A DNA stretch of 64,000 bases, from NCBI GenBank assembly GCA_034780895.1, contig JAUZTB010000064.1, forward strand, positions 110,010,301-110,074,300. Reading direction: 5' to 3'. The notes beneath the pieces were generated by a model. It ran no database searches, was not told the origin of the DNA, and saw nothing but the letters and a program-made list of their open reading frames with translations. Below, one piece after another: positions 1 through 64,000 of this stretch (the first letter of the stretch is position 1; each line of letters starts with the position of its first letter). The stretch is from Rhynchobatus australiae (taxonomy: Eukaryota). A program made the translations under genes and the position numbers.

Positions 1-1990
1 GAATTTTAATCTATATCTAGATTGGGCACACCATATGAGCAGCACTAGTATGGAGGATGAATTCATGAAGTGTGTAAGAGATGAATTTCCAGATCAGTAC
101 ATCAAGGAACCAATGTAGGAACAGTCAATTCTAAACCTGGTATTGTGTAATAAGTGTAAATTGATGATCTGTTAATAAAGAGTTTTTAGGGAAGAGTGAT
201 CTCAATACGATAGATATGTAAAAAAGAAAGGATTAGCTAAATGTAGGCCTAAAACAGACTAAGAATGTAGAAGTTAGTTGAGGAATAAGGAAAAGAGAGA
301 GAAATTAAACAATACTTCATGTCTGCTTTCAAAGAAGACAAAACAGAAAACCTCCCAGAAATCATAGAAAACATCAGATCCAGAGAGATTGAACAACTGA
401 AAGAAATTAGCATTATTAAAACATTAGATAAGGAGAAATCAATGCAGTAAAAGGCAATAAATCCCCAGGATCAGGTGATCTGCATCCAAAGGTATTGAAG
501 GTGCTGGCTATGTAGATAATGGATGGACTGGTTGACATATTCCAAAACTCCACAGAGTTCTGAACAAATGGTAGCAAATATAAATTCACTATTTAGGAAA
601 GGGAGAGAGAGAGAACAGACAACATGTTGACACAGGAGTTAGTGCTGCTGCTTCACAGCTCCAGGGACCTAGGTTTGACACTGATCTTGGATGCTGAGTT
701 TATGGAGTTTGAATGTTCTTGTCATTGCTGTGTGCTTTTATTGGGTGTTCTAGATTTTTCCTTTATCACAAAGACCCACTGATAGGTTAATTGGCCATAA
801 TAAATTAACTAAAGTGTAGGTAAGTGACAAAAGAACCAAAAACAAAAAAAATAATTGATGGGCATGTGAGTGAGAATAAGCTGCAGGGCTACAGAGGTGA
901 AAGGGGAATGAGACTGATTGAATTACTCTACTGGGAGCAGGCTTGCACCCGATAGGCTAAATGGCCTCCTCTTGTGCTGTAACCAGTAAATAAACAGGGA
1001 ACTATAACCTGCTTAGCCTGACATCAGCAAAGGATCTAATACTAAGGAAGTGGTAACAGGGTCCTTGGAAAATAATAATTATATTGAGAAAAGTCCACCT
1101 TGATTTATGAAAGGGAAATCAAGTTTGACAAATCTGTTAGACTTATTTGAGATTGTAATGAGCAGGATAGGTAAGAGCAAACCAGTTGACATTGAACTTT
1201 TAGAAGACCTTCATAAAGTGCTATGTATGAGATTGTTAAACCTAATTAAAAAACATGGTATTGGGGACACTATGCTGGCCTGGATAGAGGATTAGTATTA
1301 CAGACAGAAAACAGAGGGTCATTTTTGGGTTGGTAGGTTGTGACCAGTCAAACACTGCAGGATTCAGTGTTGGGGTGTCAGCTGGTTCTATATCAACCTT
1401 TTGGATGAGGATATCAAGTGTAACATATCCAAGTTTGCTGATGGTACAAAACTATGTGGTGGAGTGAGCTGTAAAGAGGCTGCAGAGGGGCATTCAGGGG
1501 ATATTGACATGTTAGGCTAAGAGGTAAGGGCATGGCAGATGGAATATAATGTGGAAAAGTATGAGGTCATCCAGGTTGGTAGGAAAAGAAAGGAAAGTGG
1601 AATATTTTCTAACNNNNNNNNNNNNNNNNNNNNNNNNNNNNNNNNNNNNNNNNNNNNNNNNNNNNNNNNNNNNNNNNNNNNNNNNNNNNATGAGGAAGGT
1701 GACTTTATTACAAGAGGTGAAAGTGGAGATGTCTTTCTCCAATTATACAGGCCCTGGTGAAAACATATCCAGAATCCTATATAGGTCTGATCTTCCTGCC
1801 TATGGTAGGTTATACGTACTTGCGATCAAGGAGTACAGCAAAGGTCACCAAACTGATTTCTAGGGGTGGCGAGCTTGTTGTATTAAGTGTGAATAAGAAG
1901 ATGAGTCCTATATTATCTAGGTTCTTGGGAGAGTAAGAGGTCTCATTGAAATGTATTGAATTCTTACAAGGCTTGATTGGGTAGATGTGG
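1..1990 (+). mobile_element. Decayed CR1-clade LINE ORF2 (end of endonuclease through RT), interrupted by a SINE
   Basis: EFMKCVRDEFPDQYIKEP-like segment near 58-112; ORF 1107-1295 (MKGKSSLTNLLDLFE...HGIGDTMLAWIED); SKFADGTKL near 1428-1454; MEYNVEKYEVIQVGR. Many stops and frameshifts. Confidence 0.85.
622..993 (+). mobile_element. tRNA-derived V-SINE (HE1-like) inserted in the CR1 LINE
   Basis: Head gttagtgctgctgcttcacagctccagggacctaggtttga; V-domain-like ggagtttgaatgttctt...caaagac...ggttaattggcc; LINE-like tail ggctaaatggcctcctcttgtgctgtaa. aacag flanks both sides and the LINE resumes after it. Confidence 0.75.
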
Positions 1991-4900
1991 TACCTGAGGG
2001 AGCAGGAAGTTCACAGATGACCTGCATCCACTGGAATGCTATTTCTGGATTGGGTGCCATCAACCCAATTGAAATAAGATCTCAACATTCCACTCAACAA
2101 TAAAAGTACTGACATAGAACTTATTTTTTTGTGTAAGTTGTCTTACCCAGGACACTCACCTAAAATAGACCTCCATTATCCTAGATGAGGCTCTCACACA
2201 CCAGCCTCTTCTAAATGAAACTTATTAGTAGTAAACACAATGGTGAACCTGAACAAGAAACAAACGTAAACCTGGTCCTTGTAGATTCCAGGTGTCAAAG
2301 TCCTGCAAGCACATGAAGCCTACAATAGTCCTGCCAGTCAGATGCTATAGTGACCAAATGGTTGGTGCTGCTGGCCAACACTGACCCTTCCTGTCATTTA
2401 CTGCAATTCCAACATCATTCACAATATGAAAGAAAATCAGGTGCAAAATCAGCCTCTCCATTCACCGAAACTTCACCAAATTATCACAAAAGTGCTTAAA
2501 ATTTCATGTACCATGCAAGAAAGCAACATACAACATTCATGTCATGGGCACAAAACATCATTCGCTTCAAGGATTTGTGCAATACATCTAACATAGAGTG
2601 TCATCAACTATTCACTGAATCTACAGCAGTGGTCCCTAGCTTTGACGCCACCATTCAGCTGAAGACAGAAGACAGGCCCCCCCCCACCCTCCGCCACCCA
2701 TCCCCACACTCAAATCCATGCAGGCCAATAACACTCCAAGCTTGGCAAAGACCTGACTCATGGACAACTCATTGTTCCTCATTCCTCACTTAGTGTCTGA
2801 ATTTCTGTTCCATGGCATGCTCTATTCAAACTTCTAGCACAGCATTAAATGTTACCTTTATTTATCTTGTCTTATCTCAGTTTCTTCCTTTATTCAAACA
2901 CTTCACTATTTTACTTATTCCTAAACTTTAACTCTCTTGAACTTCTTGTTCAATTCTGATTTTTGATTCATGGTTTTGGTTTGATTTGACAGTTACATAT
3001 TTGGCAAGGCATGTGTAGTTATCTTCAACCTTCATCAATCCCTCAAAGAGTAGCCCACAGCACTCCAGCTATGCTCCATCTTTAAAATGAAGTCATCTCT
3101 TAATACTAAGTTCAGCTCTCCTGAAAGTTTTTGTCAAAATCCTTTAAATACAGTAATAGCACTGGCAAAAATCGTAGTGATATTCTTCACGGCTAGAACC
3201 AGAAAATGTCACAGCCCCTCATTTTGTTCAATGTATTTGACAATTAGTCAGTTAACTAACCTTCTGCAATTTATGTGTTGCCAACCTGTAATAAAGTTTC
3301 AGTAATTATAGGGTCAAGTCCAATATATATTTTGATGACTATCAGCTCTACTGTTTGCCCAACCTTACAATCATCTGTGTTGTCAGAATACCCATCCAAC
3401 ACTAAAGAACAGAAAAGGCANNNNNNNNNNNNNNNNNNNNNNNNNNNNNNNNNNNNNNNNNNNNNNNNNNNNNNNNNNNNNNNNNNNNNNNNNNNNNNNN
3501 NNNNNNNNNNNNNNNNNNNNNNNNNNNNNNNNNNNNNNNNNNNNNNNNNNNNNNNNNNNNNNNNNNNNNNNNNNNNNNNNNNNNNNNNNNNNNNNNNNNN
3601 NNNNNNNNNNNNNNNNNNNNNNNNNNNNNNNNNNNNNNNNNNNNNNNNNNNNNNNNNNNNNNNNNNNNNNNNNNNNNNNNNNNNNNNNNNNNNNNNNNNN
3701 NNNNNNNNNNNNNNNNNNNNNNNNNNNNNNNNNNNNNNNNNNNNNNNNNNNNNNNNNNNNNNNNNNNNNNNNNNNNNNNNNNNNNNNNNNNNNNNNNNNN
3801 NNNNNNNNNNNNNNNNNNNNNNNNNNNNNNNNNNNNNNNNNNNNNNNNNNNNNNNNNNNNNNNNNNNNNNNNNNNNNNNNNNNNNNNNNNNNNNNNNNNN
3901 NNNNNNNNNNNNNNNNNNNNNNNNNNNNNNNNNNNNNNNNNNNNNNNNNNNNNNNNNNNNNNNNNNNNNNNNNNNNNNNNNNNNNNNNNNNNNNNNNNNN
4001 NNNNNNNNNNNNNNNNNNNNNNNNNNNNNNNNNNNNNNNNNNNNNNNNNNNNNNNNNNNNNNNNNNNNNNNNNNNNNNNNNNNNNNNNNNNNNNNNNNNN
4101 NNNNNNNNNTTTCATTTTCAAGAGAAACATCAGTCCAATCTCTAAAATCATCCAAGCACAATCAGCCCTATCAAAAGTACAAAAAACCTAGAATAAACCC
4201 GATAGTAACAAATGTCCAGTGCAATTTGGTTTATAAACTCTTCAGCAAAACTAATACTATGAATGCAAGATCACATTGATGAGCTCCCCCCACCCCCTCC
4301 CCCCCACCACAATCCCTTAATGTGTAGCCTGTCTTAAAATGTCATCTAAATTCAATTGTTCGTTTATAGTAATATCTGGTGAGTATCGATCCTTTGGTCC
4401 AGTAGTTAGTCAAAGGCTATCTCCTTTGACTAACCTTTTCCTTGGTGTCATCCTTCTTGTGATGAATTGTTACAATCTCAGCTAGCGTAATTACATACAA
4501 GCAGAGTGGGTCATTCATTTCTTCGGCATCACCATTTGCCAAAAAAAATCCTTTTATCTGTAGCCCCAAATCTTCTATTTGCTGTGAAAGACAAAACAAT
4601 ACATAACAAAATAATGCCCTAAGAGCTGTCTGAGCCTATCCAACTGCAAAAAAGCAACCAAATACTTCATTATCGGATGTTGATCTTAACTTTAACCTCC
4701 TGTTTAAAATAGGATTGAAATGAAACGGCCCTTAAATTGTTACATCAACGTTTGAATAAATAATTATTTTTGTAAGTACTTCAGTGCACATCATAGTGCA
4801 AATCAACTTTATTTCTTTTTTTTATACACAATTTACTCCGGCTTTCTGCTCTTTCTCAGCTTTTTACTTGTATTCTTATATGTATTACCATACCTACGCA

Positions 4901-7900
4901 TAAACATCTACACACGAACATTCACATTACACATAGACTCACATTTCTCCAACTAAAAGCAGTTCTTGAACCAGTAACCACAACACACATTCCCACTGAC
5001 AAATCGACTATGCTCAAGAGGAACTGGGCAAATTAAATCCAGAATTTCAGCAAAGAACCCAGAGACAGGCAGAGTCCCTTGCAGTCTAACAAAGGAAGAT
5101 TATAGAGATACAAAATTTTCTCAGCGGTGACATTACAGTGAGGATATGCATGAAAGATTTGCACATTTGCAACAGAATCTGGGAACAGACCTCAGAACAA
5201 TTCTCTTTATCTAGGTTTTGGTCTCACAACACAGAAACAGCCAAGATCTAAAAAAACAGATCCAGGTATACACATTTTGTAGTCCAGAACAGAAATGCAG
5301 TATTTGCTGCAAAACATAGCAAGATACACCAAAGTGTAAGTGTGCAGTGCCCGAACTCCAGTGACCATCTTTGTATAATACCATTAATAGTGGGCAAATA
5401 TTCTCAAAATAAATATACCTGAAGATTGACATTAGTGTTCAGCCAACATCACCCATACTTTTGTTGGCGCTGTTAGGAGTTAACATCTGAACTGACAAAA
5501 TGTATCCTGCCAATTCCTCTCAAATAAATTAATAGAATAATTTTTGTTTTGAAAGCTAATGAAAGAAGATTAACTGTTTTTGAAAAGGCAGAAATGATCA
5601 TTTAACTTTCGGCATTTTGAAGAGGATTAGAATAGAAATAATCCAAATAATATTAAGGGCATATGTTTGTTAATTTTTCATTTGTATCAGAGGAATATTG
5701 AAGTGCTCAGGAATTTTGTCTGCACTTGTTTGACTTGCTCAGGAAATTAAATCAGGGAGTCTCATGTTTAAGCACAAAATAACATGCAAGTGATATGCCA
5801 AAGGAAGTACGCTCAATGTACTAAATGGCCTCCTTTCATTACATTAAGTACTTAAATGAAATTGAAGAATGTGCTATTTACATCAGAATGATTCTAGTAA
5901 ATTGACAGGGTCAAAATTCTTTTGGCCAAGATCGTGCCCAGAGTCAGGTAAAACACAAGTAATCGGCTTACTGCTGACAGGCACCCAGGCAGAATGGACA
6001 TAACTTGGATATCTGTCTTCCTAAGGAGAGCTATATGCAGTTTTGGAAATATAATAGCAGTGGAGGGGATCCTTCAAAATCTCCGTTTGTGCAATTGAAG
6101 ACCACCTTAACTAGGGGGTCACTTTAAAAGCTCAGGTATGGAACCTAAATATGAGCCCAATTTCTAGCATCAATGTGGCTCGTCTCCTCATTATGGCCAT
6201 AATCAATGCTGATGACAAGGTGACACATCACAAGGTTGTTACATGGGAGATCCTTTTCATGGAGGGTTCCTTGAATATTTATCCCTCTTGGAAATCTCTA
6301 TACAATCTCATATATCTGTGTCCCAGCAAGTTTTGTAGCTTTTCCAATGAGACTGCAACATTTTATAAATAAAAGCAAATGATCAGAAATAACAAAATCT
6401 GCTATCAGCTGCTTGATTTCATTTTGCATTATTGGCACTTGATTCTTCATGCACCTTTTAATTCCCATTTTAATTTTGAAATCAAATTCCCTACTAATCC
6501 AAAGAGTTCTAACTTTGCTGCATTCCCTTCTTGAGAAAATATTCTGGTTTGATTTCTGACTGTCCATTGTTTGAATGCTTCCCACTTCCTTTTAAATGCA
6601 TTCTAAACAAATGCAACAAAATACTTTTAATTATTTATCAGGTTGATTATGTGAACGAGTATGAAAAAATGGATCTATATCCATGAGTACAGCACCAATG
6701 ATAGGGACATGTTTTTACTCAAGTTGAACGCACACTGAGTACAGTCTAGAAGCAGAAAATTGCAAAGGTCAACAGTTAACTGCGTGCAGTCACAAAATTT
6801 TGGAGTGGTTTCTTTTTCTAAATTAAACCTATTAACATGGATGCCTCCATTGATTCTTACAGGAAGCGAGGGTAAACTGGGTGAACTTTGGGAGATAGCG
6901 CTGAAAGAAAGAGTTGAGTGTACAAAATGTGATGCTATATTTATCTAATTAGAGTATCTGCTCAGGTACCAGCAGGATGGGCAAAAGGAATAACACAGAG
7001 CAGTGACCAAAGAGGACATTTCCAAAGGGGAAACAGTAAAGGCAACTGTAGGCAGATCTATAATCAAGAAATAAATAGCCTCTTTTGCAGACTCCCAAAT
7101 AGCTTGTGGGTTCCATGTTTCAGGATATCACTGACTGAATATAGACGATCCTGCATTCATGATGGATTAATGCTAAATCTAGCAATTACAACGCAACAAT
7201 CATGCTCCTGGAGTGCTTGAAACAACAGAGGAAAGAGCAGCAGCTAGCAGCACAGTAAACACTTACTCTTCTTTTTTGTTGAATCACAAATCATTCATGT
7301 AGCATTTCAAGCAGGCAAACCCGTCATTCTTTGAAGGGAAATTAAGAGTAGTTTATTAAGAAAAACAAAGAGGGAAGAATTGCTGAACTATATTTGGACA
7401 TTTAAAACTCTGACTACAGATGAAGTCAGTACCATATCAGCAAGGGTAAAGATAGAAGTTTGAAAGGGTACAGTGCATTATCACGGAATATTAAAGCATA
7501 AGGTTAACAAATTCATCAAGTTTGTGCAGGGGTTCTCCTGCACTTCAGCCACAAATCAATTCCATAATGCAGCTCATTGCTATATGCTTTAATAGTTTTT
7601 TTTATCTGTGCAACTACTTCCCACTTAAAAATAATTCATAGACACAATAATATAACATGCAGAATACTAGTTTCTGGGCATTTGCTGTGTAAAACATTTT
7701 TTCCAAGTACTCTTGATTTTAAATTTGTCTCCTCTCGAAATAATCTCACAGCAGTGGAAACAATGCACCATTATGCTCTTTATCATTCAAAAATCTCAAA
7801 GGACTGTTTCAGGTCACCAGTTAACCTTTTTGCTCAAGTGAAAGAGATACTTCTCTTCAAGTGTCTCTTCACAACTGCAACATTTCAGACTAGTGAATAT

Positions 7901-8824
7901 ACACTACATTTTTCCCCATTGTTTCCTTATGTTTGCCTTATAGTGTGCCTAAAGGTGCCCATGATATTCAAATTGCAACCAAATTCATCTTGAACAACTG
8001 AAATGCAATTGAAGGTGACTGGAAAATAAACAGCCAGATGAGAAAATTATTCTTGATATCCTGGTACAATATTTAAGAATCATGAGATGGGTTGAAGACA
8101 AGCTCGGTGGGTTAGATGAACATGAAATCATCGGTTGCCTTGGGCTCAGTAACACATAGTCTTAACATATCAAACAAGGAAAAGGAATACAGTTGCAACA
8201 TAGTGTGGATCATCCAAAGAAACATCATAAGTATTAAAAAGCATCCAAGGGGTTATAGAGGTATAACAGTGCCACATTTAAAAGTGGTGACAAACGTAAC
8301 CCAGGAAACAAAAGACCTTCCATTTGTGCCAGGGGAAATAAGGAACACATACTGAGGAGGACAGTGAAGTATTACCTTTATTGCTTAGTACTTATTGTAA
8401 CTAAACAAACTACCAAATGAACTTACAAGGTGATTTTTCTGCAGCTCAAACCTCGAGTTCATCACAGACAAATATATTGGGCCGTGAAATTCTCAAGTGA
8501 TAATTCACATGGTGTGTATGTCAAGGACCCATGCAAAATCATTAATGGAACACATTACAGGAATTCATGACATAATGTTGAAAGATTAAAAAAATGACAA
8601 NNNNNNNNNNNNNNNNNNNNNNNNNNNNNNNNNNNNNNNNNNNNNNNNNNNNNNNNNNNNNNNNNNNNNNNNNNNNNNNNNNNNTTGAAGGGCCAAAGAG
8701 AGCTATTAAATAATTTTGAAATGATATGTATTATAAAACCAAGCCAGTGTACATAACATTATTGTACAAAAATTTTGATGAGATTTCATTTTGCAATGGT
8801 CAAACTACAAGGGGTTGAATCAGA

Positions 8825-8925
8825 ACAAAAACAGAAAATGCTAGAAATACTCAGCAGGCCAGGCCATATTTCTGGGAAGAAAAACAGAGTCAACATGTCA
8901 GGTCAGAGACCCTTTGTCAGAACAG
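8825..8925 (-). mobile_element. Solo Penelope-like terminal repeat with degenerate hammerhead motif
   Basis: acagaaaatgctagaaatactcagcagg...agagtcaacatgtcaggtcagagaccctttgtcagaac; same family as the repeats abutting PLE RT remnants at 26017 and 56390. Confidence 0.65.
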
Positions 8926-10359
8926 ATCACAGGGGATGAAACAGAATCATTCCACGTAAGGAGAATGAGCTGAGACAAAGCTCATCTTCAATGCAAAGTG
9001 GTAGCTGTGGTTGGCATATAGTAACTACAGAACCAGTATTTGTTTTACTTCATGGTGTTTTTAGTCTGGAAATTTTCCGATCAGTAAAGCAGCAAATGCC
9101 ACTCTAAATCTTCTAGCCTCCTGGGTAGACTACCAATTAATGCCATGAAAGGCTAAAACATCTTCACCCTTTATACCAATAAACTCCATTCTGTGATTTG
9201 AGTGAATGCAGGACCAGGGAAGACTGGTAGCTAGAAATCCCACTCAATCACACTATTAGCAGAAGAGCTGGTTAGAGTAACACTTTGCATGGCAGTGCAT
9301 TTGGATACACCTCAACAACTATTGTTTAAGTTTCTCACACTTCAACATTACAAAAAAGAAATCATTCTACACAAAAGCAGTACTATGAAGAATTACATCC
9401 AACATGTCTAGAGACCTGACACAATACTGACCCTTATTTATCATTTCCATAACTATTTTAAAGTCACAGCTGCTTCCTGATATTGTAAAATGACTTAACT
9501 GTCAAGGTAAAGTGATAGTGTAAAATGACTTGATCTAATCCTATAAGTTTCAACACAAGAAAATAACTTAATAAATTATTTCACAATCAGCTTGTTTGAC
9601 CAAGTTTTATTATTGTAGAATCAAAAGGAACACCATGNNNNNNNNNNNNNNNNNNNNNNNNNNNNNNNNNNNNNNNNNNNNNNNNNNNNNNNNNNNNNNN
9701 NNNNNNNNNNNNNNNNNNNNNNNNNNNNNNNNNNNNNNNNNNNNNNNNNNNNNNNNNNNNNNNNNNNNNNNNNNNNNNNNNNNNNNNNNNNNNNNNNNNN
9801 NNNNNNNNNNNNNNNNNNNNNNNNNNNNNNNNNNNNNNNNNNNNNNNNNNNNNNNNNNNNNNNNNNNNNNCACCGCTGGGTGAATTTAAGAAAGCAATTT
9901 TAAAATGAAAATTTTTAAATAAATGTTCTGATGTTTTTTTAAGAATGGCAAGCTAGAACAGTTTGATTAGCAGAGTTTAAATGGGTTAACATAAAAAAGG
10001 ACATTTTAATCAGAATATATGGTCCACCTTGCAGAAGGACCCAATTTTAAATAATTGAAAATGATTTCTTAAAATATACAAGAATATTTATTTGTGATAT
10101 CTGCATGGTCAACTTGCAGTAAATACAAAAAACATATATACTCAAAAACTTTCAAAAACACACATATTGATGTCCTGACACCCCACAAACTAACTTAGAG
10201 CCTCCTCAAAGATTTGCAAACAAGTCCAATTAACAGAATGCAAATGTTATTATTTTGGTCTGGAGTTGCGGTCAGTCTTGTAAGTAGAATTTGCAACAAG
10301 CATTTTTTTGTGTGTTTGTGCAAAAGGTCACAGGGTGATCTGTGCCTGGAGCTAGAAGG

Positions 10360-12035
10360 TACAGATGAAGCCCTAAATGAATACTTTTCAGTGGTGTTCA
10401 CAAAGGAAACATACTTTGTAGTTGGAGAATTCAGTGAAAGTGTAGGTGAAAATCCAGTGCAGGTCTCCATAAATAAAGAGGAGGTACTCGATGCCTTAGC
10501 AGGTTTAAAGGTGGCTGAATCTCCAGAACCCGATGGGATTTATTCCAGGTTATCATGGGGGGCAAGAGAAGAGATTGTTGGTGTTCTGGATGCAATTTTT
10601 GAATCTTCACTGAATACAAGTGAAGTACCAGATGAATGGAAGACAGCAACCATGGTCCTCCTTTTAGCAGGGAAAAGCCTGGTAACCAGACACCTGTCAG
10701 CCTACAATCAGTAGTAGGGAAGATACTGGAAAAAAAATTCTTAAGGAGAGGATTGACGATCACTTGGAAAGGGTCTAACCAGAGGTAGCCAACATGGCTT
10801 TGCCAAGGGCAGATCCTGTCTGACCAACTTGATTGAATACTTTGAAAAGGTAGCGAAGTGGATTGATGAGAGCAGGGAAGTAGATGTTAGTTACATGGAC
10901 CTTAGTTAAGCCTTTGACATGGACCCACATGGGAGTCTGGTCCAAAACGTTATGGCCCATGTGATTCAAGACAAGTTGGCAAACTGGATCCAAAATTGGT
11001 TTGCAATAGGAGTAAGAGGGTGATGGTAGAGGGCTACTGTTGTGATTGGATGCCTGAGACTAGTGGTGTCCCACAAGGATAGGTGCTGGGGCCCTTGCTG
11101 TTTGTAACAGATGTGAATGATTTGGATGTGGATATGGGAGACATGATCAGTAAGTTCGCAGATGACACAAAGATTGGCAGAGTCGTTGACAGTGTGGAAG
11201 GCAGCCTTAGGCTGCAGAGAGATATCAATGTGATGATGAATTAGGCTGAAAAAGGCAGGTGGAGTTTAATCCAGACAAATGAGAGGTGATGCATTTTGGA
11301 TGTATTAATGAGGCTAGGACATAGGGTCTTAGGGAGTACTGAGGAACAGAGGGATCTTGGTGTACAAGAACACAGATCTTTGAAGGTGGCAACACAGGTA
11401 GACAATGTGGCTAGGAAGGCATATGGGATACTGGCTTTCATTAGTCGGGGCATCAAATACAGAAGTAGGGAGATTATGCCCCAACTTTATAAAACCTTGA
11501 GNNNNNNNNNNNNNNNNNNNNNNNNNNNNNNNNNNNNNNNNNNNNNNNNNNNNNNNNNNNNNNNNNNNNNNNNNNNNNNNNNNNNNNNNNNNNNNNNNNN
11601 NNNNNNNNNNNTTTAGTTTCAAGGAGAGGAGAAGCTAGGTCTGTTTTCTCTGGAGCAGAGGCTAAAAGGGGAGGTATGTAAAATTATGAGGGGTACAGAA
11701 TGGGTAAACTGCAGGAAACCTTTCCCCATAGCAGAGGTAGATAAAACTGGAGGATGTAGGTTTGGGTTTGGGGTGAGGGGGAAGAAATTCAGATGGAATA
11801 ATGAGGGGGAGGGGGGCCTTCTTAACCCAGAGAGTGCTAAGTATGTAGAATGCACAACCTAAGAGAGTGGTTTAAGCTGGGTAACTAACAGATGAGCACT
11901 TGGATCACTGAGGCATATAAGGCTATGGACTAAGTGCTGGGAGATGGGATTAATAATGAAGGGTGCCCATTGATCAGCGTGGATGAGCTGGGCCAAATGG
12001 CCTGTTTCCATGCTGTGCAATTCTATGACTCTAAG
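10360..12035 (+). mobile_element. 5'-truncated CR1-clade LINE (RT plus 3' tail)
   Basis: ORF 10214-10714 contains EALNEYFSVVFTKE...SPEPDGIYSRL...VPDEWKTA; SKFADDTKI at about 11149-11175; QRDLGVQEHRSLKVATQVD; 3' tail gggccaaatggcctgtttccatgctgtgcaattctatgactcta. Confidence 0.9.
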
Positions 12036-12389
12036 CTCTCTCTGCACAGAATGCAATTCACGTTTCAAATTCAGTGATTCTTTGCTCTGTTTTCATCAAT
12101 TTTGCGTGAATTGCATGAAGAAAACCAGTACGATCATGCAGAATTCTTCCCCAACCACAAAGCAATTCTTAATTGTCTACTCAATAACTTATCATAAAAT
12201 CAACACTATTTACAATACACTGCAATTTTCTGAGTGCGACATTGATTACAAGCAGGAGGGTTAATGTTGTCCAGAAATTTAAGTAGAACTGCCACATAAC
12301 TGCTATTGCTAGAAGAGCAGACCAGCAGCTAGCTATTCTGTGACAAATGCCACAATTCCTCATTTCCCTGGCTCCACAAACCTCTCTCA

Positions 12390-12970
12390 CATATACAAGG
12401 TATATTAGGAGTGTAATGTCATGATGTCATACTTTCCAGCTGCCTCAATGAGTGCAGTTGTAACATAACTTGAGAAGCTCAATCCCTTTAAAGACAAAGC
12501 ATCCCAGTACTTTGGCATCCAATCTACCACCCTGAACATTCACCCCCTCCATCACTGGTGCAACATGGTGCAGTATGTTCCATTTACAAATTGGCAAGAC
12601 TTCTTCCACACACCTTCCAAAACTACAATCTCTACCACTCAGGAATANNNNNNNNNNNNNNNNNNNNNNNNNNNNNNNNNNNNNNNNNNNNNNNNNNNNN
12701 NNNNNNNNNNNNNNNNNNNNNNNNNNNNNNNNNNNNNNNNNNNNNNNTCTCTACCACTCAGGAATAGAGAAGGAAACACATGGGTACCCTGGTAGATTCA
12801 AGTTCCAATGCAGGTCACACACTTTCGAGACTTGAAATATTTTGCTGTTGCTTCTTGCTGCTGGGTTTAAATCCTGGAATTGCTTACATAACATCATCAT
12901 TGGAGCACTTTAACCAGATCAACTGCAGGGGTTCAAGGAGGCAGTTCACCATTACCTTCTTAAGAGCAGG
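12390..12970 (+). mobile_element. 3' fragment of a second CR1/L2-group LINE family (family B)
   Basis: Similar to the reverse complement of 57290-57780 (gagtgcag...gagaagctcaa...gacaaagca...caccttccaaaa...ctgggtttaaatcctggaa...ggttcaagg). Confidence 0.7.
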
Positions 12971-13039
12971 AAAACATATATCCTTAGATACTCTCTCAAC
13001 TTCTCGGCATTTTGGTCAGAAAAGAATTCTCAAACTGCT

Positions 13040-13128
13040 ACTTGGAATTTGAATATACCTTCCCTGGATTACTGGTGCTGGCTTTGGGATTACTGTCCAG
13101 TGAGATAAGCATTATGGTACCGTACCCA
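13040..13128 (-). mobile_element. Probable tRNA-derived SINE head fragment
   Basis: Reverse complement reads gggtacggtaccataatgcttatctcactggacagtaatccc...ttcaaattcc, resembling decayed A/B boxes. Confidence 0.4.
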
Positions 13129-16100
13129 TAAAATATTCCTGATTTTCTAATACTGCAACAGGATTCTGAATGCTCAAGCGAACAAGCAGTGGAAAATCAG
13201 TTTAAGATTTCACATGAATGATAGCACTTCCAATAATGTAATATCCTTTACCTTGTCTCAACAAAATAACACAAGCAATGATCCTATATAGTACTTCAGC
13301 ATTAACAAGGTAAACCTTTAATGCTTTGGTATCACATTGGGCATTGTACCATTTAAACTTAGTGGTCCCATAATTTGATTAAGAAAAAGTGTGCTAATTT
13401 CAGGATTACTTTAAAAAGAAAATGCATACTTTTCTTGTATGTGCTACATTTAATTCTAATTGATATCGAAGAGCTACTTACTGCTACTTTTAAACTGCTA
13501 CTTCTGCAATTCTTGAGTATTTCCTCACCATATTTTAAGTACTTTAAAAACTAAGTGATTTTTTAAAAAAATTAACATTCAAAAGCAGTAATATGATTGA
13601 TGATAGATCTTTCTGTGGTTTGCAGCCCATAAGACTTTAGTACTAACATGGAGCAATGCCAAAAATTTCCCACAGCATTATATTATTAAACAAAAATTTT
13701 ATGCAACCTCCAACCAGAATTATTTTACATTCTTATGGAAGTAATTGTTGAAATGTTACAATCACCACACAACTCAGCCAAATATACTACAATTTAATAT
13801 TTACCAAGAAATTGTGTTTAATTATTACCATCAGAATTTCTGCAATCATGGATGAAAAAGCCAGAGTGTGCCTTTGAAGCTCAAGCCATTTAATCATTCA
13901 TTTAGCACTTTAAGCTCAGCAGAAACAAAGGAATTTATCACCTAAAGTCCACTGCCATCTCCAATTTCACTGTCATTTCATTTTATTTAATGAGCGAAGT
14001 GTTAAGAGAAATGTGTTTCATGCTCAGGTAAGGATTTGCATTAAAAGTGATTTAAGAATAACTCAAAGGGGGAGTGAAGGGAATGCAGGCTTGATACATC
14101 ATAGTTCTGTCTGGACTTCATGTTATTTCACACATACATATACAATAAAATCATGCTAACTTTCATCAGGGAAAGCAAATCACTTAGCAACCCACTAACA
14201 CGGGAATAAAATTATGCCCCAGCATCACTTGATAGTGACATGACTTTTCAAATATATTCTAATTTTCTGTCAGATAGATTAATAAATAATGTCTCTTTAT
14301 GTTAACCAGCCTAAATGCATACTTGATTTTTTATGAAATATTTTGTACAAAAATGAACCGAAAGGAGTAGCAAAGCTCAAAAAAACCCACAAATAGCCTG
14401 AAGCTACAATTCAATTAGATATATGATCACAGAAATGAGTAAAAGGTAAGATGTTAGTTTCTTCCCCCCCCCCCACACACATAACATTCAGAAAACCACC
14501 AAAAGCTAGGGGTGTATAGATATTCTTGAGCGCTTTGATGCAGTACTCAGTGAACATTGTTGTGAATCATTTTGTTATAATATAGCATCGTGTTCCATAC
14601 AGAGGGCCATACTTGTGCACACAGTTCATTAAATCAGCATTTCTCTCCAAAAATCTTCAAATAAACGAGTTAAGTCAAGAAGCAGGTATTCTTTTAACTT
14701 AATGTTTTTTGTTTACACAATATTCACAATCCTTTTTTGTCTCTAGAGAATAAAAGCAATATTCATTTTACATTATTATATTAAAATTTCAAGCCAGATA
14801 TTCATATCAANNNNNNNNNNNNNNNNNNNNNNNNNNNNNNNNNNNNNNNNNNNNNNNNNNNNNNNNNNNNNNNNNNNNNNNNNNNNNNNNNNNNNNNNNN
14901 NNNNNNNNNNNNNNNNNNNNNNNNNNNNNNNNNNNNNNNNNNNNNNNNNNNNNNNNNNTGTTTCAATTTTGCCTGCATTGATTTTTTTTGTAACACCACA
15001 ACCTAAGAGCATTCATCTTTCTGAAGGAAGGAAGATTTGATTTACTGAAGAAAAATTGGAGAGAGCATCACAAAGATTTTGCCAGCAAGTCTGTGACACA
15101 GAAAAAGATGAATGTCCCTAAGGCAGGGATGCCTTTTGCTTAAGGGCATCCATTAGAAAATATTCGTGTATGCTGCAGCAACCAAAGCATGCATTTAAAA
15201 TCAAGCTAGTCTGCTAGCTTAATTAGATAAAGAAAAATGTGTAAATGCTGTTCTGCAATCATATTTTCACAACACTTTGCATTTCAGAGATTCAGAAAAT
15301 ATATTACATGCCTAAGTCATGAGGTAGATGCTGCGTTTTCTGGAGAGCAAAATGCCAGTTTTCTCAATACCTAGAGCAAATTTCCATGGTACATTAGTCA
15401 GCCTATTAGAATGCAATGAAGGACGATATGAGAAAAGGGGAGTATGTCCTTAGAGACTTGCATCCAGCATTCTCCATCATCTCTCTTCATCCTTCGTACA
15501 TTCAGCCACTTTACCAAGTGTCATCAACATGAAAGATGATTTGTCTCCTGACCCAAATAAACACAATGCCTGCTCTGTGCACTGCAAAAAATTACTTCTG
15601 CCACTCCGCTCATTTACAAGCCCCTTTTGCTTTTTATGCCTTTTCTTTAAAGAAGCTTTCTAGTTTCACCTGGGTCTCACCACAGGTGACTGTATTGTAT
15701 GAACAGGTATTTGTTCATCTGCTTAGTCCCTGAAACCTTGTAGCATTTGTGAAAGCAATGACAGATGAGGCTTACAGCAATATTTGCAGAGTATCTTCCC
15801 TTTAGCTATGGCAAGTCTCTGGATATCAGAAATGCATAAAATGTTGCATTTTTTTCACAGTGGCAACTGGCTGAAACTGGATAAAAAGCACAAATTGCAT
15901 TGTGGCAGATCTCTGGGTGTCAAAAAATATTCAGTGCCTGCTGTGTAGAAACAATAATGCCCATCTGTTTCACAGAAAACAATATTTTCATTTTCTGTTT
16001 TATTGAAAGAAAACTTCTGGGAATATGTTGTATAAGGGCCATCAGAGATAGCAAATGCAGCATGTTCTGAAGGTTATGATCAGGAAGGCATGATCCATAA

Positions 16101-16890
16101 AAGTCAAATTTCACTTGTTTAAAAGGTGGAAATTGGATTCTTCTATCCTACCAACAGTTATGATGCTGTACCAGATGTTTCTCAAATGCCACATGCTGGG
16201 GCTTCTACACAGAATGCAGCTTCTGACCTTCTGCATAATTGACGAAAAATATTGATGTAATGACACTAGTCTGATTGTGATTTATTAAATCCACTGGCAA
16301 TCCCAGGCAAACTGCCAGCATCGCAGCCGAGTGATCACATGGCATTAGGAAAGTCATCAATATCAAAGCAAAAATAAATAACATTAATGGGCAAATATTA
16401 GAGATTCAAAACCGAGTTCTGTAGAAGATGAGTTTTGTATGCATGCGCACCACCTGTACAACATGCATTAATTCTGCAAGTTTTTAAATTAAACATACAG
16501 CATAAAATATGCAACATTTGGTTATTGAACAAATGTATATCACATGACAAAAATATAAAACTACAATAGGTTGCAGACTTCAAATAACTATTGTTTCTAA
16601 TTATTCTCAAATATGCCGTTCCTTCTCATTTCAATGGTAATCATAATACAGTCAAGAGCTATTTGTAACTCATCACTCTCTAGTAAACAAACAATATACT
16701 TGGACCTGAATTCACCAAGCACTACTTGAAAAATAAACATTAAGTGCTTAAAGAATAAAACCCCATAAAGGTTCCTATACAGTCAGAATGTGGATGTGAT
16801 CTTTGGAAATGGGTCTGCATAGAATTACCTTTTCATTGGAGGTCTTAACCTTTATTCTGCTCCAGGAAAAGACTTTCTAGGTGGCTCCTT

Positions 16891-17883
16891 ACATAGAACA
16901 TAGAACAGTACAAGCACAGGAACAGGCCCTTTGGCTCACAATGTCTGCGGTGAACATGATGCCAAATTTGAACTAAATCTCTTCTGCCTGTAAATGATCC
17001 AAATCCTCCATTCCCTGCCTATTCATTTGTTTATCTAAAAGCCTCTTAAATGCCACTACTGTATCTGCTTCCACCACTACCCCTGGCAGCCCATTCCAAG
17101 CACCTAACACTCTCTGTGTAAAAAAGACTTGCCCTGCACATCTCGTTTAAACTTTCCCCCCTCACCTTAAATGTATGTCCTCTAGTACTTGACATTTCTA
17201 CCCTGGGAAAAAGATTCTGACCATCTACCCTATCCATGCCACTCATAATTTTATAAACCTCTATCAGGTTACCCTTCAGCCTCCAATGCTCCTCAGAAAA
17301 CAACCCACGTTTGTCCAACCTCTCCTTATAGCTCATACCTTCTAATCCAGGCAGCATTCTGGTAAACCTCTTCTGCACCTTTTCCAAAGCCCTCACATCC
17401 TTTCTGTAATGGGGTGTCCAGAATTGAACATAATAAGCCAAGTGTGGCCTAATCAAAAGTTTTATATAGTTGCAACTTGACTTTGTGACTCTTATACTCT
17501 ATGTCCCTACCAGTGAAGGAAAGCATGCCATATGTCTTCTTTACCACCCCACCTACTTGCGTAGCCAGTTTCAGTGAGCTATTAAATTGGACCCCAGGAT
17601 CCCTCCTTCCATCAATGTTGTTAAAGGTCCTGCCATTAACTGTATACTTTCCACTTATGTTAGACCTTAGTAAGTGCCTGCCATTAACTGTATACTTTCC
17701 ACTTATGTTAGACCTTAGTAAGTGCAACATCTCACACTTGCTCGGTTTAAATTCCATCTGTCATTTCTCCACCCATATCTGTAAATGATCTATATTCTGC
17801 TGTATCCTATGACAGCCCTCTATATTGTCCACAATATATATTGTAATTATTGAGATATATATATATATATCACAAACAAATGG
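16891..17883 (-). mobile_element. 5'-truncated CR1 LINE with 12-bp target-site duplication
   Basis: ORFs 17046-17456 (RPHLAYYVQFWTPHYRKDVRALEKVQKRFTRMLPGL) and 17449-17757; tail (ttctatg)2 at about 16892-16906; aggtggctcctt at both 16879-16890 and 17884-17895. Confidence 0.9.
17629..17724. repeat. Perfect 48-bp tandem duplication within the CR1
   Basis: cctgccattaactgtatactttccacttatgttagaccttagtaagtg occurs twice; HLLRSNISGKYTVNGR is repeated in ORF 17449-17757. Confidence 0.95.
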
Positions 17884-18954
17884 AGGTGGCTCCTTCTCAG
17901 CTGTTAATCAAGTGCTATATGATTGAGATAGGCATAGTTTGTTCAATTGATATTTGATGGTCAACAATGCCTTACACAGATGGACCTTGAAATACCTTAG
18001 TTAATCTATTACAATAGGCATTTTAAATACATAATTGATGTGCTTTCAATTCAAAAGCAAAAATTCTTCAATCAAAAAGTACCCATGAGCAGTAAAATAT
18101 TTGAAGATACTACTGCTATATGGTCCCCAAATTGTCTAAAACCATTGCAAATTATCAAAATCTGCTTCTTAGAAAAAAACACATTTTATATCTTGTAATC
18201 AAAAGTAAGCTCGAGCTAATCTTTGTTAGAAGTAAAAGGAGTCACAGCTGCACAATATGGAGCAATTAAGCTCACTACACATGCATCAAGATATCAATGC
18301 AAAACAAAGCATTAATGCAGTGTTTTACTAGCTGTTGCTGGACTTACATTTCAGAGGACTAGGGTAATTACCTAGTAAATGTAAATACAAATTCTACCAA
18401 CCTTTTGAGAATCTGATTTCATAAACATCCAGCTGTTGCTTTAGGATAGAAACCTGCCAATCTGACTCCAGGCTTAAAGCAGAATGTGGGAGAGCAGCTA
18501 AGATTAGGTTGAGATGAGATGAGACAAGGATTTTTGAACTTGCAAAATAAGATAATGTTGAAAAGTAATTTGCAGTAGCATAAGCTCCACTAAGGAATAT
18601 CACTGCTTGTCATGGTTAAATTGAAGTGGAATAAATGGAAGAAGAGGGTTTTCTTCCTGTGGAATATGCTGTAAGCAACACAATATTATGTGGCACTTGC
18701 CAATGACTTTGCAACAACGAATATGAGAGCCACAATGTCGAAGTATAGGATAATTTTATCAAGACAATGAAATGGTAAAAACTAATTCAGCAATGTAAAC
18801 AAAAATTAAACATTGTGGAAAAGTACACATAGTTAAAGGAAAATTCGTCTGAAGGTCAGCTGTGAAAGCCAAAGTACAGCGGCCTAACAATGGTCATAGA
18901 AAAAAGTCATGGCCTTCTCCCATTATGAGGGAACTTTACTTGAGGATGTAAGAA

Positions 18955-20610
18955 AAAGGAAGATTCAGCCATACACCTCCTCAAGCTTGCTCTGTTATTC
19001 ATTTAGAACTTAAGTTTCATTTTCCTGCCCAATTCCTTAAAGTCTAAAAATATATTGTAGCCTTGAATATNNNNNNNNNNNNNNNNNNNNNNNNNNNNNN
19101 NNNNNNNNNNNNNNNNNNNNNNNNNNNNNNNNNNNNNNNNNNNNNNNNNNNNNNNNNNNNNNNNNNNNNNNNNNNNNNNCCTTTAAAGAGAAGAAAATGC
19201 CATCAGAGGAAACATCCTCTCTGCCTCTATTCTGTCAAGCTTCCTCAGAATCCTATATATTTCAAATGGATCCCTCGCATTCTTCAGAACTCCAGACACA
19301 ATCTGTTTAATCTTTCCTAAGACAGTCCATCCATATCTGGAATCAATCCAATGAACCTCATCTACATTGACTACATTGGAGACAAAACTGTATGCCCCAG
19401 TGCAGGTGTGGTTTCACCAAAGACTTTCACTGTTGTGACAAAACTTCTTCACTTTTGTACTCCACCCTCCTGCTAACATCCTATTTGCTTTCCTACATAT
19501 TTGTTGTAATCTCACATTAGCTATATTTCTTGTACAAGGAAACCAAGATTGCTGAATACCAGTTTCAATGGAATTTAAATTGTATGCTATTTTACAATCA
19601 TTCCTTTCAGAGAGAATACTCACATTTCCCCACATTAAACTCCTTATTCCATAGTTTTGCCCAATCACTCAACCTGTTCATATCCCTTTGCAGACTTGTT
19701 TCTTCTCACAACTTAATTTTTCACTTGTTTGTCATTAGCTAACCTCAAGATTATACACCTGTATATCTCTGTATCTAAATCATGAATATAGATTACATTG
19801 TCAAAGGCCAGCACTCATTTCTGTGGCTCTTCACTGGTTACAGTTTGCCTTTCTGAAAAAGATTAGTTTTGCTCCTCTCTCTGCTTTCTGTCAGATAATC
19901 TGTCCTATTTTCATGCTAATATACTATCCTCAATATCACGAGCCCTTATCTTGTATAGTAACTTTATATGTGAGACCTATCAAATCTGTTTTGAAAATCC
20001 AAATCCACTGATTACCCAACAGCTCCTAATTCCCATTGTGTAGAAAATTCTAAAGATTAATAACCTATTAAGATAAGAATTGCTCCTCAGAGTCTTAAAT
20101 GGTCAACTTAATCAGATGTATGCTCCCCTTGATCTAGATTCTGCCATAAGAGGAAACATCCTCTGAACATCTATCATGTCAAGCCACCCCAGAATCTTAA
20201 ACTACATTGACTAGTCACTGTGTGATCAAAGTATGCTATTATACTTCTTTAATAATGGATTCCAGCATTTTCCCAATGATAGATGTTAGGCTAACTGGGC
20301 TATAGTTCCCCAATATCTCTTTTCCATTTTTTTCCTGAATAGCAGTGCTACCTTTGTGGTTTTCAAATCCCCTGGTAACAATTCAGATTCCAGGCAGATT
20401 TGGAAGATCACAACCAATGCATCCACCATCTCTACAGCCTCTTCCTTTATGATGCAGGCCATCAGGATCAGGCGAATTATCAGTCTTTTGTCCCATTGGT
20501 TTGCCTCATACATTTTGTCCAGTAATAGCGATTGCATTGTTCCACTTTCTCCTTTGCCCCTAATTCCAATTATTTTTGGTACATCTACTGTGAAGACAGA
20601 TACAAAATGT
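18955..20610 (-). mobile_element. Decayed CR1 LINE fragments
   Basis: ORF 20286-20537 (KEEAVEMVDALVVIFQICLESELLPGDLKTTKVALLFRKK); ORF 19414-19668 (QQICRKANRMLA); 3'-end-like sequence near 18960-19330. Confidence 0.7.
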
Positions 20611-21339
20611 CCAGTTAAATATTTTAGTCTGATGAACTCCAGGCTCGGCTAGGAGACAAAAAATGTTCAGCGGATTTGGAGGAATGTGGTCCTTAAACAA
20701 TTAAGGAATATCCTTTTACTATATTAGTACTAACTTTACTCTTCAAGAATTTCTAAACCACAAATGAAAAACTGAAAATTTTGTATACTTCAGTAACTTT
20801 TGTTTCATTGTAGAACTAATGGAATATTAGATAAAGCTTCATCTTAAGTCCTGATAAGTTCATACCCTAAAACACTCACATTCTAAATACTCTTATTATT
20901 TCTCATATACGAAAGAACACCAGATATGAGTTTTCATGAAAAAATAAACTGAAACACAAAATCCGATTCTAAACCAATAAAAATCATAAAATCCATTGTA
21001 ATAAAAAGGAATTTCATCTTATTCTGTCACTTTGTGGAGATGGTCTTGGACACAGGGCTTTATTCAGAGCAGCTGTGTGGCATTTTTTGTGTTATCAGCT
21101 GTTTTTTGTGGCTGTGTCAGCTATTTTAAAACTATACTCAGCTTTTCTAAGTTTTATAGTTTGGTGCATATAAAACTATTGAACTAGTAAAATATCAGAC
21201 CAATAATTCTGTAAGATTTTAATGACCAATTATTTTCACTTCACGCTTTCTGAAAATTGCAAGTGATTGGAAGGAGCTGGGTGCTACCACTCAGTACACT
21301 CAAGTGACTGGGGAATCCTTGCAAGATGTAGACTGCAAC

Positions 21340-22900
21340 AAGCTCAACATGTGGATTGAAGGGTAGCAAATGTGACTCCACTGTTTAAGAAAGGAACGAG
21401 AAAAGACAGGCTAATTGGGATTCGTTAGTTTAATATCAGTGGTTGGGAAATGTTGGAATCTGTAATTAAAGATGTAATAACAGGATATCTTGAAAAAAAT
21501 AATAGGAAAGAACAGAACAGTTATGAAAGAAAAATAATGTTTGACTAATGTAGTGGAATTCTTTGAAGATGTCACTAGAATAGTTAAGCCAAACAAGTGC
21601 ATGTGCAGCATTTGGATTTTCAGAAGATTTTCATTAGTCCTTATGTTACGGACTAGGACTATTAGTGAGTGTCCCTTTTAGATTGTTTGTGTGTGTGTGT
21701 GTGTTTGTGGGACATGCTTACGTCAACAGAAGATAAAGAACATCATGACGTTGTTGTTTGAACAACCAGTCGGAGTCAGTCTGAAGAAGANNNNNNNNNN
21801 NNNNNNNNNNNNNNNNNNNNNNNNNNNNNNNNNNNNNNNNNNNNNNNNNNNNNNNNNNNNNNNNNNNNNNNNNNNNNNNNNNNNNNNNNNGTAGTTATTA
21901 ATAAAGTAGTTTTTAACACTTATACATGTCTCGGTGTGTTTCTTTTGTTGCTGGTTCGTAACACTTAACAAAGTTAGAACACATGGAATCGGGAGTAACG
22001 TACTGACATGGATATAGAATTGCTTATTAGGTGGAAAGCAAAAACTGGAAATACATAGATCTTTCTCAGGTTGCTAGGTTTTTACTCATCTGTAGAGATC
22101 AGTGCTTAGGCCCCAGTTATTCACATCCTATGCCAACGATTTTGCTGGGGGGAGGATCTCATATTTCCTAGTTCATTGACAATAAAAACTAGGCGGGATC
22201 GTGCATTCAGAGAGGAATATAAAATGGCTTTGGTGGGATGTGGGCAAGTTGAGTAAGCGGATGAAAACATGGCAGATGGAATATAATGCTGAAAAATGCA
22301 AATTGATCCATTTTGGTGAATACAACAGAAAAGCTGACACATTGTTAAGTGGTGAGAGATTTGGAGTGTTGGTGCTCAAGAGAACTTAGGTGTTCTTGTA
22401 AGTAAGTTACTGAATGTCAACATGCAAGGCAATTAGGAGGGCAAGTGGCATGTTAGATTTTATAATGGAGCCTTATTGCGACTGTATTGTGCCTTGGTGA
22501 CACTTACCAGACCACTGTGTACAATTTTGGTCTCCTTTGTCCTGGCAGAGAGGGAATTCAAAAAGGATTCACCAGACATCAGGACTAACAGAAGAAATTG
22601 AGTGGACTGGGACTGTATTGACATCAAAGCTCACAAATATGTTAAAGGGCTTGACAAGCTATATGCAGGGAGGATACTTCCCTTGATCAAGTTGTCTAGG
22701 ATCAGGGGAGTACAGTTTAAGCATAAGGTGTAGGCCATTACAGCCTGAGATGAGAAAACCACTTCACTGAGAGATTGGTGAACCTTTGGAGTTATCTGCC
22801 CAAGGGCTATGGAAGCCCAGTTTTTTGTTCATTTGTAACAAAGATGGTCTCACTATCCAGAAATCTACCAATTAACAGATATGACATCTCTGCTCAAAAA
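21340..22900 (+). mobile_element. Decayed CR1 LINE interrupted by an LTR element
   Basis: ANVTPLFKKG-like at about 21366-21395; CLTNVVEFFEDVT; WQMEYNAEKCKLIHFG (ORF 22201-22389); VNLWSYLP near the 3' end. Confidence 0.8.
21644..21963 (+). mobile_element. LTR-type element (solo LTR or collapsed provirus, Gypsy-like 4-bp TSD)
   Basis: Starts TGTTACG (21644), ends CGTAACA (21963); flanked by ctta at 21640-21643 and 21964-21967; AATAAA at 21900-21905 followed by a GT-rich tract; internal 100-N gap. Confidence 0.8.
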
Positions 22901-23720
22901 TGGTGCTCAAGACTTCTCAGCCATTTCATAAGATCATGGCTAATTTATAATCTCAACTTCACNNNNTGAATTATTATTTCAACGCCTTGCTTATTAAAAA
23001 TATTAATTATATTTTTATTAATAATCTGTTTCCAACCACCCTTTGAATAAGTGTTACAAAAAGTCATGACCCTCTAAGAGACAAAAAGTTGCTCAATTAT
23101 GTCTTCAATGGGCATCTGCTTATTTTTAAATAGTGACACCTTTTTCTAGATTCTCCCACAATAGGAGACACCTTCTCCATGTCCACCCTGTTAATACCCC
23201 TCAGGATCTTATATATTTCAATCAAGGCCCCTCTGAGTCTACATTCCAGTGTATACATGCATAACTGTCCTGCCTTTCCTCAACAGATTGTCCACCTTTT
23301 CCAGGCATGTCTATTTAGCCTTCTCTGAACTGCTTCTTTCTGCATTTACATCTTTCCTTAAATAAACAGACTAATACAGATGTGGTTTCACCAATGCCCT
23401 ACATAACTGAAGCATAATCTCCCTACTTTTGTATTCAGTTTCCCTGGCAATAACTGATGACATACTGTTGGCTTTCCTAATTCCTTGTTGTATCTGAACA
23501 CTAGCCATTTGCAAGTCATACACTAGGACACCCAGATCCCTTTGCATTTCTGAGCTCTGCAAACTCTCCTTCCCAAAATGTATAATCTTACATTTCCCCA
23601 CTTTATATTCTGTTTTTCAGACCCCTGCCCACTCACTTAAACTACACATACCACTTTGTAGGTTCCTAACATCCTCTTCACTGCTTCTCTTGCCTCTCTA
23701 TTTTGGTGTCACCAGCTGTA
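22900..23720 (-). mobile_element. Decayed CR1 LINE 3' portion
   Basis: ORF 23371-23601 (KCKIIHFGKE...QRDLGVLV...IRKANSM...EYKSREIMLQLCRALVKPHL). Confidence 0.8.
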
Positions 23721-23924
23721 GGATTTCATTTACTGTTGTGGGTTCTACATTGCAATAGATACCAGCTCACTGACTGAAGTCTGTATCATGTCCTGAGGGC
23801 AGGGAAAGCATGATATAAAGTCACAGTAGTAGTACCATCCATGGGGAGGGGTCAATTGGGACATGGATAGAGCACTGGTGGGAAGGAGGAGGTTCAAGGG
23901 CCAGTCTGTACATTGGCTGGGCTG

Positions 23925-24398
23925 GCTGGAAAGAGTGCATAGAAGATTTATGAAAATGTTGTCAAAAGTTAAGGGCCTGAGTATAGGGAGAGGTTGGGCA
24001 GGCTAAGACTTTATTCCTTGGAGTGCAGGAGACTGAGGGGTGACGTTATAGAGGTGCATAAAATCTTGAGGGTCATAGGTAAGGTGAATGCACAAAGCAT
24101 TTTTCCCCAGGAAAAGGAAATCAAAAACTAGAAGGCACAAGCTTAAGGTGAGAGGGGAAAGATTTAAAAGGGATCTGAGGAGCAACTTCTTCACATAGAG
24201 GGTGGTGCACATATGGAACAAGCTGGCAGTGGAAGTGGTTGAGACGGGTACATTAACAATGCTTAAAGGCACTTGAACAGGTATATGGATAGGAAAGATC
24301 TGGAGGGATATGGGGCAAACACAGGCAAATGATGGGCCCCTTGGTTGGCATGCACGAGTTAGGCCAAAGGGCCTGTTTCCATGCTATATTACTCTTAT
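23925..24398 (+). mobile_element. CR1 LINE 3' end
   Basis: LERVHRRFMKML...RRLRGDVIEVHKIL...RGHKLKVRGERF...NFFT*RVVHIWNKL; tail aggccaaagggcctgtttccatgct. Confidence 0.85.
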
Positions 24399-24619
24399 GT
24401 ATTTACATCAGCAGTTTCTGACACTTCTCATTGTTTTAACCTGGAGATTACCTTCACTGAAGGAAGTCCCAGCCAGACATCGTTCCCCACTACCCTCATC
24501 TGCATAGATGAATTCCAAATAAAAGGGAGCAGAATCCATAAAGGTCCTAGGCCTGCCACTTGTGGCATATTTTCAAAAAGGCTGAGTGAAATTTTTCTAG
24601 ACTTGGTCAGGTCCACTAG

Positions 24620-26100
24620 ACTTTTTATCATTCTTGATTGTATCAGTGTCATTTCCCGCTCTCACTCCAAACTAGAATTTGTCAATTTTGCTTTCAATTT
24701 CTTAGCCTTGCTTATCTTCACAAGGAACTTCTCCAACACTTACTCTCCTTGACTTCCTCTATTTCCATGTCTGGGACTAGACCAATGATTGAAAGCCCAC
24801 TGGCTCCTATAACTACCATGAATACTTCCCATTTCTTGTAAGGACTCTATTCCATTCTCCTGGTTTCTCCAAACACAGTGCATCAATTCTGACTCTGCAA
24901 ACTTCCATATCAATGTTCCAGATGAATCTTACTACACCATGCTGACAGGGCACTCAAATGTGTGCATCTCATTTCCTGAAATTATCTCACGCCTTATATT
25001 CATTTCCTTACAAGGTTCTCCTCAGCCTCATCTTCTACCACACTAACTATATTCAATGGACCATTTTTCCCCATGATGCTACTACCAAACACTTCCATCT
25101 TCTCCCCTTTCAGCATTCTGAAGTGAAGTCAGAAACTTCGTCCATTCCACAATTATTCCCAATACCTAACCCCCATCCCACAGTACCCATCTGTGCATAC
25201 TCAAGAGATGCAACACCTCCATTTTTACTGTACTCCTTCCCCACTGCTCGGGGAGGGGGGGGCGGGGTTCAGAGCAATGANNNNNNNNNNNNNNNNNNNN
25301 NNNNNNNNNNNNNNNNNNNNNNNNNNNNNNNNNNNNNNNNNNNNNNNNNNNNNNNNNNNNNNNNNNNNNNNNNNNNNNNNNNNNNNNNNNNNNNNNNNNN
25401 NNNNNNNNNNNNNNNNNNNNNNNNNNNNNNNNNNNNNNNNNNNNNNNNNNNNNNNNNNNNNNNNNNNNNNNNNNNNNNNNNNNNNNNNNNNNNNNNNNNN
25501 NNNNNNNNNNNNNNNNNNNNNNNNNNNNNNNNNNNNNNNNNNNNNNNNNNNNNNNNNNNNNNNNNNNNNNNNNNNNNNNNNNNNNNNNNNNNNNNNNNNN
25601 NNNNNNNNNNNNNNNNNNNNNNNNNNNNNNNNNNNNNNNNNNNNNNNNNNNNNNNNNNNNNNNNNNNNNNNNNNNNNNNNNNNNNNNNNNNNNNNNNNNN
25701 NNNNNNNNNNNNNNNNNNNNNNNNNNNNNNNNNNNNNNNNNNNNNNNNNNNNNNNNNNNNNNNNNNNNNNNNNNNNNNNNNNNNNNNNNNNNNNNNNNNN
25801 NNNNNNNNNNNNNNNNNNNNNNNNNNNNNNNNNNNNNNNNNNNNNNNNNNNNNNNNNNNNNNNNNNNNNNNNNNNNNNNNNNNNNNNNNNNNNNNNNNNN
25901 NNNNNNNNNNNNNNNTTCAGTCCCTCCTACCTGTCGCTTCTTTATAAATATCTTGGTCCCAACTCTTTTTCCTGACACTCCATTTGTTAAAATCTCTACA
26001 TCTCTATCATTTTGCCAGTTCTGATGAGGTCATTGACCATAAATGGTGTTTTTCTCTCTCCACAAATGTTACCTGGCATGATTATTTATTGTTTATATTT
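24620..26100 (+). mobile_element. Decayed Penelope-like element (RT C-terminal region, gap, terminal repeat)
   Basis: LFIILDCISVISRSHSKLEFVNFAFNF resembles the PLE RT motif FxRYIDDCIG...LENFINFASNF; downstream KPTxS...CKDSIPFS-like remnants; ends in the terminal repeat with CTGATGA at 26021. Confidence 0.65.
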
Positions 26101-27119
26101 TCTTCAATAATATCAACCTAATTCCAGTCAGTGCTTCCTTACCTTAGATACAAACCTACCTGGACAAACAGCTCCACAAAACCAAATGTGACTTTATCAG
26201 TAAAGTCCTACCCAAAGAGCTATTAAACCTGTACCCTCAAGCTCATTGGCTTTCAAATCTATCAAAATTAGAAATCTCATGACTGTCCCTTATTCATAAA
26301 TACTTAAAAACTTTAAAAATATCATACTTTTCTAAACACTTAAAAATGGCAATCCTTAAAACAATGTAATGCACAAAGAAAATTAACCACATTTAAGTTA
26401 CCTCACTTAACTCAAACTAATGTAAATTGCACAAAATTGACCTCACTCCCTCAAACAAAATGAATCAAGTTACTCACCAGATACATTTACCAACATATCT
26501 GATGAGAAACATCAGGAAGTTAGCACCTGCAGCTGGACTCCGTGAGGTGCTCAAAGCTGGAACACAGCCAGAATGATAACAAAAAGTATGTTGCAAGAAC
26601 TTCAGATTTCCATGTTCACACGTATTCCATGTATAACTGTCATTTTTTTCTCAAAAACGTTTGAGTCATTTGGAATTATATCCAGGTATCCTATAAGCTT
26701 CTTGGGATTTCAAAACGTCTCTTTTTGCTCACCATAACATCATATTTTTTGTTCATTAAAAGCAGTCTTCTTGTATTAATGTTTAATCAGATACATTTAT
26801 AACTCAAGCCTCTGAGGTTTATTCTTTTTTCTAAAACAGTTTCAGATTCAAATTAATTTAACATCAAAAGACAGTTTTCAAGTACATTAGGCTGGATATC
26901 TACTAACAGCAAACACTACGACTTTGAGACAAGATCTGGATGAAGACATAAGCCAGAGACATTCCCTGTGCATACATTATCAAGTAATAAATCTACACTA
27001 ATGGCATATTTACTCTGTAGAACAGTTCCCTCTAAAAGCATCTGAAATAAAAGCAGTTTAATATTTTGCTTACATGCAGGTAGCTGACTTTGCTGGAAAA
27101 TGTTTATTCCTTTATGAAA

Positions 27120-29200
27120 TGCAGGTGTCACTTGCATTTATTACCATCTTCTCAAGTACAGTAGAATGTAAGCCATCTTCTTGAATTGCTCTTGTTCTGC
27201 TTTAAGTCCTCCCACAATGTTACTGGGTTGGAAGCAAACCCATTGACAATGAAGAAACTATGATATATTTCCATGTCGGGTGTGCAGTGGTGCAGGTGGT
27301 AGTGTTCAAATGTGCTTGCTGCCCTTATCTTTCATCATTATGGAGGTCATTAGTAGGTAGATATTGGAGCAGCCAAATCAATTAAATGATGTGCATTTTG
27401 CAGATAGTAACATTGCAGCCACCACATGCTCATGGTAAAGGGAGTGATTGTTTAAAAACTGATTAAAATATAACAGCTTGCCTTGATTTATATAATGTTG
27501 ACATCTTGAGTGAGTATTGCTAGAGCTGCACTCATCCTTTCCATCACACTCCTGGTTTGTACCTTACATATACAGGTGAATCACCTGCATGTTTCTGGGC
27601 AATTGTTCTACTGTGTCATTTGTTAATGGTGTGGAACTCAGCATGATAAAGCCACTGAATGTAAAGCTTAGATGGTTAGACTTTCACTTGCTGTAGTAGT
27701 ATTAGCTGGTACATGTGAAATGAATATTACTTGCAATTAAACACCCCTTGCCAGAAGACTAAGTTTGGCTGCATTCNNNNNNNNNNNNNNNNNNNNNNNN
27801 NNNNNNNNNNNNNNNNNNNNNNNNNNNNNNNNNNNNNNNNNNNNNNNNNNNNNNNNNNNNNNNNNNNNNNNNNNNNCTTGCCAGAAGACTAAGTTTGGCT
27901 GCATTCAAGCATGAACTGCTTCATTTTCTGAGGACTTTCGAATGGAATTGAAGATAAGGCAATCAATAGCAAAGTGCAGCTGAAGAGGTTAAGCCTTAGA
28001 TACTGCCCTGAACAACTCCTGCAGTGGTATCCAGAGAACAGGATGATGGACCTTCATCAACTGAAACCAGCTTTTTATGTTCAAGCTAACAGTCCAATCA
28101 ATAAGTATTTTTCCCTTGATGTCTGATTTCAGTTGTACTATGACTCCTTGATACCAAACTTAGTCAAATACCACCTTGAAGTCAAGGGCAACCACTCCCC
28201 TCAAAACTTTGGATTTCAGCTCTTTGGTCCATGTCTGAACCAAGGTTGTAAAACAATCCGAAACTGAGACATCCTGGTAAAACCCAATATGAGCATCGGT
28301 GATTGAGTCCTACTTGGTAGCATTGTCAACAACTCTTTTCATCACTGTTGACTGAAATTAGCCATGTTTGATTTGCCTTGCTTTTTGTACACGCCTAAGC
28401 AATCTTCCACATTAATGGGCAGTTACTATTGTAGGTTGGCTAGATGTATGATTAATTTGGGAACAGTTAAAATGTTGCCTCAGTCCCAATGCCTGTGCTG
28501 TATCCCGTACTCTCAGTCATTTTTTTCTATCATGTGGAGTGAATCAGATTGGATGAAGACCATTTTTTGTAATTGTAGGGACCTCAGTAGGAGTCAATAT
28601 GGATCACAAAATCCTGACATATCTGATTGAAGGTAGTTACAAAATCTTCAGCCTCATTTTTGGTATTCATTCAATGGGCCTTCCATGCTTGAAGAGGCAG
28701 TTGATCTGAAACTCCCTCCTTCCTTTAACTGTTGAACTTTACACTATTACTCATGACTACATGTGACAGGTTTACAGAACTTTGCTCTGACCTGCTGTTT
28801 CTCGGATTGCTTGTTTTTCTATTGCATGCTGTTTAGTATGGATGTGGTCATGTCTGGCATCTCATTCTAAAGTATGTCTGGGTGCTGCACACAATACATT
28901 CTTCTACATGCCACATTAAAGCAGGGTTCATCCCCTGACTGGATGTCAATGGTAGAATGTGAGAATTCTGATCGATGAGGTTATGGACTGTGGTGGCTCA
29001 TGACCCATAGTACCTCATTGCTACCCAGTTTCGAGCTTTCTCAACTGGTGCAATGGAAGTTCCGAACAACACAATGAAGGGTGCCCTTCTTGTGAAGATG
29101 AGACTGTCTCCACAAGAACTATGCCATACTCACTCCCACCAAAGTTGTCATGGACAGATGTAACATTGTAAAACAGGTTTGTCTTTAGACTAGTTCTCTT
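27120..29200 (-). mobile_element. Highly decayed copy of LINE family B
   Basis: Collinear similarity to 57290-59260 (gctgcactcatcc, gcagctgaaga...gatactgccctga..aactcctgcag, ccttgaagtcaagggca, cagggttcatcccctg, gtcatggacagatg). Confidence 0.7.
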
Positions 29201-29472
29201 GCTACCAGGTAGCAGTAGGTGATTACATATTTGACCTTTCCTCACAGGATGGCTGAACCTTGTGTGTTGTACATAAGCCTGAGGCAATATTTTATCGTGT
29301 TGAATTGAATAGCTGAGCAGTATTTTTCAATAAACCAAACATATTTATAATCTACCTATCTGAAGTTTCTGAATAATGGTTTCTATTATACCTACTAAAG
29401 CCCATGATCATGCAAGTGCACTGAGGGATCCCTTTTTGAGCTAAACTTTAAATATAAAACCAGTGGATTTAC

Positions 29473-29639
29473 CTTAATGAAGAGCTTCCCCAAGCACCGT
29501 GTTTATCTGTCAAAATGTTGATAATCTTCTGTATTAACTGGGTTGATGTCACATGATCACGATACTTTGCTGCTCTTATCAGGTGATCACACATCTTTTC
29601 TTCTTCACGTCTTTCCGCTGAATACTGGGCACACAGAGA
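29473..29639 (-). CDS. LRBA: LRBA internal coding exon (167 nt, phase 0 to 2), SLCAQYSAERREEEKMCDHLIRAAKYRDHVTSTQLIQKIINILTDKHGAWGSSSL
   Basis: Minus strand ccttttcttgacag|TCTCTGTGT...TCATTAAG|gtaaat. Open frame continuous with the previous exon; LRBA-type HLIRAAKYRDHV and QLIQKIINILTDKHGAWG. Confidence 0.96.
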
Positions 29640-30451
29640 CTGTCAAGAAAAGGATTAATGTATTTTTATTTACAATGTTATCATTTTTACAATCAGACAC
29701 ACCAAGTCAAAAGGGCTGTGGAGAATTGGATCATATTTTTAATGTCTTCTTGAAAGACTGTATCATCTTTCACACATTTATTGCAGCACTTCTGGTATTA
29801 TCAGTTGATGAAAATCAGAAGTCTTATCACTATATTTCACTGACAGAGAGCAAACCTCCAGCATGTGGGACATGTGCCATGCTGATTCACATAAGACAAC
29901 CTCCCGATCACTATCAGCTGTTTATATGGAGGAGAAACAATCTTTAGTTAATTGTAGAAATGAATATTTAATAACTTTCAGCTCTTGAAAAATAATGGTT
30001 AAAAATTGAAGTCTGGGACATCAATTTATGCAAGCCTGGAGTACAGCAATATTGTACCTATTTCTGGTTATGTCAGCATGCCTTGGAAAATTCAATTCCT
30101 GAGTTTTGGTGATGGTTTCATTTGTCCTGGCTTATTTTTTTCAGGGTGCAAATCTCCACCAAGTGACATTAATAGTAGTGTAATATCCACAATTATTTAT
30201 TAGCATAATTTTTAACCTCATTGGTCTGAAAAATGATGGTTCTTACTTATTCACAGAAGAACCAGTATTTACTAAAATAGTTTCCAATGAAATTATGCAA
30301 CCTTGGAAGCCAACCCTAAAACTGCATTCTTTGCTCTTACTGAGATCAGTGATTTCAAACGCATTCTTGTGTGTGCTTGGACTGCTTTGCCTGTGGTGGT
30401 CAAAGTTATGGCTACTCTCAGCTCTCTAGCCTCAAGGTCACTCCTATGAGT

Positions 30452-30770
30452 AAAAACAGAAAAACACTCAGCAGTCAGGCAGCATCTGTAGAAAGAGAAA
30501 CAGTTAATGTTTTAGGTCCAGGACCCTTCATTAGAACCAATATTCAGGTTNNNNNNNNNNNNNNNNNNNNNNNNNNNNNNNNNNNNNNNNNNNNNNNNNN
30601 NNNNNNNNNNNNNNNNNNNNNNNNNNNNNNNNNNNNNNNNNNNNNNNNNNATTAGAACCAATATTCAGGTTCTTATGAAGGGACCCAAACCTGAACTGTC
30701 AACTGTATTTCGTTCCACAAATGCTGTCTGATATGCTGAGTGTTTCAAGCACTTTCTGCTTTTATTTGTG
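30452..30770. mobile_element. Head-to-head inverted pair of Penelope-like terminal repeats, each with a degenerate hammerhead motif
   Basis: Left arm 30452-30538 (minus) and right arm 30668-30770 (plus) are reverse-complement related; the intervening 100-N gap has a duplicated 21-bp flank. Confidence 0.7.
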
Positions 30771-32227
30771 CAGATTTTTTTTTTATTCTCATAACTTGTT
30801 GTTCACTGCTGCATTAGGGAAGTTACCCAACCTGCACACTCATGGAGAGAAGACCAATTACAGCAGAACAGAGCAGCCTGAGGAATTGTGAGAGTTGCTG
30901 GCTTCCCAAAATGTTGGCATTCAGAGACTGCATTCAGGTGGCATTACTCTTTACACAGAGCACCCTAGCAACCTCCTGCCCTGAATAGTCTCCATGACCC
31001 CCTTACAAAAAGAACAAGCTTGATCATCTGTCTGGTTGACCATGACTCACCAAGAATTTGTGGCTACAATATACAGCGTTCACATTCAATAAATGGGCTT
31101 TCAGCAAACTTTGCATCACTCAATCATCAGTGTTTTATGGAGGCCACATGCCAGCCTCTGCACATAATCAAGAAGGGCCATGTCCAGTCTTCCCAGGTGA
31201 TTGTCATGGAAATCCTTGAAGGCACTTCTCAGATCTATCCATTATTGGGACTGGGAAGAGCTTCCATCCCCTATTCAAAATAATGACATAGCTGAAAAAC
31301 ATCACCATGACTTTCCATGTCAATCATCTGGGAGAAGGGATATATTAAAAAAAATCACAGAGTTAGATTTAACCTCTTATAAAAAGCTTCACTAACACTC
31401 CAAGTGATATCTACCACCCACCTCTCCTACAGACTCCTCTCATGAAACCCCCCCCCCCACAATCCCCAAAAGACATATCTAACAGATCTATATTCTAGAT
31501 CACACCATCCCATTCCCCAAGTCAGAATGAACCAGAATTCCTGTTTTTCCAAGGGTCCCAGTCAGCTTTCTTGGCAATCAGTGATTCAAATGCACCAAAA
31601 AATGGGAGTGCAGCCTATCACTAAAAAGGCAGGGTGAGGTGAGGTGGGGGGGTTGTTGGTGGTGGTCATCATCATCAAAATATAGCCTGGGAGATTATGC
31701 TACCAGAGGATGGCAAGAGACTCAATTCACAGAGGAACTGGTGGACTGAAATTTGATCTACTGACTCTACCCATAAGATTTGATCTACAGACTTAACCCA
31801 TTCAACCACTTCCAAACTCAAACGAGGTAACAGCAGTTACTCCCATAACTATCAGTCAACATATGCCCAAAATATCTCCTGTAAGCACCATTCTTTAAAT
31901 TAAATTTAAATTTTATTTACAGCGTGGTAAGAGGCCCTACCAGCCATTTCTTCAACAGCTTGTCTTGGCCCCTCTGGCCCCCTGGGGTAAATTCACCCAC
32001 CATCCTCCCCGGAGCCCCCTTCCATCACCACAGCAGTCATTAAGCAGCATGAATCCCCCACCCCACCCCTACAGCAGCTTATAAGGTGGTACATCCTTTT
32101 AAAGAGCTGGCTGCCAAGACTGCAGCTGCTAATCCAAATGCCAGTAGCTATGAGAACTTGTAATTGATTGAAAGATGGTGCCCCGCTGAAGCTGATACAC
32201 AGTACAGCACTATACATGCATTTACAG

Positions 32228-32578
32228 GTGGGACAGTTGACAGAGCCACTGCCTTGCACTGCCAGAGAACTGGGTTCAATCCTGACCTTGGGTGCTGTGT
32301 GGAGTTTGCACATTCTCCCTGTGACTGGGTGTGTTTCCTTCGGGTGCTCCAGTTTCCCCCCACATCCCAAAGACATGCAGGTGGTAAGTGAATTGGCCAG
32401 TATAAATTTTCCACAGTGCATTGGTGAGTGGTGGAATCTAGGGGCAGTTGGTGAGAATGCGGGAAGAATAAAAACTGGGATTAACATAGGATTGGAGTAA
32501 ATGGGTGGTTGATGGGCAGTGCAGACTTGGAGATCCAAAGGGCCTGAATCCATGCGGTTCCTCTCTATGATTCTATGA
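32228..32578 (+). mobile_element. Near full-length V-SINE (HE1-like) with CR1-derived tail
   Basis: B box GGTTCAATCC at 32273-32282; V domain ggagtttgcacattctccctgtgactgggtgtgtttccttcgggtgctccagtttccccccacatcccaaagacatgcagg; tail ccaaagggcctgaatccatgc...ctctatgattctatg resembles local CR1 3' ends. Confidence 0.85.
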
Positions 32579-35004
32579 AAACTCATCAGTGCTTTTCTGT
32601 GAAATCCTTAACTGAAGATTTTGGTTTTATAGAACTTTAGTAAAGCAGCAATAGGGTGACCCACAATATTATATTAACACCATTAATAGGTGGCAAAACA
32701 ATTTCTAGATTACAGTGTTTTAAAAGAAATGACATNNNNNNNNNNNNNNNNNNNNNNNNNNNNNNNNNNNNNNNNNNNNNNNNNNNNNNNNNNNNNNNNN
32801 NNNNNNNNNNNNNNNNNNAACAAGAATATTTGCACTTATTACATATCCAGAATTATATCATAAATATTAAAGGTTCACTATCCTCGTCAGTGACATTTTT
32901 TTGAGAGGGCGGAAGAGAGGCTGAACATCAGTGGAGTTCACACAATCAGACAAACAATGCACAGTGAAATACACACAAGTCACTCAATATTTGTAAGTTC
33001 TTTCTGAAAAGTACTTTTTAAACCTGAATGTTTGGAATAAAGCTGTTAATAGGAATTACCTAAAAATTAACCAAGGGATATGCAATTTTGTGGCAATAAT
33101 CAATAAAAACAATTCTACATTTCAAAGAAATGCTATATGGCTTTCACATTTTCAATCATTGGTTTAATTTTTACTTTTGTTTTTCACACCATATATCAAC
33201 ATATACATTTTTGCATATGTATTTTAATAGTTCTAAAATGTTCATATTTCTATTTCATGCAATGTATTACATGAAATTCTGTAAATCATCCTTGCTGATA
33301 TGTACCTGAAAGGAAGATGATCACCACATCACAACGTAATTTTTCTGGCGGTAACGGCAGCGTAAGTACCAGGTTTGCCACATTACTCTGAAACTGACAG
33401 CTACATTGGAATTTCAGTATAATCTCCAAAGTTGCATTCAACACATCGATGTTTGCCTCTCTATCTAAATCATAGGAAATCACGGGAATTGATGCAACTT
33501 TTAATTAGTTACATAATTAGTTAATAACCTGAATATCATATACTTGATTCCAAAGTAGGTTTTTAATGGCATATTAAACCATAATTATGGCTATTTGGCA
33601 CTGAAAAACCAGTTTTACATATGCATTTTACAAATTCCTCAGAAATATTTCAAGCCATTAGACATTTTGAAACAAAATATTTCTTAAAATACTTATGATA
33701 TTCTACTTTAAATACATGTGTATGTTCTAAACTTGATTTTGCACTTTGCATAATGTTTAAAATGCTAATTGACACATTGTGTATTTTGCTTCTGGGTAAG
33801 CTGCCAATGAAAATTATTTGATGTTACTGGTGGCTCAGCGAGCTTGATAGCATTACAGCAGCTGGTAGCTAGGGATTCCTTTGAACTGCTGCCTGATGGT
33901 AGCAACTGTTGGAAAAGAGGAAGTTCTCACTAGAGAAATCACAAGATCTTTGGAGTGAGCTTCTTCCAAGGTCAATGGCAAGCACTGCCTCTTTGCCACT
34001 AATCACAAATTCTGTTTCCATACATTGTTCACAGATATTGTGGTATTCAGCATCAATTTTATAACTCTATTACATCAGAAAACTAAATTCAATTACATAT
34101 TTTTCTTTTTTCAGATACATACTGATTTCAAGATCTGCTCAATGTATTTCCAGTATATATGCTGGCGGAAGTATATCAGGGAAATATTGGGAGAGGAGTT
34201 AAAAGAAATGGTGAAAAAAGGTGGATGCAATAAAGTGTTTAGCAAATGTCTTAGAGTGCCCTATAATTTACAGTTGGAACCTCCTCCACAATTTAACCAT
34301 TAACTTTTCAAGTCTGACATATAATCTATAGCTATAAATCATGTTAACAGGTTACGCTTTCCCTTTTATCAATCTCTGTCTCCTTAAAGAGAAGTTTGGC
34401 TTTAAACATGTGATCAAAAGGAAATCAAACAACACTTAGTAATGACAGATGGACTTGCATGTGTAAATGGTAAATCCAATGAGGAATTGGGTAATTGTGT
34501 CAGCATAGAATTACAAATATGAAGCTATTGTATGTTAGTCAACTTACTTTATATCCTATTGACAGCCTCTACTGAGCCTTGAGCTCATGAAAGTCTGGAT
34601 AAACAGGTTTTAAGTCTACCAGTGTCATCCTTTAACTTAGTTGTAAACTTGTAAATGCTTTCATCTTTGGTTAATATTACCTTAAATCAGAAACTCCAAT
34701 GACCTTGATATCACAGAGAAAGTAAATAAAATGACCAATAGAAGAACTAAGCAATGAACTGCACCAATGCAATGCTCTGAAGAATGTGTCTAAACAAGCC
34801 ATGGTCACATTCAGCTTAATTAATTAGAATATTGAAGTGGCATTAAATGAAATTAAGATTACCTTATGTATGATGTAGTTTAGTAATTTTATTCTTTTAA
34901 AAAAATATATATACTGTCACCTTCTCTGCATGCTTAACAATGTTGCATTTCTAAGGGGTCTTGAAGATAGCAAAATATGTAAACTGAGTTTGACGGAAGT
35001 GTTA

Positions 35005-35585
35005 ACAAAATTTGGTACAGAGCCACACATGTTAAAGCAGATGACCAAAAGGCTAGTCTAAGAGATAGTTCTTAAGGAATACTTAAGTATGAAAGAAAGG
35101 TTGAAAGACAAGAGTTTTAAGAAGGCAATTCCAAAGCTTGGGGTCTTGGCAATTGAAGGTATAGTAGCCAATAATGCAATTAAATGCAGGGAGTATCAAG
35201 TGAGGGGGGAGGGTTGGGGAAGAAGGATTTGTGGAATGCAGCTACAGCAGAAGTGTTATAGATCTGGAAAGCAGAGACAGGAAGGGACAATATCATGCAG
35301 AGATTTGAAAAATGGAGAATTTTAAAATCAAGGCTTTTCTTGTTCAGGAGTTAATGTAGGTCAATAAGCCTAAGGAGTCATGGGTGAATGGAGCATGATG
35401 TCAGTTAGGGCACGGATAACAGAGTTTTGGAAGACCACACAGTTATGGAGATAAGTACCAGGAAGGCCAGTCAGGATTCCACTGCAAATGTCAAAGTTAA
35501 AAGTTAATAAAGAAATGGATAGGGTTTTCGCCATGTTTGAGGCAGGAGCAGAGTCAGGTGACATTGTGCAGGTGAGTTCAGTGAT
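35005..35585 (-). mobile_element. L2-clade LINE 3' fragment
   Basis: ORF 35370-35711 contains ISLLTFNFDICSGILTGLP...VVFQNSVIRALT, a decayed IHAFVTSRLDYSNALLAGLP...QNSAAR motif of L2 ORF2. Confidence 0.65.
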
Positions 35586-36674
35586 CAATTGGATGGCTTG
35601 ACTGTGCAATCTCAAGCTTATCTTGGTCTTGCATTTCCAATTTCTAGCATTCATTGTTTTCTGCTTCTGGCAAGATGGAGGGGACAGCTTGAGCCATTTA
35701 AAAAAAATCACCCTGGATTATACACTAATGCAATGTCATCCATTATTAACCTGATAAGGTGTATTTCCACAGAATGCCACCATTGCTTCATACAGAAACA
35801 TTTTGCAATTTAAGATCTTAAATATTTTTCCAGCAGAGATATCAAAATTTAATGCAAATTTTAAACACTTATCGGAAGTTCATTGTTCTCCAAGAACAAT
35901 CGATAAGTAGCCATTTTAAACAGGGGCTGTACTTGTTCATCCTGATAATTCTAGCGCCTTTGCATTGTTAGAATTTAGTTTCTGTTGGGCTGCAAAATCC
36001 TTTATAAGATGCTAAGAAAAGTAATCAACTTGTTTTGTCACTGCCACGAACACACCACCCTGGTACCAATGGCAGCCATGGCCATCAATGCATACTATAT
36101 TTGACTTTACAGTTTCTCCATCCTATTCGATTACAAACTGAGCTTTCAAAGCTTCTTCCTCTCCTTACAAAGACAGCCTGCTTCAATTTCAGTGCATATG
36201 TCCAACTCTATTCTTTTAATGCAAAATTTTCATTCTGTTTAGATCCAAAAATGGGGTTGCCATTCCAATTCTTTGTAACTTTCTCTGGCCATATACCTTC
36301 ATTCAGAGCAGCATTACATTCAATCAGGCCACTTTGCTTTTAACATCTCATGCCCGAGCTCTGGAGCTTCTTGCTAAGATACCCACTGTCCCTTTATTAG
36401 CCTTGTCACATAAACATTTCAATGACCAAGGTTCTGGCACCCCAGCTAGTATTTCTTTCTTTCACTTTGTATCCATTTTGTGCATGATTACTTTTTTTTG
36501 AAAAGTGTTTTAAGGAAACTGTTTGAATAGAATACAGGTATCCATCAACTTACAAATGAATTAAGCTCCAGCAAAAGGTTATGTTATAGAAACTCATAAA
36601 TTGAAAAAGCAGTTCCCATCAGTTTGAATGCAAAGACTCTGCATTAATACATTAATACGAGTTTCAAGAAGTGA

Positions 36675-36856
36675 AAGGAGACTTCATTGAAACATACAGG
36701 ATCCTGAGGGTGCATATGGAGAGGCTGTTTCTTCTTGTAGAGAATCTATAAAAAAGGGTATCTGTTTAAAAATAAGGGATTGCCCATTCAAGATAAAAGT
36801 GAAATGAATTATTTCTCTCAGTGTCGTAAATCTCTGAAACTTTTCTTCAAAGGGCA
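36675..36856 (+). mobile_element. CR1 3' fragment running into a gap
   Basis: ggagacttcattgaaacatacaggatcctgaggg...gtttaaaaataagggattgcccattcaag...gtcgtaaatctctgaaac. Confidence 0.65.
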
Positions 36857-38018
36857 NNNNNNNNNNNNNNNNNNNNNNNNNNNNNNNNNNNNNNNNNNNN
36901 NNNNNNNNNNNNNNNNNNNNNNNNNNNNNNNNNNNNNNNNNNNNNNNNNNNNNNNNNNNNNNNNNNNNNNNNNNNNNNNNNNNNNNNNNNNNNNNNNNNN
37001 NNNNNNNNNNNNNNNNNNNNNNNNNNNNNNNNNNNNNNNNCATGTTTACACTAAAGTGATAGAGAAACAGCGAATAACACTTGTTTGGCTTTAGGAGGCT
37101 GCTGCAAATCTGAGTGAATAGAGGTCTATTTCCAATAGTCAATTCTATCAACAGTCAATTATGTCAATAGACTGTGATTTCTTTTAAAAAAATAATTTAC
37201 ATCAGTGGTCTGTTTAAACAGCCACGCAGCTGCGTCAACAAAGATCACTACCCACTCGACTGAGATTTCAATTGCCTCAGATGCCAATTGCCAGTTGTTG
37301 CTGATATTATACAAAAAAAAGCTTCTTCAATCAAGGGCACATACCTGAAGTCAACTGCATTATAGCAAAAATTTATAAACAGAATGTTTGGAAATCAAAG
37401 GATACATGCAGTTATTCTGATGAGAGTAAAGATTCCAGTGTACCATATGAAAAGAGTTCTCATAATTAAACTGACAAAGCATAAGTACATTAAGTAATCT
37501 GAAAATCTTGTGTGCACATTAGCTATCCCCTTTTGCCAACATAAGAATCCCTGAATGTAAAATTGTTTTCATGCATGCAAAGTGCTAAGATTTTTCTGAT
37601 ACATACCACCATGATACAGAAACACAAAGCTCTCTCTTCACCGAGTATAATTTGTAAAAACTGTAACAAAAACTTCCTGAATAATTAGACCATAGTAAGA
37701 GTGTATCCATGAACCAATATATAGTGCAAGAAACGTACAGAATTAAGTGCCACATCTTAACTTCCTGGGATAATCATGCACATTGCCATTTCACTCATAC
37801 AAAGGTAAATAGTTAAATAATGTAGCTACACCTTCCCATTAGATCCAATAAAATCATTNNNNNNNNNNNNNNNNNNNNNNNNNNNNNNNNNNNNNNNNNN
37901 NNNNNNNNNNNNNNNNNNNNNNNNNNNNNNNNNNNNNNNNNNNNNNNNNNNNNNNNNNNNNNNNNNNNNNNNNNNNNNNNNNNNNNNNNNNNNNNNNNNN
38001 NNNNNNNNNNNNNNNNNN

Positions 38019-38260
38019 ATGGCAGATGGAATTTAACTTGGACAAGTGCAGTTTTATGCATTTTGGAGGGTTAAACCAGGGTAGGACATGCACAGGAGTG
38101 CTGCAGAATTGAGAGACTTAATACAAGTACCTAGTTCTCTGGTGGTGGCAACACAGGTAGACAAGATGGTGAAGGAGTAATGCACGCTTGCCTTCATCGA
38201 ATGGGCATTGAGCACAAGAGGGGGTATCATGTTATAAGTGTACAAGACGTATATCAAAGA
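38019..38260 (+). mobile_element. CR1 RT C-terminal fragment
   Basis: WQMEFNLDKCSFMHFGGLN...VATQVDKMVK-like sequence. Confidence 0.7.
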
Positions 38261-41169
38261 CGTGAATTGTAATAGTGCCAATTAAGGGAATGGAAATGGA
38301 TGAGGACAAAAGATGTCAGTACAGATATTTGTACAATTCCAAATGTAATTCCAGAAGGAGAAGACATTGTCTGAATTACTCAAACTATAATTGAACAAGC
38401 AAGCAAGCATAGACTCACTGAGCTAAATAACAGAGGAAATGCTTCAGAGGTTAATGGTGAAGTCTCCACAGGGTTTTGGGGGAGGGGTGCAATTAAGGAA
38501 ATATAGCATACCACTGTAAAAGCAAATACCATTTATAATATTGATGCAGAATATTCTGTGCTTTGGCAGGAACGGAAACATGATTGAAGAGATTCAATAA
38601 GTTTTGGGAACGATAGGTCCAGTTCTAGAGCTGAAGAGCCAACTGGAAAAGGGATGGCAATTAGCAAGGACAGAAGGTTAAGACAATTTTTTGAGAAAAA
38701 GGTGATGAAAATGGCTTTAAGAGTGACTGGGACAGTAAGGAGAAAGAATCATTAAAACTGTTATGAAGGATGGACACCCAGGAATTGATCAGTAATTTAG
38801 TGGTATGGGGTCAAAGTAGCAGGATGCAAGTCTCATGGCGAAGAACCTGGAAATGTCTTGAGGGAAGATAGGAGGAAAATTGGAGAAAGATATAAATTCA
38901 GCACAGCGCATGAGGAAAGCCTGGCAGTGGAAGAAAGCAGAGAAAGCAGCTGTACAGATGGCCTCAAGCTTAGAAACAAAGAATGAAAAACAGACTATTC
39001 AAACTAACATGATCTCTTTGAAAGAGAAAAGCAATTTACTCTATTTCTTTCACCACCAGGCTTCTGTCTAGATATCTAACCACATTCCCTACAACACCAT
39101 GGCCTGGATTATCCTGGACCCAGCCTGCTGCACTGGCACTTGATTTCAAATTGCAGAAGGCTGGGCAAGCTGATCGGGCACATGTGGAGGCAGAGGGGCT
39201 CAGAATGGTGATAGGTCTCAGGAGACAAATTCTAATACTCTGCTCTGCATCATCTCAACAGTATTTGACCAGCTGTCAAAGGCTTTGTAACTATTTTTAA
39301 ATGATTCTGATACAGACTTTAAAGAATTATTCAAACATTTAAATGATTGAAAAGTTAAAACAAAACAAATTAAATGTAATTAAAACACATGAAATACAAA
39401 AATAATTAAAATAATTAAAATGAAGTAAAATAAAAGCAGCTAGGATCAGCGAACCCATACTATTAAATGGGGTCACTGACAAAAGGACAGNNNNNNNNNN
39501 CCCTGGCATTAAGCCCTAGCTAAGCAGCAAAGTACATCCCGGTCTCATCTGCAGAACATTATTGCTCCATTGCTGGGCTCAATGTTCCTGAATTTTCACA
39601 ATGAACCTCTAATTTGGCAGTTCACCACTAGCCACCAAGAATCCATTTTTAAAGCAAACATTACATCTGTGGCTTTTTTGATAAAAATTCAAATAACCAT
39701 AATCTACTCATACAAATCAAAATGGATAATTTATGACTAAATGATTTATATTGATTTCTGTAGAAGTTACCCTTACCAAGACTAACACACACCCTTCTCT
39801 CCTCTGTTTAGCGATTTAAATGATATAAAATCTGTGACCTCTGAGCTTTTAATANNNNNNNNNNNNNNNNNNNNNNNNNNNNNNNNNNNNNNNNNNNNNN
39901 NNNNNNNNNNNNNNNNNNNNNNNNNNNNNNNNNNNNNNNNNNNNNNNNNNNNNNNNNNNNNNNNNNNNNNNNNNNNNNNNNNNNNNNNNNNNNNNNNNNN
40001 NNNNNNNNNNNNNNNNNNNNNNNNNNNNNNNNNNNNNNNNNNNNNNNNNNNNNNNNNNNNNNNNNNNNNNNNNNNNNNNNNNNNNNNNNNNNNNNNNNNN
40101 NNNNNNNNNNNNNNNNNNNNNNNNNNNNNNNNNNNNNNNNNNNNNNNNNNNNNNNNNNNNNNNNNNNNNNNNNNNNNNNNNNNNNNNNNNNNNNNNNNNN
40201 NNNNNNNNNNNNNNNNNNNNNNNNNNNNNNNNNNNNNNNNNNNNNNNNNNNNNNNNNNNNNNNNNNNNNNNNNNNNNNNNNNNNNNNNNNNNNNNNNNNN
40301 NNNNNNNNNNNNNNNNNNNNNNNNNNNNNNNNNNNNNNNNNNNNNNNNNNNNNNNNNNNNNNNNNNNNNNNNNNNNNNNNNNNNNATACCAGGTTTTGAT
40401 TTCACCCATGAGGTATGTAACTAGCCTGTACTTAACTGAAATGTACAGACTACCTTGCACTTCAGTAAACAGGAGTAGCCTTATGGCAGCTTGGGCTTAA
40501 TCAGCAGTTCAGTCACATCATAGGATCCTCTCCATTTTTTTTGCCATCCTTGCATGCCTTGATTTCTTTAGTGCATAAAAATCTACTTGATGTACTCAAT
40601 GAGTGAGCATCCATAGTTCTGTGGTGTATAGAATTCAAATTTCCAAGCTTCTGAGTGAAAAGATTTATCCTGATCTCACTCCTAAATGTTTTTCGCACCA
40701 TCTCTGTATCCCCAAGTATCATCATTATTTTTTGCTCACTCCTTGCATCTTCTCACTTTATAATTCATTTGCCACCTTCTTACCCCCTCTCATAACCTGT
40801 TCTTATCCCCTTAGGTGCCTTACTTTCTCTTACAGCTCATTTTCCCACCCAGCTTTGTATCTCCAGCAAGCTTGATTAAGCTACATTCTTGTCTTTTCAG
40901 ATGAGTCATTAATATAGATTGTAAAGAACAGAAATATATAGTGAATCTTTCTGGCACCCCACTGCACAATTTGCCCATCTGAGAAAAGAACCATTTATTC
41001 CCAGATTCTTTTGTGTCTCTGTTGAGCTACTTCATATATCAGTTTGCTGTTTCAGCAGTCAATTCTCCATCCATTAAGCTGGGTTTGGTTTCCTTTCATC
41101 ACAATTTTAACTCAATGACACTACTTCACTTGAGTCAACATTCCAGATTTCCATTCTAGAGATCCATGT

Positions 41170-41505
41170 ATTTAATCCACATGACAGTGCAGTGCCATAA
41201 TGAGGAACCTTCCAGATAAAATGTTAAATCCAAGACATTGATTGCTCTTGGGTGGATATGAAGGATATTCATGTGGCGCGCATTCAACTGAAAAGTTGCC
41301 AAGTGCTTGAACCAATAATATAAAGGCTTTATCAGAGAAGGAAAGGGGAACATGTTTAGTGTCCTGGCTAATATTTACCCTCAACCAACATCACTAAAAC
41401 AGGTTATAGAATCGCTGCTGTTTGTAAGACCTGTGTAAAAAAATCGACTGCCACGTTCAAGTGGGTTGGAAAACCCTGTGAAAGGCACTCCATTAATCCA
41501 AGTTC
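41170..41505 (+). mobile_element. Deu-domain SINE (SacSINE1/AmnSINE1-like), decayed
   Basis: gtgtcctggctaatatttaccctcaaccaacatcactaaaacagg...gctgtttgt and 3' tgtgaaaggcac match the recalled Deu-SINE core and tail. Confidence 0.7.
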
Positions 41506-41644
41506 AAATAAAAAAAATGTGCATTTGCCAAGGATTCTCGCATTATGCACTTGTAGTGTACACCAGCTACTTTTTGCATTTTTGAAGTTCTAATATCCCC
41601 TTTCCAAGTTAAGATTTGAGCACATAACTAACATAGATCATTTT

Positions 41645-41834
41645 GCATAGAACCATAGAACAATACAGCACAATACAGGCCCTTCGGCCCATCATGTTGT
41701 GCCGCCCATCAAACCACACATCACACTATCTAACCTTTTCCTCCCTCATATCCCTCTATCCCACATTCCTCCATATGCCTATCCAACAATCTCTCGAACC
41801 TGTCCAACATATCTGCCTCCACCACCACCCCAGG
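41645..41834 (-). mobile_element. Young-looking CR1 3' end entering a gap
   Basis: catagaaccatagaacaatacagcacaatacaggcccttcggccc tail with retained CpGs; same architecture as the tail at 16892. Confidence 0.8.
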
Positions 41835-43134
41835 NNNNNNNNNNNNNNNNNNNNNNNNNNNNNNNNNNNNNNNNNNNNNNNNNNNNNNNNNNNNNNNNNN
41901 NNNNNNNNNNNNNNNNNNNNNNNNNNNNNNNNNNNNNNNNNNNNNNNNNNNNNNNNNNNNNNNNNNNNNNNNNNNNNNNNNNNNNNNNNNNNNNNNNNNN
42001 NNNNNNNNNNNNNNNNNNNNNNNNNNNNNNNNNNNNNNNNNNNNNNNNNNNNNNNNNNNNNNNNNNNNNNNNNNNNNNNNNNNNNNNNNNNNNNNNNNNN
42101 NNNNNNNNNNNNNNNNNNNNNNNNNNNNNNNNNNNNNNNNNNNNNNNNNNNNNNNNNNNNNNNNNNNNNNNNNNNNNNNNNNNNNNNNNNNNNNNNNNNN
42201 NNNNNNNNNNNNNNNNNNNNNNNNNNNNNNNNNNNNNNNNNNNNNNNNNNNNNNNNNNNNNNNNNNNNNNNNNNNNNNNNNNNNNNNNNNNNNNNNNNNN
42301 NNNNNNNNNNNNNNNNNNNNNNNNNNNNNNNNNNNNNNNNNNNNNNNNNNNNNNNNNNNNNNNNNNNNNNNNNNNNNNNNNNNNNNNNNNNNNNNNNNNN
42401 NNNNNNNNNNNNNNNNNNNNNNNNNNNNNNNNNNNNNNNNNNNNNNNNNNNNNNNNNNNNNNNNNNNNNNNNNNNNNNNNNNNNNNGATGCTAAATCATC
42501 AAAATTTGAGGTACAATTTCAGTACTTAATTTTCCATGTTTGCTCACTGCTAACAATTGATTATAATATCATGTACAAAACATCAATAATGTGGGACCAC
42601 TATACATTAAGTGAAAAGAATGTGTCAATTTTGTTACAATGTCATATTAAGTGCGAACAAGCTAAATTCACCCAAAGCAAAGCAATAGATGAGCTTCTAC
42701 GAATACTTCCAACATTTTTCTTATATAGTTAAAACAAATACCTTCATTTATGCATCATTTTATCATATTCCTGATATATTGCACAAAATAAATTATGCAA
42801 TGGAGTGCAGTGATTTAAAAGAGCAAACATAGCAGCCATCTTGGGCCATTCTAAATTTCAAGAACACCAGCAAGAAGAATGGCCAGTTTTGTTGTTTATA
42901 TAATGGTTTAAACAGACAGCTTTAGTCAAATAAAGTCTTTGCTATTTTCTTTGGCTTGAAACTAAAACATAGAAGAGAACCTTTTGATTCCAGGTGTTTA
43001 CACTGGTTCGATGATAGACCCAAATTACACCTTTATTGTAGTCTTTATTCTCAAGTATCCTTCAACTCCCTTTTTAGAAATATTTATAAAATCACCTTCT
43101 ACCATCCCTACAGGCAGTGTTCAAGATCCAGGTA

Positions 43135-43560
43135 ATTGGAATCAAAGGAATTTATGGCACAGAAAGGAGGCCATAGTCCATCTCGTCCATGCTGGCCACA
43201 GAAGTATTTTTGTTTAGGTTAATCTCACTTCCCAGCTCCTGGTCTGTAGTTCTGTAGGTTACAGCTCTTCAGGTGCTCATCCAGATATTTTTAAAAGCGA
43301 TGAGGGTTTCAATCTTTACCATCCTTCAATGCAGTGAGTTCTCGACACCAATAACACTTTTTGTGTAAACCATTTCCTCAACTGCATTCTAAATCTTCTT
43401 CCAATTATTAAAGTATGCATCCCCCAGTCATTGAGCCCTCCAAGTAAAATAGCTTCTTCCTGCTTTCCCAAGCTTGGCATCTCAGACCTCAGTTAAATCT
43501 CCCTGAGTATCTATTGTTCTATAGAAATCACACTAATCTTACCAAATTCTCCTCATAACC
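43135..43560 (-). mobile_element. Decayed CR1 3' end
   Basis: ggaatttatggcacagaaaggaggccatagtccatc...aggtgctcatccagatatttttaaa...gcagtgagttc. Confidence 0.6.
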
Positions 43561-43969
43561 AACATCCTTCAGGATTGTCTTTCAGTTATAACACTTCTGA
43601 TGACCATTACCCTCTGAGGGTATCCCACTGAGCCAATTTTGAATCCAGTCTTACTTTGCCTTGGTTTCCACGGTCTTTTACTAGATCAAATGTACCACTA
43701 TCATAGATCTTCCTTGTTAGCTTCTCAAAACATCCCATTAATAAGCTAAGAACTTCCCTTAAGCCACCCATGCTGACTTTGAGAAAACAATTTCATCTCT
43801 CTTCTAGATTGTTTGCCAGTAATTTTGAATGTTTGACTGATAGTTAGTGAGCCAGTCACCAGAGGGAATAATATTTTTCAAAACCTATCTTGAAAAGCTC
43901 TAATTAAGACAGCATATGTATGTTTAACACAGATCTCAGTCAACACCACATCCTTTTTGTAATTCTGTC

Positions 43970-44140
43970 TGTTGGTCTCCATCCTATCTGAGAAAGTCAC
44001 ATAGTTCATGCCACTCCTCCACCTTCTCTGCAATTAAAACATGTAATTTCTAATGTATAATTTCTTATGAAAGGTCATATACCTGAAATCCCATCTCTGT
44101 TTCTCCTGCCATCAATGCAACCAAACCAATTAAGTATTTT
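43970..44140 (+). mobile_element. Penelope-like terminal repeat with degenerate hammerhead motif
   Basis: CTTATGA aaggtcatatacct GAAA at 44064-44088, followed by ctctgtttctcc...aatgc. Confidence 0.55.
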
Positions 44141-44149
44141 GAACAGATA

Positions 44150-44298
44150 GTGACATCGTTTAATACCGCATCCAAAAATCAGCACCTCTGTCTGTCCAAC
44201 ATTGCACAGGAGCGTCAGTCTGGATTTGTTTATCCTCTATTAATGAGTGTGGGGTTTGAACCCATTGGACTCAGAAGAGTATTACTAACTGAGCCATG
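44150..44298 (-). mobile_element. 5' part of a Deu-domain SINE with tRNA-like head
   Basis: Reverse complement reads tggctcagttagtaa...tgagtccaatgggttcaaacccca...cagactgacgctcctgtgca...gaggtgctgatttttggatg. Confidence 0.6.
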
Positions 44299-47200
44299 TT
44301 CAACCTTATGTTTGTGAATAATCCAGTTTAAATGCAGTGCCATGCATAGATGAACAGGGTAAATGATGAAGCTACATCCAACCTTCAGGGAAAAGTATTA
44401 ATGTAGATGGAGCTCTAGCACACAGATATCTTAAGGTTAATGAACAAAACAGTGAAGCAAAGCCAAAGTGAATGGAGTGTTGGGGTGTATTTATAGTACC
44501 ATTTACAAGAGAGTGCATAGTTTTTCATCATTGACCAAGACCTCAGTACAGCTTCAGCTTTTATCTCCTCACTTCATGGGTGCTATTTAGGACTGATACA
44601 GTGCATAGACCAATTCCCCACTTAAACCAATTTGATGGACTTAAAAATTCTGAGTCATTACACCCTAAAGAAATATGGACCCAACATTTCTAAAGGTGTC
44701 ACAGAATTTCCAGTCAGCAGCTCATTGCTTATACTCACTTCTGGTCAATAAAAAAAATCCATTTAGCTTGTCCATTTTCTACTGACAGCTCAAAAGAAAT
44801 CAGTCAGATTCTCACCAGCATGTCTATGCACAGTAGAGGGTATTCAATGCTAAATGCCATCATATAGTAGGTTGGCAAGGGGATTGGGGTAAGGTGAACA
44901 AATCAAGTCCCACTCACTAAATAGCTCAAAATAAAACAAGGGCAACTAACTTTAAGGCCTCTGGCTTAACCAGCTGTTAATGACTTTTAAATATTCCTGG
45001 CAACCAGAAATATTCAAAAGAGTTCCAAAACAATTATAAAACTAGTTTTCAAAGCACCTGAAAAATGATTAAAAGAATTAAATAGCTTAAAAACAAAACT
45101 ATTTCAACAAACATTGAAATAAATTAAAAGTAAAAACAGTACAATACCTTTCTTTCTTGCATTCATCCCTGACCATTGAAATCAATGTTTGTAAACGATC
45201 CCACTTGGTGCAAGCTGTTCATGCAGATTCCACGCCATGAATGGTGGGAAATTGCTGCAGGTTTGCATCACTAGATTCAGAGTGCAGTTGGCAAAATGGC
45301 TTTAAACAAATGTCAGCAAGTTCAGGATATCCATGTCCTCACATGCATACAAGGGCATCCTAATCTTGAAAGCAGTTCTATGGGGCCAAAAGTGCCAGTA
45401 GTAATTCAAGTTGACAATCAATTCCAATTAAGTGGGTTAAAGAGAACCAGGGGCACCATGTCATTATTTTAAATTTTGCAAGACTGGATTTCTCATACAT
45501 GTCAGGTGAAGGGCATTTTTCCCAGAGAATGGCAGACCTGTTTGCTTGCATGGTGCACAGATATTTGCAGATTGTCTTCCAGTAAGAATTGGACCCATTT
45601 CTGGCTGGGGTATGCATAATCTCTTTTTTTAAACAAGGCAGGCGGTGCATAGTATTATCAGTGATCACTTGAACTGGTTTCAACCTACTTGTGTGGTTAG
45701 GAGGTTGTGGGCAAAAAGGTGGGGTGGTGATGGTCGTCAGAGAACAGTCACCTAAACTTTTCTCTGCAAAAGCAGCACTTTCAAGAAAATACTAGATTAG
45801 GTGAGTAGTGGAGAACATGTATCACTACTGAAAGATACGCAGGATTATCTGGAGGCTCCTTCAAATTAAATTTTTTTCATGTGTTTTGGGAAGTTGTGCT
45901 GATTTCTTCTTGATCCCTTTTTTAGCTTGCTTTTCCTCTGGAAACTACCAGGTTAAACTAACCTTGTTCACAAGGTTTCATTTCTCTGTTGGATCATCTA
46001 TTTTTTGTATTTCAATATTTATTCAGGCCTGAATTCTTCCCCGTATTGCCCTCAAGATGCATGTTTCCAAACTTCTTGATCCCAAGAATATTCAGTCTCT
46101 CTGATTTTCTTCTGCTCAACAAACAATGCAAACTTATTCCTCTATTCCTACCTTCTATTCTTCTGAACGATATTTATAGTCCAACTCTCACACCAACTCC
46201 TCATCCCAAAATCACTCTTCTTCAACATCTGTCGCCAGCTTTAACTCTCTGTAAAATCTCACATCTTGAACGGCTAATTTAGCAACTGCCCTTCATTTTT
46301 TGCTTCATAGCTACCCAAGTTTAACACTTTATAAATTACTTCTAGATATTTTACTACTTAAATGGTAACATATATGTTTTTTTTGTTTTGTCTTTATTTC
46401 TAAGAAAGGAGTAACCAATAGCAACAAAATGACAAGTACCATAAAGCTGTTGATTAGGTCAATAGTTCCAAGAATGCTTTTATGGAAATTTGCAATGTGC
46501 AAGTCAGTTGATTAGGTCAGCTTATGTAAGAACTGAAATAAAATGGAGAATGCTAATAATACTCAGCAGATCAGGCAGCATCTGAGTTTATCAGAATTTG
46601 AAATGGCTACAAATTTGAATTATAGAGGAAAATTGGAAAATGTTGCTACAATGGAGATTATTTTAAGACAAAATAAAGTTATATGCAAACAAAAGTATGA
46701 TTTTATTGGGGGCTTTATCCCACCTAATGTAAGTGAAGAATGTGAGAATACCTAAACAATCTGGAATCTGAACTTGCAAGTATAATTTTACTGTGTTGTC
46801 ATCCAGTCAGTTTGAGGTCCCATGAGAGGCAACCCTCATGTGAGTTTGATAAGGGCAAGAAGAAACAGACTGCATTATAAGCAAAAAAAATTAATAGAAC
46901 AACCAGAACAACAATGACTATGATATGTTAATCTGCAAAGAGCAATCATCATTTAATCAATTTGGCATGAAATAGATCCACTGCAAGACAATTGTTTTGT
47001 AAATTTCAATGGAAACACAACTAAAACAACAAAAAATAAAATATTAAAAAGGTCTAATTTTTGCAGCAGTGAAAATTATCATGGTGGGATGGTGCTATAT
47101 ACTTTTTGCCACATTTTTCTTCATTTTGAAGTATGCAGATATGCTCCCATTGTTTTTGGACTCTGCAATCTAATTACTTTCCTCACCTAATCAAAAATTA

Positions 47201-49552
47201 ATGCAGTTATTATCCATGGAAACATTAAAACAGTATCCAGTAAGTTTTCACTTTTATTAGATTCCTAGTCTCTGATTTTGTGATCCCAGGAGATTGTGCT
47301 GGAGCTTTATTACCAACCCAGACATTACTTTTAAACATTCCAACTTTTCCATGGTAGTGTTATCCCATACTCAATGGTTAATGATCATTTGCTATTGTGA
47401 ATCCTTACTTCACCAAGATGCCATCTTTGGATGTTTAATGCCAATTACTACAAAGAATAATTAATTAAGCATTACTTTTCCTTAATTGGAGCAGAGAAAA
47501 TTCCCCTTGCATTTCAAGCTACTGAGAAATAAATGACGCACATGTAATTCAGCTGGAGCAAAAGATTCATTTGTCAGAAAAAATTATCTTTATACTTTAT
47601 AAACACAGACTCATGGCCAATACTTACATTTTCTTCTATACAAGTAAATAATCAAAAATAATCACAGCCCTGTGCTAAGTAATAGCTGCCTCCCAATCAT
47701 TATTGTGCATTTGTATTTTTTGCTTAACAATTCCTCGTGTACACTCCTACCTTTTCCCCTTTCTATATCTTTCTACATCTGTATCTTCCACACAAGCTGG
47801 AAGTTGCTCCATATGACTCAATTGTTCCCTCCCTCCAATATATTTGGGACTTATTATATTCTCACCCCTGATATCCGCTTTTCTCATGACTTATTTTTAC
47901 TTCTTTCTTCTCTGTTTTGTGTGTCTACCTATTTCTATAACAAGTCTCCATTCAACTCTTTTGTCCTCAGTCTGTTAATACTATTTCTTTGGAGTCACCA
48001 ACTAGCTTATCTTTATGATTCTTACCATAACCATGTATCTTGCCCGTATCAAAGAAGAATCACAGGTGGTTCCATCTAATAGTTCTATTTGGTGTCCCTG
48101 AGTCTCTTGGTGATAGATGTTGAAGTCCTCTGATGCTCAGTACATTTCGTGTCTAATGCTTTTTCCAAAAAAGGATAGTATGTGATGATAAGTAGATTCC
48201 CTTGCCTAAACTGGCCTGATGCCATGAGATTTCATTGGGTCTAAAATCAAAGTGAGGATTCCAAAAGTTTCTCTCTCCCAACTAAATCCCACCTTGTCAC
48301 CATCACTGATGGGATATTCCCTGCTGGTCACACAGAACATACCATGTGATGGTAATTAAAGAATCTGAGATGTAGTTGAAAGACATGAGGGTGACAATGA
48401 CAACACCTCAGTTGTTCAGAAAGGGAACTTAGCAAAAATTGACTGCTGGGTGTCAAAACAGTAAGTTGAAACTTGCTATCCATGTTAAGCTTAGCTTTGG
48501 TACTTTGGTGAAACCAAGTGATTTTCTAGGCCAGGAATTCTTAAACATTTCTATATAAGGGTTCCAAAACAATGGCTCACTGCCTTCTCAAGAAGTACCT
48601 ATTGTATGACAATGATGGGGTTTCCCAGTCCTGTCCCTGATGATCTACTATACCTACTGGCTGCCTTTCAAAGTTTCACAGACTAATTACCATTAATTGA
48701 ACAACTTTGATCAATCATTAGACATTTTAGCTGACTCTTCAACTGTGGGAGTTAATTCATGTAGGATTCAGATTAGTATCCAAGAAATCTGCATAAAAAC
48801 CTGAAGACACTGTGGGTCAGCAGAAACAGAACTATAACATACTGGACTATGAAAATAAAAATGTGGGTCAAACACANNNNNNNNNNNNNNNNNNNNNNNN
48901 NNNNNNNNNNNNNNNNNNNNNNNNNNNNNNNNNNNNNNNNNNNNNNNNNNNNNNNNNNNNNNNNNNNNNNNNNNNNNNNNNNNNNNNNNNNNNNNNNNNN
49001 NNNNNNNNNNNNNNNNNNNNNNNNNNNNNNNNNNNNNNNNNNNNNNNNNNNNNNNNNNNNNNNNNNNNNNNNNNNNNNNNNNNNNNNNNNNNNNNNNNNN
49101 NNNNNNNNNNNNNNNNNNNNNNNNNNNNNNNNNNNNNNNNNNNNNNNNNNNNNNNNNNNNNNNNNNNNNNNNNNNNNNNNNNNNNNNNNNNNNNNNNNNN
49201 NNNNNNNNNNNNNNNNNNNNNNNNNNNNNNNNNNNNNNNNNNNNNNNNNNNNNNNNNNNNNNNNNNNNNNNNNNNNNNNNNNNNNNNNNNNNNNNNNNNN
49301 NNNNNNNNNNNNNNNNNNNNNNNNNNNNNNNNNNNNNNNNNNNNNNNNNNNNNNNNNNNNNNNNNNNNNNNNNNNNNNNNNNNNNNNNNNNNNNNNNNNN
49401 NNNNNNNNNNNNNNNNNNNNNNNNNNNNNNNNNNNNNNNNNNNNNNNNNNNNNNNNNNNNNNNNNNNNNNNNNNNNNNNNNNNNNNNNNNNNNNNNNNNN
49501 NNNNNNNNNNNNNNNNNNNNNNNNNNNNNNNNNNNNNNNNNNNNNNNNNNNN

Positions 49553-49685
49553 AATGGTCTGACGAAGGGTCTTCAATTTGAAATATTAACTGGTTTCTCT
49601 TTCCACAGATGCTGCTTGACTGGCTGAGTTCTTCCAGCATTTCTGAGTTTGCTTCAGATTCCAGTACCTGCAGTTTTATTTGTTC
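49553..49685 (+). mobile_element. Penelope-like terminal repeat with both hammerhead core boxes intact
   Basis: CTGACGA (49559-49565), agggtcttcaattt, GAAA (49580-49583), tattaact, then ttccacagatgctgcttgactggctgagttcttccagcatt. Confidence 0.7.
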
Positions 49686-49711
49686 TCCATTAACAGCAAA
49701 ACTCAGCTTAC

Positions 49712-49820
49712 CTCAAACTCAGCATGTCTATGTATATCTTCTGCCCGCTGTCTGCTCAGGATAAACTCAGCCTCATTTGCTACCCTCACCAGGTGATCTT
49801 TCATGGTATGACATAGGAGT
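49712..49820 (-). CDS. LRBA: LRBA internal coding exon (109 nt, phase 2 to 0), (R)[36 protein letters not shown]
   Basis: Minus strand tttttttccctcatag|ACTCCTATGT...GAGTTTGAG|gtaagc. Open frame; LRBA-type residues KDHLVRV and [14 protein letters not shown] in DUF1088. Confidence 0.96.
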
Positions 49821-50314
49821 CTATGAGGGAAAAAAATGCAACTAAGAAACAAATTCAAGTAATAAATATATACTTTTATTCAATACTCCAAGCATGTAAA
49901 ATAAATGAGCAAAATTCAATGAACAGTTTTCCATCTTACAACACGCAAGAGCAAGGTTTTGTTACAGTAATAAGGAAATATCTTCCCATTCTTTTATTCT
50001 GCACAAAATATTTTTCTGTTACAAGGACAAAAGAGCTTAGATCCTTGAACAGAAAAATAGATACAATTTGTCTGAGCAAATTTTAACAAAACAGCAAAAT
50101 TTAGCATTCATTAAAAACTGCTTAAATCTTCAAGGACTTAAATTGGGACTAATATTATTGAAAACTTTAAAAGGCAATTCATTGAAACAGAATTGAGTTG
50201 CAAATATTTCCAACCACTGAAGCTTCATTACAAGCTATATTGCATAAAGAGATATGAGCATTATGACACTTGCACATGAAAGCAAAATTAAAAAGATTCA
50301 AAACCAAATTATCA

Positions 50315-50465
50315 CAGCTGGAAATCTAAAATAAAACAAAATATTCTGAAAATATTCAGCAGGCCAGGAAGCTTTAGTGGAACAAGAAGCACATTAACAA
50401 CTTTTCTCTCTTTGCAGATGCTTCCTGACAGCTGGTTATTTTCAGCATTTTTTGTTTTATTTTAA
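50315..50465. mobile_element. Inverted pair of Penelope-like terminal repeat arms with the central ribozyme region deleted
   Basis: aaaataaaacaaaatattctgaaaatattcagcagg...cagctggttattttcagcattttttgttttatttt; the arms are reverse-complement related. Confidence 0.55.
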
Positions 50466-52799
50466 AAAGATGACTCTTCAAAACCTAATTTTATGTCGGT
50501 ATTGTTTTGCATGTTCTAGCAATGAAATGAAAGTATATCTAAGTCAATAAGTTATTTAATTGCCACATTTGTTTCCATGTATTATTCTTCAACTCCTTTC
50601 TGCAATCCACCTTGTGTCTGAATAACTGTTCATATGTATGTTTTGTAATACACCACTTTTTTGGGAAAAAAAATCTTGGACAAAAATATCACTCAAGCAC
50701 AGAATAATGATGGAAAAAATTGAGGGAAGGAGGAAAGGAGGGATAAAGGATATTTTCCTAAGAAATAATATCCCACCATGACCAGCAAACCACACCCCAC
50801 CACCACCCATAAATCTTTGGCTTTGAACAAATTCTGTAGGCAAATTTTCATGGTTTTAACATATAGAACACCACCAATAAAAAAAAGTTTTCCATTTTGG
50901 CGAATCAGGAAGATTTTTCAATCAGTGCAAAATAGAATTAGTAATTGACTTGAACTGACAAATTAGTTTCAGAGAGTAGTGAAAAACGACCAGGATTATA
51001 AACAATTAGCCCTGAAATGCATTATCACAAATACTTCCAAGGTTTTTTATTTTTGCAATGTAATTGTTCAAACAGCTTTTCAAAATATTTTGAGTTATCT
51101 TCAGAAATGACATGGCGTATTTTCCCACCACATGATATTTGTTCACATGTTTGGTATTCATGGATCTGATTATCATCACTTCAAGGATACAAGGCGACAT
51201 TCTCATTCCATCAGTGATACATTTACAACATAATGAATCACATTTTCTAGATAATCAAATCTTAAACACTGCACTGATTATAGCTTCTCTGGCTAAATTG
51301 TTTTAAGTAACTTATACAGGACCAATCGTCTGCCACACCTTCTCAACAAGAGAGCAAAATTCATTTTTCAGGAAAAACTATCCAATGAGTTCCATTCACT
51401 TGCTTTTTGCCCACTACCCAGTACTTTTTTCCCTTCGAGTATTCAGAATGAGCATTCTAGTTTCACCAACGTTATCAAAAAAAAGCTTCCTGATTTCTCT
51501 CCTGAATAGCCAAGCTCATAATTTTGAGCTACATTCTGGATTCCTCTACTTACCTAATTCAATTTTTGATTTAAACTACCATTTGATTGCCCAAGCTTTT
51601 AAACTTAAGAGAACACAATCCTAGTCTATCATACAGATTTACCCAAATTATACAGCACTAAAATGGCCATTCAGATCATCCAGCCCATACAGTTACTTAT
51701 GTTCCATTTAAGTATCCTTCTATTTCCTTACCTTGACCATATCACCCTCTATTCCCTTCACCCTCATATGCTAATCTGGTTTCCCCTTAAATGCATCTAT
51801 ACCAATTACTTCTGTCACTTCCTGTGATAAAGTTCCGAAATGTTTATCATTCTCTGGAAAAAAAATTTCCTTCTGAATTCCTTATTTTACTTCCATTGCC
51901 TCTTGTCTCCCAGCTAAAGACACTACCTGTTCCAGCTCTCAAAATCTGGCTCTAAATTGTTCCTGTAAAATGGTGACTAGAATTGTGCAAAACACACCAA
52001 GTAAATTTCTTGCTTCAACTTCATCCTTACAGGAACCTTGATACTTGCTTCTTTTTAAATGGCCAATTAATCTGCCTCTTTATTTATCATTGAACTGAAT
52101 ACTAAGTTGTAATGGTGACAAAACAGACAATAACCTTGGGATTTCAACGAGTGCAGAGCTTAATCCAGAAATCACTGTCATATTTTCTATTCTCTAACCT
52201 TCTGCACCATAATTAAAGGCAATTATTAATTTGATAAAAATGTAAGAGCATTTTACCGTGAGAACAGTTTGTAAATATCTAAATACCATTTTATACCATG
52301 TTGCATAAAATGTGAGAATCTAATGGCATACTAAACCAGGACTTTTGCTGGACAAAATCTCTGGCCCTTTAACAAAAAATTATGGACATGGATTGCAATT
52401 CCCTCAAATATTTCAAAAATTAATAACAACACTCCATTATCAATCTTGATCTTGTACATATTCCAATCTACATTTTTTCCTCAGTGGAATGTTTAAAATA
52501 TTAAAACTTATGTTCTCTTTCTTCCTAGTTTGGGGTTTGTCAAATTTCTTCATTTGCTTTTCAGCTCAGCCAATTGATATCAGTAATCCCTTAGAAATGA
52601 CACTTGACAGTAACCAGCAATGAAAGGGGATACTCATACCACCGAGATCACCGAGATTGAAAGTGGTCTTCTTTAACGGCAATGCTAAGCGATATCTTTG
52701 CATAGTTTGTTGCAGTTCTCCTCAGTATTCAATAGTCCATCTCCGATCCCACCACAATTTAGCATTACCATAAGTTAAGAAATTTTATTTTTCTGAAGT

Positions 52800-53285
52800 C
52801 TAAATTTTGTCTCACCTTTTAAGATGTCATTGTTCATTTTCTAGCCTCGCTCACATCTGCTTTCTAATTGCTGTTTCTTCAAGGCTGTTAACTACACATT
52901 GGTCAACTTTGCCCTGGTTGCACATGTTTTATATTTTCTTTAGTTTACTATATGGTACCTATCAAAACTGCTTCTGGAACCCTAGACAAATTGCACACTT
53001 GTCTACTCACTTTCAACATGTCAAATAATTCAATAAGCAATTCATAAGCAAGACTTCTCCTACTGAAATCCATGCTGACTATTCAATGTTATATTTTGGC
53101 TTCAAAGTTTTTTTAGTTCCTTTAGTAGGGATTCCACTATTTTACCTATTACTTATATTAAGCTGATGCATTCTATCTCACATTTTAAATACAGGTACTG
53201 CATTAATGCTGTAACATCTCCCTGATATTATAGTTCTTTCTAACAAATTACAAAATATGTGCAATAGTGTCACTAGCTACTTCTT
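52800..53285 (-). mobile_element. Decayed CR1 RT fragment, host of the RTE insertion
   Basis: tatggtacctatcaaaactgcttctggaac...tgaaatccatgctgact...aagctgat (reverse of SQHGF...DFQKAFDKVPH). Confidence 0.55.
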
Positions 53286-53289
53286 CTCT

Positions 53290-55365
53290 CAGTCTGTGGT
53301 GACAGTGTGGCTGGACAGAATGGGTCATTGTGGGATAGAGTCAAAGACACACACATCAAGGTCAGATTCATGGTTGGGGAGGTCTTCAAAGTGATCCTTC
53401 CAGATGGGGCAGGCTGCCTGTCCTTGATAAGTTTACCTTTCATTGGCATGAAGCTTGAGTGTTTGATCTGCAAGCTGGTTTGAAGTGCTAAAAATTCCAC
53501 ACATGTTATGACTATTAGTAAATTGCTGAGCCTTCTGCATTCTTTCTGTTATTTAGGTCACAGGTTTTCTGCTGGACTTTGTCCTAACAGGTGTCTACAG
53601 AGATTTTTTTCCATTGAGGCATTGTGGGGTTTCCAATCCAGGAACATAGTGGTTAATTATTTCCCGAATCTGATGGTCATTCTCATAAAAACAAGTCCTG
53701 ACTCTTGATGGAGAAGCCAAAGGTCTTTTCACAGATGCTAATTAAAAGGGAGTAGGGCAGATGCTGTGGACACACTATGGCACTTATTGCCTGAGAGTCA
53801 ACAGGTTGCATGAGAGAAACTACCTAAGAGCTACTTTTGTGAGGTGCTTATGAACTTTGACATTGATTTTCTTGTAGCAACATTTCCGTTGACATTGGTG
53901 TTTTGAGGCCAGGATGAGAGAAATGACAGAAGGCTCTTCAGTCCTGCCTTACCTCCACTCCTAATCAGCTTGAAGCTGAAAAGACAATATGCCATCTAAA
54001 GAAATGGCAAAGATCTTGAAAGCAGATTGTAGCCCTGCAGAGGTTCTAAAACTCAGCAATGAGGAACTCCAGTCACAAATTCACAACCTGGGTAGAAAAT
54101 GCCAGGGGCCCTCAGAGATACCATAATCATAACCATCTTCATGAGAGGAGACAAATCCTACTGCAGTAAATACAGAAGGATCTCCCTGTAGTTTGCCAGA
54201 GGGAAAGTTATCACCAGGGTCCTCAGTCGCCTCCTCCTAGCGGCCAATTGACTGCTCCCCGAATCTCAGTGTAGATGCAATCCACCTAGAGGCATAGTGG
54301 ACATGACCTTCACTGTGCAATAAGTATAAGAAATAAGGGGAAAACAACAAGCTCAATATATAGCCTTTATTCAACCTCACTAAAGCCTCTGACTCCACCA
54401 ACCAGGAGGGACCATGGGGCACACTCCTTACATTTGTTCCATGGTGGCATGCAAAACATGCTACTGAGTCCACAAAAGATCTAATCTTAGTGCAGATTGG
54501 TGTTAAAGCAAGGTTGCATTATTGCACTAACACATTTTTCACTCTTCCTTGTGGCATCAGGTTTCCTGCTAAAGTACAGCTTGTCTACAAAACTAATGGA
54601 AAATTCCTGAATCAACTTCACTTCCATTCTACAATCAAAGTCACTGCAAGGTCAGTAACTGAGCTGCAGTACACAGAAAACACATGTGTTTGTGCATGCT
54701 GGAATGCAGAGCTTCAAGTTGTCCTTGATTCATTCACTGAAGAGTGGATGGGACTGAAGCTTTGCAAAACAAAGGAACTCAGCCAATCATACCATACTGC
54801 ACTCTAACAACATGGTTCCAGGCAAAACACTAGAAAACATGGATCACACCTTGGAAGCCATCAATCAGCAAAGACAGCATCAATGACGAAATTCATCTTC
54901 ACTTTCAATGCACTAGCACAACCTCTGAGGAAAAGGGCATTTGAAAGTCACAAACCCACATAAAGCTTACGGTCTATGGGGAAAGTTGTGATCACATAAT
55001 CTCATAATCTCCCTTGTCATGTCCAGCTCTTCATGCAACCGAACCTCAAAGTTTAACCTTCAAACCCAGATAATATGTAGGCATCATGCTATACTTGCTT
55101 TCAGGCAAATATACCTGGACAACATACAGAAATGGAAATAATAAAGCATAGGCTGAAGATAGTTCCAAGTAACCTTGATGAATCAGGAGGCCATGCATCA
55201 AGAGCATTCAGAAGCCCACCATAACTCATGGAAGGAGCACAAAGCCTCCCAGACCACCCACCCATCTCATTAAATATCTCCTGCCCTATCTATAAAGTCT
55301 GAAGTTCCAACACTGGCTCAGAACCCAGTGGAAGCAAGTCATTCTTCAGCCTGAGGGACTGCCAA
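53290..55365 (+). mobile_element. RTE-clade LINE with inverted 5' segment (53290-about 53945 minus; about 53950-55365 plus)
   Basis: Plus part: EAEKTICHLK...RDTIIITIFMRGDKSYCSKYRRISL...LLPESQC...RGIVDMTF...LTKASD...VTELQYTEN; tail gagggactgccaaagaaga. Minus part: ENDHQIREII...KLIKD...WKDHFEDL...DSIPQ. Confidence 0.8.
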
Positions 55366-55864
55366 AGAAGACAACCTTTCTGTTTCTTTCAAAAAAAATG
55401 CATAGATTTTTTGTTTGAGTTTGATAAAATTATTTATGATTTCTCCCAATTTTATTTGAAATTCATTATCATTTGCCATCATGTCTTCAAATGTCACATT
55501 CAATCAATCACCCTCCCAAGTAAACATTGACACCTAATCATTTTTAATAATTCTGACACCTTACTATTGCCTGTGGTTTATCCTGTCCAACTTTCACAGC
55601 TCCATTCCTATCTAAGCTTCCTTTTATTAATCTGTATATTTNNNNNNNNNNGTCATTTCCTAATCCCTCAATCTTCTTCATTTGTTTTGTCTTCTAATCT
55701 TTCATAATTTCCCTTGTCATGTCCGGTTCTTCATGCAACATGCCCTCAAAATTTAACCATCTGTGCTGCACTTGTTCTCAGGCAAATATACCTGGACAGT
55801 GTCCAGAAATGGAAATTTTTTAAAAATGGGAAGAAAATGCTACCAAGTAACCTTGATGAATTCA

Positions 55865-56023
55865 GAAAATCCTGGCCATACTCAACAGTTCAGGCAGCAT
55901 CAGTGGAGAGACAAACAGAGTTAACGTTCCAGGTCAATGACCTTTCAGTAGAACTGGGAAAAGTTAGAGAACATGCATGTTTTAAATTGCAGAGAAGGGG
56001 GAAAGAGGTTGAGAGAACTAAGC
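55865..56023 (-). mobile_element. Penelope-like terminal repeat with degenerate hammerhead motif
   Basis: 55919-55955 reverse complement AGTT CTACTGA AAGGTCATTGACCT GGAA CGTT AACT. Confidence 0.7.
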
Positions 56024-56131
56024 ANNNNNNNNNNNNNNNNNNNNNNNNNNNNNNNNNNNNNNNNNNNNNNNNNNNNNNNNNNNNNNNNNNNNNNNNNNNN
56101 NNNNNNNNNNNNNNNNNNNNNNNNNNNNNNN

Positions 56132-56360
56132 TTCAATCCCGACCTCGGGTGCTGTCAGTGTGGAGTTTGCAAGTTCTCCCCGTGACCATGTGTGTTTCCT
56201 TGGAGTGCTCCAGTTTTTTCCCACATCCCAAAGACATGCAGGTTAGTAGGTTAATTGGCCATTGTAAAGTCCCTTGGTATGTAGGAGAGTGGTAGAATCT
56301 GGCAGGGAAGGGGATTTTGATGAAAATATAGGAAGAATAAAATGAGATTAGTGTACCAGT
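56132..56360 (+). mobile_element. V-SINE (HE1-like), 5' end in gap
   Basis: ttcaatcccgacctcgggtgctgtcagtgtggagtttgcaagttctccccgtgacc...cccaaagacatgcagg; close paralogue of 32228-32578. Confidence 0.85.
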
Positions 56361-56389
56361 AATGTAAATACATATTGAACATATTTATT

Positions 56390-57250
56390 GCTAGAAACCC
56401 GAAATAAAAGAAAATGCTGGAAATACTCAGGAGGTCTGGCACAGAAGAGGAGAGAAAAAAACTGAGTTAACATTACAGGCTGATGATCTTGCATCAGAAC
56501 TAGCCAGCTCTGGCACAAATTGGAAAGGGTGGTTATGTGCAATTGCAGAATTCAATGTCGCATCTTGAGGGCTTTTACCCAACTAGACGAAAGATCAGGA
56601 CCTGGTCATTTAGTTTACATTGGGTTTTGTTGGAACAGTGAAGAAAACAGAAAGCACCATGACTACAGTCATCAATGCACTGGAAAAAGGCGAATGAGGG
56701 GATCAGAACCTGACTGAAACAAGTTCAGTTTCATATATCCCACAAAGAAACTGGGATAGCTTGGTCTCATCCTGGTTCCTATAGCTACACCTTCTATGGG
56801 AGAAAGTAAGTGAAATTCAATGAGTAGTTATTGAATTTGGAAATAAGTCCAGCCAGGCAGAGGAGGATGGTGGTGGAGGGAGATTGTTGGGCCTCAATCA
56901 AGGAAGAGGCAAAAGGCCCTCAGATTATCCTGGTGTGGGAAGGAGATGTGGAGAGATTGGAAGTCCATGGCGAAAATGAGCCAATTAAGACTAAGGAACA
57001 GGAAACTGCCAAAATGTGTAGAGCATCAAGGTGTCATGGATGTTAAGTGGGAAGGTACTGGACAAGGGAAGAAAAAGTAGAGTTAGAGTAAGAAGAAATA
57101 CATTCTGTGGGACAAGAATTGATTGAAACAGTCTACTAGAACAGTCTGGGAGGAAGTGGAGAGAAGCCTTGTAATGAGACTGGAGGATGAGGAGGGAAGA
57201 TATCCACTGTGCCTATGGGAGACAGTGGCTCGATGTGTTCAGTGGTGGGG
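56390..57250 (-). mobile_element. Internally deleted Penelope-like element (RT remnant plus terminal repeat)
   Basis: Minus strand about 56980-56730 decodes LIFAMDFQSLHISFPHQD...GVAIGTRMRPSYPSFFVGY, matching the PLE RT motifs MDVxSLYTSIPH and GVAMGTRMGPSYA; terminal repeat at 56390-56501. Confidence 0.75.
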
Positions 57251-57284
57251 TCATAGTTCAGAAGGTGGCATGAAGTTTTTTTAT

Positions 57285-59890
57285 TCGTTCCAGACTGAGC
57301 CAGCATTTAATTGTCCAACCCCAGCGGCTCTTGAGAAGGTGGGGGTGAGCTGTCTTCTTGAATTGCTGCAGTCCTTGAGGTGTGGGTATACCCACAATGC
57401 TGTTAGAAAGAGAGTTCCAGGATTTTGACCCAGTGACAGTCAAGGAATGGCTATATACTTCCAAGCCAGGATGGTGTGTGGCTTGGAAGGTAACTTCCTG
57501 ATGGTGTTTCCATGCTTTTGTTGTCCTTGCCCTTCTAGCTAGTAGAGGTTGTGGGTTTAGAAAATGCTGTCTAAGGAGTCTTGGTGAGTTGCTGCAGTGC
57601 ATCCTGTAGATGGTACAAACTACTGCTACTGTGCATCAGTGATGGAGTGAGTGAATGGTGGGGATAGGGTGCCTATCAAGCGGGCTGCTATATCCTGTGT
57701 GCTGTTGAGTTTCTTGAGTATTGTTGAAGCTGCATTCATCCAGGCAAGTGGAGAGTATTCCATCTCCCTCCTGTCTATGAGGCTTAATTGGTGGACAGGC
57801 TTTAGGAAGTTAGGAGGTCAGTTTCTTGCTGCAGGGTTCTGACCTGCTCTTGTAACCACATTGTGTATATGGCTATACCAGTTCAGTTTCTTGTCAATGG
57901 TAAACTCCAGAATATTGATAATGCCACTGAATGCAAGGAGGTGATAGATGGATTTTCTCTTTTTGGATATCATTGCCTGGCACTTCTGTGGCATGAATAT
58001 TACTTGCCACCTACCAACCTAGGCCTGGATATTGTCCAGCTTTTGCTGCATTTGGTTGTGGGCTGCTTCATTATCTGAGGAGTTGCAAATAGTGCTGAAC
58101 ATTGTGCATCATCAGCAAACATCCCTACTTCTGCCCTCATGACTGAAGGAAAGTCATTGACGAAGCAGCTGAAGATGGTTGGGCCTAGGACACTACCCTG
58201 AGGAACTCCTGCAGAGATGTCCTATGGCTGAGATGAATGACCTCCAAACATCTTCCTTTGTGCTAGGTATGATTCCAACCAGCAGAAGGTTTTCCCTCTG
58301 ATTCCCACTGACTCCAACTTACCCAGGACTCCTTGATGCCATACTCAATCAAATGCTGCCTTGACGTCAAAAGCACCTACTCTCACTTCACCTTTTGGAC
58401 CAAGGCTATAATGAGGTCAGGATTGCCAGTGCTGTTGCCAGTGTTGCCAAGGGTGTGGCAAGTTCTGGAGCACATCCTCAGTGCTATTGCTGAAATGTTG
58501 TCAGGGCCTATAGTCCTTGCCGTATCCAATGCCTTCAGCCATTTCTTGATATCATGTGGAGTGAATCAAATTGTCTGAAGATTGGCATTTAAGATGCTGG
58601 GGACCACTAGAGGAGGCCGAGACGGATCATCCAATTAGCACTTTTGGCTGAAGTTTCTTGCAAATGCTTCAGTTCTGTCTTTTGCACAGATGTGCTGGGC
58701 TCCCCCATCACTGAGAATGGATATATTTGTGGTGTCTGCTCCTCCAGTGAGCTTTTTAGTTGTCCACCACCATTCACAACTGGATGTGGCAGGACTGCAG
58801 AGCTAGATCTGATCCATTGGTTGTGGGATCACTTAGCTCTGTCTATTGCATGCTGTTTATGCTGTTTAGCATGCAAGTAGTCCTGTCTTGTAGCTTCACT
58901 AGGTTGATTCCTCATTCTGAGCTGTGCCTGGTGCTGCTCCTGGCATGCTCTCTTGCACCCTTCATTGAACCAGGGTTGATCCCCTGCTTTGATGGTGATG
59001 GTAGAGCAGGGGATATGGCAAGCCACAAGGTTGCAGATTGTGGCCGAGTACAATTCTGCTGTTACCGATGGCCCATAGCACCTCGTGGATGCCCAGTCCT
59101 GAGCTGCTAGATATGTTCACAGTCTGCCCCATTTAGCATGGTGATAGCAGCAGTCAATGAAGTGTACTTTCACTGTGAATGCAGGATTTCGTCTCCACAA
59201 GTATTGTGCAGTGGTCAATCCTACCAATACGGTCATGGACAAATGCATCTGTGATAGGTAGACTGGCAAGGACAAGATCAAGTAGGTTTTTCCCTCTTGT
59301 TGGTTCCCTCACACTTGCCACAGATTCAATTTAGCAGCAATTTCTTTTAGCACTTAGCCAGCTTAGTCAGTAGTTTTGCTATTGAGCTACTCTTGGTGAT
59401 GGATGTACAAGTACCCCACCCAGAGAACATTCTGCACCTTTGCCACTCTCAGTGCTTCCTTCAAGTGGTGTGCTTTTTGGAGAAGCATTGATTCATCAGC
59501 TGGGCAGGAGGGCAGTCAGTGGTAATGAGCAGAGGTTTCTTACCCCAAGTTTAACCTGATGCCATGAGATTTCATGGGATCTAAAGTCAACATTGAGGAC
59601 TTCTTGGGCAGTTTCCTCCCAATTGTATACCACTCTGCCTCTGCTGGGTCTGCCCTGCCAGTGGGACAGGACATACCCAGGGATGGAGATGGTGGTGTCT
59701 GGGGTGTCGACTATAAGATTCCATGAGAATGACTTGGTCAGGCTGTTATTTGACATGACTATGATACAGTTCTCCCAGTTTGGCACAAGCCCTCAGATGT
59801 TGGTAAGGAAGACTTTACGGTCAACATGGCAGTTTTTGCCATTGTTATTTCTGGTGCCCAAGTCAATTCTGGGTGATCTGTCCAGTTTTA
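57285..59890 (-). mobile_element. Long decayed CR1/L2-group LINE (family B) spanning endonuclease to 3' end
   Basis: ORF 59496-59786 (DTTISIPGYVLSHWQGRPSRG, endonuclease); ORF 58829-59053 (KAGDQPWFNEGCKRA); GMFADD at about 58107-58125; ORF 57258-57602 (KSWNSLSNS...LQQFKK). Confidence 0.85.
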
Positions 59891-61161
59891 TCCCTTCTCT
59901 GCAACTTATAACATAAATTGTGCATGTCTTTTTCTCGTTCTAATGACTGATTATCAATCCAAAACTGTAATTCTGTTACACAAACTGCACTATCTTTTAT
60001 GCCATTTTTATTGTTATTGCAGCTGCAATTACAGTAGCAGGAGATGAGTATTCCATCATATTCCATGATAAGAGTATTACTGATGACGAACAGGCTTTGA
60101 TCAATCAGAAGGTAAGATACTTTGCAAAATACCCAATTCTGTCCTGCTTCTGCAGCACAGTGTTGACAAGGCTGGTTCAGTTACGTTCCTTGTTAGTGAT
60201 GACCCATTAAGTGTTAATGGTAGAGGAATTGGTAAATGTGGATCATGAAACTCAAGAGGGATGACAAGACTTTATCTTGTTTCAGATGGTCATTATGAAT
60301 ATCAATGTTTCAAAATAATTGCTTTTGACACCTGACTGANNNNNNNNNNNNNNNNNNNNNNNNNNNNNNNNNNNNNNNNNNNNNNNNNNNNNNNNNNNNN
60401 NNNNNNNNNNNNNNNNNNNNNNNNNNNNNNNNNNNNNNNNNNNNNNNNNNNNNNNNNNNNNNNNNNNNNNNNNNNNNNNNNNNNNNNNNNNNNNNNNNNN
60501 NNNNNNNNNNNNNNNNNNNNNNNNNNNNNNNNNNNNNNNNACTTGTTTGTAGCTATCAACATAGATTCAAAGACAAGAGAACATCCTTTTAATCTTCAGT
60601 GATTTTTGTGTATAAAATATATTCATCTCAAAACAAAGAAAACTATATTATTGTCTTATTTAAAAGGATCAAGTATAATCCACTTTGAATTAAATAAAAT
60701 TTTATGGTCAGTCCTGACATTTTCTCAATATAGATGGATTATTGGGAGAAAGCTACATGAAACCCTAACCTTAATGTTCAATTGTGGATTGCTGAATTTA
60801 ATGAGTGGTTTATTACCAATATTGTAAATGGACCACTGCGATTTAGGTGTTTGGTGGATAATAATGAAAACCCAGCTATTGAGGTACTTGGCTGCCTCTT
60901 GTATTCCACGGGCCACAAGGACATTAGCAAATGCAAGTTCACCATATCATTTCCTCTCAATTTAAAATCGGCTATTCTCCATCAATATGTGGAATAAAGA
61001 AGAATTATGATATCATTCCATTAGTCCTGTTAAAATAATTCCTGACTGGATTATTTAACCACATGAACTTAGTGGAAGACCTTACAGTACTCCCTCAACA
61101 CAGATCATCAAAAAAAAACATGGTTAGTAATTGCTTACACTTCTTCATCACTAATTGATTT

Positions 61162-61174
61162 GTTAATGATTAAC
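61162..61174. promoter_or_regulatory. Perfect HNF1-type palindrome GTTAATGATTAAC (candidate site)
   Basis: Exact match to the GTTAATNATTAAC consensus in a block with no recognised repeat; function untested. Confidence 0.35.
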
Positions 61175-61283
61175 ATCTAATCCAGATGGACCTTACCCAC
61201 TTATGAGCTCAGAATCCTGGTGTTATCAGTGCTCATAAAACATTAATCAAGGGCCAAATTCAGAGTAACCATTCTTTTGCGAA

Positions 61284-61299
61284 AGGTCAAAGCAGGTCA
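61284..61299 (+). promoter_or_regulatory. Perfect DR4 nuclear-receptor element AGGTCA-aagc-AGGTCA (candidate TR/RXR or LXR/RXR site)
   Basis: Two exact AGGTCA half sites spaced by 4 nt; function untested. Confidence 0.4.
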
Positions 61300-62183
61300 G
61301 GACCATATAATGAGAAACAATAACAGGCCAGGTCTTCACAATGTAATCCAACACCCTTGTTACTTTACACTGGCCACTAGGAACAAATTGAGAAGNNNNN
61401 NNNNNNNNNNNNNNNNNNNNNNCATCCCCAGGCTCTCCAACTTCCCTCCCCCTCTAAACACACAATAGAACAGCTTTATTCTTCCACAACTTAATACATT
61501 TACATGGTGTTCCATGGAAATTATATTTTCAATCCGAAATAAATTTACCCAACATGATTTTGTAAAAAACTCAAAACTCACATTACACAAACTTTTTTTT
61601 AAAAAGGTCCTTCCTTGGGACAGGACAAACCACAAAATGCTACAATTCACAACCATTTAGTTCATGCATATTTCATTTTAAGTATAACAATACTTGAGAA
61701 GTTTAGGTATGAAATACTGTAGATGGCTAAAAGATCCATTTTTATTTTCTACTTGTGCATTCTTAATGCATAATTAGAAAATAAAGCCCAAAAAGTGATT
61801 TTGCTTATTGTGAACTGATATAAAATTATAAAATATGCAACAGTAAGTAGCCAGGGTTAAAAAAACTTTTACTAAACTCAGTGTCATATTACAGGATATA
61901 ATACTTTTTTTGTGCAGTCTGTCCAGGCAAATTTTTTAAGGAAGAACTTTACACTCCACTGACGGTGTAGCTGGTAACAGTTACTATTTCATAGTAATCA
62001 CATTCATCTATTCCCAACACATGATGCAGTTGTTATTAATTGTGAATCTACAATCTACCAGCAATGTTCTCAAAATAATTGCAAGGATGTATTTGAATAT
62101 ATTGCAAATCCTTTATTAACCATGAATGAGCTTCACCTAGTAAAGATCTGCACTTAATAATGAAACTACTTAAACAACCTTAC

Positions 62184-62248
62184 CTTCCTTCGTTAACAAG
62201 TTCGATAAATGCCAGACCAGCATTTTTCTGTATTGAGTTCTGCCATTC
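62184..62248 (-). CDS. LRBA: LRBA internal coding exon (65 nt, phase 0 to 2), [22 protein letters not shown]
   Basis: Minus strand reads ...ttttattacag|GAATGGCAG...GAAGGAAG|gtaagg. The peptide matches the LRBA/neurobeachin segment just before DUF1088 (ELVNEGR as recalled for LRBA, ELINEGR for NBEA). The phase joins the next exon. Confidence 0.95.
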
Positions 62249-63069
62249 CTGTAATAAAATTTTTAAAAATTGACTTCCAAGTGAAACATACAAAAATAAA
62301 TCAAATTACAGTGTGACCCATAGTCCAGGGCCGACACACCATAGCTGCCAAATGACTGACACTTACTATGAATTTTTACTTTATAATTAGTGAAGATAGA
62401 AAATGCCAGAACAGAGAAGAAAACATATTTATCATGATATGGTTTAACATTATCTACTTCACACACAATTACCAAGGTACACTCTCCAAATAAGCCTCAG
62501 CTGAATCAAATCTTAAGTGAGTTTTAATAGTTCTGGAAACAGCTTAATGGTCAATATCTTTCATGACCAATTTAATATTTCAACACTGCATATTCAGTGA
62601 ACAATATAGCAATATGCATGCAGAGAATGTAAAGGTCTGAGATAGCCATTTCCCAGTGGCACTGAAAAATATAACATGCTAAAAGCCTCAGACCTGACCA
62701 CTAATGCTTCTAAAGTGCCGGAAATCATATTTTAGCGCTTCAAAGAGACAGGCTGTAAAATGCAATTAACTCATCCAATAAATTCTTACCCAGTTCTAAA
62801 CTATACCCTAATGTTTTACAGAGATGTTTCAAACTATATTTGCATCACATTCTATTCCTGTTAGAGCAATGCATCGTAAAACATGGAAATACCAATGACT
62901 GGTATAAGATACAATTGAATCTATGTAATAAAGGTACATGGAGAATCCATTTTCCTTGCACCTCATTAGTGCTCACATTTTGTAATCAATTCCTCCAAAT
63001 TAGCTAGTATCATATACAAGATTAGTGGAATGGTGACACTCTCTCCTGACCCACAAGTAACCTAGACCT

Positions 63070-63405
63070 ATATTGTCAGAGATGCCATCTTTTGGATGAC
63101 ATGTTAAATCAAGACCCTTTCTTCCCTCTAAGATGAAAAGCCATAAAATCCAAATGGCATTAATCTCAGAAGAGCAGTGCAGTCCTCCCAGTATCTTGTA
63201 CAACCTTCATTTTCAAAATACACCTAAACACCATGTTCTATTTATTTTTTTTATTGTCATCTGTGAACTTGCTGTGCACAATTTGGCTACTGCACTTCCT
63301 CCATTACAACAGCGACTACAAATCATATGTACTCTGTTAGCAGCATGATGTGCTTCAGCACATCTTAAGATCACAAAAGGCATTACTTTAAATACAAATT
63401 TTTTT
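63070..63405 (+). mobile_element. Deu-domain SINE (SacSINE1/AmnSINE1-like)
   Basis: gatgccatctttggatgacatgttaaatcaag...gaagagcag...cttgctgtgcacaatttggctactgcacttcctccattacaacagcgactaca...aaaggcatta matches the recalled Deu core and tail. Confidence 0.75.
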
Positions 63406-64000
63406 TTGCTATCACGTCAAAATAGTTTTCAAAAAGATAGAACTCCAAGTTCAACCTATGATCCACACTTTAGTTAATAAATCTCAATATAATCATTGAG
63501 GGAAATTAGATGACTAATCACAAGTGCTTCAGATAGAATACAAACTACTTTACAAAGACTGCTAGAGCATTTGGGCAAAAATTGAAGCTTTTCTGCACAA
63601 AGCAAGATTACTTTATTAAACTAAAGCAATCATAGATGAATCCTATGACAGAGTCTTGTGCTGTATCAATCCACAATTATGGTTATGTTCTTCAGAAGCA
63701 AAACATTTGAACATACGCATTTTAGTTTTAAGCAGTGGTTTATTAAAGATAAACTTAGAATAGTCAGTCCAACAATGAGTTGTTGCAGAAAATGAAATGA
63801 AATGTTGCAAATATATATTTAAATGAATCAGATTAGTTCACATTCTATATCTCTATAATATATAAACAACGCAAACATCAATCTATCCACATTCAGATAT
63901 TCCATTAAGTGTCTAGAAATGGAATTTCCAAATGCCTTGTCTAAATTGGTTTGTGAGAGTTGCTAAGCACCCTGAATGAAAAATAGGGAACAAAGCATTG

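What the first reader, a model, noticed from the sequence alone, without database searches (positions are those of the whole stretch)
8888..56501. Dispersed Penelope-associated minimal hammerhead ribozyme family; consensus of eight intronic copies is an intact dimer-type HHR
Seen: eight copies of an about 37-nt motif align almost without gaps. 8888-8924(-) TGTT CTGACAA AGGGTCTCTGACCT GACA TGTT GACT; 26017(+) AGTT CTGATGA GGTCATTGACCA TAAA; 30502-30538(-) GGTT CTAATGA AGGGTCCTGGACCT AAAA CATT AACT; 30668-30704(+) GGTT CTTATGA AGGGACCCAAACCT GAAC TGTC AACT; 44060(+) ATTT CTTATGA AAGGTCATATACCT GAAA; 49555-49591(+) TGGT CTGACGA AGGGTCTTCAATTT GAAA TATT AACT; 55919-55955(-) AGTT CTACTGA AAGGTCATTGACCT GGAA CGTT AACT; 56465-56501(-) AGTT CTGATGC AAGATCATCAGCCT GTAA TGTT AACT. 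The consensus AGTT-CTGATGA-A-RGGTC-N3-GACCT-GAAA-CGTT-AACT (reading TG/CA as CpG decay) has both catalytic boxes. It also has stem I (AGUU/AACU), stem II with one extra A after A9, and a palindromic ACGU stem III that can form only between two ribozymes. Two copies sit at the ends of PLE RT remnants. Established: Penelope-like elements carry minimal type I hammerheads in their terminal repeats that cleave as dimers. Inference: this is an abundant elasmobranch PLE/retrozyme-like ribozyme family, mostly as solo non-autonomous ends.
Basis: partly seen in the sequence, partly recalled or inferred. Interest (0 to 1): 0.7.

Follow-up and report, generated by a model that had tools for sequence, protein, structure and literature searches.

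The report
Penelope ends with lopsided twin hammerheads
These are worn ends of a known kind of jumping gene that carries a tiny self-cutting RNA motif; none of the eight copies is whole, but two belong to a common element with two motifs in a row, the first carrying inherited core changes that likely disable it.

Summary
The eight motifs are real and lie in introns of a minus-strand BEACH/DUF1088 (LRBA/NBEA-type) gene. They are 3' ends of Neptune-type Penelope-like elements carrying the published minimal type I hammerhead. Density is about 140 copies/Mb, from several subfamilies. The scan has noted this family before, in this and at least 13 other genomes. No window copy is intact: one keeps all 11 core bases but only 2 of 4 stem I pairs. 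Rfam gives no hit. Compensatory stem changes appear between subfamilies, not above shuffles copy by copy.

Not found in print or in earlier notes: 56465 and 55919 are units 1 and 2 of one element. Its family carries two hammerhead+tail units (220-480 nt apart) after the GIY-YIG stop. Unit 1 has inherited core changes: A13 is kept in 2/21 unselected copies against 13/14 in unit 2, and A9 in 3/24 against 10/15. Most likely it is a neutral dead duplicate. Possibly it is a substrate-only partner that makes one cut per element end; I found no sign of selection for that. Another abundant subfamily has C at position 9.

The parts
56683..56970 (-). Neptune-type PLE reverse-transcriptase remnant (broken), joined by an internal deletion to the endonuclease end
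   Evidence: blastn to L061 62.9%, E 2e-21; RT motifs visible in translation
56506..56645 (-). Last ~35 codons of the GIY-YIG ORF (broken) and the ~35-nt linker
   Evidence: ORF-end profile 102.6 bits; tblastn E 8e-4
56377..56505 (-). Unit 1 (ORF-proximal hammerhead 56465-56501 plus tail), with inherited C9 and U13
   Evidence: Two-unit profile positions 4-273 cover 56645-56377
56132..56350 (+). Unrelated dispersed repeat (SINE-like by recall) between units 1 and 2; second copy at 32275-32483
   Evidence: Self-blast 75.7% over 222 nt; high depth
55849..56022 (-). Spacer end plus unit 2 (hammerhead 55919-55955 plus tail) of the same element; decayed core (G5A, A6C, A13G)
   Evidence: Two-unit profile positions 458-620
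49555..49677 (+). Hammerhead plus tail; the only copy with all 11 core bases, stem I 2/4; antisense to the host gene, 35 nt from an exon donor
43935..44148 (+). Spacer end plus decayed distal-type hammerhead (44060-44096; G5U, U16.1C)
30449..30538 (-). Left arm of a head-to-head pair (hammerhead 30502-30538; G5A, G12A)
   Evidence: a contig of run X2 joins across the N run between the arms
30666..30768 (+). Right arm of the head-to-head pair (hammerhead 30668-30704; G5U, A15.1C)
24630..25280 (+). PLE RT/thumb/linker remnant upstream of the 26017 copy
   Evidence: tblastn E 1e-3 for 24630-24872; linker read by eye in translation
26007..26080 (+). Truncated hammerhead (5' box and stem II kept, 3' half lost) plus part of the tail
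8813..8929 (-). Solo hammerhead plus tail stump (8888-8924; G8A, A14C)
50312..50464 (.). Fold-back pair of tails without hammerhead cores
46522..46584 (-). Tail-only fragment
59874..59977 (+). Faint ninth copy (spacer end and degenerate hammerhead start)
   Evidence: 20.6 bits, E 9e-7
62184..62248 (-). Host exon (BEACH-family gene), upstream of DUF1088
   Evidence: AG/GT boundaries; found with a recalled peptide motif
49712..49820 (-). Host exon, DUF1088 positions 4-39
   Evidence: Pfam E 4.9e-18
29473..29639 (-). Host exon, DUF1088 positions 41-92
   Evidence: Pfam E 7.6e-23

Best explanation
The eight motifs are decayed, mostly 5'-truncated 3' ends of several Neptune-type Penelope-like retrotransposon subfamilies, whose source RNAs likely used the minimal hammerhead as a dimer, and the copies here are likely inert.

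Shown: motif anatomy, position after RT+GIY-YIG frames, fold-back pairs, copy decay, intronic location. Inferred from published PLE work: in the source element two motifs pair through the ACGU palindrome and swapped stem I arms and cut after GUU (old class) or GUC (younger classes); reverse transcription starts in the tail and stops early, leaving stumps and inverted arms.

One old subfamily, which includes 56465+55919, gained a second hammerhead+tail unit just after the stop codon (shown). That first unit carried Y9/U13 core changes while the family was still spreading (shown). It was most likely a catalytically dead passenger (inferred).
For: Majority of 30 loci = CUGAUGA-A-stem II-GAAA-C(G)UU with 4-bp stem I, fitting the min-HHR consensus. 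GIY-YIG loci L060, L064 and L067 carry the repeat a few hundred nt past the stop on the same strand by profile (L066 by eye in its downstream translation; of 15 loci, several small contigs end first). 29 of 29 loci picked by the ORF end show PLE protein matches upstream, several with a CxxC linker; that linker marks Neptune (PMC8557442 passage).

30 of 102 fragments in 437 kb are in head-to-head pairs against ~2% expected, the known PLE signature. Tail-defined classes differ by compensatory pairs: 2.1-1.1 UA/CG and 10.1-11.1 AU/GC. Decay: 10 of 63 sampled copies keep the core and 0 keep core plus stems; strands are 10:9 around a minus-strand gene.

Two units: of 87 ORF-end hits, 61 have a unit within 60 nt and 38 have two. 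Unselected set: A13 2/21 vs 13/14 (p 9e-7), A9 3/24 vs 10/15 (p 1e-3). Neutral reading: the two units differ at 4 of 37 nt and about 8% of the tail, and unit 1's 3' stem I arm is no better kept (0.26) than the spacer (0.28).
Against: No cleavage data. Rfam has no hammerhead hit in the window or in six loci with near-intact copies. Per-copy covariation is not above shuffles (68/500), and the class-level changes are only two pairs, possibly one split. ViennaRNA does not favour the active dimer (pair probabilities at most 0.007). The classes come from a sample enriched by my own patterns. An abundant class with C9 (51 of the first 100 of 4,073 matches, counted by eye) and no tandem partner in 10 loci suggests that catalysis may be dispensable or that C9 is tolerated.
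Confidence: 0.85

Rival explanations
1. Unit 1 is a selected substrate-only partner. In the two-unit RNA, unit 2's intact core cuts unit 1's GUU site, while unit 1's Y9/U13 core cannot cut unit 2. This would give one local cut per element end instead of excising a ~350-nt piece.
For: The asymmetry is fixed and position-linked (A13 33/33 in unit 2, 4/30 in unit 1). Unit 1's majority keeps both stem I arms, the ACGU palindrome and GUU unchanged. The two changed bases are the adenines that face G12 and G8 (recalled), and both went to pyrimidines. With C9, folding extends stem II through the core (P 0.8-0.99). The family reached roughly 8-9 copies/Mb (4 in 437 kb).
Against: Two core changes among 11 bases is within an ~8-10% neutral drift. 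Unit 1's 3' arm varies more (19/72) than unit 2's (12/75). With U9, the commoner state, the extension is not favoured. The pseudo-dimer is not predicted in the full RNA. Deletions are equally common in both units (4 and 4 of 19). Related ORF ends lack unit 1 altogether. In Anolis, hammerhead cleavage was not needed for insertion in vitro (PMC11167929).
Confidence: 0.15
2. The motifs are monomers of a non-autonomous retrozyme family that spreads as circular RNAs, independent of PLE ORFs.
For: Two-unit spacing (324-374 nt in majority rows) is close to the 363-bp mean for chondrichthyan retrozymes in a 2026 preprint. Most copies lack visible ORF sequence.
Against: The two units are not interchangeable repeats: unit 1 follows the GIY-YIG stop and has its own flanks. 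No regular array of three or more units was seen. 5' ends of fold-back arms do not cluster at the cleavage site (6 of 108 within 5 nt).
Confidence: 0.08
3. Some intronic copies are host-used ribozymes that act on the BEACH-gene pre-mRNA.
For: Four of the eight are sense to the gene, two of them in tandem; one copy lies 35 nt from an exon.
Against: All four sense copies have two or three core changes. The sense tandem pair has both cores broken. There is no strand bias (10:9). The copy near the exon is antisense.
Confidence: 0.02

Closest known systems
[quoted passage not shown]
   Same: Both boxes, extra base after A9, short stem I, no loop III, palindromic 15.2-16.2, U-rich 5' flank, mostly solo truncated copies, some opposite-strand pairs.
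   Different: No cartilaginous fish in the part of Fig S3 seen or in the supplement search. The old class closes stem II with A-U rather than G-C (A-U occurs in their Latimeria and D. willistoni rows). No row seen has C9+A or a U13 core.
Neptune-clade EN+ PLEs and their insertion structure (Craig et al. 2021, PMC8557442; passages only)
   Same: RT, CxxC linker, C-terminal GIY-YIG; 5' truncation, partial tandems, adjacent inverted copy, tail.
   Different: One subfamily has two hammerhead+tail units in one 3' region. Clade was assigned from the linker and domain order, not from a tree.
[quoted passage not shown]
   Same: More than one minimal hammerhead in tandem in a PLE.
   Different: I could not see whether those copies are in one 3' region or unequal. 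This supplement may bear on novelty.
Vertebrate non-LTR retrozymes derived from PLE pLTRs (Li, Clavereau, Pollet 2026, bioRxiv 10.64898/2026.07.22.740005; parts 1-3 of 5, supplements closed)
   Same: pLTR-derived type I hammerheads; one chondrichthyan included, mean unit 363 bp.
   Different: They require tandem repeats with complete motifs in each unit. Here unit 1 is incomplete and tied to the ORF end.
Anolis Poseidon PAc hammerhead (Frangieh et al. 2024, PMC11167929; parts 1-2 of 4)
   Same: Minimal hammerhead in the pLTR; tail marks reverse-transcription starts.
   Different: Different clade, single motif; shown to be protein-assisted and dispensable for insertion in vitro. Not tested for this family.

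Membership tests
PLE minimal type I hammerhead | CUGANGA and GAAA boxes with NUH site in the family majority | tested here: met
   2,619 strict matches vs 0 control. Not met by unit 1 (Y9/U13) or the C9 class.
PLE minimal type I hammerhead | Extra base between A9 and stem II | tested here: met
   A at 9a in all 30 rows of alignment A1, where this position was left free
PLE minimal type I hammerhead | Palindromic 15.1-16.1, no loop III | tested here: met
   C/T and G/A mixtures at 15.2/16.2 fit a decayed CpG; younger classes have a CG majority
PLE minimal type I hammerhead | Covariation in stems I and II | tested here: inconclusive
   Two compensatory pairs between tail-defined classes; per-copy score 0.239 vs 0.217, 68/500 shuffles as high
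PLE minimal type I hammerhead | Self-cleavage as a dimer | not testable with these tools
   No RNA run listed; needs an in vitro assay
Rfam hammerhead families | Match to a curated covariance model | tested here: not met
   No hammerhead hit at E<=10 in the window or in six loci with near-intact copies
Neptune-type EN+ Penelope-like element | RT, CxxC linker and C-terminal GIY-YIG upstream of the motif, same strand | tested here: met
Neptune-type EN+ Penelope-like element | 5' truncation, inverted adjacent copy, tail | tested here: met
   30 of 102 fragments in head-to-head pairs; graded 5' extents
Neptune-type EN+ Penelope-like element | RT phylogeny groups with Neptune | not tested
   No reference PLE set was at hand
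Non-LTR retrozyme | Tandem repeats with a complete hammerhead in each unit, no ORF | tested here: not met
   At most two regular units; unit 1 is core-changed and follows the ORF stop
Non-LTR retrozyme | Abundant circular RNA | not testable with these tools
   No RNA holder listed

The most novel reading that the evidence does not exclude
A natural enzyme/substrate heterodimeric hammerhead. A Neptune subfamily with on the order of 10^4 copies places a core-locked hammerhead (Y9/U13) ~350 nt upstream of an intact one, so the obligate dimer forms locally and cuts once, just past the stop codon, giving unit-length element RNA.
Probability: 0.15. Interest if true: 0.65.

Novelty: new variant of a known kind. 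Interest (0 to 1): 0.32.

Why it matters
The basic finding adds one more genome to a known association. What PLE hammerheads do is still open: they are weak in vitro, absent from Naiads, and dispensable for insertion in the one reconstituted system. This genome holds natural variants that make the question testable: a two-unit end with one changed core, and a large class with C at position 9. If both variant cores are dead and those families still spread, cleavage was not needed for mobility. If unit 1 is cut only by unit 2, it is a natural one-cut heterodimer and shows how a dimer-only ribozyme can find its partner.

Tried and rejected
Rfam scans found no hammerhead. Tandem Repeats Finder found no array of the unit. 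No RNA holder was listed, so expression and cut ends were not examined; both runs laid were contigs.

The idea that copies start at the cleavage site was rejected: 6 of 108 fold-back arms. The idea that the two-unit form is a free retrozyme was rejected once the ORF end was found before unit 1. I tried to split two-unit copies into sublineages to test selection; copies are about 20% diverged and did not cluster cleanly, and region-wise divergence gave no support. Thermodynamic folding did not predict the active dimer.

Column labels were shifted, so its per-position A9/A13 tests were discarded and redone. Its two tests on by-eye counts stand: p 1e-16 and 2e-8. The automatic 26017 row is out of register because of a 2-nt deletion and was read by eye.

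Lunse et al. 2017 and three structure papers were not held. That A13 is needed rests on its place in the consensus core (PMC3088659), a general statement on core substitutions (PMC7092961) and recall. Searches for A13U data found nothing relevant. Searches for shark/elasmobranch PLE hammerheads or two-hammerhead pLTRs gave no such paper. Earlier-notes searches for the two-unit or variant core gave nothing.
Full report
Observation. Each is the front of a 110-140-nt repeat made of a hammerhead-like 37-mer and a tail. A family profile finds 11 fragments in the window at 28-108 bits; reversed DNA reaches 4.6 bits. 26017 and 44060 have lost their 3' halves. Only 49555 keeps all 11 core bases, and it has 2 of 4 stem I pairs. 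The window lies in a minus-strand BEACH-family gene: DUF1088 exons at 49712-49820 and 29473-29639, an exon at 62184-62248, and further DUF1088 and BEACH exons left of the window. All eight copies are therefore intronic, four sense and four antisense. LRBA versus NBEA was not tested.

Abundance and decay. The genome is 2.23 Gb. In 40 stretches taken at round positions (314,622 non-N bases) there are 77 fragments, 45 of them bearing the hammerhead part, or 143/Mb. That extrapolates to about 3x10^5 copies. A pattern fixing only the core and a tail anchor has 2,619 matches and 0 in the control. Of 63 copies in 437 kb (those stretches, eight flanks and the window), 10 keep the core and none keeps core plus stems. 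Strands near the gene are 10:9.

Identity. The majority of 30 loci fits the min-HHR consensus of Cervera and De la Pena (PMC4209133). Rfam has no hit. GIY-YIG loci carry the same repeat a few hundred bases past the stop on the same strand. In the window, RT remnants precede 56465 and 26017. Domain order and a CxxC linker point to Neptune (PMC8557442 passages); no tree was built. Thirty of 102 fragments sit in head-to-head pairs against about 2% by chance, the known inverted-copy signature.

Subfamilies. Clustering 284 copies on the tail alone gives classes 9-22% diverged. Between classes the pair 2.1-1.1 changes UA to CG and 10.1-11.1 changes AU to GC, and the triplet is GUU or GUC (the sample is enriched by my patterns). 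Copy by copy, on 30 loci with free stems, pairing is 78% and not above shuffles. Covariation is therefore suggestive only.

The two-unit end. Loci like 55919 often had a second unit 280-450 nt upstream, preceded by the end of the GIY-YIG frame. Of 87 distinct ORF-end hits, 61 have a unit within 60 nt and 38 have two units. In the window, 56645-56377 and 56022-55856 map to the first and last parts of this profile, with another repeat between them. So 56465 and 55919 are units 1 and 2 of one element.

Unit 1 differs in the core. With positions 9 and 13 left free, the unit-1 flank gives 62 matches with 40 pyrimidines at 13; the unit-2 flank gives 5 in the first 100 of 191 (counted by eye). A script on 30+30 of these loci gave 20 and 0. 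In 29 loci picked only by the 140 nt upstream (26 rows kept for unit 1, 17 for unit 2), A13 is kept in 2/21 versus 13/14 and A9 in 3/24 versus 10/15. In 35 two-unit loci, 16 of them selected on one unit, A13 is 4/30 versus 33/33. Four such ends in 437 kb, one of them the window's own, suggest about 10^4 copies.

Mechanism. From published work, minimal hammerheads cut as dimers, weakly. In Anolis they need the element's protein and are not needed for insertion in vitro. In a dimer each core cuts the partner's site, so a dead unit-1 core with an intact site would give one cut at unit 1.

For this reading: unit 1's majority keeps both arms, ACGU and GUU; the changed bases are those facing G12 and G8 (recalled); and C9 variants fold stem II through the core. 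Against it: the units differ at 4 of 37 nt and about 8% of the tail, so two core changes fit drift; unit 1's 3' arm varies as much as the spacer; the commoner U9 does not give the extension, and the dimer is not predicted; related ORF ends lack unit 1. I put the neutral passenger well ahead of the selected partner (0.15). That A13U kills activity is inferred from consensus status and recall; I found no direct data. A separate large class has C9 with intact GAAA and no partner, so C9 alone may be tolerated.

Comparison and novelty. It works like, and by the features tested is a member of, PLE minimal hammerheads; it fails the retrozyme definition. Earlier scan notes describe the same family in this genome (3 notes) and at least 13 others. 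None turned up for the two-unit variant. Literature searches found no paper on it. However, PMC7229834 mentions axolotl PLEs with tandem minimal hammerheads in a figure I could not read, Lunse et al. 2017 was not held, and the 2026 preprint's supplements are closed.

Verdict. A real, ordinary fossil family with one structural variant worth a bench test. Interest 0.32.

Noticed in passing
G000; L256, L259-L268: A large class reads CUGAUG-C-A before stem II with GAAA intact: C9 in 51, A9 in 44 of the first 100 of 4,073 matches (by eye); about 17% diverged; no tandem partner in 10 loci. Either a tolerated core variant or a family that spread without cleavage.
   Followed up: partly
L053, L054, L055, L057 (small contigs): Long unbroken RT+GIY-YIG frames (up to 735 aa) of a different PLE type, with higher CpG content in L054 and its own minimal hammerhead; may be young, transferred or contaminant DNA.
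   Followed up: no
window 30449-30768: The two arms are back to back with about 8 nt between them; 21 nt are duplicated on both sides of the N run, and a contig of run X2 joins across it.
   Followed up: yes
window 49555-49712: An antisense hammerhead stump ends about 35 nt from the donor site of a host exon.
   Followed up: no
window 54997-55183 and 55695-55861: A 71%-identical direct repeat about 700 nt apart, abutting the tail of the 55919 copy; origin unexplained.
   Followed up: no
window 10199-11500, 17046-17760, 20286-20648, 23377-24255: Several CR1/L2-like LINE RT remnants (by translation and tblastn); 17629-17725 holds an exact 48-nt duplication.
   Followed up: no
G000:C1:28147464 and 28147662: Two near-identical young hammerheads 198 nt apart on one strand; a candidate natural dimer.
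   Followed up: no
L263:1584-1809: A long fold-back between two C9-class arms scores as a miRNA-like hairpin below threshold.
   Followed up: no
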